Positions 1-55,580 of a stretch of 55,580 nt of DNA are shown here, piece by piece. The stretch is from a virus (lineage: Duplodnaviria; Caudoviricetes). A program made the position numbers and the translations under genes. The DNA lies in IMG/VR virus record IMGVR_UViG_3300036884_000126, positions 1-55,580 of that record. One strand, 5' to 3'. Positions within the stretch are counted from its first letter, which is position 1. Each line of letters starts with the position of its first letter. The notes below the pieces were generated by a model. The model did not search any database. It was not told the DNA's origin and saw only the letters and a list, made by a program, of their open reading frames with translations.

Positions 1-17
1 ACGCGCTCGGACGGCAA

Positions 18-1100
18 GTGAGCGCATCAGAAGAGATCGCTCCGGAGCGGCTGGCGGAAGAAGCCCGAGCTGATATCCAGAGCGCTATCATCGTGGCGCG
101 GAAGTTCCCGCGCAATGAGCAGGCGGCCTACCAGAAGATCATGCACGCCTGCCAGAGGACGAATTTTGCCGAGGATGCGATGTACTCCTTTCCACGGTTC
201 GATTCTGATGAGGGCAAAAACGTGGACATCACCGGGCCCAGCGTCAAGCTGGCACGGGAGGCCGCCCGAGTTTGGGGCAACATGCGGTGGGGCCTCGTCG
301 TGATCGCGGACGGGGAAGACATCCGCACCATCGAGGGTTGGGGCTATGATCTGGAAACCAACACTCGAGTCTCCGGGCAAGACACCTTCACGAAGGTTGG
401 CTACACCCGGCGCGACGGATACAAGCCTCTCAATGAGCGCGGACTTCGGGAGGCCACGGCACGCCGGGGAGCCTTCCTGGTCCGCAATGCGCTCCTGCAG
501 CTCATTCCAAGCGACTTCATTGATGATGCCATGGCGGAAGTCGAAAAGACGCTCTCGACGGAAGCCCGGAAGGATCCGGACGCAGAGAAGAAGCGGATTA
601 TTGCGGCCTTTGATGCGATTGGGGTTCCGGTAGCTGAATTGGAGGCTTACCTCAAACATGGGCTGGCCTCCGCGTCTCCGGCTGAAATCAAGAAGCTTCG
701 CGGAATCTATAAGAGCATCGAGGATGGTAACTCAACCTGGGCAGAATATATCGGGAAGTCTGAGGCTCCGCCCAAGGATAAACCTCCCGTCAACGCTCCT
801 GCCTCCAGCACGAATCAAGCACCGCTGGCCGCGACGGCGCCCGAAGCTGTGGCCTCGCCGGGCAACGGCAAGACTTCGGGGCTCATTGATGACTCCGAAA
901 AAGGTCTGGTCTGGCAACTTGCACGAAAGAGGAAGTGGGCCGCCTCCGGGAAGTCTGTTCCGGACGACCCCCTTCATCTGTGGCTTCAGAAAGAATATGG
1001 CATTGATTCCGTAACGAAAATCCGCAACGCGGATTTCAAAGGCTTGCTCATCAAGCTCAAGGAAGGCCCGGAAAAGGCAGGCTTTACTCCGGTTGTATAG
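18..1100 (+). CDS. Putative phage recombination/single-strand annealing protein (may start upstream of the window)
   Basis: ARKFPRN...YSFPR...GPSVKLAREAARVWGN pattern typical of a phage early protein family; lies directly before an exonuclease-like gene. Confidence 0.5.
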   Translation: MSASEEIAPERLAEEARADIQSAIIVARKFPRNEQAAYQKIMHACQRTNFAEDAMYSFPRFDSDEGKNVDITGPSVKLAREAARVWGNMRWGLVVIADGEDIRTIEGWGYDLETNTRVSGQDTFTKVGYTRRDGYKPLNERGLREATARRGAFLVRNALLQLIPSDFIDDAMAEVEKTLSTEARKDPDAEKKRIIAAFDAIGVPVAELEAYLKHGLASASPAEIKKLRGIYKSIEDGNSTWAEYIGKSEAPPKDKPPVNAPASSTNQAPLAATAPEAVASPGNGKTSGLIDDSEKGLVWQLARKRKWAASGKSVPDDPLHLWLQKEYGIDSVTKIRNADFKGLLIKLKEGPEKAGFTPVV

Positions 1101-1171
1101 ATTGGGCTGATGAGGCGGTCGGACGGGCCGCCTCACCAGTACACTGAAACAGCAGAACAGAGGGGGAGAAT

Positions 1172-1804
1172 ATGGCAAGGCCAGAGGGGGGATACTATCA
1201 GGACGGCATTCGTGTGGTCAGCCTTACCGAGGCACTTTCCGCAACGCGAGTGCGGCGATGGAGCGGGAACGAGCGCAGTTGGGATAGGAGGCGAAAGATT
1301 GGCTCGGCGGTTCATCAGGCTTGCGCCATCCTCGACTGCAACGGGAAAACCTGGGATACGGCGCCCCGGGAGTGGATTGAACCCTATGATGCCGTCAGCC
1401 ATGAAGTACGCGGTTTCTGTCATGCCTGGGAACGCTGTAAAGAGGAGCAGGAGATCATCATTCACCTGGTTGAGCACAGCTTCTTTGCCAAGCTCGAAAT
1501 CACCCTCTTTGCGACGACAATCGATCGTGAAGGTCTGCGGCGCGGAGAGCCTGCGCTGATTGAACTGAAAACTCCACAATTGAAAGAGGCTTATTGGGGC
1601 GTGCAACTGGCCGGGCAGGAGATGGCGACGGTGGCCAACCTTGGCCCTCCGCGGGTACGACCCTTCAAATACCACCGATGGGTCGCGCAGCTCTTCGTCA
1701 ACGGAACCTACAAACTGATTCCCTACGTTGACCCTATGGACTTCGCTATCTTCCGGCAGAGCCTTAATATCGCGGTCTGGAACCGGAACGCCTACGGAGA
1801 ATGA
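1172..1804 (+). CDS. PD-(D/E)XK exonuclease-like protein
   Basis: GSAVH motif, TTIDR...LIELKT catalytic-like motif, QLAG; SD GGGGAG upstream. Confidence 0.65.
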   Translation: MARPEGGYYQDGIRVVSLTEALSATRVRRWSGNERSWDRRRKIGSAVHQACAILDCNGKTWDTAPREWIEPYDAVSHEVRGFCHAWERCKEEQEIIIHLVEHSFFAKLEITLFATTIDREGLRRGEPALIELKTPQLKEAYWGVQLAGQEMATVANLGPPRVRPFKYHRWVAQLFVNGTYKLIPYVDPMDFAIFRQSLNIAVWNRNAYGE

Positions 1805-1814
1805 AAGGAGGGGT

Positions 1815-2009
1815 ATGGAAGCTCAAGCACGGCTACGAAAAATCGTCGAGGCACTGCGAACGCGAGCCGGCCCGATGAAAGCTTTTGAGTGGAGGCAGCA
1901 ACATCCAGATCTCATTCGAATGAACGAGGTTGAGCTGCATCACGAGCTACTTTTAAGAATGGCGGAATGTGTACTCGAGACAGAGTCCTTGGTCAAGACT
2001 TTACCTTAG
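1815..2009 (+). CDS. Hypothetical protein
   Basis: AAGGAGG SD before ATG 1815. Confidence 0.55.
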   Translation: MEAQARLRKIVEALRTRAGPMKAFEWRQQHPDLIRMNEVELHHELLLRMAECVLETESLVKTLP

Positions 2010-2024
2010 AAAGGAGGACTCAGC

Positions 2025-3404
2025 GTGCAGAAAGAAGGTTTGAGCAGGTACTGGGGAAGCGTCCAAATGGCCTTGCTCTCCCGGCTCTCGGATGATGATC
2101 TCAGGGCCTTTGGCTTCATCAATGCGGACGGATTGCCCATGCACATGAACCGATCGATAGCTGACAAAGCTATCAGCTTGGTTCATCAGAAGCTAGAACA
2201 GCGCGAGCGGCAGACGACGCCCGCCGCGACCATACAGGGGGAAACACCAGTGGCAAAAACCGTGAAAGAAAAAAACAGGACAGAGAAGGTTGAAACCTTG
2301 CCGGCCGTGGTCGTTGCTCCGGTTGGGCCTCAGCCCATTGTGATCACCAGTGGTGCGCTGGCCGAGCTCGCCAACGCCATTACTGAATCCGTCGGGACAG
2401 CGCTCCATGAAACGATTGACACGGCCATTGAACAGGCCATTGATTACCAGACCATCACGGACGGGCAAAGCTACACCAAGGCATCCGAACACCGGAAGGC
2501 TCTCCGGGGGCTCATTACGACGAAGGGCGATCCCACTGAGCCGGGCAGGCTGCGGGTGCGGGTGACGATGGGCATCATGGATGAGGCAGGGCAAAGGGTA
2601 GCCGTTGCGGCAGAGACGACGATTGGGACGAAATCGGTAGATGATCTGTACGCGCCGCTCTCTGCCCTGCTCGATAAGCTGCACAAGGCAACGACACAGG
2701 GGCGGTCCGAAGTTTCAGGACGCATTGAAGCAGCGCGAAGCCTACTCGAAAGGGCCATCCTCACCTGGGATGATGAGCAGCGAGCCAGGAAGCAAGAAGC
2801 GGAGCGGCTGGAAACGCTACGGCAGGAGCAGGCAGTACGCACGGAGGCCGCGCGGCACTGGATTAACCAACTCTGTGAACACGGAGAGAAGCTTGAATCC
2901 TGTCAGGCCCTCTTAAGCCATCCACTCGATGAGGTTACGGCACCGGAAGTCCGAGCCCTGGAAATGCGGCTGCGGGAAAAGCTTATGGAAGAAGAGAAGG
3001 AGAAGCAGGAAAGAGAGCTTGCGGAAGCCATTGAAACGGCAAAGACCCTGGATATGCCGTTTGGCTTCATCAATGACGTGGTTAAAGAGTTGGAAGAGCA
3101 GAAAGCGGCGCCAGTTGTTATCGAGGCGCCACCGCCCCCCCCGCCTCTGCCTCCTCGTATGGTCGCGCCTGCCGTGGCACAGGCACAAACGCCCAAGATT
3201 TCAGGACAGGGCCGGACGACGCACTATACGCTTCGGATTGATAACCCCCATGAGATTCCGGCTGCATGGTTGCTGCCGCAGAATGACAAGATGTATGACC
3301 CGGATAGCTACCCCCGGCTTCGGGCTGAAGCGCGGCTTCAGGGAATGCAGCTCAAGGTCCCCGGAGTGACGGTTATTCCAGAGCCGAAGCTCACACAACG
3401 CTAA
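2025..3404 (+). CDS. Coiled-coil phage early protein
   Basis: AGGAGG SD before GTG; long charged coiled coil, Pro-rich linker, C-terminal IP..W...VPGV tail. Confidence 0.6.
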   Translation: MQKEGLSRYWGSVQMALLSRLSDDDLRAFGFINADGLPMHMNRSIADKAISLVHQKLEQRERQTTPAATIQGETPVAKTVKEKNRTEKVETLPAVVVAPVGPQPIVITSGALAELANAITESVGTALHETIDTAIEQAIDYQTITDGQSYTKASEHRKALRGLITTKGDPTEPGRLRVRVTMGIMDEAGQRVAVAAETTIGTKSVDDLYAPLSALLDKLHKATTQGRSEVSGRIEAARSLLERAILTWDDEQRARKQEAERLETLRQEQAVRTEAARHWINQLCEHGEKLESCQALLSHPLDEVTAPEVRALEMRLREKLMEEEKEKQERELAEAIETAKTLDMPFGFINDVVKELEEQKAAPVVIEAPPPPPPLPPRMVAPAVAQAQTPKISGQGRTTHYTLRIDNPHEIPAAWLLPQNDKMYDPDSYPRLRAEARLQGMQLKVPGVTVIPEPKLTQR

Positions 3405-3657
3405 GAGAGGTATTTATGGCGATTATCTGATTGCAACAATGGGAAGTGAAATTCAGAGGGGGCGCGCGGCGCCTCCTCTATGCGGGCGAAGGGGAGGATC
3501 TGGGCTTGCTCGACATCGAGTTGCGCAAGACGGTATCCATTCACCGCACGAAAGTCATGGGCCTGGGCAGTAAGGGGGAATGTCTCTATGATGGAAAGTC
3601 CTTCTTGTTTTGTAAAGGCCCTGTCATCACCCGGTAACTCGTGCCGGTGCGACGAGG

Positions 3658-3936
3658 ATGAAGGGGGTGATGATGGGCGGCAACGGCAACCTGCGTAAGC
3701 TTAGCGGAACATTTACGTTCATGGGGGAGGTGATGACCTGCCTTATGTGCGGGAAGATTCAGAAGAGCGTCGCCGGAGTCAAGAGCGACTGGCGCGCCGT
3801 GGTGACAGAGACGGGCAGAACCTTCTATGCCTGCCCTGCGGAGTTCCCCGTGGAAGCTGGGTCGTCGGACGAATTCAGGGCCGCCTACGGGAAGTTCCTG
3901 GCGAAAGTGATCATGATGCTGAGAGAGGAGCTCTGA
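3658..3936 (+). CDS. Hypothetical protein with CxxC motif
   Basis: ORF in tightly packed + strand run. Confidence 0.5.
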   Translation: MKGVMMGGNGNLRKLSGTFTFMGEVMTCLMCGKIQKSVAGVKSDWRAVVTETGRTFYACPAEFPVEAGSSDEFRAAYGKFLAKVIMMLREEL

Positions 3937-3937
3937 A

Positions 3938-4153
3938 ATGGCAAACCTACAACAGTATCCGCAGATGCACTATTACGTCGTCGAGAAGCTGGCCGAGAAC
4001 CCCGGCGCATTTCTCCGGTCGTTTCTTGACTGCTGCGGGTTCGCCGATACGGAGAATTTCGAGATCGTGAAGCCGGCGCTCCTGACGTTGATGGCGAAGT
4101 ATCCGTTACGAGAGAAGGGAGGGGACGCGGATGAAAGCCTACCTGGGGGATAG
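3938..4153 (+). CDS. Hypothetical protein
   Basis: GAGGAG SD; abuts neighbouring ORFs. Confidence 0.55.
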   Translation: MANLQQYPQMHYYVVEKLAENPGAFLRSFLDCCGFADTENFEIVKPALLTLMAKYPLREKGGDADESLPGG

Positions 4154-4352
4154 CGTGTACGTGGATGTGGATGCGCCAGGGCTCAGGCTCACCACGGAGA
4201 ACGGCGAAGAGGATGATCCAAGCAACACGATCTTCCTCGAGGCCGAAGTCTTCACGGCCCTGGTGCGCTACGTCATGGAGCAGCCTGAGTTGAAGGAATG
4301 GAGAAGTCAAGCCGTACGGGATGTCCTGCGAGACCATAAATGCCAAAAGTGA
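4131..4352 (+). CDS. Hypothetical phage protein (YLGD.VY type)
   Basis: KAYLGDSVYV...TIFLEAEVF motif; GGAGG SD. Confidence 0.6.
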   Translation: MKAYLGDSVYVDVDAPGLRLTTENGEEDDPSNTIFLEAEVFTALVRYVMEQPELKEWRSQAVRDVLRDHKCQK

Positions 4353-4361
4353 GCGCGCGAA

Positions 4362-4418
4362 AAAAGAATTCTTTTATTGCTGAAAGTGCTTGCGGCGACT
4401 TTCGACTTTTAGTAAAGT
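4362..4418 (+). promoter_or_regulatory. Putative sigma70 promoter of the replication operon with an upstream palindrome
   Basis: TTGCGG (4390-4395), 17 nt spacer, TAAAGT (4413-4418); perfect AT-rich palindrome AAAAGAATTCTTTT at 4362-4375. Confidence 0.5.
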
Positions 4419-4516
4419 TCGGTTGCGTCAAAGGTCGCCCGACCGGAGACGTGGCCAGAGGGGAGCCGGGGGCCAATCACCCCGGCTACCCTGCCCTGAT
4501 TGGAGGGACGGAACAG

Positions 4517-5260
4517 ATGAGCGTTCAGGCTCTAAGTTGGGTCATCGAAAAATCCCGGCAAAGAGGTAGTAACTTCGTGGTTCTTCTCATGATTGCCAAT
4601 CATGCCCACTCCGATGGCACCAATAGTTTCCCAAGTTATGAACGCCTTGCCTTTGAATCCCGGCTGAAGCCAAGGAGGGTTATGGATATCGTGGATTCCC
4701 TCCGTCTGACGGGGGAGCTCAAAATTGAGAAGGGAGCTGGACCCCACGGAACAAACATCTACTCCTTACCCTTAATGCTTATGGAATCAACAGATATAGG
4801 GGGGGTGCAGGTTCCTGCATATGCAATTCCTGGCACAGATTTGCGCCAGAAATTGCACCCGAACCGTAATGAACCAAATGAACCGTCAAGTACTTCTCTT
4901 AGTAAGCCCTTACTGAAGAACTTTGCACCCCCCACAGAAGAGGAAGTGAGCACCTACATGGTAGAGCAAGGGGTGGAAAATCCGGAGGCGGAAGCCAAGG
5001 CATTTATCGATCACCATGAAACGAGGGGTTGGATTCCAAGCGGGCAGCGCACGCAAATGAAAAGCTGGAAGGCGGCAGTCCGAACCTGGAAACACTTTCA
5101 GAAGCAGAGGAAGGGCGGATATGGATTCAAAAACAAAGCTCAGCAGGCCAGTGAGCATAACACCAAAGTCTTTGAAGCTGCACTTGCGCGTCATCAACCG
5201 GTGGCAGGCGATCTTTTCCCAAAACTTCCACAATCAGACGATCGGGGAGATGCTTCCTGA
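4517..5260 (+). CDS. Phage replication initiator with N-terminal HTH
   Basis: MSVQALSWV...VLLMIANHA...SFPSYERLA HTH; C-terminal FAPPTEEEV...MKSWKAAVRTW; GGAGG SD. Confidence 0.8.
   Translation: MSVQALSWVIEKSRQRGSNFVVLLMIANHAHSDGTNSFPSYERLAFESRLKPRRVMDIVDSLRLTGELKIEKGAGPHGTNIYSLPLMLMESTDIGGVQVPAYAIPGTDLRQKLHPNRNEPNEPSSTSLSKPLLKNFAPPTEEEVSTYMVEQGVENPEAEAKAFIDHHETRGWIPSGQRTQMKSWKAAVRTWKHFQKQRKGGYGFKNKAQQASEHNTKVFEAALARHQPVAGDLFPKLPQSDDRGDAS
4805..4890 (+). repeat. Short imperfect repeats inside the initiator gene (possible origin iterons)
   Basis: GAACC three times at 4861-4885; GCAGGTTCCTG/GCAATTCCTG; GATTTGCGCC/AAATTGCACC. Confidence 0.3.
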
Positions 5261-5534
5261 TATCTGGCTGAAGGCGCTGGGGGATCTTAGTGTGGCAGCC
5301 TTTGAAAGTGCTTGTGAGGAGTATTTACAGCGGGGGAAATTCTTTCCAACGGTGGCGGACATTCGGCAGACCGTAGAAGATGAAAGCCGGATTACTTCAC
5401 TTCCTCTGATGATGTCACGGACACCAACCGCGAAGAAGATTTTCGCGCAGTATGAGAGGGAGAACGCCGCAGCAGAAGCGCGACGTGCCGGGATGGACGG
5501 CCCGGCCAGCGATGGCAAGCCCAAAACCCCATAA
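5121..5534 (+). CDS. Helicase loader/inhibitor-like protein
   Basis: WLKALGDL...FFPTVADIRQ motif; sits between initiator and DnaB. Confidence 0.6.
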   Translation: MDSKTKLSRPVSITPKSLKLHLRVINRWQAIFSQNFHNQTIGEMLPDIWLKALGDLSVAAFESACEEYLQRGKFFPTVADIRQTVEDESRITSLPLMMSRTPTAKKIFAQYERENAAAEARRAGMDGPASDGKPKTP

Positions 5535-6945
5535 ACAAGCGCCGGCACCGGATGAGCAACGCACGATGCCGAACAATGCTGAAGCAGAAAGGGCGCTCCT
5601 TGGGTCCGTTATATTGGACTTAGGGGCGCTCGATATCGCTTTGGAGTTGGGCGTGGCTCCCGAAGACTTCTACCGGGAGGCGCATGGGCTGCTCTTTCAG
5701 CGCATGATTGACCTCGGGGAGCTGGGCCAGGCAATTGACTTCGTAACCCTGGGGGAAGTTCTGTCGCGGGATGGCTGTCTGGAGAAGGCCGGGGGAGCCG
5801 GGTACATTGCCAGCCTGACGGACGGGGTGCCCATTGGGACGACGGCGGCGGTGGGGGAGTACAGCCGGATCGTGAAAGAGAAGTCCACGCTACGGCGTGC
5901 CATCCATGTTGCAAGCAACCTGATGGCCCGAGCCCTGGAAGGGGCTGATGACTCCAAGACGCTTATCGAAATGGGGCAGCAGCAATTCTTCGAGCTGGCC
6001 GAGGAGCGAGTCAGCACCGGCTTCGTTACCCTGCGCCAGGCCATGCAGCAAAGCTTCGGGACGATTGATCGGATATTTGAGCGGGGCGGGACGGGGGACG
6101 GGGTTGAAACGGGCTTTATCGACCTGGACGGGATGCTCGGCTGCCTGCGCAATCAGGAGTTCATCGTAGTGGCGGCCCGGCCCTCAGTGGGCAAGACGGC
6201 CTGGGCGCTGAATGTCGCTGCGCACGTCGCGATGAAACAGCAAAAGGGCGTCGGGATTTTCTCCCTGGAGATGGCGCGTTCGGAGTTGGTCCTGCGCATG
6301 CTTTGCTCGGAGGCACAGGTAGATAGTCATAAGCTGCGGACAGGCTTTGCATCAAAAGATGACTGGGGCAGGATGACGGCAGCGCTCGGGCGGCTGGCGG
6401 AGGCCCGGATTTATATCGACGATACGCCCGGCATATCGATCATGGAGATGCGGGCGAAGGCGCGCCGGCTGGTGGCGGAGCATGACGTGGCGCTGATCAT
6501 TGCGGACTATCTGCAACTGATTAGGGGGACAGGCGAGAACCGGACGCAGGAAGTTTCCAACGTCTCGCATGGCCTTCTCAATATGGCGCGAGAGCTGAAG
6601 CGTCCCGTCGTGGCGATCTCTCAACTCTCCCGCCCTCCCGAGCAGCGGCGCGGGCCGAAGCCCATGCTCTCTGATCTGCGCGAGTCGGGAGCGATTGAGC
6701 AGGACGCGCATACGGTGATCTTTCTTTTCCGTTTCCCACCCAAAGCTTTCCGGGGAGAGCCGGAGGACGAAGAGCTTGGAATAACCGAAGGGGTAGAGAT
6801 TGGGGTCAACATCGCGAAGCAGCGTAATGGGCCAGTGGGCGACGCGACGTTGATGTTCCTGCGGCCCTACGTCAAGTTCGAGAATAGGGCGGTAGCGGGG
6901 TTTGATTACGATGCGAAGGCCGCGGCTGCCGGGCCTGATCGTTAG
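5512..6945 (+). CDS. dnaB: Replicative DNA helicase DnaB
   Basis: EAERALLGS N-domain; Walker A AARPSVGKT; FSLEM; DYLQL; SQLSR; SDLRESGAIEQDA; KQRNGP. Confidence 0.97.
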   Translation: MASPKPHKQAPAPDEQRTMPNNAEAERALLGSVILDLGALDIALELGVAPEDFYREAHGLLFQRMIDLGELGQAIDFVTLGEVLSRDGCLEKAGGAGYIASLTDGVPIGTTAAVGEYSRIVKEKSTLRRAIHVASNLMARALEGADDSKTLIEMGQQQFFELAEERVSTGFVTLRQAMQQSFGTIDRIFERGGTGDGVETGFIDLDGMLGCLRNQEFIVVAARPSVGKTAWALNVAAHVAMKQQKGVGIFSLEMARSELVLRMLCSEAQVDSHKLRTGFASKDDWGRMTAALGRLAEARIYIDDTPGISIMEMRAKARRLVAEHDVALIIADYLQLIRGTGENRTQEVSNVSHGLLNMARELKRPVVAISQLSRPPEQRRGPKPMLSDLRESGAIEQDAHTVIFLFRFPPKAFRGEPEDEELGITEGVEIGVNIAKQRNGPVGDATLMFLRPYVKFENRAVAGFDYDAKAAAAGPDR

Positions 6946-6972
6946 AAGGCGGCCGGACCTGAGGAGGAAATT

Positions 6973-7581
6973 ATGCTCGCGATGAACACGCAACTCAATG
7001 TGAGGTTGGGAAAGGTCCGGCTCAAGACGGATTCCGAGGGGGGCAAGTGGGCCACGCTCGTTCTCACGATGAAGCTGGACGGGAAGGCAAGCCTGAAGCC
7101 TCCGCTGCTCCAGGCATACAAGCTGATGACCGAAGACACGGCGCTGGATGCCATCACCACGGAGCAGAAGCTGGTCAACATCCGCGTGCAGTTTCAGGCG
7201 GGCTCGGGCACGGGGTCGGTTCGGCTGTTCAACCCGAAAGAGCTGACAGGATTCACGCTCAACCGCGAGACGGCAACCCAGGCCGGGACGATCAAGAGAG
7301 ATCGGGGGACGGGCGTCGAGCTGGAATTTACCTTCACCATTCCGCTCGATGATGCGGGCGCCTGGGCGGTCAAGAACTTCGGGGATGATCTGCTCATGCA
7401 GCTCGAACAGTTGCAAGGCGAGCTCCCGCTGGAAGAGGCTGCGCCGGAATCCCAGGATGCGCGCAATCAGCGGATCATCGATGAGGAAGGGAGCGCACCC
7501 GAAGCACCTGAAGAGCCGGCTGCGCAGCCCGGGCTGAAAGGGAAAGAGAAGAAGAAGACGGGACGGAAGACCAAGAAATAA
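6973..7581 (+). CDS. Hypothetical protein
   Basis: GAGGAGG SD; 202 aa with a K-rich tail. Confidence 0.7.
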   Translation: MLAMNTQLNVRLGKVRLKTDSEGGKWATLVLTMKLDGKASLKPPLLQAYKLMTEDTALDAITTEQKLVNIRVQFQAGSGTGSVRLFNPKELTGFTLNRETATQAGTIKRDRGTGVELEFTFTIPLDDAGAWAVKNFGDDLLMQLEQLQGELPLEEAAPESQDARNQRIIDEEGSAPEAPEEPAAQPGLKGKEKKKTGRKTKK

Positions 7582-7598
7582 ATCAGCGAGGGGGGGCA

Positions 7599-8093
7599 AT
7601 GGCGCTTGCCGAGGGGTGGTTCGACGCGGCCTGCGAGCCGGTCAATCCGGGCGGGCATATCGGGTGGGGCTGTCTGTTGAAGCTGGACGGGCAGCCAGTG
7701 TGGAGCATGAGCGGCTACGTTCCGGCGTCACCGGAGACTTCAAACAACGTCGGTGAGTACACGGCGGCGCTCAAACTGCTGCGCGAGATCGGACGGCGTC
7801 AGCGGGCGGGCCTGCGGGGGCCGGTCATCATCCGGGGGGATTCAAAGCTGGTCATCATGCAGCTCAAGCGAAAGTGGAAAGTCCACGGAGGGCTGTACGT
7901 GCCGATCCATCAGCAGGCCGTAGCCGCCCTTGCCGTCGTGTGGGAGCTGGCAGGAGGCTGCGTGCAGCTCGAGTGGATAGGGCGTGATTTCAATGGGGAA
8001 TGTGACGTGCTTTCAAAGAGTGAACTTCACCGGCGCGGCATCGTGTTTCGGCTGCAACCAGAGGCTCCGCCAAGAGAGGAGGCGCGAGCATGA
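7599..8093 (+). CDS. Ribonuclease H-like protein
   Basis: WFDAAC, SNNVGEY, GDSKLV, N..CD.LS catalytic pattern of RNase HI. Confidence 0.85.
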   Translation: MALAEGWFDAACEPVNPGGHIGWGCLLKLDGQPVWSMSGYVPASPETSNNVGEYTAALKLLREIGRRQRAGLRGPVIIRGDSKLVIMQLKRKWKVHGGLYVPIHQQAVAALAVVWELAGGCVQLEWIGRDFNGECDVLSKSELHRRGIVFRLQPEAPPREEARA

Positions 8094-8476
8094 GAACTAT
8101 CACGGAATTTATGGACTGGTGTGATGGCGCGGAGGAACAGTTCGGTGACGTGACCCTCCCAATTGGTCAAATGTTCCTCCGCTACGTGCTGACGCTGGTC
8201 GGCTATGAAGGGGAAGACCTCGCCTGTAGCACGGAGGGCGAGGGATCTCTCATCATTCGCTTTACTCCGGACACGGTGCTCAAGGTACGGGTTTCTGAAA
8301 ACGGGCCGGAGGGCAGCGCCGAAGGGTTGGATGTGTTCGGATTGAGGCGGATAGCATCGGGGCTTTGGCAGTTATTCCCGTCCATGAATCTTCCCGGCCT
8401 GGTTCATGCCTGGGCGCTGATCTACAACGTGCCGGAGCCGGCGCCCTGGGGCAAGAGAATCATTATCGTGGGATGA
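8090..8476 (+). CDS. Hypothetical protein
   Basis: ATGA overlap with previous gene; GAGGAGG SD. Confidence 0.6.
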   Translation: MRTITEFMDWCDGAEEQFGDVTLPIGQMFLRYVLTLVGYEGEDLACSTEGEGSLIIRFTPDTVLKVRVSENGPEGSAEGLDVFGLRRIASGLWQLFPSMNLPGLVHAWALIYNVPEPAPWGKRIIIVG

Positions 8477-8546
8477 GGGCGGCGGACCGCCGCAGGAAGC
8501 GAGGGGGGAATGAAATTACGGACGACGGGAGCCGAAAGGATAACCT

Positions 8547-9332
8547 GTGACTGGTAATGAAATTCGTCGGCTTGTCGGTGATTGGACTGCCCATACCTTC
8601 CGGCAGGCTGCGAATGAGGCGGGCTGGCTCATCAAAAAAGTCGGCGTTGAAAATTTATTCAGTGATCGCATAGGCGCTCGCGACATGATTTGTCGCCATG
8701 ATTCCGCCTGCGGCTGGCTGCTACGGGCTTGGCCAGACATGGCGATGCACGCGCGGTTGCATGACGGAATCTTTGAGGCCAATGTCGAGTCGAAGTCGAT
8801 GGAAACTCCCTATGACAACGCTTCGGTAGAATTCGTACAGGTGTGTATCTTACTTCCTGCAGCGCAACTTGGTGTCCCGATCTACTACCTATTTGGAAGA
8901 CCACGCCCGAGCCAGGGACATCTTGAGGCTTGGATCATTTCTTTGGAAAAGCTGCGGCCGTGGAGAATCGATCTGACGCAACGCAGCCAGGGGTTTGGGC
9001 TCAAGCTAGAGGATAAGGCCAAACTATATTATCCAGGTGTGGATATCCTGCTTCCCAAGGAAGTGGAAAAGCATACGCTCGCGGGCCGGGCGGGCGGGCC
9101 GCCGGGTAGCCGCACGCCATACATGCTCATTCCCAAAACACAGATTATGGACAAGGGTCAGCCTTATGATGACTGGCTGAAAGCTAATTCAGACGGAACT
9201 TTCACGCCCGAGCAGCGGATTGCGTGGTATGGCAGGGGCAAGGGGGAAGAAGTGGAAGCCCGTCAGAACTGGGGGCATCGCATGACCTTTAAGGAGTGGC
9301 AAGAGAAGAATCATATTAAGGGAGGATGGTAA
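8547..9332 (+). CDS. Hypothetical protein, possible PD-(D/E)XK endonuclease
   Basis: WPDM...VESK motif; coupled to the methylase gene. Confidence 0.4.
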   Translation: MTGNEIRRLVGDWTAHTFRQAANEAGWLIKKVGVENLFSDRIGARDMICRHDSACGWLLRAWPDMAMHARLHDGIFEANVESKSMETPYDNASVEFVQVCILLPAAQLGVPIYYLFGRPRPSQGHLEAWIISLEKLRPWRIDLTQRSQGFGLKLEDKAKLYYPGVDILLPKEVEKHTLAGRAGGPPGSRTPYMLIPKTQIMDKGQPYDDWLKANSDGTFTPEQRIAWYGRGKGEEVEARQNWGHRMTFKEWQEKNHIKGGW

Positions 9333-10474
9333 TGGAAAATAACGATAAGCTCATGCTGTTGCCACCCAAGGAACTCGGGCAGCATCCGATTCAGCAATTA
9401 ACGCGCTGGCGGGAAGAAGCATCGAAACTCTCCGACGTTAAAACGGTGTGCCAGCGCATTGATATGGTCTCGCTGGCGAAAGATTGGGCGGGCAAGTTTG
9501 GACCCGTAAAAGATGAAATCATGCGCCCGGCCTTTGCCGCACGCCTGACGCTCGAGCGCCGCCTGGGGGAGCTGCTGGCGCCGACAATACGACATCAAGG
9601 CGGACGACCCGCTGATGAAACGGTCGTCGGGGACGACCGTTTATTACCCGAAGGCGTAACGAAGGATCTTTCCAGCGCCGCCCAGACTCTCGCGAAGACA
9701 CCGAAGCGCTGGTTCAATAAGCTGATCATCGACATCCTAAGCGGTGAGCGGCGGTTGAACGTGAAGGAGATTTATCTTGAAGCGAGGCGCATCGGGGCGG
9801 GAGCGATGACTATTGAAACGGAGAGTGATGGCGTGATCCTGGGTGATTTCCGCGAAGTAGGGAAAGACATCCCTGACGATTCAGTTGCCCTAATTTTCAC
9901 CGATCCGCCCTATGACCGCGCCAGCTTGCCACTCTACGGTGATGTCGCAAGGCTCGCGGCACGAGTGCTGCTGCCTGGGGGAAGCCTGATCGTGTACGGA
10001 CCCAACTACGCCTTGCCTGAAGTCATGAACCTGTGCGGCGAGCATTTGAGCTACTGGTGGACGTTGGCCTTTCTGCTTCCGGGTGACAACGCTTTGATGC
10101 ATGAGTATGGCGTGCGAGTGGGATGGAAACCGCTCATCTGGTTTACCAAGGGGGGTCGCTTCAATAAGCAGCAACTCTTGTTCGATGTTATCCAAGGCGG
10201 AGCCAAGGAAAAAACCGAGCATGAATGGCAGCAGCAAGTTGGGGCGGCAGAATCGCTAATAAAGTCACTGACGGCTGAAAACGACTTAGTGCTTGACCCG
10301 ATGTGCGGATCAGCGACCACGCTTCTCGCAGCGCGGCGCTGCGGTCGGCGTTATTTGGGAATCGAAGTTAAGACAGAGACGGCAAGTTTGGCGCGTGAGA
10401 GGATGGCAAATCATAAATCTGAACTGGTGGCGCCGGTCCCGGTCCCAGCCTCACCAGAAGGGAGCAGTCGATGA
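9332..10474 (+). CDS. N6-adenine/N4-cytosine DNA methyltransferase with an extra N-terminal helical domain
   Basis: LIFTDPPY catalytic motif precedes the VLDPMCGSATT SAM-binding motif (beta-class order). Confidence 0.9.
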   Translation: MENNDKLMLLPPKELGQHPIQQLTRWREEASKLSDVKTVCQRIDMVSLAKDWAGKFGPVKDEIMRPAFAARLTLERRLGELLAPTIRHQGGRPADETVVGDDRLLPEGVTKDLSSAAQTLAKTPKRWFNKLIIDILSGERRLNVKEIYLEARRIGAGAMTIETESDGVILGDFREVGKDIPDDSVALIFTDPPYDRASLPLYGDVARLAARVLLPGGSLIVYGPNYALPEVMNLCGEHLSYWWTLAFLLPGDNALMHEYGVRVGWKPLIWFTKGGRFNKQQLLFDVIQGGAKEKTEHEWQQQVGAAESLIKSLTAENDLVLDPMCGSATTLLAARRCGRRYLGIEVKTETASLARERMANHKSELVAPVPVPASPEGSSR

Positions 10475-11061
10475 CAGAAAGGGAACAGCAAGCCAAGAAG
10501 CTGACCGAGCAGGCGAAGGAATCCTACAAGCGGATCGGCCGGGAGTGGACGATGCTCGCGGGGATCTTCGCCAAGGTGATCGACGGCAAATTGTGGGACA
10601 TCGAATACGGTTCGTTCGAAGACTGGCTTGACGCGGTCGGGGATAAGAAGGAATCACAAGCCCGCGCGATGGCGAACACCTACCGGGAACTATCCCAAAC
10701 CGTGGCGGAAGAGGTACTGAGCCAGATGACGTTCACGAACGCCTGCGACTTTGCGAAAGTCCCCGCCGCACGCCGGACGGTCGAAATGGAGCTGGGGGCT
10801 GCGGAACTGCCGAACAACCAATACCGGAAGCAACTCAACATGGCCGTGCCGGGGCTGGCGCTGGAAGAGCGAACCTACAAAGGCTTTTTCTTGGAGAAAT
10901 CACAGATGGAGGTCGTGAATCAGGCGCTCTCCCTGTGCCGGGAGCGGGAGAGCCTGGCAACGGACACGGCGGCGCTCGAATACATCTGCTCGCAGTATCT
11001 TATCGGAGAGGGAGCGCTCGTGCCGGCGACTGTCCAGGCGGAAAGCGTGAAAGTGCAATGA
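10471..11061 (+). CDS. Hypothetical protein
   Basis: ATGA overlap; LW..EYGSFEDWL motif. Confidence 0.65.
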   Translation: MTEREQQAKKLTEQAKESYKRIGREWTMLAGIFAKVIDGKLWDIEYGSFEDWLDAVGDKKESQARAMANTYRELSQTVAEEVLSQMTFTNACDFAKVPAARRTVEMELGAAELPNNQYRKQLNMAVPGLALEERTYKGFFLEKSQMEVVNQALSLCRERESLATDTAALEYICSQYLIGEGALVPATVQAESVKVQ

Positions 11062-11288
11062 GCAAAGCAGACGCGGCGATCCGGGCGCTGGACGACGAAA
11101 TCTTCGCGGTCATGATGCGGCATCGCTTTGCCGGAATCAAAGACCAGAGCATGGACCGAGTGTCCTGGTATGCGGAATGTTCCTGCGGGGCTTACATTCT
11201 CTGGCGGTGCATGACGGACACAGGGATTCAAACGCATTTCCGTCACCTTGCGGAGCAGATCGCGATAAGGCTGCGGGAGTTGGGCTGA
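11058..11288 (+). CDS. Hypothetical protein
   Basis: ATGA overlap; CSCG...HFRH possible metal site. Confidence 0.5.
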   Translation: MSKADAAIRALDDEIFAVMMRHRFAGIKDQSMDRVSWYAECSCGAYILWRCMTDTGIQTHFRHLAEQIAIRLRELG

Positions 11289-11305
11289 TAGGGAAAGAAA
11301 AAGTC

Positions 11306-11587
11306 ATGATGACCAGTCATACCGACCAAATTCGAGCGTTGCTGGACGAAGCGCCTTCGACGGCGTATGAGCTGGCGCGCTTGGTCAAGGTGGGCGATCG
11401 GGCAATGCTGACGGCGCTCTGGCGCTTGATGCGGCGCGGCGAGGTGCAACTGACCGGGCGAGTCATGCGCAAGGTGGGGCATGCCAAAGGGCACCAAATC
11501 TATGAACTCACATCGGGGGGGCACGCGGCCCTGCAAGGCCGACAAAAGGGGGAATCTGAAAATGAGCACGCCGATGACGGAAGCTGA
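11306..11587 (+). CDS. Putative winged-helix DNA-binding protein
   Basis: STAYELARLV...ALWRLMRRGEV...YELT wHTH-like pattern. Confidence 0.5.
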   Translation: MMTSHTDQIRALLDEAPSTAYELARLVKVGDRAMLTALWRLMRRGEVQLTGRVMRKVGHAKGHQIYELTSGGHAALQGRQKGESENEHADDGS

Positions 11588-11774
11588 GAAGAAGTGGATT
11601 GACAACGCATCATATCGCGACTTGCTTTACAAGATCCGGTTTGCGCCCGTGGGTGAGCCGATGTTCACAGGGGACACCGGAGAGTATTTCGTCAAGGTGC
11701 AGCGCGAGCGGCGCGCCGCTCCGGGCGGAGACGTGGAGCACGTCCGCGCTTCGAAAGAGATGGGTGGGCGATGA
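11562..11774 (+). CDS. Hypothetical phage protein
   Basis: WIDNASYRDLL..RFAP.G..F.G.TG.YF motif. Confidence 0.6.
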   Translation: MSTPMTEAEKKWIDNASYRDLLYKIRFAPVGEPMFTGDTGEYFVKVQRERRAAPGGDVEHVRASKEMGGR

Positions 11775-12301
11775 AGCCGCGCTGTCACAACCGGGCCATG
11801 CGGATGATCCCGGGCTTCGGATTTATCTGTAAAGTCCCAGGATGTACGACGCATATCCGGGCGGACGCTCCCCATCTGATGCGCCAGCCGATGGCACGGC
11901 AGGGGAAGTCAAAGCCCTCACACGTGACGAAAGGGGGGCGAGTGATCCTGTCACGGCATCATTATGTGGGGCTCTGCTATGAGATTTGGATTGATACGGG
12001 GAAGCAATGCTCGAAGTGCGGGCGGTCACTCCCGGTATTTTCAACCGAGCTGTTCGATCACATCATCAAGCGCTCTCAGGGCGGCGGGGACACGCGGGAG
12101 AATCTGCGGCCGCTCTGCGGGCGCTGCCATGACGTGGAAGACAATCAAGGCGGGAAATTATCGAGAAAGCAGCAAATCCAAAAAGAGAGGGAAACACAAC
12201 ATGGACACACCAGCAACAAAAGAGCCGGGGGCGGAGAAGATTCCGGCAGACATGATCGTCCAAAACCTGTTACTGACGAGCCTTCTGTCGTCACCCTTTA
12301 A
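11771..12301 (+). CDS. HNH endonuclease
   Basis: CSKC...DHIIKRSQGGGDTRENLRPLCGRCH. Confidence 0.8.
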   Translation: MKPRCHNRAMRMIPGFGFICKVPGCTTHIRADAPHLMRQPMARQGKSKPSHVTKGGRVILSRHHYVGLCYEIWIDTGKQCSKCGRSLPVFSTELFDHIIKRSQGGGDTRENLRPLCGRCHDVEDNQGGKLSRKQQIQKERETQHGHTSNKRAGGGEDSGRHDRPKPVTDEPSVVTL

Positions 12302-14132
12302 CCCTCGGGGGAAGTACAGCCGGGACCCCGAAAAACTGAAAGAGCTGGCCGCCGACATCAAGATGCACGGTGTTCAGCAGGCAATCCTAGTCCGGCCGGA
12401 TGGGGCCGGGAAGTACGAGATCGTCTTTGGAACGCGCCGCGTGGAAGCGAGCAAGATTGCCGGGAAAGAGACGGTCCCGGCCGTCGTACGCGAGCTTTCA
12501 GCCGAAGAAGCGATGACGCTCGCGATGGTTGAAAACTTGCAACGGACGGACATTCATTTCATGGAGGAAGCCGCGGGCTTCAAGAAACTTCTGAGCGGAG
12601 GCGTCACTCCGAAGGTCGTTGGGGAAATGGTCGGCAAGCCGGAAGTGTACGTGCACCTCCGCATGGCACTGAACAACCTGAACCCAAAATGGATGGCAGA
12701 AGCCTACCATGGAGAGCTGCTCCTGGGGCCTGCGCTCCATCTTGCGCGCCTGCCTGTGGGAGCGCAATGGACCGTCTGGAAAGAGTTCGCTCAGTATGGG
12801 AGAACAGAGGAGGGTCATTACAGCGCGGTATCCCTCCAGCGCTTCATCGAGCGGCACGTGATGACCGTGCTTACCGCCACGCCATTTCCGACGGACTCGG
12901 CGGATTTGGTTCCGGCTGCTGGCTCATGCACAGCCTGCCCGAAACGATCCGGGGCCAGCCCGATGCTCTTTGCGGACATCAAAGAGACGGATACCTGCAC
13001 GGATGCGGAGTGCTATGGAAGCAAGTGCCGGGCTTATCTCGTGCTTCGCAAGAAGGAGCTGCCGGACGCTGTTGAGATTGCCTCGACAGAGGGGCTTGAC
13101 TATTCCGACAGGGATCAGCTCTCCAAGAAGAAAGTAACGCTGCCGCGCCGGAAATATGAAAAGGGTGGGTGGACCGAGAGCCTGAAGGATTCCTGCGAGC
13201 ACACGAAACAGGGGCTCATCGTCGCCGGGGTGGGCCTGGGGAAGATTAAGTATGTCTGCGCGGTGGAAGACTGCAAGGTGCATGGCGCCCGGCGCTCCGC
13301 GGGTAGCCATGTCGTGAAGCGGGTTCCTGGCATGATGAATGAAGAGCGGAAGAAGCAGGTTGAGGTGCTCTGGCAGCGGAGGACAGACGGGGCGATCCGT
13401 CTTGCCGTCCATGCGGCCGTACGCGCGGTGCAGGCCAAGGCCACCTTTACAAGCATCCCGCTGGAGGCGTTCCGGTTCATCGTCAAGGAATGCGCCTATG
13501 CGCTGCAGCCGATGCAGGATGGAGTGAAGTACTTCGAAGGCTTATGGCCGCTACCCAAGGGCGCTAAGGCGTCGAACGACTATTGCTCGGATCATCTGGA
13601 TAAACTGATTCATAGCGCGCCGGACCGCGCCACACTGCTGAAAATCCTGGGTGATCTAACCGTGGCTCAAGACGTGGCTGGAAAGTTCTCGGGTGGAGAG
13701 AAGGTTGAAGAGCTGGCGAAGGCTTATCTGGTTCAGATAAAGAAGGTCTCGGCGCCAGTTGAGAAAGAATGGAACGAGAAGAAGCGGGTCAGCTACGAGA
13801 AGCGCGACAAGCGGCTGGCCGGAGAGCGGGCCAGCGCGAAGAAAAAGGCAGGGGCCGGGAAGAAAGAGAAAGTCAAAGTGGACCCGAAGATGTGGGACGC
13901 GACCAAGGCCAAGCTGAAGGAGCAGGCCGAGCATCTGGCCGCAGACCAGGAGAAGACTAAGGCTCGCACCATTGGCAATATGTGCCGCTATTGTGGCTGT
14001 GTGGACGACCGATGCTGTCTGATTGATGGCGTGCCGTGCTCCTGGATCGTGAAGCCGAAGAAGGTTAAGGGCGAGATCATCGCCGGAGTCTGTTCGAACC
14101 CGGAGTGTATCACGAAATACAATGCCGTCTGA
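12201..14132 (+). CDS. ParB/RepB/Spo0J family protein with Cys-rich extensions
   Basis: SPFNPR, GVQQAILVRP, YEIVFGTRR, ENLQRTD; later C-xx-C-P-KRS and C..C clusters. Confidence 0.88.
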   Translation: MDTPATKEPGAEKIPADMIVQNLLLTSLLSSPFNPRGKYSRDPEKLKELAADIKMHGVQQAILVRPDGAGKYEIVFGTRRVEASKIAGKETVPAVVRELSAEEAMTLAMVENLQRTDIHFMEEAAGFKKLLSGGVTPKVVGEMVGKPEVYVHLRMALNNLNPKWMAEAYHGELLLGPALHLARLPVGAQWTVWKEFAQYGRTEEGHYSAVSLQRFIERHVMTVLTATPFPTDSADLVPAAGSCTACPKRSGASPMLFADIKETDTCTDAECYGSKCRAYLVLRKKELPDAVEIASTEGLDYSDRDQLSKKKVTLPRRKYEKGGWTESLKDSCEHTKQGLIVAGVGLGKIKYVCAVEDCKVHGARRSAGSHVVKRVPGMMNEERKKQVEVLWQRRTDGAIRLAVHAAVRAVQAKATFTSIPLEAFRFIVKECAYALQPMQDGVKYFEGLWPLPKGAKASNDYCSDHLDKLIHSAPDRATLLKILGDLTVAQDVAGKFSGGEKVEELAKAYLVQIKKVSAPVEKEWNEKKRVSYEKRDKRLAGERASAKKKAGAGKKEKVKVDPKMWDATKAKLKEQAEHLAADQEKTKARTIGNMCRYCGCVDDRCCLIDGVPCSWIVKPKKVKGEIIAGVCSNPECITKYNAV

Positions 14133-14376
14133 AATGGGAATACCGGTTGAAATCCCGAACAGGAACGGGCGCGCCTGCCCTAAGTGTAGCCATGCCGGTG
14201 GCCATCATCTGATGGGCATCGGCTGCACCGTTGTGATTGCGTGGGAGCGTGAAGATCAAACAAACGCCTTTGGCCAGATCATGCTGCCGCTCGATCTGGT
14301 CAAGGCGGAGGAGGACGGGGAGCCGGTCATCCCCGTCCTCTGCCCATGTGAGCGATACGATGAGGGGGCTCGATGA
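14122..14376 (+). CDS. Small Cys/His-rich hypothetical protein
   Basis: CPKCSH...CPC. Confidence 0.5.
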   Translation: MPSEMGIPVEIPNRNGRACPKCSHAGGHHLMGIGCTVVIAWEREDQTNAFGQIMLPLDLVKAEEDGEPVIPVLCPCERYDEGAR

Positions 14377-14903
14377 CGAAGAGAAAGCCACTGCCGATGA
14401 TGAAACATCTGACCTGGCTTGTTAAGACGCTCCTGCGGGCCTACCCTGACAAGGTGTTCGTCCTGGGAATCATCGGGGAGTTTGCTCGACTGATCCGCAA
14501 GCGGCGCAGCGAGAAGCGCGGGGCATCGAACACAACCTGCATATCCTGCGGAGGATGGATTTCAAAAGAGCGGGAAGTCTTGCGGCAGCATACATGCTCA
14601 GTGCAGTGCCAGGATTGGTACAGGAGATTGACCCGGGCAATTGATGCTGCGAAGTACTGCCGATATTGCGGACATGGATATCCAAAGGAACGTCAGAAAT
14701 CGGTCACGACGCGCCGGCCAGCCCGGGGACGGGGAAGGAGACAGGCAACCGACAGGGACGCAATTAACAGGCGTGGCGCGGCGCGCCAAGGATACCGTAT
14801 TCACCGACCGACCATCACATCAGGCACTTTGTTGCCCCTGATTCCCAACAAGCGCGAGGGCGTGGACCGGGAGGCCGTTGCGGAGGCGATTGAAAAGGCT
14901 TAG
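14373..14903 (+). CDS. Zn-finger-containing hypothetical protein
   Basis: CISC...CSVQC...CRYC. Confidence 0.55.
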   Translation: MTKRKPLPMMKHLTWLVKTLLRAYPDKVFVLGIIGEFARLIRKRRSEKRGASNTTCISCGGWISKEREVLRQHTCSVQCQDWYRRLTRAIDAAKYCRYCGHGYPKERQKSVTTRRPARGRGRRQATDRDAINRRGAARQGYRIHRPTITSGTLLPLIPNKREGVDREAVAEAIEKA

Positions 14904-15099
14904 CATGTTATCTAGTTTAGAAACAGTTTGGTATTGCCGCCGAGCCGCTCAGAGAGCGGGTGCAATTCGGGCCATGAAACGTAATCATGGGTTGCCGTGA
15001 TTTATGGAGTCTTCGGCAATAACGCATTCTCCAGGGCAGCGATGCCCACGGCGGCATCAAGACGTCAGGATGTTAAGCTCATCAGAAAGGACAGAAGCG

Positions 15100-15303
15100 A
15101 TGGCAAAGATTACGAACCAAGCTCAAAAACCAGTCCCCCTGCTTGAAGCGATCTGGTTAGAAGTATCTTGCTTGTCAAATATTCCAGCCAATGAGCAGAG
15201 CCTTGGGATTATGCAAGGTGCAATCCAAAGCATTTTAGAAAAGCTGGTCATTGAGCTGGAATACATCGAGCGCCGATTGGAAGGCTTTGAGAAGAGACCT
15301 TGA
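15100..15303 (+). CDS. Hypothetical protein
   Basis: AAAGGA SD before ATG 15100. Confidence 0.45.
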   Translation: MAKITNQAQKPVPLLEAIWLEVSCLSNIPANEQSLGIMQGAIQSILEKLVIELEYIERRLEGFEKRP

Positions 15304-15343
15304 GTTACACCGCGAAGGCTGCCGCTGCGAAGGAGCCCAATCC

Positions 15344-15583
15344 ATGAACTCCCCTGAGTGTATAGGATGCGGAGTGGAGCACCGGAAAGATTGCCCCGCG
15401 TCGACCACCAGCTTGGCACAGCAGGGCTTGCGCATACTCATTGCTGCGGGGTGCATGAAAAGTAAGGTTGCTCCGTCCGACTCTAAGAAGGAAACGGGCT
15501 GGTGGTGTTGCTCTGCGGAATTCGGTGAGCATGAACCGACCTGCAAAAACTTCGTGAACCGCCTAAGTGAGGAGAGGAAATGA
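15344..15583 (+). CDS. Small Cys-rich hypothetical protein
   Basis: AAGGAG SD; repeated C...EH...C motifs. Confidence 0.5.
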   Translation: MNSPECIGCGVEHRKDCPASTTSLAQQGLRILIAAGCMKSKVAPSDSKKETGWWCCSAEFGEHEPTCKNFVNRLSEERK

Positions 15584-15608
15584 CAGTGACGCGGAAAAGG
15601 AGCAGAGA

Positions 15609-16118
15609 ATGACGCCGGAAAACGCTTTGAAATGGGCAACGTTATTTCATGAAACTTACGAGGCAAATGCTCCGCGTTTTGGCTATGAAACCTGGCGCAA
15701 CTCGCGCCGCTTTGACCCGGATTCTAATAACGGCAAACTCATGCTACTTGTTTGTTCAAAAGTCGTAGAGGTGGCCCAGGCCGAGAACGCTGCCCTACGC
15801 GAGCGGGCGGAGGAGACCCGGGCGAGGATGACCACTGCTTTTCGTAACGTCTGTCAAGAATACAAAGACCTGATTACATTTCATGGTGGGGATCCAAAGC
15901 AGGATGCCACGCTTATCAGCGCAGGGTTGGTGCTTCAGGATAACCCCAGTCCTCACCTGCTCGTTAATCTGGTGGCGGCAAAGATGCTGAAAGACGCAGC
16001 CCTTGCCTGCATTGATGTAGAAGCAGAAAGCATAAAACTCTCTGGACTCAAGGCGTTATGTGAAGCTCTCGCGTTCTACAAAGCCCTGGGTGAGAAGGAG
16101 AAGAGTTCACGCCCGTGA
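15609..16118 (+). CDS. Hypothetical phage protein
   Basis: AAGGAG SD; FHETYE..AP.FGYET motif. Confidence 0.6.
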   Translation: MTPENALKWATLFHETYEANAPRFGYETWRNSRRFDPDSNNGKLMLLVCSKVVEVAQAENAALRERAEETRARMTTAFRNVCQEYKDLITFHGGDPKQDATLISAGLVLQDNPSPHLLVNLVAAKMLKDAALACIDVEAESIKLSGLKALCEALAFYKALGEKEKSSRP

Positions 16119-16119
16119 A

Positions 16120-16257
16120 GACTTTCACTCTGCCCGTCCGCCCACCAACGCGACAAGAGAGCGTCAGGAGGGTTGGAGTAGTAGTGCAAGTCACATGGGC
16201 AAGTTCGCTCGCCAGGAGTTGAGACTTGGCGGGCGGACGGATGGAGTGAATGCAGTC
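16120..16257 (+). other. Long intergenic stem-loop (candidate structured RNA)
   Basis: TTCACTCTGCCCGTCCGCCC (16124-16143) pairs with GGGCGGACGGATGGAGTGAA (16231-16250). Confidence 0.5.
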
Positions 16258-16284
16258 CAATAAACTGGGATGGAGGCTACGCCA

Positions 16285-16413
16285 ATGTGGGCATTCGGAT
16301 TCATCAGCGGCTTCGTTATCTGCGCAGTGCTGGTCGGCGCTGTCGCATGGTACAGGAACAAGTTCCCCGACCAGGCGAAGATCAAGAAGCTCACTGACGA
16401 TTTGAAAAAGTGA
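16285..16413 (+). CDS. Small membrane protein, 42 aa (not in the ORF track)
   Basis: GGAGG SD at 16272; MWAFGFISGFVICAVLVGAVAWYRNKFPDQAKIKKLTDDLKK has one TM helix and a basic tail. Confidence 0.6.
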   Translation: MWAFGFISGFVICAVLVGAVAWYRNKFPDQAKIKKLTDDLKK

Positions 16414-16419
16414 GATTGC

Positions 16420-16493
16420 GGGTGCGGCGCGGTTTTCCCGCTTTGAGGGAGTGGACACCTTCATTGCGGACTCCTCCCGCGCTGCGCCCACCA
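16420..16493 (+). other. tRNA-sized structured element ending in ACCA (not a canonical tRNA)
   Basis: GGGTGCG/TGCGCCC terminal stem plus ACCA, 74 nt; lacks the T-loop TTC and D-loop GG consensus. Confidence 0.3.
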
Positions 16494-16538
16494 AAATATG
16501 AGAATACTTTTCTGAGAAGCTTTGAAAGGGGGAGTGAA

Positions 16539-16721
16539 ATGAAAATCAGAATCAAGGGCAACATCGACTTTTACACAAAGCCAGGTCCGGTTTTGGAGCA
16601 ATTTGTTGTGGACCTAACGATTGAAGGCCCTGACGGCTTGGGGCGGCTACTGAACGCCTGCGCGAGCTTGGCAGAGCGGGCCAACGCCAGCGAGGAAGCA
16701 GCGGAGAGGAAAAAGGGGTGA
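16539..16721 (+). CDS. Hypothetical protein
   Basis: GGGGAG SD before ATG. Confidence 0.5.
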   Translation: MKIRIKGNIDFYTKPGPVLEQFVVDLTIEGPDGLGRLLNACASLAERANASEEAAERKKG

Positions 16722-17113
16722 ACAAACCATCAAGTAAGTACAAGGAATGGATCTTGCCGACGATTGGCATCCTGTCGTTGGGCTACACGTTCGGGATAGA
16801 CGCCTGCCGCGAGCACAACGTCAGGGTGACGACCACGGCAGCCGACCAAGCAACCATCCTACAGCTTCAGAAAGATTTGGAGACTGTGAAGGCGAAGCAG
16901 GAGAGCAGTTTTGTGCCTCGCGCTGAATTCGACCGGGCGATCAATGATCTGCACGACGAGATGAAGCGCTCCGCGATCATGAACGCGCTCGCCATGAACA
17001 GGCAGACCAAGTCGCGGGGGCTCGCCGAACCGTATCCAGGGGCGCCTGCCTCTTCTTCTGCCGAACCGGGCATGAAGCCGAAGCCTGAAGGTCATTCAGC
17101 ACTGACGAAATAA
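16718..17113 (+). CDS. Membrane-anchored coiled-coil protein
   Basis: N-terminal hydrophobic segment followed by coiled coil; GTGA overlap. Confidence 0.55.
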   Translation: MNKPSSKYKEWILPTIGILSLGYTFGIDACREHNVRVTTTAADQATILQLQKDLETVKAKQESSFVPRAEFDRAINDLHDEMKRSAIMNALAMNRQTKSRGLAEPYPGAPASSSAEPGMKPKPEGHSALTK

Positions 17114-17249
17114 AATCAGCCGGGGAACTGTCGGTGGGCCACGCGAAAAGAACAAGTGGGTAATCGTAGGCTCTATAGGGCGATTGAGAATTTCAGCGAC
17201 GAGATCTTGCTTTTTGAAATTCGTCGTGGCGGGCTGTTAGGAGGGATCA

Positions 17250-17969
17250 ATGCTTGAACCAATCCAGAGTTTGTGGTGGGGCAGGTTATCCGTAATGGAG
17301 CGGCTGTGCGCCGCGTCTTACATCGCCAACGGACACAGGTTTCACCTTTACACCTACGGCGCGCGCGAGAATGTGCCGGAGGGAGTCATCTTGAAGGACG
17401 GCAATGAAATCGTGCCGGAAACTGACCAGCCGAAGTTCCGGTACTTGGCGCACTTCGCGGACTGGTTCCGATACAATCTGCTGGTGAAGCGCGGCGGATG
17501 GTGGGTTGACATGGACACGGTGTGTCTGCGCCCATTCGATGCCTGGGGCCCACTCGAACACGTAATTCCGCAACAAGATGATCGAGCTGGCGGCTTCGCC
17601 GTGAACAATGCCTACCTCAAGGCTCCGGCGGCATCCCCTGTGATGGTGTGGCTGGTTCGCCGTGCGCTGGCCGTTGACCGCCATAATATGGCGTGGGAGG
17701 CGACGGCGAACACGATTTGTCTTCAGGCCGTCGCGAAGTTCGGAATCCCGGCTCAGGTATCGGCTTCCTTCAATCCTATTCCGTGGTGGGAATGGAAGTC
17801 GCTAACAGATCATCCCGAGCCGCCATCTCTTCCGGCGGCGTCATACGCTGTGCACTTATGGCATGCCATGTGGCGCCAGTCGGGGAAGGACCCGGATATG
17901 CCGTATGAGCCGGAATGCCTCTATGAGCAACTGAAGCGGCGGTACGCTGCCGTGATGGGTGTGAAATGA
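17250..17969 (+). CDS. DXD glycosyltransferase (GT32/alpha-1,4-GT-like)
   Basis: IQSLW.G, FADWFRY.LL...GGWWVDMD, YAVHLW; AGGAGG SD. Confidence 0.85.
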   Translation: MLEPIQSLWWGRLSVMERLCAASYIANGHRFHLYTYGARENVPEGVILKDGNEIVPETDQPKFRYLAHFADWFRYNLLVKRGGWWVDMDTVCLRPFDAWGPLEHVIPQQDDRAGGFAVNNAYLKAPAASPVMVWLVRRALAVDRHNMAWEATANTICLQAVAKFGIPAQVSASFNPIPWWEWKSLTDHPEPPSLPAASYAVHLWHAMWRQSGKDPDMPYEPECLYEQLKRRYAAVMGVK

Positions 17970-17984
17970 TGCGGAGGCGATGTT

Positions 17985-18200
17985 ATGTTTCCGGTTATAT
18001 CTGAAATTGATGTAAACCAATTTGTTCTCCGACTAACTCGCGCACAGAGAAAGCGGAAACTCCTAGCCTCCCTCTCGCGCGCCTTGATGGGCAGCTTGGT
18101 CATCGCAGGGTTCATCATGGCAGTGCTAGGATTCCTTGTAACAGGGTGGCTGGTGGGCTATTCGATTATATGGTTGTATCGTTGCCTTGGAGGCTCCTGA
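17985..18200 (+). CDS. Small membrane protein
   Basis: GGAGG SD; C-terminal hydrophobic segment. Confidence 0.5.
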   Translation: MFPVISEIDVNQFVLRLTRAQRKRKLLASLSRALMGSLVIAGFIMAVLGFLVTGWLVGYSIIWLYRCLGGS

Positions 18201-18685
18201 TGACGGCGCCGCTTCAATTCGATCTCCCCGGATTTACAACGAAGGGCCAGAAGCTCTTCCGCAAGCGCTCGCAGCAATTGATTGGAAGTCTCAATCAGCG
18301 CATGAAGAAGAAGGGCTTCAAAGGCTCTCTACCGCTCGCGGACGGCCGCGCTGCACTGGCAAAGGGAGTGGGGAAACCCTGCCGCTACTGCCGGGAGATC
18401 ATCAAGATTTCCACGATGAGCCCGGACCATCCGACGCCGCTTGTGCGAGGGGGCGAGCCGTGGGACATTGAATGCATCGACATCAGCTGCAACCGGGAGA
18501 AGGGGGAGCTAACGGCGGAGGAATACGTCTGCTTCCGGGCGCACGTTTTGACCTACACTCCTGAGGCCCAGGAGTACATCCACCGGATGATGAAGGCTGG
18601 GGGATCGTTTTTCAGGATGCGAGCCCGGATGGACGGCATGGAAGCGCGAGAGCGCAAGGAGAAAGCGGCCGCTGCGCGGGCATGA
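18200..18685 (+). CDS. HNH-like nuclease
   Basis: CRYC...DHPTPLVRGG...SCNREKG. Confidence 0.7.
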   Translation: MTAPLQFDLPGFTTKGQKLFRKRSQQLIGSLNQRMKKKGFKGSLPLADGRAALAKGVGKPCRYCREIIKISTMSPDHPTPLVRGGEPWDIECIDISCNREKGELTAEEYVCFRAHVLTYTPEAQEYIHRMMKAGGSFFRMRARMDGMEARERKEKAAAARA

Positions 18686-18689
18686 TGAC

Positions 18690-18935
18690 ATGGCGATATT
18701 GATCACGCACGAGGGCGGTCTGCTCGAGTTCGAAGACCGGGAAATGGTCAACCGGGTCTGCGAGCAATACGAGTTTGAAGGAAAGGATTTGGATGAAGTC
18801 GTCGAGAAGGAACTGCATCGCCTGGGCGAGAAGATGATGCCCTGCAAGCGAGGGCCAGGGCTGACGGTCTTCAAGTTCTATCGCTTCGTGCTCTGCGGGC
18901 CTGGGAAATACACGCCGTGTTATTTGGAGATATAG
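18690..18935 (+). CDS. Hypothetical protein
   Basis: Packed + strand ORF. Confidence 0.5.
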   Translation: MAILITHEGGLLEFEDREMVNRVCEQYEFEGKDLDEVVEKELHRLGEKMMPCKRGPGLTVFKFYRFVLCGPGKYTPCYLEI

Positions 18936-18947
18936 AGGGAGCCTACG

Positions 18948-19151
18948 ATGATCGTTGACTTGAAGAACGAGGATGCGCAAATCGTCGTTCTTGCCCTGGC
19001 GCAACTCGCGCTTGATCGGCCGGGGTGGGATCACATGATCGGGCTTATCGCCAAAGAATTTCACGGTGAACAGACATTTCAAACGTTCAAATGGATAAGC
19101 GCGGACCGCTTCAAGCTCTTGCCTATGCCGGACGGTTCGCCAAGGGAGTGA
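18948..19151 (+). CDS. Hypothetical protein
   Basis: AGGGAG SD; LALAQLALDRPGWD motif. Confidence 0.55.
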   Translation: MIVDLKNEDAQIVVLALAQLALDRPGWDHMIGLIAKEFHGEQTFQTFKWISADRFKLLPMPDGSPRE

Positions 19152-19155
19152 GTTC

Positions 19156-19416
19156 ATGCCCTGCATTCCTGTTGATCTTGGCAACGGAGCATTTGCCATC
19201 GTCTGCTTGCGCGGCGAGCGCACGAAGCCGTGCCACTACTGCGGACGCCCAAGTGAGAAGCTGTGTGATTATCCGCTGCGGGGGCCGAAGGCGGGGAAGA
19301 CGTGTGACATCCTGATGTGCTCCCGTTGCGCAACGCACGATCCGCCGGACAAAGATTATTGCAAGGCACATGCGCCGATAGTCATGAAGGAGCGCGATGA
19401 AAAGCTCCCGTTCTAG
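19156..19416 (+). CDS. Cys-rich Zn-finger protein
   Basis: CHYC...LCDYP...TCD..MC..CA...DYC..H. Confidence 0.65.
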   Translation: MPCIPVDLGNGAFAIVCLRGERTKPCHYCGRPSEKLCDYPLRGPKAGKTCDILMCSRCATHDPPDKDYCKAHAPIVMKERDEKLPF

Positions 19417-19615
19417 GCCGGCCTTTCCTTACCTTTACGTCTGGAAGAAGAAGTTCATGCGGACGCTCGACCGGAAGGGGCAGCGCTGCCGGATCCTCTC
19501 GCGGGGAAGGATGAACAGCATACAGGTGGAATTTCAGACGGATGGCTTTCGGGCCATCGTGAGCAGCAACGCGCTGCGGAGGGCAAAACCTAATGGGTGC
19601 AAAAACGGGCATTGA
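19397..19615 (+). CDS. Hypothetical phage protein
   Basis: RKGQRCRIL.RG.MNS..VEF..DG....S.NALR motif. Confidence 0.6.
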   Translation: MKSSRSRPAFPYLYVWKKKFMRTLDRKGQRCRILSRGRMNSIQVEFQTDGFRAIVSSNALRRAKPNGCKNGH

Positions 19616-21023
19616 ATGGACGGACGCGACGTGGAATCCGGTGACGGGCTGTACCAAGGTGAGCGCCGGGTGTAAGTTCTGCTATGCAGAGCGCGATTTC
19701 CACCGGCCATATCCTGAGAGGGACTTCTCGGATGTGCGCTGTCATCCCGACCGGCTCTCCTGGCCACTCCGATGGCGCGGCTCGAAACAGGCGAAAGCTG
19801 AAGGCCGGAGATCCCGCATCTTCGTCAACTCGATGAGCGACCTGTTCCATGAAAGCGTCCCATTTGAATTCATTGATAAAGTTTGCGGAATGACCCACGC
19901 CTGCGCTCAACACACGTTTCAGATACTCACCAAGCGCCCTATCAGGATGGTGGAATATGATTACTGGAGAGCCGCAAACAATCCACATGCCCCGGCGTGG
20001 CCGTCCAACGTCTGGCTTGGCGTCTCGGTCGAAGACCAGAAGACTGCCGATGAGCGGATACCGCTACTGATCCAGACGCCAGCGGCGGTGCGATTTGTGA
20101 GCTATGAACCCGCGCTGGGGCCGGTGGATTTCTCCCCGTATTTTAGATATGATCCAGTCCATGGAAACAAAACACAACGAAGAGTTTGTTTATCAGGCAG
20201 TGAAGTCGGGCGACCTCCAAATTATGGACGATGGGACAGTCTGGAGGATTCGGAAGCGCGGGTGGGATCGCTGGAAGAAATGCGTTGTGAGCCGATTATG
20301 CAAGCCGGTGAGAGCCGAACACGACTGCGGGGAATACCTTCAGGTCCGCGTGATGATCGACGGGAAGAGGGTTTATTGCTTGGCGGCACGGCTGATATGG
20401 CTTCATTTCAACGGAGCAATTCCCGGCATTCTCACTGTGAATCACAAGGACGGGAAAAAGAAAAGAAACCGCTTGAACAATCTGGAACTGGCGACCAACT
20501 CCGAGCAACAGAAACATGCCGTGAGAATCTTGAAGGTCGGACATGCCTGCGATCAGAACGGCCCCAAGAATTCAATGGCAAGATTGACCATCAAGCAAGT
20601 ACGCGAGATACGGAGTCGCCGAGAGCAAGGGGAGAAACTGGTGACGATAGCGCAGGATTACGGGATCAGATTTCAAGAGGTATCAAGAATAGCCCGTGGG
20701 GATCGGTGGGGCTCAATCTCATAATCGCCGGCGGAGAGTCCGGGCCGCACGCGAGGCCCGCACACCCCGATTGGTTTCGCGCTATTCGCGACCAGTGCCA
20801 GGCGGCGGGAGTGCCGTTTTTCTTCAAACAGTGGGGTGAGTGGCTTCCAGCCGATAAACACATGCAAGGGATGTGGCCGGAAAAAAAGAACGGCAGGCCA
20901 ATTACAAGAGAGTGGTGGCCGTCGGTCAACTGGGGTTCAGGATTGATTTCGTACCGAGTCAGTAAGCAGCGTGCGGGCCGACTGCTCGATGGCAGGGAGT
21001 GGAACGAGTTTCCGGAGGGGTGA
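19593..21023 (+). CDS. DUF5131 / phage Gp37-Gp68 family protein (radical-SAM-like) with a ~190-aa internal insertion
   Basis: IEWTDATWNPVTGCTKVSAGCKFCYAE, IFVNSMSDLFH, FQILTKRP, NVWLGVSVEDQ, RFVSYEPALGPVD ...insert... IIAGGESG, PFFFKQWGEW, GRLLDGREWNEFP. Confidence 0.92.
   Translation: MGAKTGIEWTDATWNPVTGCTKVSAGCKFCYAERDFHRPYPERDFSDVRCHPDRLSWPLRWRGSKQAKAEGRRSRIFVNSMSDLFHESVPFEFIDKVCGMTHACAQHTFQILTKRPIRMVEYDYWRAANNPHAPAWPSNVWLGVSVEDQKTADERIPLLIQTPAAVRFVSYEPALGPVDFSPYFRYDPVHGNKTQRRVCLSGSEVGRPPNYGRWDSLEDSEARVGSLEEMRCEPIMQAGESRTRLRGIPSGPRDDRREEGLLLGGTADMASFQRSNSRHSHCESQGREKEKKPLEQSGTGDQLRATETCRENLEGRTCLRSERPQEFNGKIDHQASTRDTESPRARGETGDDSAGLRDQISRGIKNSPWGSVGLNLIIAGGESGPHARPAHPDWFRAIRDQCQAAGVPFFFKQWGEWLPADKHMQGMWPEKKNGRPITREWWPSVNWGSGLISYRVSKQRAGRLLDGREWNEFPEG
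20161..20724 (+). CDS. HNH homing endonuclease overprinted in the +1 frame inside the DUF5131 gene
   Basis: YLQV...ARLIWLHFNGAIP..LTVNHKDG.K.RNRLNNLELATNSEQQKH; C-terminal G.KN.MARLT..QVREIR...HTH; frame open from 20104. Confidence 0.88.
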   Translation: METKHNEEFVYQAVKSGDLQIMDDGTVWRIRKRGWDRWKKCVVSRLCKPVRAEHDCGEYLQVRVMIDGKRVYCLAARLIWLHFNGAIPGILTVNHKDGKKKRNRLNNLELATNSEQQKHAVRILKVGHACDQNGPKNSMARLTIKQVREIRSRREQGEKLVTIAQDYGIRFQEVSRIARGDRWGSIS

Positions 21024-21214
21024 TGAAAAACCGAGAGACGTACAGTACGGGGGCGGGAATCATTTGCATGATGATCGGGGCCTTGATCATTGCAGCAACC
21101 GGGCATCATATCAGCGGGCCTGGGGATGTTGGCCTGGGGGTCACAATCGGCGGAATGGTAATGAGCCTGGGCGCTGGTATCGTGATTGGGGCCCAGGTAT
21201 CCAGAAGGGAATGA
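21023..21214 (+). CDS. Small membrane protein
   Basis: Two hydrophobic segments; GGAGG SD. Confidence 0.55.
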   Translation: MKNRETYSTGAGIICMMIGALIIAATGHHISGPGDVGLGVTIGGMVMSLGAGIVIGAQVSRRE

Positions 21215-21220
21215 TGAAAC

Positions 21221-21568
21221 ATGGTCAATGATTTTCGAACCTTCACAGCCTGGGCCTTGGGCGTGCTTTCGGCGCTTCTGGTCATGACGTTGCTTGATGC
21301 GAACACGCTGCGCGGATGGGCGCTCGGCGTATATCTTGGTCTTCTGTTCGTCGGTCTGTTCGCCTCATTTTGGCGAATCTGCGGAAAAGCCTGCGTCGAG
21401 ATCATACAGTTCATCGAAGGCGGCATCGACGCTGGGCGGATCCGCAACACAATCAATAACGCCATGCCGATGAACAGGCTTATAATCCAGCCCGGAGAGC
21501 TGGAGGTCATGGGGGGCTTGAATGGGCGCAGGGAATTGCGTGAGGACCGCGATGGAGGAGTCCGTTAA
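21221..21568 (+). CDS. Membrane protein
   Basis: Two N-terminal TM segments. Confidence 0.55.
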   Translation: MVNDFRTFTAWALGVLSALLVMTLLDANTLRGWALGVYLGLLFVGLFASFWRICGKACVEIIQFIEGGIDAGRIRNTINNAMPMNRLIIQPGELEVMGGLNGRRELREDRDGGVR

Positions 21569-21621
21569 AGCGGACAAACCACAGGAAAAGATCTTGAGCA
21601 GCATAAAAAGGAGATCCGGTC

Positions 21622-22470
21622 ATGAAAGCGAAGAAGAGTCCCGACAAGAAGATGACGAAAGCCGCCGCGATGAAAGCGGCCGCCGAAGAAGTGAACGCAC
21701 GCGTCGCGAAGAAGGCCGCACGCAAACCGAATGCGCCCAAAGCCAAGAAACGCGAAGAAGTGGTGGCCATGGCCAGTACGGAAGTGGTCGCCTCTGTAGC
21801 TGCCGTAGCGAACCCACAGACAGCGCTCGCGAAGAAGGAACCAACCGGCCTATTCCACTACGATGCGGCCTGTCGCGAAATTGAACTGGCAAAGACGATG
21901 GATGAGGCGAAAGGCTTTTCAAATAAAGCCGAAGCCATCCGAGTGTATGCGCGGCTGATGGACGATCGGAAGCTGGAAATCGATGCCATAGAAGTTCGCG
22001 GACGCGCAGAGCGGAAGTGGGCCGAGCTGCATGAGGAAGTGAAGGCGAAGGGCGGAGAGCAATATCACGAAGAGGGCACTGGTGCAAAAAAGGAACCAGT
22101 GCTCACCCTAGAAGAGCTGGGCGTGGACAAGAAAGAGAGCGCCGAAGCTCATAAACTCGCCGCGTTGCCGAAAGAAGAGTTCGAGCAGAAGGTTGCAGTC
22201 TGGCGCGAGATCGAAGAGAAGGGCGACGGACACGTCGGCAGACACATCTTAAACGCCGGAAAGAAGAAGCAGGGGCGGCAGCAACGAGAGCGGGCACCAG
22301 CGCCATTCGATGAAGAGAGCCAGCTTGGGCAACTTGCCCATGCATTCCGAAAGGCGGTTGAAAATCTGTGGCCAAAAGAGAGGGATTTAACGCCAGTCAT
22401 CGGTCAGCTGCGCCGTTATGCTGATTACCTTGAAAGCGTGCAGTTGAAAGGGGTGCCCAATGGACAATGA
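21622..22470 (+). CDS. Helical phage protein resembling the N-terminal domain of the methylase at 9332
   Basis: AAAGGAG SD; K/A-rich N-terminus; RAERKWAEL...ELGVDKKESAEAHKLAALP. Confidence 0.65.
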   Translation: MKAKKSPDKKMTKAAAMKAAAEEVNARVAKKAARKPNAPKAKKREEVVAMASTEVVASVAAVANPQTALAKKEPTGLFHYDAACREIELAKTMDEAKGFSNKAEAIRVYARLMDDRKLEIDAIEVRGRAERKWAELHEEVKAKGGEQYHEEGTGAKKEPVLTLEELGVDKKESAEAHKLAALPKEEFEQKVAVWREIEEKGDGHVGRHILNAGKKKQGRQQRERAPAPFDEESQLGQLAHAFRKAVENLWPKERDLTPVIGQLRRYADYLESVQLKGVPNGQ

Positions 22471-23875
22471 AACGGACATGATTTGTCTTGCTCCCAAGGC
22501 GCACATCCTGTACAGCATCGCAGCGCAGAGACTTTCATGGTGGCAAATCTTGTGCGAAGGTATCGACAATTCCTTGGATGCGGGAGCGACGTGGGTTCGG
22601 GTCACTGTACGGGGCAAACGAAGTCTTTCAATTGCTGACGATGGAAGCGGCTGCCAAAACCTCCATGACATGGTGCAGCTCGGGGCAACCACGCGCCACA
22701 AAACGACAAAGCTCGGCCGATACGGCATAGGTCTCAAAGATTTGGCGCTCGTTGCCGGCGGGGCAGATTCGACCTTTCAAGCGAAGACGACTGTTGGTTC
22801 ACTCTTCAGTCAGCTTGAAATAAAGTGGAGTGAATTCGCAAGCAGAGGGTGGATTTTGCCTCGCATAGATCCAGTTAAGACGGAGTCGGTTATGAGCGGC
22901 ACAACGGTGACGATCATTCCACTCCTGAGAAAGTTTCCGGAAGGCAAAGACCTCACAGACTTGATGGATCAAATCGGTTATCTTTTCTCGGCGGCGATTA
23001 AGGCTGGAAAGCAAATCACAGTACAGATAGACAGGGATCCGCCGATCATCGTGCAGCGATGGAAGATGCCGCCGTTGAAACAGTCAGAGCCGATGGTCGA
23101 TCAAGAGATAGAGGTGGGTGGGCAAAAAGCGAGGGTCTATTGTGGAATCGTCGAAGACGGCGCTCCCAATCGCCGCTGTGGACTGACTTATCTCTATGGG
23201 TTCAGGGTCATAATTCCGGCAGGGTCTAGCGGTTGCGGCAACTATAGTCCGGCGCGTATCTGCGGCTTCGTTGAGCTTGATGATTCATGGCCGCTCACAA
23301 AAAATAAGGACTCGATCATCGCGGCGGAGGCACTCTTTGCTGCGGTCGAGCAGGTCTGTCTTCCGGTTTTGAAGCGAGCCGAGGAAATAGGAGAGTTGAT
23401 CTGTTCGGCGGCGTTCGACCATGATGTTACCTGCTTGCTGCGGGGCAGTATGGACGTTAAGGATAATCAGAAAGCTCATCGGCCCGGCTCGGGCGACATA
23501 CGTGGGACAGCGGTTCCAACCGGTAAGGGAGAAGAGCACAAGCGAGCGCGTAAAACTCAGCCTGGGGGGAAGCTGCCACGGCATGACGCGAGCAGCTTCA
23601 GCGTGACACATGGTCATTTGGGAAACGGAACGATTGGACAAGTTAAGTATCCATACATTATTCTCAATTTAGACAACCCGTTTATTGCTCAGGCTCGCAA
23701 GGAAGACAACAAGACGGCAGCGGTACTTGCAGCCGCAACGCTGATCGGTGTCCAATGCTGCCTCGTTCCTAATAGCCAGATGAAGTTGAAATTCTCGGTT
23801 GGAGAACAACCAGAAGACATTTCACGCGCTGTAGGGGAAATTCTGAGCGGAACGATTATAGCCGAGACGGAATGA
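22460..23875 (+). CDS. GHKL (HATPase_c, MORC/Hsp90-like) ATPase
   Basis: EGIDNSLDAGA (N box), IADDGSG (G1), GRYGIGLK (G2), GTTV. Confidence 0.85.
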   Translation: MDNETDMICLAPKAHILYSIAAQRLSWWQILCEGIDNSLDAGATWVRVTVRGKRSLSIADDGSGCQNLHDMVQLGATTRHKTTKLGRYGIGLKDLALVAGGADSTFQAKTTVGSLFSQLEIKWSEFASRGWILPRIDPVKTESVMSGTTVTIIPLLRKFPEGKDLTDLMDQIGYLFSAAIKAGKQITVQIDRDPPIIVQRWKMPPLKQSEPMVDQEIEVGGQKARVYCGIVEDGAPNRRCGLTYLYGFRVIIPAGSSGCGNYSPARICGFVELDDSWPLTKNKDSIIAAEALFAAVEQVCLPVLKRAEEIGELICSAAFDHDVTCLLRGSMDVKDNQKAHRPGSGDIRGTAVPTGKGEEHKRARKTQPGGKLPRHDASSFSVTHGHLGNGTIGQVKYPYIILNLDNPFIAQARKEDNKTAAVLAAATLIGVQCCLVPNSQMKLKFSVGEQPEDISRAVGEILSGTIIAETE

Positions 23876-23876
23876 G

Positions 23877-24101
23877 ATGCCGATGAGCCGTCACTACCGT
23901 GGCTATGACGCTCGGGATCACGGCAAAAGCCTGGAATCATCCGCAAGGCAGCGGGAAGTAAGGGAGCATCGGGATAGCCGGCAGCGCAACTTTGTGTGTC
24001 CCGGATGTTCTCAGGTTTTTAAGAACGATTTGGATTTCAAGGTGCATTGGAAAGAGGCGCATATCCGGAAAAGCCCGGACAGTAGCCAAAACCCCCTATG
24101 A
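23877..24101 (+). CDS. Small protein with a C2H2 zinc finger
   Basis: FVCPGCSQVFKNDLDFKVHWKEAH. Confidence 0.55.
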   Translation: MPMSRHYRGYDARDHGKSLESSARQREVREHRDSRQRNFVCPGCSQVFKNDLDFKVHWKEAHIRKSPDSSQNPL

Positions 24102-24820
24102 ATAAACCCATTGAAGGACGATGCGGCGCCCAGCTTCGCAGGAAGCCCGGGATATTCTGCGCCAAGTGGCCGATTCAAGGGCGCACGCGCTGCCGACTTC
24201 ACGGTGGCATGACGCCACGGGGAATCGCGAGCAGCAGCTTCAAAGAGGGCTACTTCTCGCAGGCTATGCCGGGCGCGTTGCGCGGCAAGTTTTTGAGGGC
24301 GCAGGCAGACCCAGACCTGCTCTCGCTGGCGCGGCGCGTGGCGCTATTGGATGCGCGGCTGGCCGAAGTGTTACCGCAGACGGCGGAGCCGGGGGGAGAC
24401 TGGGTAGCGGCGGTGCAGGCGTTCGACAAGATGGACGCGGCGCAGGCGTCTAAAAACGTGGAAGGCGCACGGCAGGCATGGGGTGAATTGCGGGTGGCGA
24501 TCAAGGGGGGCGGGGCAGCCGAGGAAGCGGCACGGGAGCGGTGGCGCGAAATTGACCGGCTGGTCGAGGGCGCGCGCCGGCTGATTGACTCGATCCAGAA
24601 GCACCAGGTGCAGCAAGCCCAAGTCGTCACATTGATGCAGATGAACACGCTCTTCACGGGACTGGCGAATCTGGTACGCAAGGAATTCGTGCGGCTGACG
24701 GCGCAGACGAAAGATGAGCGGGAGAAGAAGGCGATCCAGGAGGCGCTGCGGAACGTGTCGGTGGGATTCCAGAAGCTAGGGAACGTCACGACGCCACTGC
24801 TGGCTGAAACTGTCCAATAA
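24098..24820 (+). CDS. Putative terminase small subunit (HGGxSTG-type N-terminus)
   Basis: CGAQ.R...C......GRTRCRLHGG.TP.G; directly upstream of the large terminase. Confidence 0.7.
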   Translation: MNKPIEGRCGAQLRRKPGIFCAKWPIQGRTRCRLHGGMTPRGIASSSFKEGYFSQAMPGALRGKFLRAQADPDLLSLARRVALLDARLAEVLPQTAEPGGDWVAAVQAFDKMDAAQASKNVEGARQAWGELRVAIKGGGAAEEAARERWREIDRLVEGARRLIDSIQKHQVQQAQVVTLMQMNTLFTGLANLVRKEFVRLTAQTKDEREKKAIQEALRNVSVGFQKLGNVTTPLLAETVQ

Positions 24821-24941
24821 GCTGAAGAAGGCAAAACAACCCGCAAGGAAACCGGCGCGCATCAAGCGCCTTGCCGATCCGTCGGCGTCCGACGCGCGGG
24901 ATGTAGGGCCGCTGGGAGGCAGCCTACATAGGGCGCAACTC

Positions 24942-27281
24942 ATGCGCTCGCCTGTGGCCGAGGTTTGCGAGAACGTCGCCCGCATCCTCCAGCCCGGCAA
25001 GCTGGGCGGTGGCATCAACCTGAAGGAGCCGGCGTTCGAAAAGCAGCGGCAGTTCATCGAAGCTACAAACAAGCGTGTCATCGTACGGGCCGGTCGGCGG
25101 GGGGGGAAGACGATCGCGGCTTCAATTCGCGCGGTGCGTGCCTTCCTGTCGGGTCATCGCGTGTTGTATGCGGCGCCAGTCATCGAGCAGATCAACCGCT
25201 TCTGGACGGAAGTCTGCCGGGCGCTTCAGGAGCCGATTGACGCCGGCATCTACTACAAGAACGAAACCCGGCACATGATTGAGTTGAAGGGCACGGAGCA
25301 GGCGATTACCGGCAAGACCGCATGGGATGCTGATTCACTTCGCGGCGACTTCGGGGATCTATTGATCTTGGATGAGTGGCAGTTGATGAACGAAGATGCG
25401 TGGGGCCGGGTTGGGGCGCCGATGCTGCTAGACAACAATGGCGACGCGATGTTCATCTACACGCCGCCGTCGATTCATTCGCGATCGGTGACGAAGGCCG
25501 AAGACCCGCGCCACGCTTCGAAGATGTTCAAGCGGGCTGAGGAGCAAATGGCGGCCGCCGCAGCCGCGGGGAAGGAGAGCCGCTGGCTGGCCATCAGTTG
25601 GCCATCGGATGACAACCCCACGATCTCGGAAACTGCGCTCGCCGAGATCACGCAGGACATGACGGCCCTGTCGTACCGGCAGGAAATCATGGCCGAGGAC
25701 ACCACGGAAGTTCCGGGAGCGCTTTGGAGCCAAGCGTTGATCGACGGCACCCGGGTAGACAAGGCTCCCGCTCTCGTCCGCATCGTCGTGGGGATTGACC
25801 CGAGCGGCAGCTCGACGACCGAGGCGGGAATTGTTGCGGCCGGCATCGACGCCCAGGGGCACGGCTATGTGCTGCGTGACGCTTCACTGCTCGCACCTTC
25901 TCCCGAGCGGTGGGCGGCGGCCGGCATTGAGGCGTATGCAGCGCTGCGGGCGGACCGGATCGTGGCTGAGCGCAATTATGGCGGCGATATGGTCAAATCG
26001 ACGATTCACGCCGTCGATGAGAAAGTCTCTTACCATGATGTGGTCTCGACCCGGGGGAAGATGGTGCGTGCGGAGCCGATCTGCGCCTTCTATGAAAAGG
26101 GAATGATTCATCACGTCGGCGAATTCCCGGAGCTGGAAGACGAGATGTGTTTGTCTGCGGGGACATTGGTCGCGACACTCCGAGGAGATGTTCCAATAGA
26201 ACAAATCAAGACTGGAGATTTTGCTCTTACTCGTCGCGGATTTAGGCCGGTTCTTTGGACTGGATGCACTGGAAGCAAAAATACGCTGACGGTTCAGACA
26301 GTCATCGGGGATATAAGCTGTACCGGTTCTCATCCTCTTGCTATAATCCAGGAGAATTTGAGCTGGAAAAAAGCTCGAGATGCCCGGCCAGGAGATCGGA
26401 TCTTATGCCGCGGAAAGCTATCAGGGAGTGCGTCGAGTTTCGGGGAGAGAAATACTATCGGGCAAGCGATGGCTATTTCAAAACGTCCCATTCTCGCGGC
26501 TGTCGGCTCCTTCATCGCGATGTCTATGAGGCTCATTACGGAGCGATTCCGGCCGCCCATCACATCCATCATGGCGATTGGGATCGATCAAATAATGATC
26601 CCGCAAACCTATTCGCCAAGTCTACAAGGGAGCATAAGCGGATTCACGGACCAAGCGGTGCTTGGGTGGAGCCTCCTGCCGAAAAAAGCCCAAAGAGAAA
26701 AGAAGAATGGAGCCGGAGAGCGCCGCATACGGAAGTTTGCCCTGAATGCAGACGACCATTCGAGACGCGGGGCAACAGGACCATCTTTTGTTCCAGAAAA
26801 TGTCGGGACATCCGTTATCACCGCGATCACCCCGAATGGTATCGCTGAACCTGTGTACAATCTACATGTTGCTGACTCTCCCGAGTTCTTCGCAAACGGA
26901 CTTCTAGTTCACAATTGCTCCTATGTGCCAGGTGCGAAGAGTCCCAATCGAATGGATGCGCTGGTCTTTGCGATGACGGACTTGATGCTTGAGAGCCAGG
27001 CGCTCGGCCTGATAGATTTCCTGAAGGATGGCGGAGCGCAAAAAGTGTTGGACACCATGAACAAGACGGCGCGGGCTACAACGCTTGTGAAGCCGATGAT
27101 CCCGGAGCAAGCACCGACCTGCCCGGAGTGCGGGGCCGTGACCGTGATTCGGGCGGCGGGCGGGAGTTTACACTGCAATCAATGCGGCATCACATGGGCA
27201 GACAAGCAGACGAAGCCCACGGACGGGCACGGCATGACGCGGGGGGAATACCTGATGAAGGCGGATGAGAGGCGCCGATGA
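24942..27281 (+). CDS. terL: Terminase large subunit with an intein and a C-terminal Zn ribbon
   Basis: Walker A AGRRGGKT; LRG...LILDE; YRQEIMAE; nuclease IVVGIDP, ERNYGG, SPNRMDALV. Confidence 0.93.
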   Translation: MRSPVAEVCENVARILQPGKLGGGINLKEPAFEKQRQFIEATNKRVIVRAGRRGGKTIAASIRAVRAFLSGHRVLYAAPVIEQINRFWTEVCRALQEPIDAGIYYKNETRHMIELKGTEQAITGKTAWDADSLRGDFGDLLILDEWQLMNEDAWGRVGAPMLLDNNGDAMFIYTPPSIHSRSVTKAEDPRHASKMFKRAEEQMAAAAAAGKESRWLAISWPSDDNPTISETALAEITQDMTALSYRQEIMAEDTTEVPGALWSQALIDGTRVDKAPALVRIVVGIDPSGSSTTEAGIVAAGIDAQGHGYVLRDASLLAPSPERWAAAGIEAYAALRADRIVAERNYGGDMVKSTIHAVDEKVSYHDVVSTRGKMVRAEPICAFYEKGMIHHVGEFPELEDEMCLSAGTLVATLRGDVPIEQIKTGDFALTRRGFRPVLWTGCTGSKNTLTVQTVIGDISCTGSHPLAIIQENLSWKKARDARPGDRILCRGKLSGSASSFGERNTIGQAMAISKRPILAAVGSFIAMSMRLITERFRPPITSIMAIGIDQIMIPQTYSPSLQGSISGFTDQAVLGWSLLPKKAQREKKNGAGERRIRKFALNADDHSRRGATGPSFVPENVGTSVITAITPNGIAEPVYNLHVADSPEFFANGLLVHNCSYVPGAKSPNRMDALVFAMTDLMLESQALGLIDFLKDGGAQKVLDTMNKTARATTLVKPMIPEQAPTCPECGAVTVIRAAGGSLHCNQCGITWADKQTKPTDGHGMTRGEYLMKADERRR
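26339..26394 (+). promoter_or_regulatory. Extended -10 promoter and SD for the intein-nested HNH gene
   Basis: TGcTATAAT at 26339-26347; AGGAG at 26390-26394, 10 nt before ATG 26405. Confidence 0.6.
26405..26848 (+). CDS. HNH homing endonuclease overprinted in an alternative frame inside the terminase intein
   Basis: GYF...LLHRDVYEAHYGAIPAAHHIHHGDWDRSNNDPANL....REHKRIH plus C-terminal CPEC...FCSRKC Zn finger. Confidence 0.9.
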   Translation: MPRKAIRECVEFRGEKYYRASDGYFKTSHSRGCRLLHRDVYEAHYGAIPAAHHIHHGDWDRSNNDPANLFAKSTREHKRIHGPSGAWVEPPAEKSPKRKEEWSRRAPHTEVCPECRRPFETRGNRTIFCSRKCRDIRYHRDHPEWYR

Positions 27282-27557
27282 GCGAGCCGACGCAATGGGT
27301 CTGGGTTGTCAGGTATGAAAACTACGATCCGGCTGAAGTCGATTCGATTTGGACGACTGAAGCTGGCGCGAAGACACGGCAAGCTGAATTGGATGGAGAC
27401 TGGCGAGTTGAACAATGGGAGCTAAAGGTATGAATCGGCGATCCTTTCTGGAAGCCTTTATGATGGGCGTGGCGGGGCTTCTGCGCAAATCGGGGTATTT
27501 CACCGTACGCCGGAGCTCGTTTGCGGTTCTTAGTACTATCCGGGCAAGGAGGAAGCG

Positions 27558-27899
27558 ATGATCTTCTATTGGCTGAAGCAATTACTGCGCGCGTTGGCGC
27601 GGCTCATCATACCGCCGACGCCGCTGGCGCTGGCGAGAATTGAAGTGAACGCGCGCTGCCCCGTCTGCGCGTATCGGCGCGGGCGGCTGCGTACGGTCGA
27701 GGTTGACGCCTCGAAGACCGACAAGCCGCTGAACGCCACCCTTTGCCAACACACCTGCCTAGTATGCGGCGCCCGGTGGTTCGAGCCGCCCATCGTGAAG
27801 GTTGACCCAGGCTTCGTTGCCCCTGCGATTGCCCGGAACGCGTTGGAAGAGAAAGAAGATCTGGCTCGGCGGTTAGCTTCAGTGCCACGGGCGACGTGA
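27558..27899 (+). CDS. Zn-ribbon hypothetical protein
   Basis: AGGAGG SD; CPVC...CLVCG. Confidence 0.6.
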   Translation: MIFYWLKQLLRALARLIIPPTPLALARIEVNARCPVCAYRRGRLRTVEVDASKTDKPLNATLCQHTCLVCGARWFEPPIVKVDPGFVAPAIARNALEEKEDLARRLASVPRAT

Positions 27900-27911
27900 G
27901 GATTTTGGATC

Positions 27912-28100
27912 ATGCTAAATGCCTGGGCGCACAAGATGCTCGATGAGCTCGGCCCGACCTTCTATGGTGAGATCACCTTCACGGTGCGCGCCGGGGAGGT
28001 TCGGAAGGTGGCCAAAGTTGAAACGCATGTTGCGCCTGACATCAAGGGTCAGCGCATGGATAATCTGGTGAACGTGAAACCGAAGGGAGACAAACAGTGA
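27912..28100 (+). CDS. Hypothetical protein
   Basis: FYGEITFTVRAGEV motif; GAGG SD. Confidence 0.55.
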   Translation: MLNAWAHKMLDELGPTFYGEITFTVRAGEVRKVAKVETHVAPDIKGQRMDNLVNVKPKGDKQ

Positions 28101-28375
28101 AAGAACAATTGAAGCTGCTCGGTCTTCAGGTACGCGACATGACGACGGGCTTCGTCGGCATCGTGACCTGCGTTGCTTTCGATTTGTATGGCTGCATTCA
28201 GGCAGTCGTGCAGCCTGCCGTCAGCAAGGAAGGGAAAATCGAGGCCGGGAGATATTTCGATACCAAGAGGCTCCTGGTTCTCTGCGAAAAGCCCGTGATG
28301 CCGGTGCCAAACTTCGACATCGTTCCGGGAGGCGAACAACATCACTTGCCGCCATCACGGCCCGAATTGCGCTGA
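28097..28375 (+). CDS. Hypothetical phage protein
   Basis: LG..VRD..TGF.G.VT...DLYGC.Q..VQP...FD..RL motif. Confidence 0.7.
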   Translation: MKEQLKLLGLQVRDMTTGFVGIVTCVAFDLYGCIQAVVQPAVSKEGKIEAGRYFDTKRLLVLCEKPVMPVPNFDIVPGGEQHHLPPSRPELR

Positions 28376-28390
28376 GTCTCAAATAAACCC

Positions 28391-28420
28391 TTGACAGTGG
28401 GACAGATACAAGCGCATGTT
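28391..28420 (+). promoter_or_regulatory. Putative promoter upstream of the head genes
   Basis: Perfect TTGACA at 28391-28396 after an A-rich tract; weak -10 (CATGTT) 18 nt downstream. Confidence 0.4.
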
Positions 28421-28492
28421 GAAGGCTGACTGATTCCGTTCTCGGCCCTTTCCCAGGGACAGAACGCTGGAGTGCTGAAGCGCAGGACCAAT

Positions 28493-28533
28493 AGGCCCGC
28501 TCGGCTGCAAGGCTGGGCGGGCCTTTTGGTTTT
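28493..28533 (+). terminator. Intrinsic terminator-like hairpin immediately before the portal start
   Basis: AGGCCCGCTCGGCT-GCAA-GGCTGGGCGGGCCT followed by TTTGGTTTT. Confidence 0.65.
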
Positions 28534-28534
28534 G

Positions 28535-31500
28535 ATGGCCAACAGTACCTCGCTCGCAATTCGACCGCTCGGCCAGCTCGTAGCATCACTATCCCGCTAC
28601 GGCCAACAACTCTATCAACCTCCGAAAGATACGATCCGCGGCGTCGAGCCCGATACGTGGTATTCCCCCCTGCAACCCGTCAAGCCGATTGGGCCGCCTG
28701 GTATCGAGCCGCGCGGCTTTCAGTATTATGCAGGGCAAAACCTGTTCTGGACTCCTCGCGCGGACGCGGAGTATTGCCTGTCACCAGAGACGCGTGTATT
28801 AAAGGCTGACCTGTCTTGGATCGCCGTTTCCGAGTTACGCGTTGGAGACGCGCTAGTTGGATTTGAAGAAGAGAGTACTGGTGGTCATCCCAGGAGTTAT
28901 AAAAAATCCATCGTTACATCCATAGGTATCGCTAATCTTCCATGTCACGATTTGATATTCGAGGATGGCTCAAGGGTGCGCGCATCGGATAAGCACTTGT
29001 GGCTGGCTAAAAGACAACAGGCTTCCAAGTTGGAGTGGATCGCCACAAAGGATCTTAGTCCGGTCAAGAAAAATGACAGTTTTATACGCGTGCTTAAGCC
29101 CTTGGAACCTTGGCGATTTGATGACAGTAGGGATGCCGGATACTTGGCTGCCGCTTTTGACGGAGAAGGGCATCTGCGAAAAAACATTCGCATGGGATTC
29201 GCTCAGAAATCGAATGCCATGCTGAACGCCGTGATTGGATTTCTAGGAGATAGGAATTTCAATTCCACTGTCAAGCGGCGATCCCTGTGGGACGTGACCG
29301 AACTCGAAATCCTTGGAAGAGAAGAAGTTCTTCGGTTTTTGGGTTCCATTCGGCCCTTGCGCCTTTTGAGCAAATTCGATCCCGACAACCTCGGCGAATT
29401 GCGTTCAAGAAACAGCGTAGCGATACGGTTGAAGACTCCTGTTGGCAATCAACGGGTAATTACGATTGGAACAAGCACCAAAACATTAATTGCGGAAGGG
29501 TTCGCTTCACACAATTCAGCCGCGGACCTCAAGCAACTGGCGACATATCCCCTCGCCCGCATCGCCATCGAGAACGTCAAGGATTCGATGTGCATGGCGA
29601 ACTGGAAAATTCAACCCAAGCCGGCGCCCGGAGAGAGCCCTAAGGCGGCGATGAAGCGAGGGATTGGCGACAAGAACCTGGTGAAGCTCAACCGATTGTT
29701 CGAGATGCCCGACCGCGAGCATACCTGGCCGGAATGGTTGCGTCCGCTTTTGGAAGATATGCTGGTGATCGACGCCTGGACGATTCTCATCCGCAAGACG
29801 TTCTCGGGAGAGGTTGTGGAGTTGCCGGTCCTCCGGGGTGATAGCATCGTCCGTTACATCGACGAGAACGGGTGGACGCCGATGGCGCCCGAGCCGGCCT
29901 ACGCGCAACTCTGGTGGGGTCTCCCTCTCGTCAACCTTTCCACCGATCAGCTTATTTACAAGCCCCGCAACATCGTCCCGCGCAACACGATCTCCTCCCA
30001 ACTCTACGGCATGAGCCCGACCGAAGAGCTTGCTCGAGAGATCCAGATTGGCATGAAGCGGCTGGAGTTCACGCTGGCCTATTATACGGAAGGTTCAATC
30101 CCCGGCGTCGTGCAAGTCGTGCCGAAAGGCATCCCCGTGGAGAAGATCGCCGAGGCCATGCAGTGGATGAACTCTGAGCTTGCCGGGAATCTGGCGAAGC
30201 GGCGCCAGTGGCAACTTATCCAGGGATGGAAGGATGATGGCAAGGATGAGCAGATCATCTTCTCGAAGGAGCAATTACTGGCCGACCCCTTCGATGAACT
30301 GCATATCCGCAAGGTCGCCTACGGCTACGGGATCTCTCCGCAGCGCCTGGCTCGCCAGATGAATCGAGCTTCAGCCGAAGCATCCCAGGAAGCCTCTGAG
30401 GTTGAGGGGTTGATGCCCTACTTCTCCTCGCTCAAAAGCCTCATCGACTTCATCGTCCAGCGCAAGATGGGCTATGCCGACTACGAGATGATGTTGGAGC
30501 CGCTGGTTGAGCCAGATCAAGTTAAGCAATCCCAGGTGCTTACGGCCTACGTCAAGGAGGCCATCATCACCCGGGAAGAGGCGCGCGAGAAGCTTGGTGA
30601 GGAGCCATCGGGAGTGCCTGAAGCTGGCCAGCTAATGGTGACAACCGGGCAGGGCGCGGTGCCCCTGGGCGCGACCACGCAGCCGGCCGCCAAGCCGGGA
30701 GAGGAAGGAGCAGCCGATGGAATTCCTGATAAAGGAAAGGGTGGAGCGGGAGCATCGGGAAGCGATGAAGAGCTTGACGCCGATGGAAACCTCGTCGTTG
30801 CTGACGGTCGCGGCAAGCCCCGCAAGCCTGCCAGCACCAACAAGCCCAACGGGGGCGCGGCGGCGAAAGCGAAAACGCAGAACCGGCCTATTGGGTTCGC
30901 GGCTGGAACCGTGATCGTCGAGCTGGAACCTCCGCAGTATGGAGTTCTTGAAATTCACGAGGAGGCCCTGGTTAAGGCAAAGCCACGGGCGAAGGATCCG
31001 CCCGTCATCCATCCGGGCCGGATGGCGCCGGCGTCGATCCTTGGAAAACACAAGCTGGAGCGAGACCTCACGAAAATCTTCCGCACCATGCACCGGAAGA
31101 CGACAAAAGTCATGGCTGCGGCCCTGGGCCTTGCGCACGGGCATTTGGCAAAGGCCGAGCCGGACGCCGATATGACCCTGCGGCAGGCCATGGACAGTCT
31201 TGCCGCCGAGTGGGAAACGATTGCCCGGTTGGCAAGGAAGCCCCTCACGGATGCAGCCCTGGCAGGTGCTTCCAAGGGCAGTCTCGAACTGGAGATTTCA
31301 GCCGAGGACATGCTGACCGGCATCAATGAGACGGCGCGTGACTGGGCTTCAAACCGGGCGGCCGAGTTGGTGGGGATGCTGCGCACGCCCGAGGGCGAGC
31401 TCATCGCGAACCCGAACGCGAAATGGGCCATCAGCGACACGACGCGCGAAAAGCTGCGCTCCGTTATTGCGGACGTGTTCGGGCAAGAGGGCAAGATCAC

Positions 31501-31795
31501 GCTACGCGACGTGGAGAACCGGATCGAGCAATCGGGAGTTTTCTCAGACGTGAGGGCTTCGACGATCGCACGAAACGAGATTGCCCGGGCGCAGACTCAG
31601 GGGAACTTGATGTCCTGGCAGGAATCAGGGCTGGTGCAGAAGGTCGCATGGAAAACATCGGACGATCACGACCAAAGCGATATTTGCGATGAGCTGGAGA
31701 AAGACGGTCCGTACGACGTCGACGACGTGCCGGACCTGCCGGCCCACCCGAACTGCTTGTGCGCCCTGATTTTAACGGAGGCTGAGGAGCAATAA
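28535..31795 (+). CDS. Portal protein fused to a Mu gpF-like head morphogenesis domain, with an intein
   Basis: LEDMLVIDA, YGMSPTE, ITREEAREKLG portal features; C-terminal RASTIARNE...W....D..C...PAHPNCLC. Confidence 0.88.
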   Translation: MANSTSLAIRPLGQLVASLSRYGQQLYQPPKDTIRGVEPDTWYSPLQPVKPIGPPGIEPRGFQYYAGQNLFWTPRADAEYCLSPETRVLKADLSWIAVSELRVGDALVGFEEESTGGHPRSYKKSIVTSIGIANLPCHDLIFEDGSRVRASDKHLWLAKRQQASKLEWIATKDLSPVKKNDSFIRVLKPLEPWRFDDSRDAGYLAAAFDGEGHLRKNIRMGFAQKSNAMLNAVIGFLGDRNFNSTVKRRSLWDVTELEILGREEVLRFLGSIRPLRLLSKFDPDNLGELRSRNSVAIRLKTPVGNQRVITIGTSTKTLIAEGFASHNSAADLKQLATYPLARIAIENVKDSMCMANWKIQPKPAPGESPKAAMKRGIGDKNLVKLNRLFEMPDREHTWPEWLRPLLEDMLVIDAWTILIRKTFSGEVVELPVLRGDSIVRYIDENGWTPMAPEPAYAQLWWGLPLVNLSTDQLIYKPRNIVPRNTISSQLYGMSPTEELAREIQIGMKRLEFTLAYYTEGSIPGVVQVVPKGIPVEKIAEAMQWMNSELAGNLAKRRQWQLIQGWKDDGKDEQIIFSKEQLLADPFDELHIRKVAYGYGISPQRLARQMNRASAEASQEASEVEGLMPYFSSLKSLIDFIVQRKMGYADYEMMLEPLVEPDQVKQSQVLTAYVKEAIITREEAREKLGEEPSGVPEAGQLMVTTGQGAVPLGATTQPAAKPGEEGAADGIPDKGKGGAGASGSDEELDADGNLVVADGRGKPRKPASTNKPNGGAAAKAKTQNRPIGFAAGTVIVELEPPQYGVLEIHEEALVKAKPRAKDPPVIHPGRMAPASILGKHKLERDLTKIFRTMHRKTTKVMAAALGLAHGHLAKAEPDADMTLRQAMDSLAAEWETIARLARKPLTDAALAGASKGSLELEISAEDMLTGINETARDWASNRAAELVGMLRTPEGELIANPNAKWAISDTTREKLRSVIADVFGQEGKITLRDVENRIEQSGVFSDVRASTIARNEIARAQTQGNLMSWQESGLVQKVAWKTSDDHDQSDICDELEKDGPYDVDDVPDLPAHPNCLCALILTEAEEQ
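28775..29515 (+). mobile_element. Intein (247 aa) in the portal with an in-frame LAGLIDADG motif
   Basis: AEY|CLSPETRVL, ASDKHLWL, YLAAAFDGEG, TLIAEGFASHN|S. Confidence 0.92.
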
Positions 31796-33207
31796 TGCCT
31801 TACGGGTCAGTCAAGGAAGTTCCGGATTACGTGCCGAAGGCCAAGCGCAAGCAATGGCTCGAAGTTTTCAACAGCGCCTATGCAGCGGCGCTTAAGGACG
31901 GCAAAGGAGCGAAGGAGGCGGAAGGGTCGGCCTTTGCTCAAGCGAATGCCGTCGCGGGCCCGAACGCAAAGACAGACAAGGAGACGACCATGAAATCCTT
32001 TTCTAAGTTCATCCCGTTCGCCAAGGTGGACGCGGCGCGCCGCGAGGTATGGGGGATCGTGACGGCCGAAGTGCCGGACAAGGACGATGAGGTCTGTGAT
32101 TATCTCCTCTCGAAACCCTACTACCAGGCCGTCATCGATGAGATGGGCAAGGCGACGGCCGGGGAGAACTATTTTCCCCTGCGCTACATGCACCAGCTTG
32201 AGGCGGTGGGGAAGTGCATCGGCTTCGAGTTCCGCGATGCCGACAAGGAAATCTTCATGGGTTTCAAGGTCGTGGACGACCAGGCATGGCAGAAGGTCGA
32301 GGAGCGGGTGCTCACGGGATTCTCGCACGGCGGCAAGATCGTTGGGATGCACCCCGACCCGAAGTTCGAAGGCTGCAAGCGGTACATTGCAGATCCGTCG
32401 GAAATCTCTCTGGTCGACAACCCCTGTTTGGCGAATGCCCACTTCACGCACATCAAGGCGGACGGCACGGTCGAGCTGTGCAAGTTCCTGCGCGTCGAGT
32501 CCCCTGTGCCAGAAATCACCTTCGCGGCCCTGAGCGAGCAAGTGGAATTGCTGAAGACCCAGATCATCAGCTTGACATCCACCGCGTCGACGGCGTTGGC
32601 CAAGGCCAGGACGAAGCGTGTGGCGGGGGAAGACCTGCCAGCCTCGGCCTTTCTCATCGTGCTCGATCCAGATAAGACCGAGACCTGGAACCTGCCGGTG
32701 AAATTCTCGACCGAGGCCAAATCCAAGAGCCACATCCGAAATGCGCTGGCCCGACTCAATCAGCTTAAGGGCGTGCCCCAGGCGGCGAAGGATGCGGCCT
32801 GGAAAAAGCTGGTGGCCCTGGCCGGCAAGTACGGCATCGACGTGGCCGCGGAGAAGACGAAGCTCGCGGCGATCCAGGCATGGATGCGCAAAGCCGTTCG
32901 GATCCACGTCAACCGGATCGAGCGCACCGTCAAAGGCGGCAACGTCGGTTATGCGCTCGCAACGCTCGACAACGATCTTGGGCGGCTCGCGAAGGGCTTC
33001 ATGCAAGTTTCGCAACTATCACAGATCGTTGAGGAGCTCGCCTATCTGGTTTACAGCACGGCGGGAGAATCCGAGATGGAGGGCGACGACTCGCCGCTGC
33101 CCGGCCTGCTCGCCGACAATGTGGACGCGATCCTCGACACGCTCTTGAGGATGGTCGAGGAAGAGTCCGAAGAGGTGCGGGCCGATCTCAGTGCTCGCGT
33201 GTCCTAA
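31795..33207 (+). CDS. Prohead protease with ChaB-like N-terminus
   Basis: MPY....VP...RKQWLEVFNSAY (ChaB-like); AKVD..RREVWG, YMH, GFSHGG, EISLVDNP protease motifs. Confidence 0.78.
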   Translation: MPYGSVKEVPDYVPKAKRKQWLEVFNSAYAAALKDGKGAKEAEGSAFAQANAVAGPNAKTDKETTMKSFSKFIPFAKVDAARREVWGIVTAEVPDKDDEVCDYLLSKPYYQAVIDEMGKATAGENYFPLRYMHQLEAVGKCIGFEFRDADKEIFMGFKVVDDQAWQKVEERVLTGFSHGGKIVGMHPDPKFEGCKRYIADPSEISLVDNPCLANAHFTHIKADGTVELCKFLRVESPVPEITFAALSEQVELLKTQIISLTSTASTALAKARTKRVAGEDLPASAFLIVLDPDKTETWNLPVKFSTEAKSKSHIRNALARLNQLKGVPQAAKDAAWKKLVALAGKYGIDVAAEKTKLAAIQAWMRKAVRIHVNRIERTVKGGNVGYALATLDNDLGRLAKGFMQVSQLSQIVEELAYLVYSTAGESEMEGDDSPLPGLLADNVDAILDTLLRMVEEESEEVRADLSARVS

Positions 33208-33268
33208 CCAAGAGCTTTCCCGGTCGCTCATTTCACTGGCCGCCGAACGCGGCAGGAGGCATAGCACA

Positions 33269-33916
33269 ATGTTTAAAACGATCGATGAACTGGCGAAGGC
33301 GTTCAGTGGCCTCGCCTCTCACTTCAAGAAGGCAGCCGCGCACCACAGAGGACTCTCGGTGGCGCACAGTAGTCTGGCGGAGCTTCACAAGGCACACCAT
33401 GAGTTCGCGAAAGCGAAGCATGAGGCCATGGATGACGGCGACGTCAACAAAGCCTACTTCGGCAAGGTCGCAGAGCTTCACAAGGGCAAAGCGGCTCATC
33501 ATGCCGGAGTGGCGGACATGCACAAGGCGCACGCGGAGCATCTCGACACGCTCGGAGACAGCGTGGGCGAGGAGAAGGTCGCGGCCGCGAAGGCGGCGGC
33601 AACTGATCCGGTTGTGAAGGCGGCGGACCCCGTTGCTGGCGCTCCCGGCAGCGTCGAGGACATGGTGAAATCGACGACCACGGGGCTCGTTCACTCGGCG
33701 CTCGAAATGCTCAAGACCGACCCGGCCGTTCAGGACGAGATTCGCAAGATGGTCCTGTCTGGCGTGCGCTCGGCGCTGGGCGACAAGATCGTGCCCGACG
33801 CGGTGCGCGGCATCCTGCCGACGCCGCCCGGCTTGCAACTTATTCCGCGCCCGGGCGGGGCTGAGATCCCTACCACGGGAGTCGACCCCAAGCTGCAGAA
33901 GTTCGTCCAGGTGTAG
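33269..33916 (+). CDS. His-rich putative scaffold protein
   Basis: AGGAGG SD; position between protease and capsid; periodic His in an Ala/Lys helix. Confidence 0.55.
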   Translation: MFKTIDELAKAFSGLASHFKKAAAHHRGLSVAHSSLAELHKAHHEFAKAKHEAMDDGDVNKAYFGKVAELHKGKAAHHAGVADMHKAHAEHLDTLGDSVGEEKVAAAKAAATDPVVKAADPVAGAPGSVEDMVKSTTTGLVHSALEMLKTDPAVQDEIRKMVLSGVRSALGDKIVPDAVRGILPTPPGLQLIPRPGGAEIPTTGVDPKLQKFVQV

Positions 33917-34013
33917 CAGCCCTGGAATCGAGATTGCGCGAGTCGTCTCCGGTCAGCGGCTCGGAACATAAACACCCGGTTGCTCGTCAAATTCAGATCG
34001 GAGAGAGGCGCAC

Positions 34014-35693
34014 ATGAAACTGCAACAAGAGCTATACGCTGCCGCGGCTTATGCGAGCCGCGAGCGGATGGCGAAAGCGCTCGGTACGGACGCGACGCTC
34101 GCCAAGTTGTGCCTTGAAGCCCAAGCCCTGCCGCCCAGAGAGTGGTCGCTCGAAAACGACCTGGTGAAGCGCGCAGGACGCGAGTACATCAAGGCCCTCA
34201 TGAAGGCTGGCGTGACCACCAGCCTGGGATTCAATTTCTATGACCTGCGGGGCCCGGCCTACCTCATCTTCCCCTTGAACACCCCGTTCATCCAGATGAT
34301 CCCGAAGACCGGGAAGGTCAACGCCGGAGTCGGCACGGTCGCCCACTGGAAGGCAACACTCAACCCCAACTCGACGTTCGTCTATGCGGGCGTCAAGGAA
34401 GGGCAGCGCAACGCCACGGCGACTCCCGATGAAGCCGACTACTTCGCCACCTACAAAGAGCTTGGCGAAGAAGGCGGGGAAACCTTCACGGCGCAATGGG
34501 CCGGCGAGGGTTACACCGACAACCTAGCGGATGAGCATTTCCGCAACCTGGCTCGCCTGCGCTTACAGGAAGAGATGATCACGCTGTGGGGCAACGCCGG
34601 ACCGTCCACTATCCTCGGACAAACCACCGGCAACCTGGGCTTCGCGCTCGGGCAGCCCACCACTCCGACCGTGGACACGGGCTCAGCCGCTGGTGGCCTC
34701 GCGACGGGGAGCAACGTCTCCGTGGCCGTGGTCGCTTTGACTGCCATGGGCGTCAACCCGGGCGGGCAGGCTGGCTACAACATCCCGCCGACCGTGGCGC
34801 GCGGCCTTACCGCCTACACCGAGCGGACCAACGCTGACGGAACGAAGATCAACGTTGCCGGCGGAATCTCGGCGATTTCGAACGTCGCCATGGGCACCAC
34901 GAACAGCAGTGGCAGCGTCCTTGCTTCCTTGCCCGCGCAGAAAGGCGCCGTCGCCTATGCGTGGTATTGGGGCGTCAACGCGAACACCACGGTGGACGTC
35001 CTGACGCTGGGCGCCATCACCGCGTGGCCGAACTACACGATCACCGCCAAGGCCACGGGCATTCAGACCGGCAACGCGACCGGCTTCACGGTTGACAACA
35101 GCTACCAGGCGACCGACCTGGACGGCCTGGGTACCTACACGTTCAACAACGGGCTCTGCACCGACATGGGCGGTGGGACGTTCACTCCGGCCGGAAACGG
35201 CCAGGTGCAAGAGGTGGAAGACGATCTGCGCACTCTCTGGGAACTCTACCAGGCGCAACCCGACGCCATCTGGTGCTCGGCTGACGTGCGCGCCGCGCTG
35301 GAATCGGCTGTCATCTACAGCTCGACTGGGACGAACAGCTATATCTTCCAGTACACCAAGGACGCCCAGGGCTCCTTGATGGGCGGCTTCCTCGTGACCA
35401 GCTACAAGTCGAAGTACTCCATCAATCCCGAGGGCGGGGCAGCCATCCCGATCAGGATTCACCCGATGTTTCCTCCGGGAACGATGCTGTACGACATCAA
35501 CACGAACCCGTATCCGCATTCGCGGGTTCCGTCCGTTCGTCAATTCCTGCTGCAGCGCGACTACTACGCCATCGAATGGCCGATCGTCACGCGGCAATGG
35601 ACCTTCGGCACCTACATCCATGAGGTGCTGGCGCATTACATGCCGTGGATCTCGGCTCTGCGCACCGGCATCGGCCCGTTTGTGAAGCCCTAA
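34014..35693 (+). CDS. Major capsid protein
   Basis: Position after scaffold; YDL..PA..IFP..TP, EE...L.GN, IHPMFPPG, DYYAIEWP pattern; strong codon bias. Confidence 0.8.
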   Translation: MKLQQELYAAAAYASRERMAKALGTDATLAKLCLEAQALPPREWSLENDLVKRAGREYIKALMKAGVTTSLGFNFYDLRGPAYLIFPLNTPFIQMIPKTGKVNAGVGTVAHWKATLNPNSTFVYAGVKEGQRNATATPDEADYFATYKELGEEGGETFTAQWAGEGYTDNLADEHFRNLARLRLQEEMITLWGNAGPSTILGQTTGNLGFALGQPTTPTVDTGSAAGGLATGSNVSVAVVALTAMGVNPGGQAGYNIPPTVARGLTAYTERTNADGTKINVAGGISAISNVAMGTTNSSGSVLASLPAQKGAVAYAWYWGVNANTTVDVLTLGAITAWPNYTITAKATGIQTGNATGFTVDNSYQATDLDGLGTYTFNNGLCTDMGGGTFTPAGNGQVQEVEDDLRTLWELYQAQPDAIWCSADVRAALESAVIYSSTGTNSYIFQYTKDAQGSLMGGFLVTSYKSKYSINPEGGAAIPIRIHPMFPPGTMLYDINTNPYPHSRVPSVRQFLLQRDYYAIEWPIVTRQWTFGTYIHEVLAHYMPWISALRTGIGPFVKP

Positions 35694-35786
35694 TTGACCG
35701 GGCTTCGAAGCGGCGTTTGGTTTGACGGAGGGGCGCTCACGGAGAGCGCCCTTCCAAGTCCTTGATATCCTGGCAGGAGGAGTAAG

Positions 35787-39119
<3,333 letters not shown>

Positions 39120-39152
39120 ACGCAAGGAGAAAGGGCAAGCCGGTCATTGCAC

Positions 39153-40133
39153 ATGAAACTCGCTATCTTCTTTCCTCGCAACACCTTTGCAGGCTGGGCC
39201 TCACTCGGAGGCTACACCCAAACACTTCGCCGCATGGGGCATGACGTCACCGAATGTGTCCTGTCCGGCAACCAACCCCACGACATCGTTCCGATGCGCG
39301 CCAAGCTGCCCACCATCGCGCAGCTAGCCGCCTGCGATGCCGTGATTAGCTTTTATCACGAATATACCCAGCCCTGGCTCGCGGCACTTTACGGGTTGGA
39401 AGCCTGGGCGCCGCTGGTCGAGAAGACGATAGCCCGATTTGATGAGTCGATGGACCGAGCCGATCTGAATCTTCCCGGCCGACTCCCGGAGCTACTTGCC
39501 TGGGTGAAGCACTGGTCATTCCCCGCCGCGCAGGACGCCAAGAAGTATGGCGGGCAATGGCAGCCCTTCGGGGCCGACACGACGATGTTTAAACCGCTGG
39601 GCTCTGTCGGGCTAACTGAACAGAAGAAGTACGGCGCCGCCTTCGTCGGGCAGCTTTATGGCCCACGTCTCGAGTACGCGCAGCGGATGGCACAACAGCC
39701 GGACCAAATCACACTCCAATGTGGGCAGGTCGGCGTGCAGGAGCTGGACGGGATGCGCGAGCCGCAATCGACGCATCTGCTCGCCAAGACCTACCGGCAG
39801 ATCAAGGTGTTCTTCTGCCTGCCGCCGCTCTCTCGGCTGGTCGTCGGCAAGGTCTGCGAGGTGATGGCCTGCGGAACGTTCGTCATGTATCCGCGCCTGC
39901 CGGGCGAGGCTGCGGAGAACCTTTCAGTGTTCGAAGATGGCACGCACATCATCTATTACGAGCATGGGTACATCCGGGAGAACGTCAAGCAGATCAAGCG
40001 CTGGCTCGAACATGATGAAGAGCGCGAGTCCATCGCGCAGGCCGGGTGCCGAAAGGTGCGCGAAGAGTTGAGCCTGGAACGCATGCTCGACCAGCTCCTA
40101 ACGCCGGTGGCGCGGCAGATGGTGACGGTATGA
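39153..40133 (+). CDS. GT-B glycosyltransferase (CgeB/Glyco_trans_1_2-like)
   Basis: FVG.LY..R, KVCEVMACG.F, FEDG.HIIYY, ERESIAQAG. Confidence 0.8.
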   Translation: MKLAIFFPRNTFAGWASLGGYTQTLRRMGHDVTECVLSGNQPHDIVPMRAKLPTIAQLAACDAVISFYHEYTQPWLAALYGLEAWAPLVEKTIARFDESMDRADLNLPGRLPELLAWVKHWSFPAAQDAKKYGGQWQPFGADTTMFKPLGSVGLTEQKKYGAAFVGQLYGPRLEYAQRMAQQPDQITLQCGQVGVQELDGMREPQSTHLLAKTYRQIKVFFCLPPLSRLVVGKVCEVMACGTFVMYPRLPGEAAENLSVFEDGTHIIYYEHGYIRENVKQIKRWLEHDEERESIAQAGCRKVREELSLERMLDQLLTPVARQMVTV

Positions 40134-40849
40134 TCGTCGAGACCAAATACGGGTTCAGCCTGCGCGTGGGTGACGGAAGTTACATCGGCGCGCAGATCAA
40201 GCAGTATGGCGTTTGGGAGCAAGCGGAGACTGAGCGCGTGCGCCAGCTCATCCGCCCAGGAGATCTCACCGTCGATGCCGGGGCGCACGTCGGTTATTAC
40301 TCCTGTCTCATGGCGAAGTGCGGCGCGCGCGTGCTGGCGTTCGAGCCCAACCCGAAACTGCATACCCTGCTGGTCCAGAACTGTCAGGAGTGGCACTGGC
40401 CAAGCGTGGCCGCTCACCAACTTGCGCTTTCAGACGTTGACGGGGAAGCTGATTTCTATTTGCCATCTGGCTACGATGACGGCTTTGGTAGTCTGGGAGC
40501 GGCCGACCGAGACGACCGCAGTCATTCCATCCGGGTGCAGACGCGGCGCTTGGACGGCTTTCTTCCGCTCGGGCGCATCCGCCTGGTCAAGATCGACGTG
40601 GAAGGCGCGGAGGCTTTGGTGATCCGCGGCCTGGGCGCCAGCTTCACCGATGTGGACTATTTCCTCATCGAATGCATCGACCGCGCCCGGCGTCTCGAGC
40701 TGTTGGGCAGTTCGGTGGCGGTCATCAACGCCCTGCTCGCAGGGTTTCGCATTTACGAGTTCGCCGCAAGCGGAGGTTGGAAGCAGGTTTCGGAAGCGCA
40801 CAGCTCAGCCGGCCCGAGCGTACTGTTCGAGAATCCTGTCGTGAAGTGA
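40130..40849 (+). CDS. FkbM family methyltransferase
   Basis: VDAGAHVGYYS, AFEPNP, LVKIDVEGAE. Confidence 0.92.
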   Translation: MIVETKYGFSLRVGDGSYIGAQIKQYGVWEQAETERVRQLIRPGDLTVDAGAHVGYYSCLMAKCGARVLAFEPNPKLHTLLVQNCQEWHWPSVAAHQLALSDVDGEADFYLPSGYDDGFGSLGAADRDDRSHSIRVQTRRLDGFLPLGRIRLVKIDVEGAEALVIRGLGASFTDVDYFLIECIDRARRLELLGSSVAVINALLAGFRIYEFAASGGWKQVSEAHSSAGPSVLFENPVVK

Positions 40850-40866
40850 TGAAGGGAGCATAGTTC

Positions 40867-42282
40867 GTGATCTCGATTTTGGCACCAAGCCGCGACCGCC
40901 CCTTGGGACTCTTTCGGATGATCGAGTCTTCCCGCGCCACCGCGCGCAGTCCGATTGAGATTGTTTGCCGCATTGATGATGATGATCCGCAGGCCGGAGC
41001 CTATCACGCCATGCACGTTTCAGGGACGATCGACAAGCTCTTGGTGGGACCGCGCATCGTGATGTCCGATATGTGGAACGTCTGCATGCGGGCGGCTTCC
41101 GGAGACATCCTCATGCTGGCGAGCGACGACGTGGTCATGCGCACGCCCGGCTGGACTCAAGCTGTTGAGGATGCCTTCGCGGCGTCTGCCGACAAGCTCC
41201 TGCTCGTTCACGGAGATGATCTGGCGAAAGACGGCAAATGGTTCCCGACCTTCCCGATCATTCATCGCCGCTGGGTTGAAGCTGTTGGACGCTTCACGGC
41301 GCCCTACTTCTCCTCGGATTATGCGGACACCTGGCTGTATGAGGTCGCAAAGAGCATCGGCCGGCTTCGCTTCCTGCCCTACGTGACCGAACACATGCAT
41401 TGGGCATTTCAGAAGGCGGCCGTGGACCGGACCATGAGCGAGAACATCGCGCGCCGCAGTCGCGACAATCCCGGCCAGACGTTCAAGAAACTGGCGGCCG
41501 AACGAGACCGGGAAGCCGCAGTCCTGCGCGCCTTGATGGTCCAGCCGCGATGGTCGATCCTCGTGTTGACGCAACCGTCCCGGGCGGAGTTCTTGCAGCG
41601 GCTCATGGCCTGTCTGAAGCCACAGATCGAGGCGCATCCAGAGGTCGAGCTTTTCATCCGGTACTTCGATAACGCTCTGTCTCTTGGCGACAACCGGCAA
41701 CGGATGGCGGAAGCGGTCGAGGGGGAATATCAATGTATCGTCGATGATGATGACCTGGTTGCGCCCGATTATGTTGCGCGCATCCTTCCGCTCCTGGATG
41801 GCGTCGATCAAATCAGCTTCCGCCTGCAGCAGTTCACGAACGGGGCGCGGCACATCCCGACGTACATTTCGCTGTGCCACGGAAGATGGTATAACACGGA
41901 CACCGCGGAGTTCCGCGACATCATGCAGGTCTGCCCTCTGCGCCGGGAACTCTCGCTTGCGGTGCCGCGTGAGGGTGGGCCTGGCGAAGATGCTCGCTGG
42001 GCGGCTCACCTCAGAGATATGGGGATCGTCAAGACCGAGCACGTCATCGACGAGGTGATGTACTTCTACTATCTGCGCACGGGCAAAACAGATTCTCCGG
42101 GGACCATCGGGGCTCCCCCCTGGGTGCCCTACAAGCAACGCCGGCCTGAGCCAGCGATGCGGCAGCCGGGGGTACCTATCAGAGCATCCCACTGCTGCCC
42201 GCGCTGCGGCAGCTCATGCGTGGTGCCTTCCAACGCGCAGTTGATTTGCAACCAATGCCTTTATCAAGGAGCGCCTGCCTGA
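40867..42282 (+). CDS. Two-domain GT-A (GT2-like) glycosyltransferase with a C-terminal Zn ribbon
   Basis: ISILAPSR.R, SDD, second domain WSIL...VDDDD; CPRCG...CNQC. Confidence 0.82.
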   Translation: MISILAPSRDRPLGLFRMIESSRATARSPIEIVCRIDDDDPQAGAYHAMHVSGTIDKLLVGPRIVMSDMWNVCMRAASGDILMLASDDVVMRTPGWTQAVEDAFAASADKLLLVHGDDLAKDGKWFPTFPIIHRRWVEAVGRFTAPYFSSDYADTWLYEVAKSIGRLRFLPYVTEHMHWAFQKAAVDRTMSENIARRSRDNPGQTFKKLAAERDREAAVLRALMVQPRWSILVLTQPSRAEFLQRLMACLKPQIEAHPEVELFIRYFDNALSLGDNRQRMAEAVEGEYQCIVDDDDLVAPDYVARILPLLDGVDQISFRLQQFTNGARHIPTYISLCHGRWYNTDTAEFRDIMQVCPLRRELSLAVPREGGPGEDARWAAHLRDMGIVKTEHVIDEVMYFYYLRTGKTDSPGTIGAPPWVPYKQRRPEPAMRQPGVPIRASHCCPRCGSSCVVPSNAQLICNQCLYQGAPA

Positions 42283-43043
42283 TGAGCCCATCTGCCGACC
42301 CTCGTTGGAGCATCCTGATAGCCACTCAGCCGTCGCGCTCGGAATATCTGAAGCGGCTGCTTGGCGTGCTGACGCCGCAAGCCGCCGGCCGCAGCGACGT
42401 GGAAGTCATGGTGCGAACGTCAGACCCGGAGCTTGGCCTGGGCGATAACCGGCAGATCATGAGGGAAGGGGCCCGGGGACTGTACAGCAACTTCGTGGAC
42501 GATGACGATCTGGTTGCCAGCGACTACGTGGGGCGGGTTCTCCCTCTGCTGGACGGCGTGGATTATGTCAGCTATGAGTTTCAAGAGTATTCGGACGGGA
42601 TGCCCCGGCCACCCACCCACGTCTCGCTGCATCATGGGCCATGGCATCAGGACTCCACGGGGCTCTGGCGCGACATCGTTCACTTTTGCCCGGTCAAAAC
42701 CGCCCTGGCGCTGGCGGTTCCGATGTCAGGGGGCTGGGGTGAAGACACGCGCTGGACGAATCAGATGCGGGATCTCGGCATCATCAAGACCGAGCATCAC
42801 ATCGACGCCGCGATTCATTTCCTTTACTACCGGAGCTCGAAGAAGGACGGGGCAAAGGCCAGCGCACCTTATCACCAGAAGAGCGCAGCGCAGGTCTTGG
42901 TGGCTTCTCAAGAGGGCCAGGGTTATGCGACTTCCGGGGTTCTTGTCGGCACGGGAGAAGCGTGCCTGAGCTGCGGGAGTCGGGGAATGCTTGTTCCATC
43001 GAATGGCCGCCTGCATTGCAATCAATGCGGCGCAAATTTCTAG
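42282..43043 (+). CDS. GT-A (GT2-like) glycosyltransferase with a C-terminal Zn ribbon
   Basis: WSILIATQPSR, FVDDDD, GED..W; paralogue of the second domain of the previous gene. Confidence 0.82.
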   Translation: MSPSADPRWSILIATQPSRSEYLKRLLGVLTPQAAGRSDVEVMVRTSDPELGLGDNRQIMREGARGLYSNFVDDDDLVASDYVGRVLPLLDGVDYVSYEFQEYSDGMPRPPTHVSLHHGPWHQDSTGLWRDIVHFCPVKTALALAVPMSGGWGEDTRWTNQMRDLGIIKTEHHIDAAIHFLYYRSSKKDGAKASAPYHQKSAAQVLVASQEGQGYATSGVLVGTGEACLSCGSRGMLVPSNGRLHCNQCGANF

Positions 43044-43053
43044 GGAGGTCGTC

Positions 43054-43272
43054 ATGGCTATAAAGGTTCGCATTAAAGCTGAGAAGGCGGCACCGGTGGT
43101 GGAGCGGCCCGAGTTTGTTCTGGCGAGGTTCCTTAACCGGAACAATGAAGTGCCGAAACCCCCAAATCCGGCCTGGTGCATTCTGGTCAACGGGGCCGTG
43201 GAGTCCGTCTATACGCTCGGCCAGGAGCGGGCGCTGATCGAGCATTACTTTCAGAAAGGGGCCGGGGAATGA
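43054..43272 (+). CDS. Hypothetical protein
   Basis: GGGAGG SD. Confidence 0.55.
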   Translation: MAIKVRIKAEKAAPVVERPEFVLARFLNRNNEVPKPPNPAWCILVNGAVESVYTLGQERALIEHYFQKGAGE

Positions 43273-44045
43273 GCCTGAAAGACAAATCCTTGAACATCCT
43301 CGTGCCCATGTACGGCGGCATGGGCACGGTGAACTTCTTCGAGTCCTTCACCCGGCTCATCATGATGATGATGCACCACGGGGTGAGGTTCAACTACACG
43401 TTCACTTACAACGAGTCGCTGATCACGCGCGGCCGTAACCGGCTGGTGGATGAGTATCTGAAGAACCACGATGAAACGCATGCGCTGTTCGTGGACGCGG
43501 ACATTGGATTCCAGGCTGAAGATGTTCTGGCGATGCTGGAGATGGACCGCGACATCGTGGCGGCGCCGTGCGCGAAGAAGTCGATCAACTGGGGGCGGAT
43601 CGAGCGGGCGCTGCGTAAGAACGGCCGGCACTTCACGCCGGATGAGATGGCCCGAATCTCCGCGGACTTCGTGTTCAACTACGAGCCGTTTATCGGCCGC
43701 CGCGAGATCAAGCTCGACGAGCTGCAGGAGATGGCGAGCATGGGCACGGGGCTCATGATGATCCGCCGCAACGTGTTCGCGAAGTTTCGCGAGGCTTACC
43801 CCGACCAATGGTACGAGTCGCGCTCCGACCCCAACTCCTTGCCCGGCCCGACGCATGATTTCTTTCAGGTTGGCGTCAACCCGGACACGCATGAATATGA
43901 CAGCGAGGATTATCGCTTTTGCCTTCAGTGCAAGCGAATCGGTTTCAAGGTGTGGATGATCCCCTGGATGCGGACCTCGCACATGGGAACGAACAAGTTC
44001 ATCGCCGACATGCCGGCCGTCGCGGCACTGGCGGGAGATTTGTAG
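43269..44045 (+). CDS. Phage GT-A glycosyltransferase-like protein
   Basis: PMYGG, NESLITRGRN, LFVDADI, GTGLMMIRR, SEDY.FC, H.G. Confidence 0.78.
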   Translation: MSLKDKSLNILVPMYGGMGTVNFFESFTRLIMMMMHHGVRFNYTFTYNESLITRGRNRLVDEYLKNHDETHALFVDADIGFQAEDVLAMLEMDRDIVAAPCAKKSINWGRIERALRKNGRHFTPDEMARISADFVFNYEPFIGRREIKLDELQEMASMGTGLMMIRRNVFAKFREAYPDQWYESRSDPNSLPGPTHDFFQVGVNPDTHEYDSEDYRFCLQCKRIGFKVWMIPWMRTSHMGTNKFIADMPAVAALAGDL

Positions 44046-44154
44046 AGGCTTCGGGACACGTCCCTTGACCGGGGGGGGTGATCCAGGAGGGAGGGCGGGG
44101 CGGCCGGCGGCGAGACGACGGTCGTCCCGTAACCCCGAGAGAGGCAGAGATATC

Positions 44155-45024
44155 ATGGGCCCCAACACGATTGATCTCACGACCCTGAACGCGGTCAAGA
44201 GCCGGGCCGAGGTGCTGTCCAGCACCGCTGACGCGGAGATCCAGTCGGCCATCACGGCGTTTTCCCAATGGCTGTTAGACTTCACCGGGCAGGGCTCGCT
44301 CAACTCCGTCGCGGCCCATGACGATGTTTACGACGGCAACGGCAACGCTCGGCTCATGCTGAACAACTATCCGGTGCTGAACGTCCAGAGCGTGACGATG
44401 GGCGGGGCAAGCGTTCCAGCGTCATCGGCCGCGAATGTTTGGGGATATTACATCGAGCAGTCCAAGAAGTCGCTCGGGCTGCGCGGAGGCGTGGGCAGCT
44501 ACACGACGTTCCCTTACCCAACCCCTCTGACCTATCGCGAGCGCGGGCCCGTATTCCTGCGCGGGCAGGGCAACATCGAGGTTGTTTACAGCGCGGGCTA
44601 CCTTCCGATCTTGGTGCAGAACGATGTTGAGAACGTGACGGCGGGAACGATCACCTTGGAGGCTGCGCCCTGGGTTGCGGATGCGGGCGTGACTTACTAT
44701 CCATCCTTGAACGTGATGGCCAAGGTGTCGAGCGGGCCCACGGTGGGCGAGTATGCCGTGTTGAACGGCCTCTACGTTTTCAGCGCGGCCGATGAAGGGC
44801 AACTTGTCGCGGCAAGTTACCAGATCAATCAGGCGCCCTTCGACCTGGAATATGCGGTGCGCTGCGTTGTGGCGCTTAATTACAAGCGCAAGGGATGGCA
44901 AGATCAGAAATCACGCTCCGTGACCACCCAAGGCGGTTCGGCAACCACGACGTACAGGGATTGGGATGCCCCGCCTGAATACATGAAGGTTTTCGAGTAC
45001 TACCAAAGGAAGGCGATCCGGTGA
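44155..45024 (+). CDS. Head-tail adaptor (gp6-like)
   Basis: DLTTL..VK, YDGNG..RL.L..YPV, G.GNIEV.Y.AGY, P.DLE.A. Confidence 0.72.
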   Translation: MGPNTIDLTTLNAVKSRAEVLSSTADAEIQSAITAFSQWLLDFTGQGSLNSVAAHDDVYDGNGNARLMLNNYPVLNVQSVTMGGASVPASSAANVWGYYIEQSKKSLGLRGGVGSYTTFPYPTPLTYRERGPVFLRGQGNIEVVYSAGYLPILVQNDVENVTAGTITLEAAPWVADAGVTYYPSLNVMAKVSSGPTVGEYAVLNGLYVFSAADEGQLVAASYQINQAPFDLEYAVRCVVALNYKRKGWQDQKSRSVTTQGGSATTTYRDWDAPPEYMKVFEYYQRKAIR

Positions 45025-45632
45025 TCAGGCTTTCGTTCGACAATTCGGATCAGCGCGTCATGCTGGCTCTCCGGGCGCGAGGGCCGAAGATCCTCGCGGC
45101 CGAGAAAAGGACGATCGAAGAGCTGATGCTGGAACTGCAGGCGCGCATTCAGCGGAAGCTCTCGGGAGAAGTCCTACAATCACACGCCGGGGGCGGAGGG
45201 CTCCTGGGCACAGTTCGCAAGCAGCCGACCACGCTATCTGGGGCCATGCTTCACGGAGGCGTGCAGGCAGGTGGCGGGCTGTTCTGGTGGGCTGCGGTGC
45301 ATGAGCGGGGGGGCGAGAAGGAATATGAAATCCTACCAGGCGCGCTGACGGGCAAATCCGACAAGCAAGCCCTGGCTTTCTTCCCGGCCGGATCAGCCGG
45401 GGCAAGCTTCGGGCGCACCGCCACGACCAAGTTGCGTTTCAGGTTAGGCAAACGGGCTGGATCGTTGCGCCCTGGGCAAGTCAAGGCTTTCGGTGCAGCG
45501 GGCGGCATCGTGGTGAGGAAGGTGATTCATCCGCCGCTGAAACGCAGATCGTTCATGGAGAGTTCGCTGGAAGAGTTGCGCGGGCGGATCATCGCGCGAG
45601 TTTTCGAGACGGCCGCCCAGGTGATGCGATGA
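45021..45632 (+). CDS. Neck/tail completion protein (HK97 gp10-like)
   Basis: KLSGEVL, AAVHE.GG, V.HP....RSFM..SL. Confidence 0.65.
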   Translation: MIRLSFDNSDQRVMLALRARGPKILAAEKRTIEELMLELQARIQRKLSGEVLQSHAGGGGLLGTVRKQPTTLSGAMLHGGVQAGGGLFWWAAVHERGGEKEYEILPGALTGKSDKQALAFFPAGSAGASFGRTATTKLRFRLGKRAGSLRPGQVKAFGAAGGIVVRKVIHPPLKRRSFMESSLEELRGRIIARVFETAAQVMR

Positions 45633-46111
45633 GCACGGCATTCACAGATCCAACCTATCTCGAGGAAGTCTATGCGGCCCTGGCCACGCTGCTCGCGGGC
45701 GCCACGTTTGCCGCGGGCGTGACCTTGAAGAGCGTCCGGAGGGCCTTCATGGTTCCAGATTCGGTTCCGCCTGCCGATCAGCCCGCCTTGATCCTCGTGC
45801 AGGGATCGCTTCCCGTGGAACAGAAGGACCTTTTCAGCGTGGCCAAGTGGACGTTCACGGCGGTTGCGGTGATCTACGTGCGTGCCGAAGGAACGGCCCC
45901 GCCCGATCAGGATCCCCTGTCGGTGACGCAGGCGAATTACTTGATATGGGGCATCAAGAACGTTTTCGAGACGAAACCACCGTACCAGAAACAAACGCTG
46001 GGCGGCCTCGTCTATCATGCATGGATCGAGGGAGAGGTTTTCCCCAACGTCACAAGTGAACAGATTTTGATCACGGTGCCCATCTACATGCTCGCAGGCC
46101 CCGTGAATTGA
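45629..46111 (+). CDS. Tail terminator-like protein
   Basis: QPAL, QTLGGLV.HAWIEG; position before the tail tube gene. Confidence 0.65.
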   Translation: MSTAFTDPTYLEEVYAALATLLAGATFAAGVTLKSVRRAFMVPDSVPPADQPALILVQGSLPVEQKDLFSVAKWTFTAVAVIYVRAEGTAPPDQDPLSVTQANYLIWGIKNVFETKPPYQKQTLGGLVYHAWIEGEVFPNVTSEQILITVPIYMLAGPVN

Positions 46112-46156
46112 GATCAAGGACCGGACCCGGCCCCGGTACAAGGAGAGAGGTAAAAT

Positions 46157-46912
46157 ATGGTCATCGAATTCGGAAGCGGTGTGTTATTCGCAAAGCCCGT
46201 GGCCGGCAATCAGCCGACAGACCCCACCCCGTTCAAGTTCGGCGTGCTGCAAGAGGTCACGGTGGACTTCAAGGCCGATCTGAAGAAACTCTACGGCCAA
46301 TATCAACTTGCCGTCGCCACGGCGCGCGGCAAGCTGGACGTCACGCTCAAGGGCAAGCTGGCCGTCTTCGATCCGGCCATGCTCAACCAACTCTATTTCG
46401 CGCAGGCCAGCACGGCCGGGTATTCGCTGATCGTGGATGGCGAGTCCCACACGGTGAGCAACACGAATTCGGCAACCGTAACGAACGCGGGCGCCATCGC
46501 GGATTGGGGCGTCATCGACGCCACAACGGGACAGCCGTTCACTTGCATGCCGAACGCGGCGGCGGTGACGGTGGCCGGGGAGTACTATCCCAACGTCACG
46601 AGCGGCGTTTACAGCTTCTCGGGCGCTGACGGAACGGCGACTCGGGCCGTGAAGATCAGCTACACCTATGCCGTCAACTCGGGCACCACGATCACCATCG
46701 CAAACCAACTGATGGGCTATGCGCCGGAAATCGAGATGCTGCTCTACAACCGTTTCCGGAGCAAGTACATGGCCTTGCAGTTGAATGATGTCACGCTGGG
46801 CTCGATCAACATCCCAACGAAGCTGGAAGATTTCTGGATCGCGGATTTCGACGGCAGCGCCAATGCCGATTCCACGAACACGCTCGGCCTACTCATGATG
46901 GACTCGTACTAG
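46157..46912 (+). CDS. Major tail tube protein
   Basis: FGSG.L..., FG.LQEV.VDF....KKLYGQ.Q...A.ARGK; strong SD. Confidence 0.75.
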   Translation: MVIEFGSGVLFAKPVAGNQPTDPTPFKFGVLQEVTVDFKADLKKLYGQYQLAVATARGKLDVTLKGKLAVFDPAMLNQLYFAQASTAGYSLIVDGESHTVSNTNSATVTNAGAIADWGVIDATTGQPFTCMPNAAAVTVAGEYYPNVTSGVYSFSGADGTATRAVKISYTYAVNSGTTITIANQLMGYAPEIEMLLYNRFRSKYMALQLNDVTLGSINIPTKLEDFWIADFDGSANADSTNTLGLLMMDSY

Positions 46913-46985
46913 ATCACCCATCGACGCACGGAACGGGGGACGGCGGCGGGTGCACCTACCGCCGTCCTGCGGGGAAGAAGGGAAT

Positions 46986-47399
46986 GTGACCGAGACGATC
47001 ACTCTGAAGTTTGACGGTGAGAAAGTTCGCCTGGGCGGCCGGGAGTATGTACTGCCGTCGCTCTCGGTGAAACAGACTCGCCAGCTATGGGAGAAGATCC
47101 GGGGGCTGAACAAAGGCATCACGGAAGACAGCCTGCCGGACAAACAGCATGATGCCGTGGAAGTGATCCATGCGGCGCTCTCGCGCAACTATCCGTCCAT
47201 GACATTTGAGGAAGCGGAAGACCTGGTCGACATGAACAACATGCGCAGGCTGCTGCTGGTCGTGTCCGGCCTATCGGGGCTCACGGTCCCGGGGTCCGGG
47301 CCGGTCGGGGAAACGGCTCAGCCGTCGTCAACTGGGCCGATTTCTACGGAACCATCATCACCCGCACCGGCTGGAGCTACGAATACCTTGACGACCTGA
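46986..47399 (+). CDS. Tail assembly chaperone
   Basis: V.LGG.EYVLP.LS, IHAALSRNYP; lies between tube and tape measure. Confidence 0.7.
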   Translation: MTETITLKFDGEKVRLGGREYVLPSLSVKQTRQLWEKIRGLNKGITEDSLPDKQHDAVEVIHAALSRNYPSMTFEEAEDLVDMNNMRRLLLVVSGLSGLTVPGSGPVGETAQPSSTGPISTEPSSPAPAGATNTLTT

Positions 47400-47632
47400 G
47401 CCTGTGTCGCGCGCTCGAGTTGATGGACTTCCTGGGACGCACGCCGGCGCTGCGCATGGCGCTGGGAAAGGAAAGGAATCTGAACGCCTGGGAACCGGTG
47501 AACGAACAAGAGGCGGTGCAGAAGTTCTCGGCCCTGCAAGTTGTGATGCCAGGTGTCTCAGGAATACCGCCGCAGCTTCGTGAGGCCATCGCCTGGGCAG
47601 AGGCAGAGAAGAGCAAGCGGGGCATGAATTAA
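47309..47632 (+). CDS. -1 frame extension of the tail assembly chaperone (G-T type)
   Basis: Open -1 frame GNGSAVVNWADFYGTIITRTGWSYEYLDDLSL... beginning at CGGGGAAAC (47306-47314). Confidence 0.6.
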   Translation, partial: GNGSAVVNWADFYGTIITRTGWSYEYLDDLSLCRALELMDFLGRTPALRMALGKERNLNAWEPVNEQEAVQKFSALQVVMPGVSGIPPQLREAIAWAEAEKSKRGMN

Positions 47633-47661
47633 CCTGGCTATCCTGTTGCCGCCACCTAGAT

Positions 47662-47694
47662 GGGAGAGTTAGGGAGAGTTAGGGAGAGTTGGGG
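47662..47694 (+). repeat. 10-nt tandem repeat (GGGAGAGTTA)x3 with G-quadruplex potential
   Basis: GGGagagttaGGGagagttaGGGagagttGGGG. Confidence 0.85.
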
Positions 47695-47703
47695 ATTCTC
47701 TGT

Positions 47704-50064
47704 ATGGCAACAGATGTTCTTGAAGTCGGGGCAGTCATCAACCTGGCGCAAATCCTGCCCGGCTTGGACACTCTTGCTGCGAAGACGGAAGGCACCTGCG
47801 CGCAGATGACCATGTCGTTTGCCGGACCAGCACAGGCATCCCTGGCGTTTGGCAGGGGCTTCGCGCTTTCCGTTCCGGAAATCGTTAAGATCCCGCCCGC
47901 CGTCGACACCATCCCTCCAGCTATGGCCCGTGCGGGCTCCTCTGCCATGCAGGCGCGCATGGCCATGATGGGGATGGGGCAGGAGATGGGCGTGGCGCTG
48001 CCGCGCTTCGTGCGCTCTTTCCTGACGAGCGTCGGACCCGTGGCCGGGATCATGGCGGCTGCGTTCCTCCCCGTCGCCATCATTGGAGTGGTCGAGTGGC
48101 TTGCCAAAATTCCCGCCGCGATCGGCAAGGCATCCGACGCGATCATGGGCTTTGGCAAGGCACAGAAGGAAGCCTTCGCGGAAGCGGTCAAAGGGTCAGC
48201 CGAGGCATTCGAGCACGCGAAGACCTTGGAGCAGGCCACCTTTGCCCTCGCGCAGTCCGTGGCCACCCTGGGCATCCTGGCGCGCCAGACCTTTTCAGAG
48301 CGGCTCGTCCAGGGATTCAAAGACTCGGCTGAGGCAACATCAGACTGGTGGGGTCCGCTCAAGGGAGTGTTGGAGACGGTCAGCGCACTGAGAGCAGCTT
48401 TCGGCCTGTCTTCCGATGCGGCCACGAAGGCGAGCACGGCGCAGATCGCCCAGCTCACCACGCAAGCGGAGCTGCAACGGAAGGCTCATGAAGGCGCCTA
48501 CAAGCAGCAGGAAGCGGAAATCCAACTTCAGATGATCGGCGCCAAGGGCGCGGAATTAACGCGGCTTCAAACCCAGCTGCTGCGGATCAAGCAAAACGCC
48601 GACGAATACGCCCTGAGCAGCGAGGGCAAGCTCACGGAGCGGCAGATTGCTCTGCTCAATGAAAAGTACCGCGTCGAGCGGGAAGGGGTGGGAAAGAAGG
48701 CGGAGCTGAAAGGAGAAGGGGAAGCGGGAGCGCTGGCCAAGGCCGAGGTTGACGCTCACAAGAGCGTGGCCGATGCCATCATCGCGCAGCAGCTTGCCCT
48801 GGCCCGGGAAGCCGTCGAGATTGACAAGGGCAAGTGGCCGCAGATGATCGCCGCCGAGCGCGCGGCCGAGGATGAGATGTATGTGGTTGCCGTCAATGCA
48901 CTTAACCGCAAGAAGGAAATCGCGGCGCAAGAGGCGGCGCTGCATGGCAAGAGCGGGGCAGCGGAAGCGGCGACGATCAACGGTGAGATCGAAGCGCTGG
49001 CCATAAAGCATCAAACCAAGCTGGACTCGATCAGCGCGGAAGGAACCAAGCACCTGATTGCGGATGGCAATGCGGTGGAGGCCGCGTTCCGTGCGCAGTT
49101 CGAAGCCCAAGGCAAGGCACGCGAGATGGCAGCGGCAGATGCGAAGCGCGGCGACGAAGAGAGCATGCGGGCGGACGAGGAGCGAGTTTCTTTCGCCGAG
49201 ATGATCGCCAGCCGCACGCTGCGGGTGGAAGAAGGGGCAAACAGCGAGCGCCTGCGCGCGCATCAGGAGAACTTGAAGACGTGGGCCGCAGATGAAACCG
49301 CCTCGATCAACAAGTGGTACGCCGAGCAGCACAGGTTGCTGGAACTGGAATTGGCGGACGCAGAGCGGATCTATGGGGTGGGAACCACGGATTACATGCG
49401 CGTGGTGGCGCGCATGGAAGCGCTCGACCAGGACCGCGCCGCGAAGTCTCAAAAGGTGAACGCCCAGGTTGAGCAAAACTTCGTCAAAACGTACAGCATG
49501 ATCACGGGCATCGTGAATCACAATATTGCGTCCTGGATCACCGGGCATGAGACTTTCGGCAGGATGGTGATCAGCATCGCGGATGAGATGGCGACCGCCC
49601 TGATCAACTACTTCTTGAAAGAGGCGGAGCAATACCTCTTGGGCTTCATCACAAAGAAGTTCTTCGCTGAGGCTAACGTGAGCATCGATGCGGGCAGGGC
49701 AGGGGCGGGGGCTTTTGCTTCGGTCATGGAATCCGTTCCATTTCCGTTGAACATGGCTCTTGCGCCAGCGATGGCCACTGTGGCCATGACGCAGACGATG
49801 GCATACGGGAGCTTCGACACCGGAGGGTTGGCGCAGAAGACCGGGCTCGCCATGATCCACCAGGGCGAGATTGCCATGCCTGCGGAAGTCTCCTCGGCCT
49901 TCCGGTCGATGGCGGCGGGCGGTCCTGTCGGCGGGGGGCGCACCGTTCACCATCACACGACGTTCAACCTCCACCACAACGGGCCGGACGCGAAGGAAGT
50001 CCTCGAAACGCAACTGGTTCCGATGATCCGGCAGGCGCAGCGGCGCGGGGAGCTGGGCGCATGA
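47704..50064 (+). CDS. Tape measure protein
   Basis: Long Ala-rich helical protein; C-terminal FDTGG...AMIHQGE..MP. Confidence 0.88.
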   Translation: MATDVLEVGAVINLAQILPGLDTLAAKTEGTCAQMTMSFAGPAQASLAFGRGFALSVPEIVKIPPAVDTIPPAMARAGSSAMQARMAMMGMGQEMGVALPRFVRSFLTSVGPVAGIMAAAFLPVAIIGVVEWLAKIPAAIGKASDAIMGFGKAQKEAFAEAVKGSAEAFEHAKTLEQATFALAQSVATLGILARQTFSERLVQGFKDSAEATSDWWGPLKGVLETVSALRAAFGLSSDAATKASTAQIAQLTTQAELQRKAHEGAYKQQEAEIQLQMIGAKGAELTRLQTQLLRIKQNADEYALSSEGKLTERQIALLNEKYRVEREGVGKKAELKGEGEAGALAKAEVDAHKSVADAIIAQQLALAREAVEIDKGKWPQMIAAERAAEDEMYVVAVNALNRKKEIAAQEAALHGKSGAAEAATINGEIEALAIKHQTKLDSISAEGTKHLIADGNAVEAAFRAQFEAQGKAREMAAADAKRGDEESMRADEERVSFAEMIASRTLRVEEGANSERLRAHQENLKTWAADETASINKWYAEQHRLLELELADAERIYGVGTTDYMRVVARMEALDQDRAAKSQKVNAQVEQNFVKTYSMITGIVNHNIASWITGHETFGRMVISIADEMATALINYFLKEAEQYLLGFITKKFFAEANVSIDAGRAGAGAFASVMESVPFPLNMALAPAMATVAMTQTMAYGSFDTGGLAQKTGLAMIHQGEIAMPAEVSSAFRSMAAGGPVGGGRTVHHHTTFNLHHNGPDAKEVLETQLVPMIRQAQRRGELGA

Positions 50065-51002
50065 GTCTACAAGTCTATCCGGGGAGTTCGGCCTCAAGCG
50101 CGATCCGCGGCTTGGCTTTCACGGTGATCAAGCGGCCGCTATTCAACACCATCGTGCAGGACGCGCCGAACTTCTACTGTACCCGCATCGCGCAGACCCG
50201 CAACCCATTCTGGCGGTGGACGCTGAACTACGAGGTACTATATAACGACCCTGGCAACATCGCGAACGGCAACGCGCCCTGGACGGACTTGCAAGCTCTC
50301 ATGGGCTTTTTCATGGACAAGTACGGCCAGCAGGCGCCCTTCCTGTTTGATGACCCGGATGACGACTCGGTTGGGCCTGGCATCACGACGGCGGGCTGGA
50401 AAGCAAGCACCTATTATCCGGTGGACGCGAGCCTGCTCGTCGCGACGCACTGGCAGAAGGCGACCGTAGCCGGAATCTCCGGCAGCAGCGCTCCCGCATT
50501 CTCGACCTCCGGGGGGCATGTGTCAGAAGGCCCCAGCTCTCCGCAATTGCGCTGGGACGACCAGGGCTCGGGCTTCTCGGCGGTGCCGAACCTGTTCGCG
50601 GAGCTTCCGCTGGTCATGGACACGTCAACGGGCCTGTACTATTCACCCCTGCAAAGAAACCTGGGCGGCTTCGCGGAGGACGTTACCGACCTGAACGGCG
50701 CGGTCACACTTTACGGCAACGGCGCCGTGCTCACGGGGTACTATGCCGGAACGCTATCGACGGTCCCGGGCCTCGCCATCCCGGGAGCCTCCTACATGGG
50801 GCAGTACATCGCATGGACTGCAAGCTATGTGCCGACCGCGCCCGTCACCGCCTCATTCAAATTCTATTTCCGTGTGCGCTTCGAGACTGACGCCATCGAC
50901 TTTGAGAAGTTCGTGAGCGACATGTGGACCGTGGGCGGGTCGGAAGGGAAGGGTGGCGCCGGAGCCATCACGCTCGTCTCCGACCGTCCTCCAACCGTCT
51001 GA
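50061..51002 (+). CDS. Distal tail protein (DUF2460-like)
   Basis: GLAF.V.KRP.F.T, W.W.L.YE.L, L.GFF...GQ..PFLF.DP.D, F.FYFRVRF..D. Confidence 0.75.
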   Translation: MSLQVYPGSSASSAIRGLAFTVIKRPLFNTIVQDAPNFYCTRIAQTRNPFWRWTLNYEVLYNDPGNIANGNAPWTDLQALMGFFMDKYGQQAPFLFDDPDDDSVGPGITTAGWKASTYYPVDASLLVATHWQKATVAGISGSSAPAFSTSGGHVSEGPSSPQLRWDDQGSGFSAVPNLFAELPLVMDTSTGLYYSPLQRNLGGFAEDVTDLNGAVTLYGNGAVLTGYYAGTLSTVPGLAIPGASYMGQYIAWTASYVPTAPVTASFKFYFRVRFETDAIDFEKFVSDMWTVGGSEGKGGAGAITLVSDRPPTV

Positions 51003-51988
51003 TGCGCAAAGTTCTCTCTGGCAATGGAACGGACACGACCGCCACGGTTCTTGCGGCGCTCAAGGCCAGCAACCAGCTCTGGCAGGCCGATCTCTACCTC
51101 ATCGGCGAGGCAGATGATCCACAAGCGCTCTGGCTCTCGAACTGGGAATCGCCGCTCCTCTGGTCCTTGTGGGGAACGTTCCTGCCGGCTGTCGTCAAGC
51201 GCGGCTCGGTCGCGAGCGACGTTGGCCTGGATTCGAAACAACTTGATGTTTCCTGGGCGCCCGCAAACCAAACCTTCACGTCCTCGATTCCCACCACCAG
51301 CCCTTACGAACTGGCCCGCCTGGGATTCTATGACAACCGGCGCTTCCGCCTGTGGCGCTGCCTCATGCCCATACCTGGGGATGCGAACACCTGGGGAGCC
51401 TATGAGCTGTTCGGCGGCGTGATCGGCACGACGCAGCCCACGCGCGGCGAGATCAAGTTCAGCGTCCAGAGCTATCTCTATGTGCTCGATCAGAAAGTGC
51501 CGCAGGGCGTGATCGAGGTGACGAATTCGATGGCCGGCTACATCGGGGGGACGCCGCCCGCGGGCTTCTCGTCGATCCCGGAGTTCATCGTCGCCGATGC
51601 CAGCACGGCCACCGTCGTCAACGCCGACTGCACGAGCACGCCGACACACATCTTCACAGACGATGTTTTTGACGGTGGTTACATCGTCTTCGCCGGCGAC
51701 TCTACCCTGGCCGGGCTCTTCAGCGTCGTCGCCAAGAACTCAAGCTACACGAGCGGTGGACATCAATACAACAGCTTCCAAATCTATTCTCCGCTCCCCT
51801 GGGTTCCGACGATCGGAGACACGTTCTATGTGAGCGCACAGAGCCCGATTGACCAGGTGGACGGGGACTTCTACGGATTCCCAAGCGTACCTGCACCAGA
51901 ATCGGCCCTCGCTTGGATCGTTGGCCTCGGGCTGAGTGAAATACTCTTACACGCACTGCTTGGATTCGGGCGGATAATGGGCACATGA
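51002..51988 (+). CDS. Tail hub/baseplate protein (DUF2163-like)
   Basis: Position between distal tail and NlpC/P60; terminal FYGFP.VP.PE motif followed by a short extension. Confidence 0.7.
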   Translation: MRKVLSGNGTDTTATVLAALKASNQLWQADLYLIGEADDPQALWLSNWESPLLWSLWGTFLPAVVKRGSVASDVGLDSKQLDVSWAPANQTFTSSIPTTSPYELARLGFYDNRRFRLWRCLMPIPGDANTWGAYELFGGVIGTTQPTRGEIKFSVQSYLYVLDQKVPQGVIEVTNSMAGYIGGTPPAGFSSIPEFIVADASTATVVNADCTSTPTHIFTDDVFDGGYIVFAGDSTLAGLFSVVAKNSSYTSGGHQYNSFQIYSPLPWVPTIGDTFYVSAQSPIDQVDGDFYGFPSVPAPESALAWIVGLGLSEILLHALLGFGRIMGT

Positions 51989-52620
51989 AAAACAAACCCT
52001 GGTTCATCTACGTGCTCAAAGAACCGGAGAATGGAGAAGTTCGCTATGTTGGCTATACGATCAATCTCCATCAACGATTTCTTGACCACTTCAAGCCCTC
52101 GCGTTTTCTTCACGGAACGCGCCGCGATAGGTGGCTCAAGCGGCTGATGATTCTCGGTCGAAAGCCCATCCTCGAAATCTTAGAGATCGGTGAGGGTCTG
52201 GATTGGGCAAATGCTGAGCGAAAGTGGATAAAACATTTTAGAATGGTCGGAGCCAGATTGACAAACCATACAAACGGGGGGGAAGGCATTCCTGGCAGGC
52301 GGCATTCCAAGGAGACCCGCAGAAAGCAACGGGAATCTATAACTGAAGTATGGTCCTGCCGTTCCGCTGACGAGCGAAAGAAAATCGGATTGAAGATTTC
52401 ACGTGCCTTGCTCGCTCAGCATGAAATGCTCTCACGCCGGGCAAATGGAAACTGTCAGAAAGCTAGAAAACGTGACCCTGGATATCCAAGGCGTGCCGTC
52501 ATGCAGTTCTGGGTAAAATTATCTTCAGATCCAGAAGCGCGCAAGGAATTCATCGAAAGGCGCCGCCAAGCAATCATAGTCAGTTGGGCCAAAAGGAAAG
52601 AAGCTCGAAGGATTTCATGA
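51985..52620 (+). CDS. Free-standing GIY-YIG homing endonuclease
   Basis: FIYVL.EP....RYVG.T...R...H, E..WI, LTN.T.GGEG, HSKETRRK (NUMOD3-like); lower GC than flanks. Confidence 0.87.
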   Translation: MKNKPWFIYVLKEPENGEVRYVGYTINLHQRFLDHFKPSRFLHGTRRDRWLKRLMILGRKPILEILEIGEGLDWANAERKWIKHFRMVGARLTNHTNGGEGIPGRRHSKETRRKQRESITEVWSCRSADERKKIGLKISRALLAQHEMLSRRANGNCQKARKRDPGYPRRAVMQFWVKLSSDPEARKEFIERRRQAIIVSWAKRKEARRIS

Positions 52621-53072
52621 TAATGAAAACGCGCGAAGAGGCTGTTGAAATCGCCAGAGGTTTTATTGGGACGCCGTATGTCCTCTCGGGCATGCTTCCA
52701 GGTGTGGGGTTGGATTGTGCGACGCTGTTGTACACTTATCTTATTAAAATCGGAGCCGCGCAACCTGAACCTCTCGGCATTTGGTCCCACGATTGGTTTC
52801 ATCATGCGACGGAGGAGCGTTACAAGTATGCTCTTCTGAAGCACGCCCGGCAGGTAGTCGAGACGATCTGCCGGGGGACGCCGGAAGCCCGGCCGGGTGA
52901 CCTGATTCTGTTCAAGGTGGCGCGCAGCCGGATTTACAATCACGGCGCTATCGTGACGGCTTGGCCACACGGAGTTCACGCCTTTGACCGCAACGTGGCC
53001 GAGGTCAACCTGGTGCTGCATGCGGCACTGGCACACACGGAAATGGCAATCTTTACGCCTTGGAGCGACTGA
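52617..53072 (+). CDS. NlpC/P60 family tail peptidase
   Basis: ARGFIGTPY...G.DCA, PGDLILF, NHGAIV, HA. Confidence 0.88.
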   Translation: MIMKTREEAVEIARGFIGTPYVLSGMLPGVGLDCATLLYTYLIKIGAAQPEPLGIWSHDWFHHATEERYKYALLKHARQVVETICRGTPEARPGDLILFKVARSRIYNHGAIVTAWPHGVHAFDRNVAEVNLVLHAALAHTEMAIFTPWSD

Positions 53073-53073
53073 G

Positions 53074-55580
53074 ATGTTCGGAGGCAAGAACCAGGCAAGC
53101 ACGCGGCCCACAGCCCTCGGAACGATGCTTCAGGCATCGACCTATGGGCTCACGATCCCGCAGATTTACGGGATGACGCGCTCGCCGTTCCTGGCCATCT
53201 GGGCGAACAACCTGCGGCAGGGGGGGAGCGGAAAGAAGGGCAAGGCGTCGAAAAAGGGCGGGCCGCCTGACTACGTCGAAGCGATTGATTTCTTGCTGGG
53301 CCATAACCCGATCATGGACATGCTTCAGATATGGGCGAACTCGACGAAGTACGGGTTGGATTTCGTCGAGGTGGGCTATGGTGGTTTTGCTCCTGCGTCC
53401 TACACGATTGCGGATGCCAATTTCGTAGCGTTGATCGCCGTGACCGCCAGGATCAGTGGTTACATCGCGTTCGACGACTACGGGGGAAGTCCCCATGTTT
53501 CTCCCGACGCTGATCTCTGGGTGCCCATGTGGAACGAGTTGCAGGCTGGCCCGGACCCGATGGATGGCATGGGGTACCGATGCTGGCCTTTCGTCTATCG
53601 CTGGCAGCCCAGCTACGGCAACACGTTCTACGTCGATCCGGCACTCTACGGAACCGCCATCGGTACGGGCCAGCTTAAGATTTATTACGCCCGCACGAAT
53701 GCGGCGACCAGCTACCAGTTGCCCGCCGCAAAGCTGCGCCTTTCGTTTGAAAACATCCTGGGCTCGGGAGATGAATACGCGGGCTATTCCAGCGAGCAGA
53801 TTCAATATCCCTGGTACGCGGGAGCAGGTTCCCCGAACATCGACCTTGGGTCATCTGGCGCCATACCGTCAATCAAGGCAGAGATTCTTGGCAAGTGGGC
53901 AGTCTATCCCTCTGGTGACGGCGACTTCGTGGACATGATCGCGGACATCATAAAGTCTGGACAAAGTCAGGCGGCCATCGGCGGAGCGACCGGAGTCTCG
54001 CCGGTGCAGCGCGGCACCAACTGTTACAACTTCCCGGGAGCCATCCAGAAAAAGTTGGTGTTGGACGGCCGTAATCTGGCCTCAAAGACCTATGCCTTCG
54101 ACCAGCCCAACACTGCCGGAAACCTACTCCTGCTCGTGGCCAACTGCTATGGGGGAGACGTGACAAGCGTCACGGACTCGCTTGGCAACACGGGGTGGAC
54201 CCTGGCGGCAAACGTTGCTCCCGCTGGAACGGACCTCGGGTCGATGTCCGTATGGTACTGCGAAAACTGCCTGCCGGGAGCGAACAGCGTGACCATAGAC
54301 CCCTTGATCGGTGGGGGGAAGGGCGTTTCATGGACTGCGCTGATGGAGATAGCCGGAGCAGACACATTCGATGCCGTGGCATCAGCCTCCGGGGTGCAGC
54401 CCAGCGTTTCACTCACGACAACGAATGACCCGGGGAAAATCTCGCTCATGTTTTCCGTCTCTCTTCAGGGGAACCCCTACGCCTATTCGCTCGCTGCCCT
54501 GGAGACCTGGCCCTTGATCGTGAGCATTTTCGACCAGCAATATACCGCAGGGTGGCCCTGCCCTCTGGTGCAGCAGCGAACCGTAACGACGCCAGGAACC
54601 TATGCCATGCAGTGGCCAAGCGCGATGGTTAATGCACATTCGATGCTCATCTTGATCGCGTTCAAGGCCACGGTTCCGCCGACCTACGCGAAGGCCCTGC
54701 CGGACATCATTGACCGCACGATGCTTGATCTGACTCGCCAACAATGCCGGGCCGGGGGCCTATGGGGATCGCTCACCATGGACTCACAGCAGGAGGCCCG
54801 CAACTGGGTTGACACGCTTTGCCAGGCCGCGAACTGTGCACCCGTCTGGTCGGGATTTAAGTTGAAACTCATTCCCCGCAGTGAAGTCTCGGCGGCAGCC
54901 AATGGAGGAATTTATTACTCGCCAACCGCATCCGGCCCCGTGGCAAACCTGAGCACGGAAAACGGGGACTTCGTTGCCGCAAGCGGTGAGAGCCCCATTA
55001 GCGTGGTGCGAGCGGCACGCACCGACGTCAAGACGGTCCTGCAAATGCAGCACATCAACCGCAGCTCGGACTATGCCCAGATGACGGTGGCAGAGCCGGA
55101 CGCCGCGGGCATCGCGCTTTACGGCGTGCGCAAGGGCGATCCGATAGTGAACAACGCCGTGCAGGAGGTCTCGGTGGCGCGCGCGCTGCTGCGCATCGCT
55201 GTGCGGAGGCAGGGCTACGTTGAGAACATGCTTTACAAGTTCACCCTGAACGCCCGCTGGCAACTGCTCGAAGCGATGGACCTGGTCACGATCAGCGACC
55301 CGCTCATGAGCATCAATCTGCTGCCGGTACGGCTGACGAAGGCCGAGCAGAACGATCAGACGGCAATCGATTGCGAGGCCGAGCCTTTCGTCTATGGCAT
55401 CAACGCGCCGCAGGCGATCACCGTGACGGCGCCCAACCCCTACTCGCCTTCCACGGACGCCAGCGCCGGCAACGTCAACACGCCGGTCATCTTCGAGCCG
55501 GTCGCCCGCCTGTCGAGCAACCTCAACCAGATTTGGTTCGTCGTCTCTTCACCAAGCGCCGGGTACGGCGGCTGCCAAGT
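53074..55580 (+). CDS. Central tail/host-specificity tip protein (partial, runs off the window)
   Basis: ATG 53074; QASTYGLTIPQIYG at the start and LLEAMDLVTISD and GYGGCQV at the end are in the same frame; absent from the ORF track, consistent with no stop before the window end. Confidence 0.8.
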   Translation, partial: MFGGKNQASTRPTALGTMLQASTYGLTIPQIYGMTRSPFLAIWANNLRQGGSGKKGKASKKGGPPDYVEAIDFLLGHNPIMDMLQIWANSTKYGLDFVEVGYGGFAPASYTIADANFVALIAVTARISGYIAFDDYGGSPHVSPDADLWVPMWNELQAGPDPMDGMGYRCWPFVYRWQPSYGNTFYVDPALYGTAIGTGQLKIYYARTNAATSYQLPAAKLRLSFENILGSGDEYAGYSSEQIQYPWYAGAGSPNIDLGSSGAIPSIKAEILGKWAVYPSGDGDFVDMIADIIKSGQSQAAIGGATGVSPVQRGTNCYNFPGAIQKKLVLDGRNLASKTYAFDQPNTAGNLLLLVANCYGGDVTSVTDSLGNTGWTLAANVAPAGTDLGSMSVWYCENCLPGANSVTIDPLIGGGKGVSWTALMEIAGADTFDAVASASGVQPSVSLTTTNDPGKISLMFSVSLQGNPYAYSLAALETWPLIVSIFDQQYTAGWPCPLVQQRTVTTPGTYAMQWPSAMVNAHSMLILIAFKATVPPTYAKALPDIIDRTMLDLTRQQCRAGGLWGSLTMDSQQEARNWVDTLCQAANCAPVWSGFKLKLIPRSEVSAAANGGIYYSPTASGPVANLSTENGDFVAASGESPISVVRAARTDVKTVLQMQHINRSSDYAQMTVAEPDAAGIALYGVRKGDPIVNNAVQEVSVARALLRIAVRRQGYVENMLYKFTLNARWQLLEAMDLVTISDPLMSINLLPVRLTKAEQNDQTAIDCEAEPFVYGINAPQAITVTAPNPYSPSTDASAGNVNTPVIFEPVARLSSNLNQIWFVVSSPSAGYGGCQ

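Follow-up and report, generated by a model that had tools for sequence, protein, structure and literature searches.

A metagenome-derived phage record with four homing-type endonuclease genes in four housings, two of them nested out of frame

The window, i.e. the whole stretch of 55,580 nucleotides analysed here (virus record IMGVR_UViG_3300036884_000126), contains four homing-type endonuclease genes in four different housings, identified by profile search and sequence reading: an HNH gene (HNH1) out of frame within a DUF5131 gene, a second (HNH2) out of frame within an intein of the large terminase subunit (TerL), a LAGLIDADG domain in frame within a portal intein, and a free-standing GIY-YIG gene. 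Pfam matches and sequence reading bear out all four arrangements, and their positions, as set out in a preliminary description of this DNA. Empty sites with exact borders exist in close relatives for all four elements, and we consider it likely that such genes entered the phage genome on four or more separate occasions, the nested ones being translated separately and the host frames spared. The hidden layouts of HNH1 and HNH2, nested and out of frame, were both first described in 2025 and hence are already known; what is new is the use of DUF5131 as host, the distribution over different phyla, and a -10-like hexamer at a fixed position.

The DUF5131 host gene (19593..21023; all features given here are on the + strand) encodes a radical-SAM-like protein of the Gp37/Gp68 family, of 476 amino acids, and is open through its insert. 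The ORF matches Pfam DUF5131 with E 1.3e-87, in a match that is split after profile position 173 (1-173 and the rest), and the protein matches PHROG 2045 (E 6.8e-103). An ORF in another frame (20104-20724) matches HNH_3 (E 5.9e-11), and family alignment sets the start of HNH1 at ATG 20161, giving a gene (20161..20724) of 187 amino acids in frame +1 relative to its host (19593 mod 3 = 0; 20161 mod 3 = 1). Its 124 homologues, of about 186-190 amino acids, have starts aligned to this ATG; HNH1 also matches PHROG 59 (E 8.7e-29), has a helix-turn-helix-like C-terminal tail, and ends in a TAA stop that overlaps the DUF5131 codons directly ahead of GGESG. Alignment places the insert between EPxLGPVD and DWVIxGGESG, and because it occupies a naturally variable loop of DUF5131, the borders of the stop-free read-through spacer in the DUF5131 frame (20142..20714, about residues 184-374) are approximate.

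Across HNH1 the DUF5131 frame contains no stop where some 7 are expected, and it was stop-free in none of 3000 shuffles. Identity among relatives across the insert is 40-60% in the HNH frame, 23-28% in the host frame and 25-32% in the non-coding frame; the DUF5131-frame peptide is therefore a mere stop-free spacer, conserved no better than the non-coding frame. In an AF2 model of the host protein the exteins have pLDDT values of 86-96, and residues 195-357 of the insert form coil without secondary structure (pLDDT 30-48), flanked by confident strands; the best fold matches of the model are radical SAM enzymes, and are weak (4fhg, E 2.7e-3). HNH1 occupies a variable surface loop of DUF5131, one base out of step and with no splicing element, and selection on its synonymous sites would keep the DUF5131 frame stop-free. 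We infer that the DUF5131 protein is most likely produced at full length, the insert forming a disordered loop of some 190 residues, because the host frame is kept free of stops and no splicing element is present.

It is improbable that the insert is instead removed by an unrecognised splicing element, be it an intron of an atypical kind or a protein-splicing domain other than Hint, to leave a loop-free mature enzyme. This reading draws on the conservation of DUF5131, which is presumably needed, and on the scope of Rfam, which covers described intron families only; splicing of the ShiLan insert was likewise not fully excluded by Arsenault et al. (PMC11855218). An RNA intron, however, needs no open frame, yet all 26 nested or borderline loci tested, some viral and the others from about eight bacterial phyla, are free of host-frame stops. 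Profile search of the DUF5131 ORF turned up neither a Hint nor an intein match, and sequence reading found no border pattern of C/S/T...HN followed by C/S/T at the insert. Nor was there a group I or II intron match: no Rfam family reached its gathering score anywhere in the window, and 19900-21100 yielded nothing beyond chance-level matches (E above 2). The insert peptide, being unconserved, is therefore not a conserved catalytic domain either. Read-through of an intact DUF5131 gene remains the preferred account.

The layout is not peculiar to the window. An ORF on the same strand, with the same offset, spans 19 of the 46 viral loci of HNH1 type that were examined, and the 17 spanning ORFs scanned in viral contigs comprise 15 DUF5131 genes, one terminase intein and one sub-threshold DUF5131 match; in bacterial genomes, two of them not labelled MAG, the spanning ORF is DUF5131 in 9 of 9 cases. 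Nested DUF5131 loci, viral and bacterial, share one frame offset and have zero host-frame stops, as seen in all 17 nested or borderline viral loci tested (3-11 expected, each P(0) ≤0.026) and all 9 bacterial ones (P(0) from <0.001 to 0.117); three free-standing relatives have 8, 10 and 41 stops. The host frame is open even where the HNH frame is interrupted by a stop (L093, L102) or truncated (L171, L173, L175, L176). Overall, the HNH1 lineage extends over viral contigs and genomes assigned to many bacterial phyla, with at least two insertion points.

The preliminary description had proposed that overprinting is a recurrent strategy, to be abandoned if no further cases appeared or all were assembly errors. 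The layout recurs in independent records, and so the recurrence stands; overprinting in the strict sense does not, because it is the HNH frame that is old and conserved, and what the host frame contributes there is only a stop-free spacer. Its statement that gene callers miss such genes holds for the window virus, whose DUF5131, TerL and GIY-YIG proteins are present in the protein collection, whereas the nested HNH1 and HNH2, sought there in five versions with different starts, are missing; but it does not hold universally, since the 124 HNH1 homologues have been called elsewhere and Brucella phage Tb has host and nested gene both annotated. There is very little to recommend an artefact, in which assembly frameshifts split an in-frame HNH domain from its host or DUF5131 is a dead pseudogene open by chance. 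The record is indeed metagenome-derived, with an estimated completeness of 56%, but the identical 476-aa DUF5131 protein is recorded for 16 contigs and the identical 779-aa TerL for 12, and contigs of a run not flagged as the source span the HNH1 insert with 0 differences. Moreover, both HNH ORFs begin and end at codons of their own and align with homologues of free-standing size, the chance of an open DUF5131 frame is below 1 in 3000, and the independent records include the two bacterial genomes mentioned above. HNH1 has empty counterparts in L001 and L002, and HNH-bearing and empty DUF5131 alleles are both found in contigs of other runs.

The 3' part of DUF5131 diverges from that of L001, the unusual C-terminus being that of L001 and not that of the window; this divergence cannot be polarised and is therefore no proof of co-conversion.

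HNH1 and HNH2 would be translated on their own. The three hexamers listed in the preliminary description are present, at 20148..20153 (TATGAT), 26342..26347 (TATAAT) and 51973..51978 (GATAAT). The first, a -10-like element and candidate internal promoter for a leaderless mRNA, ends 7 nt before the HNH1 ATG, which has no good Shine-Dalgarno (SD) sequence ahead of it. TAnnnT at exactly -13 occurs in 7 of 26 nested loci, which belong to two insertion-site groups and are interrelated, and a GGAG-type SD takes its place in 10 of the 26. The window shows no excess of TATAAT-like hexamers (119, against 134 expected), and a two-hexamer sigma-70 scan gave no + strand promoter ahead of HNH1, HNH2 or the GIY-YIG gene and reported none of the hexamers. 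Use by HNH1 of an internal -10 element giving a leaderless mRNA is put forward tentatively, at somewhat less than even probability. Programmed +1 ribosomal frameshifting that joins HNH1 to the N-terminal half of DUF5131 could make use of the 57 nt over which the HNH frame is open upstream of ATG 20161, and would suit the poor SD context. It is nevertheless very improbable, as homologues begin at a conserved Met without a conserved upstream extension, and many relatives have an in-frame stop right ahead of the ATG (L081, L089) or a GGAG-type SD; separate initiation of HNH1 is preferred.

The TerL gene (24942..27281) encodes a 779-aa precursor, 523 aa without its intein, and matches Terminase_6C, Hint_2 (29.2 bits, cut-off 28.4) and Intein_splicing in profile searches. 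Sequence reading delimits a class-1 intein of 256 aa (26148..26915) with Cys1, block B TGSH, C-terminal HN and a +1 Cys, which is precisely missing in G001 and in the closest relatives (L184-L188), inteinless proteins of 521-523 aa with identical junction residues. Within it lies HNH2 (26405..26848, ATG to TGA, 147 aa, frame +2 relative to the intein), which matches HNH_3 (E 8.9e-13) and PHROG 15471 (E 5.3e-20), has a Cys-rich, zinc-ribbon-like C-terminal tail, and has 2240 relatives, the best at 43-50% identity, of about 150 aa and aligned from residue 1. L225 and L226, from a second TerL clade only 50% identical in TerL, have the same intein site, HNH family and offset; against L225 the intein frame is conserved only in some 65 N-terminal and 22 C-terminal amino acids, the middle being an unconserved spacer. 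The shuffle test for an open intein frame was not significant in the window (P(0) 0.85-1.0), because the +2 offset rarely makes stops, and P(0) is 0.19 in L225; an open frame is expected from the HNH2 protein sequence alone, and the stop test therefore lends no support to selection here.

An SD-like AGGAGA (26390..26395) stands 9 nt before the HNH2 ATG, within the P-G-D codons of the intein, and L225 has GGAGA 7 nt ahead of its HNH ATG. The TATAAT hexamer is more distant, 57 nt upstream of the ATG and three codons past block B; L225 carries TATACT at the equivalent place after SHP, in a comparison of two sequences only. HNH2 takes up the stretch that separates the N-terminal from the C-terminal splicing blocks, offset from the intein frame by two bases, and its translation would use the SD site written into the intein codons. 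Since the motifs are intact and the terminase gene is essential, we infer that the intein probably splices; protein splicing would then take the entire insert out of the terminase. HNH1 and HNH2 share 27% identity over 45 core residues, and their unlike offsets, families and C-terminal parts support the earlier view that they are independent.

The remaining two elements are not nested out of frame. A portal/Mu-F-like fusion ORF of uncertain start codon (28472..31795), with Phage_portal, Phage_Mu_F and LAGLIDADG_3 matches, contains an intein of 247 aa (28775..29515; Cys1 to HN, +1 Ser) that carries its LAGLIDADG domain in frame. The LAGLIDADG_3 match is in the portal frame and scores 23.6 bits (cut-off 22.5; E 6.5e-5), and a single LAGLIDADG motif is seen. 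The intein is precisely missing in G001, where the portal reads WTPRADAEY-SAADLKQ across the junction. The GIY-YIG gene (51985..52620, 211 aa) lies between two genes, joined to both by ATGA start/stop overlaps, and would be translationally coupled to them; its profile match (E 4.5e-8) is accompanied by a modest match to PHROG 314, 'homing endonuclease' (E 4.4e-7). It is carried on a segment of 720 nt (51902..52621), within which GATAAT lies 6 nt before the ATG, and which is replaced by 12 nt in the relative G002, where the flanks, 88% and 81% identical, are nearly adjacent (positions 29102 and 29115). Free-standing GIY-YIG and HNH homing endonucleases of the T4 seg/mob type are intergenic, and present or absent between conserved neighbours; the comparison with G002 matches this pattern of intergenic presence and absence.

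We think it unlikely that the nested HNH genes no longer home, being relics or genes adopted by the phage, e.g. as packaging-associated HNH proteins acting with terminase. Terminase-assisting HNH proteins are known (PMC3592412, consulted in part), and several relatives have truncated or interrupted HNH frames; however, no residue that is invariant in their families has been lost from HNH1 or HNH2, the elements are absent, entirely and with exact borders, from close relatives at 92-98% identity, which fits elements recently acquired or lost rather than essential ones, and HNH1 relatives occupy DUF5131 genes of very different organisms. Presumed homing remains the favoured account of both nested genes.

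The closest precedent for HNH1 is the ShiLan domain/Pacc40 gp60 insertion, an out-of-frame HNH hidden in DNA methylase genes of mycobacteriophages (Arsenault, Gosselin & Gogarten, Genes 2025, PMC11855218). As presented in the sections of that paper drawn on here, both are insertions in a protein-coding gene that are missing from close homologues, leave the host frame without stops and bear no intein or intron signature, with a same-strand alternate frame encoding an HNH protein of about 160-195 aa and terminating at the insert's 3' edge, and a host-frame product predicted to be disordered or loop-like; leaderless initiation is proposed there too. They differ in the host, DUF5131 having no occurrence in PMC11855218; in the HNH proteins, unrelated at the level tested; in the start codon, GTG for ShiLan in the same sections and ATG for HNH1, preceded among loci by a -10-like hexamer that keeps a constant distance of 7 nt, or by an SD; and in the distribution of HNH1 over viruses and many bacterial phyla, at no fewer than two insertion points. 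The organism tally of the 23 cultured-phage records matching HNH1 at E ≤1e-8 includes no Mycobacterium phage.

For HNH2, a precedent lies in non-canonical inteins of actinobacteriophages whose endonuclease is read in a frame of its own (Gosselin, Arsenault & Gogarten, bioRxiv 10.1101/2025.01.02.630785). The main text of that preprint likewise describes a TerL intein whose splicing blocks are intact, whose endonuclease region encodes nothing recognisable in frame, and which harbours an out-of-frame nuclease ORF on the same strand. The same-strand out-of-frame case in that main text is endonuclease VII-like, its HNH inteins being in frame, whereas HNH2 is a nested HNH_3, has a Cys-rich tail and belongs to a metagenomic virus that is not an actinophage. 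Brucella phage Tb (NC_019446.1) is annotated in GenBank with a TerL intein (gp07 terminase, 'intein present', 2347-4893) and a same-strand HNH gene nested in another frame (gp08, 'putative HNH endonuclease', 3170-3856), for which a literature search found no descriptive paper; its intein site is at TerL residue 175 rather than 403, and gp08 is only weakly similar to HNH2, with a different domain order. In fractured genes (Dassa et al., NAR 2009, PMC2677866, in the parts consulted) a free-standing endonuclease gene is likewise lodged between the halves of an intein splicing domain, but intein and host are split into two genes that splice in trans, unlike the intein frame here, which is continuous across HNH2.

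An origin by invasion has been proposed in both settings, of an intein by a free-standing endonuclease gene (bioRxiv 10.1101/2025.01.02.630785) and of a mini-intein by an endonuclease (PMC2677866), again in the parts of these sources drawn on, and the suggestion that mini-inteins may gain their endonucleases through out-of-frame nesting agrees with the observations. In the phage studied here each nuclease presumably cuts the empty allele present in close relatives, after which repair copies the nuclease gene in, and each invader would spare its host gene in a different manner.

All four of the lodgings for homing endonucleases that the preliminary description attributed to this genome are present, and they stand side by side within one linear IMG/VR virus record of 55,580 bp (estimated completeness 56%; GC content ~52-66%) whose + strand bears almost every long open reading frame (ORF). 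Two are HNH genes nested out of frame, one (HNH1) in a DUF5131 gene and the other (HNH2) in the intein of the large terminase, TerL; the others are an in-frame LAGLIDADG intein and a free-standing GIY-YIG gene. The mechanism is largely inferred. No close DNA relative of the region was found among 50,697 cultured-phage records, in which only DUF5131 fragments of 34-53 nt matched.

The DUF5131 host ORF (19593-21023, + strand, 476 aa; Pfam DUF5131, E = 1.3e-87) matches its profile in two parts, residues 4-181 corresponding to profile positions 1-173 and the remainder resuming far downstream. HNH1 (20161-20724, + strand, frame +1, 187 aa; HNH_3, E = 5.9e-11; PHROG 59 'HNH endonuclease', E = 8.7e-29) has its start set at the ATG at 20161 by alignment with 124 homologues of ~186-190 aa, a few codons inside the insert, and its TAA stop (20722-20724) overlaps host codons ahead of the GGESG motif, so that the gene ends near the ends of the insert. 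The host-frame peptide across HNH1 is rich in Arg, Glu, Gly and Ser and has no recognisable motif; this frame contains no stop codon versus ~7 expected, an outcome reached in 0 of 3000 synonymous shuffles of the HNH codons. Among described families, the insert is without an intein or self-splicing intron signature: the 476-aa ORF matched none of the Hint or intein families in Pfam, and Rfam gave no hits at gathering score in the whole window and two chance-level hits, with E above 2, in 19900-21100.

In an AlphaFold model of the 476-aa protein the exteins are confidently predicted (pLDDT 86-96) and the insert is structureless (pLDDT 30-48), flanked by strands at residues 166-171 and 376-379. 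A fold search with the DUF5131 model returned nothing at E ≤ 0.001, the top matches being radical SAM enzymes (E = 2.7e-3); the modelled fold thus appears weakly radical-SAM-like, consistent with PMC9477430, whose available text lists DUF5131 among members of the radical SAM superfamily. A full-text literature search for DUF5131 returned a radical SAM resource paper only. The DUF5131 N-terminus (window 19593-19700) carries three nearly invariant cysteines (C20, C27 and C30) spaced CX6CX2C, unlike the canonical radical SAM motif, CX3CX2C.

TerL (24942-27281, + strand, 779 aa) gives matches to Hint_2 (29.2 bits, cut-off 28.4) and to Intein_splicing (31.6-34.4 bits, under the cut-off of 35.8). 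As read from the sequence, its class-1 intein (26148-26915, + strand) begins CLSAGT, has CTGSHP as block B and ends LLVHN, followed by CSY; from these intact motifs and the essential role of TerL we infer that the precursor splices. HNH2 (26405, ATG, to 26848, TGA; + strand, frame +2, 147 aa; HNH_3, E = 8.9e-13; PHROG 15471, E = 5.3e-20) lies inside this intein on the same strand, the 779-aa frame running continuously across it. An exhaustive search found 2240 relatives of HNH2, the best being 43-50% identical and ~150 aa in length, with alignment starting at residue 1; HNH2 keeps every invariant residue of its family, and its C-terminal tail is rich in cysteine. The shuffle test is uninformative here because the intein frame would stay open anyway at this offset (probability of zero stops 0.85-1.0 in the window, and 0.19 in L225, a related terminase locus), and the case for HNH2 therefore rests on the intein's intact motifs together with what the relatives show. 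An AlphaFold model of the intein, built from a two-sequence alignment, was likewise uninformative (mean pLDDT 30.6).

Viral contigs searched with the single HNH1 or HNH2 protein yielded no relative; an alignment of the HNH1 family then retrieved relatives of HNH1, and loci of the HNH2 type were retrieved in genomic context via the TerL protein. HNH2 had no match in a word-index search, and none at E = 1e-8 in cultured phages.

The third element, the portal/Mu-F intein (28775-29515), is in frame, begins with Cys and ends HN, followed by Ser. Its LAGLIDADG_3 match (residues 221-293) reaches 23.6 bits (cut-off 22.5), and by eye a single motif (LAAAFDGEG) is discernible in a nuclease region of only ~110 aa. 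Two LAGLIDADG motifs mark a monomeric, pseudo-dimeric nuclease; a single motif, unusual for an intein, would imply a homodimeric or degenerate endonuclease. The fourth, the GIY-YIG gene (51985-52620; E = 4.5e-8), has its own start and stop and is intergenic, its ATG overlapping the stop of the upstream gene (ATGA) and its TGA the ATG of the downstream gene, and it is present or absent between conserved neighbours. A further nuclease gene lies at 11771-12301 (+ strand), outside the span reported in the preliminary description; it encodes a classic HNH protein of 176 aa (PF01844, E = 1.6e-9) directly upstream of a ParB-like gene. A long ORF at 11964-14132 overlaps it solely via an N-terminal extension that is probably spurious. 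This fifth gene is kept in both close relatives at 94-95% identity, in which respect the other four elements differ.

Comparison with close relatives identifies empty alleles. The contig G001 is 96-98% identical in nucleotides to the window upstream of 20107, and its DUF5131 gene (L001) is uninterrupted (271 aa), as is that of a second locus, L002 (312 aa). G001 lacks both inteins: the coordinates flanking each adjoin (e.g. 16222/16223 at TerL), with seamless junctions in the proteins. No intein is present in the five closest TerL relatives (80-92% identity), whose lengths are 521-523 aa, and in three loci (L186-L188) the junction, EFPELEDEM followed by CSYVPGAKSPNRMDA, is identical to the exteins of the window's TerL. 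A second close relative, G002, has 12 nt in place of the window's 720-nt GIY-YIG segment. Contigs from other runs carry both DUF5131 states, one (X15) having the HNH-bearing allele with 0 differences and two (X17 and X20) the empty, L001-type allele. What bears on homing is thus presence or absence among close relatives together with occurrence in distant hosts, both read at the level of sequence.

Window positions 20108-21021 differ from L001 as one block. This divergence was considered as proof of co-conversion and rejected, because an alignment of DUF5131 proteins assigns the odd C-terminus to L001 and not to the window. At TerL, the N-extein (24983-26149) is only 75% identical to the DNA of G001 and the C-extein (26916-27301) 90%, a step at the intein site that may be a mosaic border.

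HNH1, HNH2 and the GIY-YIG gene are all absent from the 80 nearest DUF5131 loci. A search with the HNH1 family returned 80 viral loci, 46 of which were examined, the 30 weakest and four duplicates being omitted. A same-strand ORF spans the whole HNH gene in 19 of these 46 (one sequence accounts for four of them, and another is partial), always at an offset of +2 counted from the HNH frame. Seventeen spanning ORFs were scanned and 15 score above the Pfam cut-off for DUF5131; the other two are L097, which falls just under it and matches the same PHROG, and L117, a P-loop terminase intein. Profile positions and downstream motifs place the insertions at no fewer than two points, one immediately ahead of the GGESG strand, as in the window, and another ahead of the WPLPNVWLG motif. 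In bacteria, searched as one genome per species, nine of the 12 loci examined (16 were returned) are nested in DUF5131 at the same offset, under titles naming actinomycetes, Planctomycetota, an alphaproteobacterium, Desulfobacteraceae, a Bacillus MAG, Vicinamibacterales, Gemmatimonadota and Binatia. Two loci, L168 and L169, come from actinomycete genomes that bear no MAG label.

The host frame is free of stops in 17/17 viral loci (nested or borderline) and 9/9 bacterial loci, where 1.9-11 would be expected; three free-standing relatives contain 8, 10 and 41. In six loci (L093, L102, L171, L173, L175 and L176) the host frame is open though the HNH frame is interrupted or shortened to 122-138 aa, and these look like stages of decay toward a 'junk loop' without a nuclease. 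In cultured phages the HNH1 relatives are distant and free-standing only. The terminase arrangement also recurs: in L225 and L226, whose TerL is 50% identical to that of the window, the intein occupies the same residue and contains a gene of the HNH2 family (HNH_3, E = 2.3e-18), likewise in frame +2, within a continuous frame of 691 aa. The suggestion that nesting is recurrent is accordingly borne out, by 25 further nested or borderline loci with a stop-free host frame.

Three of the loci retrieved merit separate description. In the terminase intein of L117 (2095-4233; QGGTN before the initial C, VLVHN before SSKT), an ORF nested in another frame (2474-2986) encodes an HNH1-like HNH_3 protein (E = 1.3e-11), with 0 host-frame stops versus 5 expected; one HNH family therefore occupies both a bare host loop and an intein. 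L097 (2341-3219, HNH at 2504-3064) may mark yet another point of insertion in DUF5131, the third, close to the N-terminus and past profile position ~50; the other frame of its HNH relative contains 0 stops, but the ORF that spans the gene is short and matches DUF5131 only below the cut-off. L260 (1366-3579; also L261 and L263), from a related terminase clade, has an in-frame insertion of ~280 aa at a different TerL site, bordered by ADRIVAE before CVPID and by ITGNS before NNGGEMV; the insertion contains a LAGLIDADG-like motif (FIYGMLLGEG), and its C-terminal border is unusual.

The preliminary description presented nesting as a strategy of overprinting; its recurrence holds, but the label, taken strictly, does not. 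Between the window and eight relatives, identity is 40-60% in the HNH frame, 23-28% in the host frame and 25-32% in the stop-ridden third frame; for the intein pair (window and L225) the HNH, intein and third frames are 28%, 18% and 22% identical, the intein frame being conserved solely in its first ~65 and last 22 residues. Since it is no better conserved than the third frame, the frame of the host or intein is, where it crosses the nuclease gene, a spacer selected only against stops. The nuclease is the older gene, and the arrangement is therefore insertion with read-through rather than de novo overprinting.

The -10-like hexamers reported beside the three separately translated genes are present, as described; hexamers resembling TATAAT show no enrichment across the window, however, and a generic two-hexamer sigma-70 promoter scan reported none of the three. 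Across the 26 nested loci, TAnnnT ends exactly 7 nt upstream of the HNH ATG in seven, drawn from both insertion-site groups, and this position (-13) accounts for 7 of the 18 hexamer matches found within 40 nt upstream of the ATG. Ten other nested loci have GGAG-type sites 9-12 nt upstream of the HNH ATG. The fourth base of the hexamer varies, changing the host residue to D, T, Y or N, and the flanking T is retained, a pattern more in keeping with a signal in the DNA than with a constraint on the protein. An internal promoter giving HNH1 a leaderless mRNA is thus a serious possibility at a little under even chances, the supporting loci being mutually related. HNH2 has AGGAGA 9 nt upstream of its ATG, encoded in the Pro-Gly-Asp codons of the intein; in the two sequences compared, window and L225, a TATAAT/TATACT hexamer three codons past block B and GGAGA upstream of the HNH ATG are common to both.

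That gene callers miss such genes is true of both nested HNH genes of this virus and does not hold universally, the HNH being called in some cases elsewhere. A collection of 15 billion proteins contains exact copies of the DUF5131, TerL and GIY-YIG proteins, from 16, 12 and 16 contigs, respectively, but neither HNH1 (three start variants) nor HNH2 (two start variants). Recording the host proteins and missing the nested HNH genes probably biases metagenome counts of mobile nucleases and of 'mini-inteins', and annotation presents a DUF5131 protein with a junk loop of ~190 residues as one long protein. One HNH1 homologue called elsewhere goes by the name 'ribosomal protein L24' in its source.

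The general idea has precedents: it was published in 2025 and is annotated in Brucella phages. In the available text of Arsenault et al. 2025 (PMC11855218), a splicing-free layout is described in mycobacteriophage methylase genes and leaderless initiation is proposed; the DUF5131-HNH1 locus resembles this ShiLan-type insertion, so far as it is described there, in being absent from homologues, in its stop-free host frame and alternate-frame HNH gene, and in having no intein or intron signature. The available text of Gosselin et al. 2025 (bioRxiv 10.1101/2025.01.02.630785) describes inteins with a nuclease in another frame, and proposes that free-standing nucleases invade inteins; the same-strand, out-of-frame nuclease described there is Endonuclease VII-like, whereas that of the window is HNH_3. 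With no Endonuclease_7 match anywhere in the window, the HNH2 intein represents a different nuclease family in the same architecture. The main texts of both papers contain no mention of DUF5131 or Gp37, and a literature search for ShiLan and HNH found no follow-up. Brucella phage Tb has an annotated HNH gene nested inside its terminase intein; kinship of this intein and that of the window's TerL was considered and rejected, the intein site and the HNH both differing. With the window, a kind whose first description dates from 2025 gains new members and a far broader distribution. The observation from which this work set out is confirmed, and its interpretation is supported.

Homing endonuclease genes are usually held to require an intron, an intein or an intergenic site in order to spare the host gene. 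The window and 25 other loci, nested or borderline, show that leaving the host frame free of stops across the nuclease gene is an alternative both stable and widespread, which spans phages and many bacterial phyla within one enzyme family, and the DUF5131 arrangement offers a natural test of how far a radical-SAM barrel tolerates a disordered insertion. A more far-reaching reading, which as a whole we advance tentatively and regard as appreciably less probable than its negation, is that the DUF5131-resident HNH lineage constitutes an old, cross-phylum and splicing-free third lifestyle beside introns and inteins. Its vehicle may be a portable cassette that supplies the start signal itself, either a -10 element that yields a leaderless mRNA or a Shine-Dalgarno site; the cassette may always lie one base out of step, synonymous choices alone keeping the host frame open; and it may target DNA just 5' of the most conserved DUF5131 motifs. 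If this reading is true, the out-of-frame HNH of the terminase intein would be the living intermediate, giving rise to in-frame HNH inteins by small indels.

Follow-up and report, generated by a model that had tools for sequence, protein, structure and literature searches.

An HNH endonuclease gene nested in the -1 reading frame of a phage terminase intein

The gene for the terminase large subunit (terL) in the viral sequence analysed here (hereafter, the window, which is the whole stretch of 55,580 nucleotides) is interrupted by an intein, and the part of the intein where an endonuclease domain would be expected encodes an HNH endonuclease in the -1 (= +2) frame of the same strand. Comparison with related loci confirms that this layout is real and kept by selection. 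The best explanation, which we consider probable, is that terL harbors a composite selfish element consisting of a mini-intein and a -1-frame HNH gene, whose nuclease is made separately and acts in homing. The coordinates of the features are collected in Table 1.

Table 1. Features of the interrupted terL gene in the window (positions are those of the window)
Feature	Position	Strand	Basis
terL (terminase large subunit) precursor ORF, intein included, 779 aa	24942..27281	+	ORF list
N-extein, with the ATPase domain and the larger part of the nuclease domain, last residues ...ELEDEM	24942..26147	+	
Intein, 256 codons, frame 0, C1 ... TxxH ... HN	26148..26915	+	Pfam Hint_2, Intein_splicing
N-terminal splicing domain, blocks A and B, residues 1-85	26148..26402	+	HMM of N blocks, E 1.2e-40 (self included)
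AGGAG resembling a Shine-Dalgarno sequence, 10 nt upstream of the HNH ATG	26390..26394	+	sequence
Nested HNH endonuclease ORF, -1 (= +2) frame, 147 aa, ATG 26405, TGA 26846-26848	26405..26848	+	ORF list
Intein-frame read-through peptide, residues 92-218	26421..26801	+	unconserved, predicted unstructured
HNH_3 catalytic core (HH...N...N...H), -1 frame	26507..26641	+	Pfam HNH_3
Zinc ribbon at the HNH C-terminus (CxxC ... CxxxC), -1 frame	26738..26803	+	cysteines, Pfam YacG, Foldseek
C-terminal splicing domain, blocks F and G, PVYNLHV...FFANGLLVHN	26802..26915	+	HMM of C block, E 2.2e-21
C-extein, first residue +1 Cys (Cys 26916-26918), CSYVPGAKSPNRMDALV...	26916..27281	+	

The terL intein and the gene within it

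The terL precursor is encoded in one uninterrupted reading frame, with matches to Pfam Terminase_6C and to PHROG terminase large subunit families. The element is inserted exactly between Met402 and the Cys of ...EDEM/CSYVPG... (slashes mark insertion points), and five terL relatives without the intein (L002-L006), 80-92% identical to the terL of the window, have the empty-site sequence EDE(M or Q)/CSYVPG, from which the insertion is precisely absent. The GC content of the intein is 0.51 vs. ~0.62 in the exteins.

The intein starts with CLSAGT, contains block B as ...SCTGSHP (T59/H62), and ends with LLVHN (H255-N256), followed by C257. The splicing residues C1, T59, H62, N256 and the +1 Cys, described as intact in the initial annotation of this DNA, are all in place and invariant across 25 aligned inteins. 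The intein frame matches Pfam Hint_2 with 29.6 bits (cut-off 28.4) and Intein_splicing with 35.2 bits, marginally under the cut-off of 35.8. In the AlphaFold model of the intein, pLDDT is 93-98 for residues 1-90 and 94-97 for the C-terminal splicing domain (residues 219-257 >93), and at E <= 1e-3 a Foldseek search with this model yielded 41 PDB matches, the top ones being mini-inteins (e.g., 6frg, E 1e-7; gp41-1, TMt 0.87). The intein of the element is a class 1 Hint-type mini-intein. Given the intact blocks, and cultured phages in which the one annotated terL has this layout too, we infer that it is active in protein splicing. The center of the intein frame (residues 92-218) is as featureless as it had first appeared, with no Pfam match on the intein frame beyond the Hint blocks, no conserved columns among the 25 inteins, and pLDDT of 38-66 without secondary structure.

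In HMM searches of the kind that the initial annotation had proposed, Hint_2 scores above its cut-off in frame 0 and HNH_3 in the -1 frame (E 8.9e-13, 48.1 bits, cut-off 24.8), and the nested ORF also matches PHROG 15471 (HNH endonuclease; E 5e-20). In an alignment of 35 sequences, H37, H55, H56 and H77 are invariant and N64, N68 and H81 nearly invariant, all of them present in the window, and of the zinc-ribbon cysteines, C112 and C129 are invariant and C115 and C133 nearly invariant. The nuclease with a zinc finger that had been read in this frame is therefore borne out, the finger being a zinc ribbon with a weak likeness to YacG (Pfam YacG, E 0.011; Foldseek match to YacG 4tma, prob 0.84). 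The AlphaFold model of the HNH frame has a mean pLDDT of 92.4, and its best PDB fold match is I-HmuI (1u3e), a weak match (prob 0.98, E 7e-3, TMq 0.36, 16% identity). Relatives of the HNH protein surfaced only through phmmer, which found 2240 of them at E <= 1e-3 (the best 150 of the 2240 are all short proteins), and through alignment-seeded scans; with the HNH ORF as query, neither a word-indexed protein search nor a single-protein scan of viral sequences returned any relative, and tblastn at 1e-5 produced no match among 50,697 phage records. The nuclease of the element is encoded by a complete HNH_3 (His-Me finger) plus zinc-ribbon gene, probably of the I-HmuI type, occupying the endonuclease slot of the intein.

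Recurrence of the layout and selection on the two frames

About 100% of the sampled 31-mers of positions 25900-27100 are present in 14 sequencing runs, with no RNA run listed for the stretch, and contigs from 4 runs match it without a single substitution or indel (depth 3-60), although these contigs possibly come from the source samples of the window itself and are therefore not fully independent. A short contig of run X10 stops at 26150, in the first codon of the intein, and possibly represents, in the same sample, an allele without the intein; this contig is not counted as evidence.

Five terL relatives share the insertion site of the intein, and in each of them the HNH ORF lies in the -1 frame. 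A survey for off-frame HNH genes, as had been suggested, covered 28 distinct intein units on viral contigs; 25 have the HNH at -1, with the ORF intact in 24 of these 25. Of 19 viral loci from scans seeded with the HNH sequence alone, 11 have the gene inside a contiguous intein, and the same holds for 26 of the 33 full-length hits among 48 loci from genomes and metagenomes; the register is -1 in every nested case. Pooling of these sets yields 45 distinct units with both frames open, from many samples and always in the -1 register. Three cultured phages among the carriers, Tetrasphaera phage TJE1, phiCDHM19 and LS06-2018-MD07, have the layout inside an annotated terL, and it is therefore compatible with a viable phage. 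These comparisons also bear on whether a pair of indel errors that offset each other, or a pair of genuine frameshifts, could have displaced an in-frame HNH domain. In-frame HNH inteins do occur among more distant relatives (L101-L119, matching in the HNH core only, E 1e-5 to 1e-10); nevertheless, such a displacement is refuted for practical purposes by the lack of indels in the contigs of the 4 runs, by the shared -1 register in the 45 loci and the three cultured phage genomes, by the HNH gene having its own start codon, and by a wobble pattern (see below) that reflects long-term selection in the shifted frame.

The third frame contains 11 stops across the intein and 5 inside the HNH ORF. For the intein frame, the initial annotation had put the chance of ~148 stop-free codons at (61/64)^148, about 1e-3; the arithmetic is correct, but the null model is not. 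When the HNH protein is held fixed and synonymous codons are resampled, the intein frame of the window stays open in 44% (uniform codon choice), 87% (own codon usage) or 100% (permutation) of the trials, so that the open frame at this locus alone is not beyond chance (P 0.44-1.0). At the level of the family, chance falls far short as an explanation: all 24 intact relatives have 0 stops in the intein frame vs. 1-32 in the third frame, P for an open intein frame is <= 0.005 in AT-rich members, and six free-standing HNH relatives have 4-13 stops in the equivalent frame. Because the open frame of the window is unsurprising in itself, the weight of the case for dual coding rests on the family.

If ribosomes read through the center in frame 0 and splicing then removes the product, selection should act on the intein frame in the splicing blocks and on the HNH frame in the center. 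Comparison of homologs by codon position in both frames, along the lines proposed at the outset, shows this pattern. In the closest pair (L082 vs. L083), the differences in the N-terminal domain are distributed 9/3/14 over intein-frame codon positions 1/2/3, whereas in the center the distribution is 3/35/13, these positions being HNH-frame positions 2/3/1, that is, 13/3/35 over HNH positions 1/2/3. The same switch of the wobble position is seen in L132/L135, with 50/33/92 differences at HNH codon positions 1/2/3 in the center, and in L123/L132; in a fourth pair, L094/L097, the switch is weak (68/78/58 in the center, with 195 gapped columns). Thus, over the overlap, the HNH frame is subject to purifying selection, which is demonstrated for the family rather than for the copy in the window because viral and protein scans found no relative above ~52% identity to its HNH.

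The copy in the window could accordingly be a relic, that is, a nested HNH no longer expressed or active in this phage, carried by a vertically inherited intein whose frame 0 stays open because any stop would kill terL. Decay does occur in the family: a single stop splits the HNH ORF of L008 into 48 + 103 codons while the intein frame is still open, L153 has a frameshift in the HNH frame, and stops interrupt the intein frame of Vibrio phage 1.238.A, where the HNH lies at -1 and is followed by a Hint-C ORF of its own. Furthermore, the HNH protein of the window needs no special codon choice to accommodate an open +1 frame, and a close relative that would permit a dN/dS estimate for this copy is lacking. 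Nevertheless, we regard a relic as unlikely, given that the ORF of the window is intact over its 147 codons, keeps every invariant and nearly invariant residue of the 35 aligned members, retains its start codon and AGGAG, and yields a model with pLDDT 92, and that 24 of the 25 related units are intact.

Expression of the nested gene and its probable role in homing

Under the composite-element explanation, the nuclease would be produced separately, by internal initiation at ATG 26405 behind the AGGAG, at a somewhat long spacing. A start codon lies at most 15 nt from the position aligned to HMM position 1, at intein residue ~84-91, in 19 of 25 units, and in the other 6 there is no clear start codon near the homology start; a Shine-Dalgarno-like motif comparable to AGGAG is found in 14 of the 25, and no core of at least 4 bases in 11. 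Among the 19 best relatives examined, 6 have a Met aligned to query residue 1 (P0002, P0004, P0005, P0007, P0011 and P0015). No promoter-like site on the + strand precedes the HNH start in the window, and therefore the product would come from the terL message during its translation in the other frame. Two candidate elements were dropped: an internal promoter, for want of such a + strand site, and a regulatory hairpin, given the unremarkable RNA folding around the HNH start (z +1.1).

Alternatively, ribosomes translating terL might slip by programmed -1 frameshifting, yielding a fusion of N-extein, N-intein and HNH with no separate initiation. The -1 register of every unit would fit such slippage, as would the -1 frame of the window, which is open over 26255-26848, including 50 codons upstream of ATG 26405. 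However, an X XXY YYZ heptamer in the permissive window is found in just 2 of 25 units and not in the window analysed here, the start codon is conserved at the homology start, and the RNA folding near it is, as noted, unremarkable. Several units have a -1-frame stop just 1-8 codons upstream of the start, and in L090, L093, L098b and L121 such a stop lies 1-4 codons before the start codon. Taken together, these observations make frameshifting very improbable.

With internal initiation as the preferred route, the full cycle of the element would run as follows. Ribosomes translating terL would read through the nested gene in frame 0, producing ~130 residues of unstructured filler that connects the N- and C-terminal halves of the splicing domain; the splicing reaction would cut out filler and intein together and restore TerL, so that the sole demand on frame 0 in the center would be the absence of a stop codon. 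The separately made nuclease would most likely cut intein-less terL alleles of co-infecting relatives, and repair would copy in the whole element (homing). The central proposal of the initial annotation, an overprinted HNH gene in the endonuclease slot with its junk peptide spliced out, is supported by the comparative tests (-1 register, start codon, wobble switch, folds, no slippery sites and no indels); its translation, splicing and cleavage components are inferred.

The distribution of the element is sporadic, and sequence identity around the intein is mosaic: compared to L002, it drops from 0.83-0.97 to 0.71-0.77 from ~25930 on, and on the downstream side of the intein, it rises to 0.92-0.99 compared to L004. 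The mosaic pattern is compatible with co-conversion and equally with ordinary recombination. The HNH could instead be a packaging helper, a terminase-associated nuclease serving DNA packaging rather than homing, in the manner of HK97 gp74, a terminase-associated HNH nuclease that Kala and colleagues reportedly described in 2014. Free-standing full-length homologs adjoin terminase genes in 4 of 4 cultured phages examined (PAE1, CL2, Shemara and BP10), but this adjacency does not discriminate between homing and packaging because free-standing homing endonuclease genes also adjoin their target genes. Against a packaging role, terL relatives as similar as 80-92% lack the intein, and 4 of the 5 contigs that carry them (14-72% complete) lack the HNH family, the fifth having a weak zinc-ribbon hit only; moreover, the nuclease falls into Pfam HNH_3, and a homing endonuclease is its best match by fold. 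We therefore consider a packaging helper improbable, even though PMC4422536, which cites the HK97 gp74 study, raises the same idea for a comparable brucellaphage gene.

Implications and comparison with known systems

The HNH plus zinc-ribbon family occurs, within one lineage, in all three states expected from models of intein evolution: free-standing next to terL in PAE1, CL2, Shemara and BP10, nested in the window and 44 other units, and located between split-intein halves in Vibrio phage 1.238.A. In a quick tree of the HNH sequences (58 rows), nested members are intermingled with free-standing ones; explaining the nested label takes 7 changes, of which the starred branches force only 1. The co-divergence of the splicing domain and the HNH (Spearman 0.26 over 985 non-independent pairs) is too weak to tell whether the two parts always travel together. 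It is possible, and we suggest it tentatively, that transitions between the states are recurrent, in which case the strict -1 register would be a coding constraint (the +1 frame of the HNH gene can stay stop-free and the other frame cannot) and dual-coding inteins would be the general intermediate on the way from free-standing nucleases to intein domains, or by which such nucleases give rise to split inteins.

An essential phage gene thus appears to tolerate ~130 codons of meaningless read-through, because the intein would excise the filler, and a nuclease gene can occupy the tolerated space in the other frame. The nested family is large and extends across phage groups. The records of the cultured carriers annotate only terL; therefore, annotation pipelines miss a gene. 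These carriers (e.g., TJE1) are systems in which internal initiation, splicing across an unstructured insert, and homing by a separately encoded nuclease could be studied.

Several related systems are known. In brucellaphages Tb and Pr (Perisivirus), out-of-frame HNH genes are annotated (NC_019446 gp07/gp08) and discussed in PMC4422536. As in the window, the host gene is terL, the intein is contiguous and annotated ('intein present'), a complete HNH plus zinc-ribbon ORF lies on the same strand in another frame, and the C block of the intein is homologous to that of the window (E 2.6e-8). The differences are in register (+1 in the brucellaphages vs. -1), in the insertion site (...GNRAD/C...VHNC/VIIDDP, in the N-terminal part of TerL and, in our reading, within the ATPase domain) and in the order of nuclease domains (zinc ribbons first and HNH core last, the reverse of the window); the brucellaphage nuclease gives a partial core match to the family HMM (E 1.2e-6) and a blastp match to the HNH of the window over 44 residues (E 4e-4). 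Alternate-frame endonucleases in actinophage inteins are the subject of a preprint (bioRxiv 10.1101/2025.01.02.630785), which proposes that they originated when a free-standing endonuclease gene invaded an intein. As that preprint describes them, they share with the window the strand, the register (frame 3 = -1), terL among the hosts, and an in-frame center predicted to be unstructured, and are set apart by family assignment: their nuclease is endonuclease VII (IPR004211), whereas that of the window is HNH_3 with a C-terminal zinc ribbon (Pfam matches to HNH_3 and YacG only, and none to Endonuclease_7 at E <= 0.1).

Phillips, DeSimone and Gogarten (bioRxiv 10.64898/2026.09.14.751524) report that a dnaX intein of cyanobacteria contains an overlapping +2 ORF for a LAGLIDADG endonuclease and propose secondary invasion of a mini-intein; 'non-canonical inteins' (Gorbalenya 1998) are cited in both this and the actinophage preprint. 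By the dnaX authors' account, the overlapping-frame endonuclease lies inside a contiguous intein, with purifying selection on the endonuclease frame and a relaxed host frame, as in the window; the host gene is cellular, the nuclease is LAGLIDADG, and the intein is unrelated to that of the window. The ShiLan insertion in actinophage DNA methylases (Arsenault et al. 2025, PMC11855218) is a hidden out-of-frame HNH gene with the host frame kept open, presented in that paper's treatment of the insertion as having no detectable splicing domain, whereas the Hint blocks of the window are intact. I-HmuI (PDB 1u3e), like the window's nuclease, belongs to the HNH_3 family and is the top structural match of the predicted HNH protein (weak, E 7e-3), but is intron-encoded rather than nested in an intein, and the window's nuclease has a zinc ribbon in place of the I-HmuI C-terminal DNA-binding modules.

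Fractured genes, described by Dassa et al. (2009, PMC2677866) as split inteins whose halves flank a free-standing endonuclease gene, resemble the window in the placement of the endonuclease gene between N and C splicing halves, and Vibrio phage 1.238.A, with an HNH of the same family, is in this state. Unlike in fractured genes, the intein frame of the window is uninterrupted, so that one precursor and cis-splicing are expected; a split intein is ruled out by the single open frame 24942-27281. The 'distinct architecture of mobile intein' suggested in the initial annotation does not stand, as out-of-frame endonucleases in inteins appear in the brucellaphage paper and the two preprints above. 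The general design is already published, and the window is a real, well-supported further case, the value of which therefore lies in the breadth of the family and its clean selection signal rather than in a new principle.

Two reading frames in the terL intein

The terL intein of this 55,580-base viral contig carries in its centre, in the -1 frame, an HNH ORF whose product ends in a CxxC...CxxxC zinc ribbon and whose stop codon lies immediately 5' of block F. The features that the initial annotation had described (intein blocks, -1 HNH with zinc ribbon, open intein frame) were correct in every particular by ORF and Pfam analysis: HMM searches of all frames placed Hint in the intein frame (Hint_2 above its cut-off, Intein_splicing 0.6 bits below its own) and HNH_3 at -1. 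The third frame is interrupted by 11 stops over the length of the intein. The 768 bases of the intein are exactly missing from the related loci L002-L006 (80-92% identity), where EDE(M/Q) joins CSYVPG directly. GC is 0.51 in the intein vs. ~0.62 in the exteins.

Features of the terL locus (window numbering)
Feature	Position	Strand	Details and evidence
terL ORF	24942-27281	+	single ORF, 779-aa terminase large subunit (Pfam, PHROG)
Intein	26148-26915 (terL codons 403-658)	+	start CLSAGT, block B SCTGSHP, end LLVHN, then Cys
-1 open frame	26255-26848	+	holds HNH ORF
HNH ORF	ATG 26405, stop TGA 26846-26848	+	147 residues; HNH_3 E 8.9e-13 (Pfam)
AGGAG	10 nt 5' of ATG 26405	+	sequence

The HNH frame gave a predicted structure with mean pLDDT 92.4 (35-sequence alignment), with a weak best PDB match to the homing endonuclease I-HmuI (E 7e-3) and a tail resembling the YacG zinc ribbon. 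In the intein model, residues 1-90 and 219-257 are confident and match mini-inteins; residues 92-218 have pLDDT 38-66, lack secondary structure and are unconserved among 25 inteins.

The chance of about 1e-3 initially assigned to the open intein frame presumes random sequence and does not serve as a measure of surprise. When the HNH protein was kept fixed and its synonymous codons were resampled, the window intein frame was still open in 44-100% of trials; the window locus alone is therefore no proof of anything beyond chance, and the decisive evidence for the nested layout is comparative. Compensating indel errors are contradicted by contigs from four runs that span the stretch with 0 substitutions and 0 indels (the source sample is possibly among them); essentially all 31-mers sampled from the stretch are present in 14 runs. 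Run X10 yielded a short, diverged, low-depth contig over window 25900-26150 that stops exactly at the first intein codon, and may come from an intein-less allele of the same community.

Two further features of this phage were observed. The TerL C-terminus (window 27105-27210, residues 722-756) has a zinc-ribbon-like motif, CPECG...CNQCG, with weak Pfam zinc-ribbon matches (E 0.004-0.05). The portal gene (portal + Mu F-like domains, window 28472-31795) contains a second intein at about 28800-29500, CLSPETRV...ASHN followed by S, with an in-frame LAGLIDADG domain of the usual kind (LAGLIDADG_3 in Pfam, residues 221-293) and GC falling to 0.45-0.51.

Relatives with the same layout and selection on both frames

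An intein occupies the same terL site in five relatives (42-50% identity), each with the HNH ORF at -1 and an open terL frame; the DNA of one is only 34% GC. HMMs of the HNH alignment and of the N and C splicing blocks, run on six frames of the fetched loci, defined 28 distinct intein units. The HNH lies at -1 in 25 and in frame in one; the others are a doubtful +1 match and a mini-intein. The HNH ORF is intact in 24 of the 25 -1 units, the exception being L008 (one stop). Seeding with the HNH only, 11/19 viral loci were nested and the other 8, with an HNH core match only, had no visible intein. Among 48 genome and metagenome loci, 33 encode the full-length protein: 26 nested in a contiguous intein (all -1), 4 one-sided at contig ends or broken, and 3 where an intein was not found, nor was one found at the 15 core-only loci. 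Taken together, the searches gave 45 distinct units in which both frames are open, at several different terL sites and in some terL genes two per gene. More distant inteins (L101-L119) have the HNH core in frame.

Several loci deserve separate description. Two inteins per terL occur in L098 (383-1279 and 1652-2581, both with a nested -1 HNH gene), L097, L137 (the second a 139-codon mini-intein) and L167. A single base separates L008 (1605-2060) from the near-identical contigs L007 and L009; it turns W into a stop in the HNH frame and, in the intein frame, G into E, an example of decay of the nested gene within an open terL. In L153 (a Saccharibacteria MAG contig, 239-1259) the N block, HNH gene and C block lie in three different frames and the HNH itself is frameshifted; this is a broken or mis-assembled copy of the element.

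Selection was compared in both frames. Counted by intein-frame codon position, L082 and L083 (HNH region 88% identical) differ at 9/3/14 sites in the N splicing domain and at 3/35/13 in the centre, where the wobble position shifts to the HNH frame. The same switch was found in L132/L135 and L123/L132, and weakly in a fourth pair, L094/L097 (centre 68/78/58, 195 gapped columns). No stop interrupts the intein frame in 24/24 units (third frame, 1-32), and the corresponding frame of six free-standing relatives contains 4-13 stops. In AT-rich members, synonymous resampling leaves the frame open with a probability of at most 0.005. Of the readings considered, the mechanism first proposed, in which splicing would remove the peptide that an overprinted nuclease gene imposes on TerL, is the best supported.

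Proposed expression, spread and function of the nuclease

Internal initiation is the best reading of how the nuclease would be made, because of start codon and SD conservation, upstream -1 stops and scarce slippery heptamers. A start codon lies at most 15 nt from the start of homology in 19/25 units, an SD core of at least 4 bases is present in 14/25, and in several units the -1 frame is closed by a stop 1-8 codons 5' of the start; a canonical slippery heptamer is absent from the window and present in only 2/25 units. Met aligned to residue 1 stands at the N-terminus of 6 of the best 19 library relatives examined. In the window, neither a promoter-like site 5' of the HNH start nor notable RNA structure around it was found.

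The window HNH had no match at 1e-5 in 50,697 phage records (tblastn); its relatives as queries do match cultured phages. Tetrasphaera phage TJE1, Rhodobacteraceae phage LS06-2018-MD07 and Clostridium phage phiCDHM19 have the layout within the terL CDS, where it is unannotated; it is therefore compatible with a viable phage. In Vibrio phage 1.238.A (L146, NC_055735, about 1500-2890) terL is apparently split: stops break the intein frame some 40 codons after the HNH region begins, and the -1 HNH ORF lies between the N half and a separately annotated 'hedgehog/hint domain protein' ORF with the C splicing block and C-extein. This is a split arrangement, a fractured-gene state in the same HNH family. 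Lactobacillus phage CL2 (L144) is possibly another: an unannotated ORF after its free-standing HNH gene (2487-2771) is similar to the C block of the intein (E 4.9e-6), and the N block was not found in its annotated terL.

Precise empty sites, low intein GC, mosaic identity around the intein site and a patchy HNH family, absent from 4/5 contigs of intein-less relatives, fit a selfish element. A role of the HNH protein in packaging, an idea raised in PMC4422536 for the brucellaphage gene, agrees with free-standing full-length homologues adjoining terminase genes (PAE1, CL2, Shemara, BP10); we regard it as very improbable.

Comparison with known systems

The 'distinct architecture' initially claimed is not novel, the design being present already in PMC4422536 and in two bioRxiv preprints. 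According to the first, the terL of every brucellaphage contains an intein-encoded HNH gene in another frame, and record NC_019446 annotates both genes. That nuclease is unlike the window's, with a +1 register, another site, reversed domain order and only marginal sequence similarity. Actinophage inteins are reported to carry LAGLIDADG and VSR-like endonucleases on the antisense strand and an endonuclease VII-like one on the same strand 'in reading frame 3', the proposed origin being that free-standing nuclease genes invaded the inteins (bioRxiv 10.1101/2025.01.02.630785); dnaX inteins with a +2-frame LAGLIDADG have the same selection pattern, in a preprint that credits Gorbalenya 1998 (bioRxiv 10.64898/2026.09.14.751524). 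Our literature search found no description of the HNH_3 + zinc-ribbon family nested in inteins. An out-of-frame endonuclease inside an intein is a known, rarely noticed design, of which this large HNH_3 + zinc-ribbon family in a strict -1 register is a new member.
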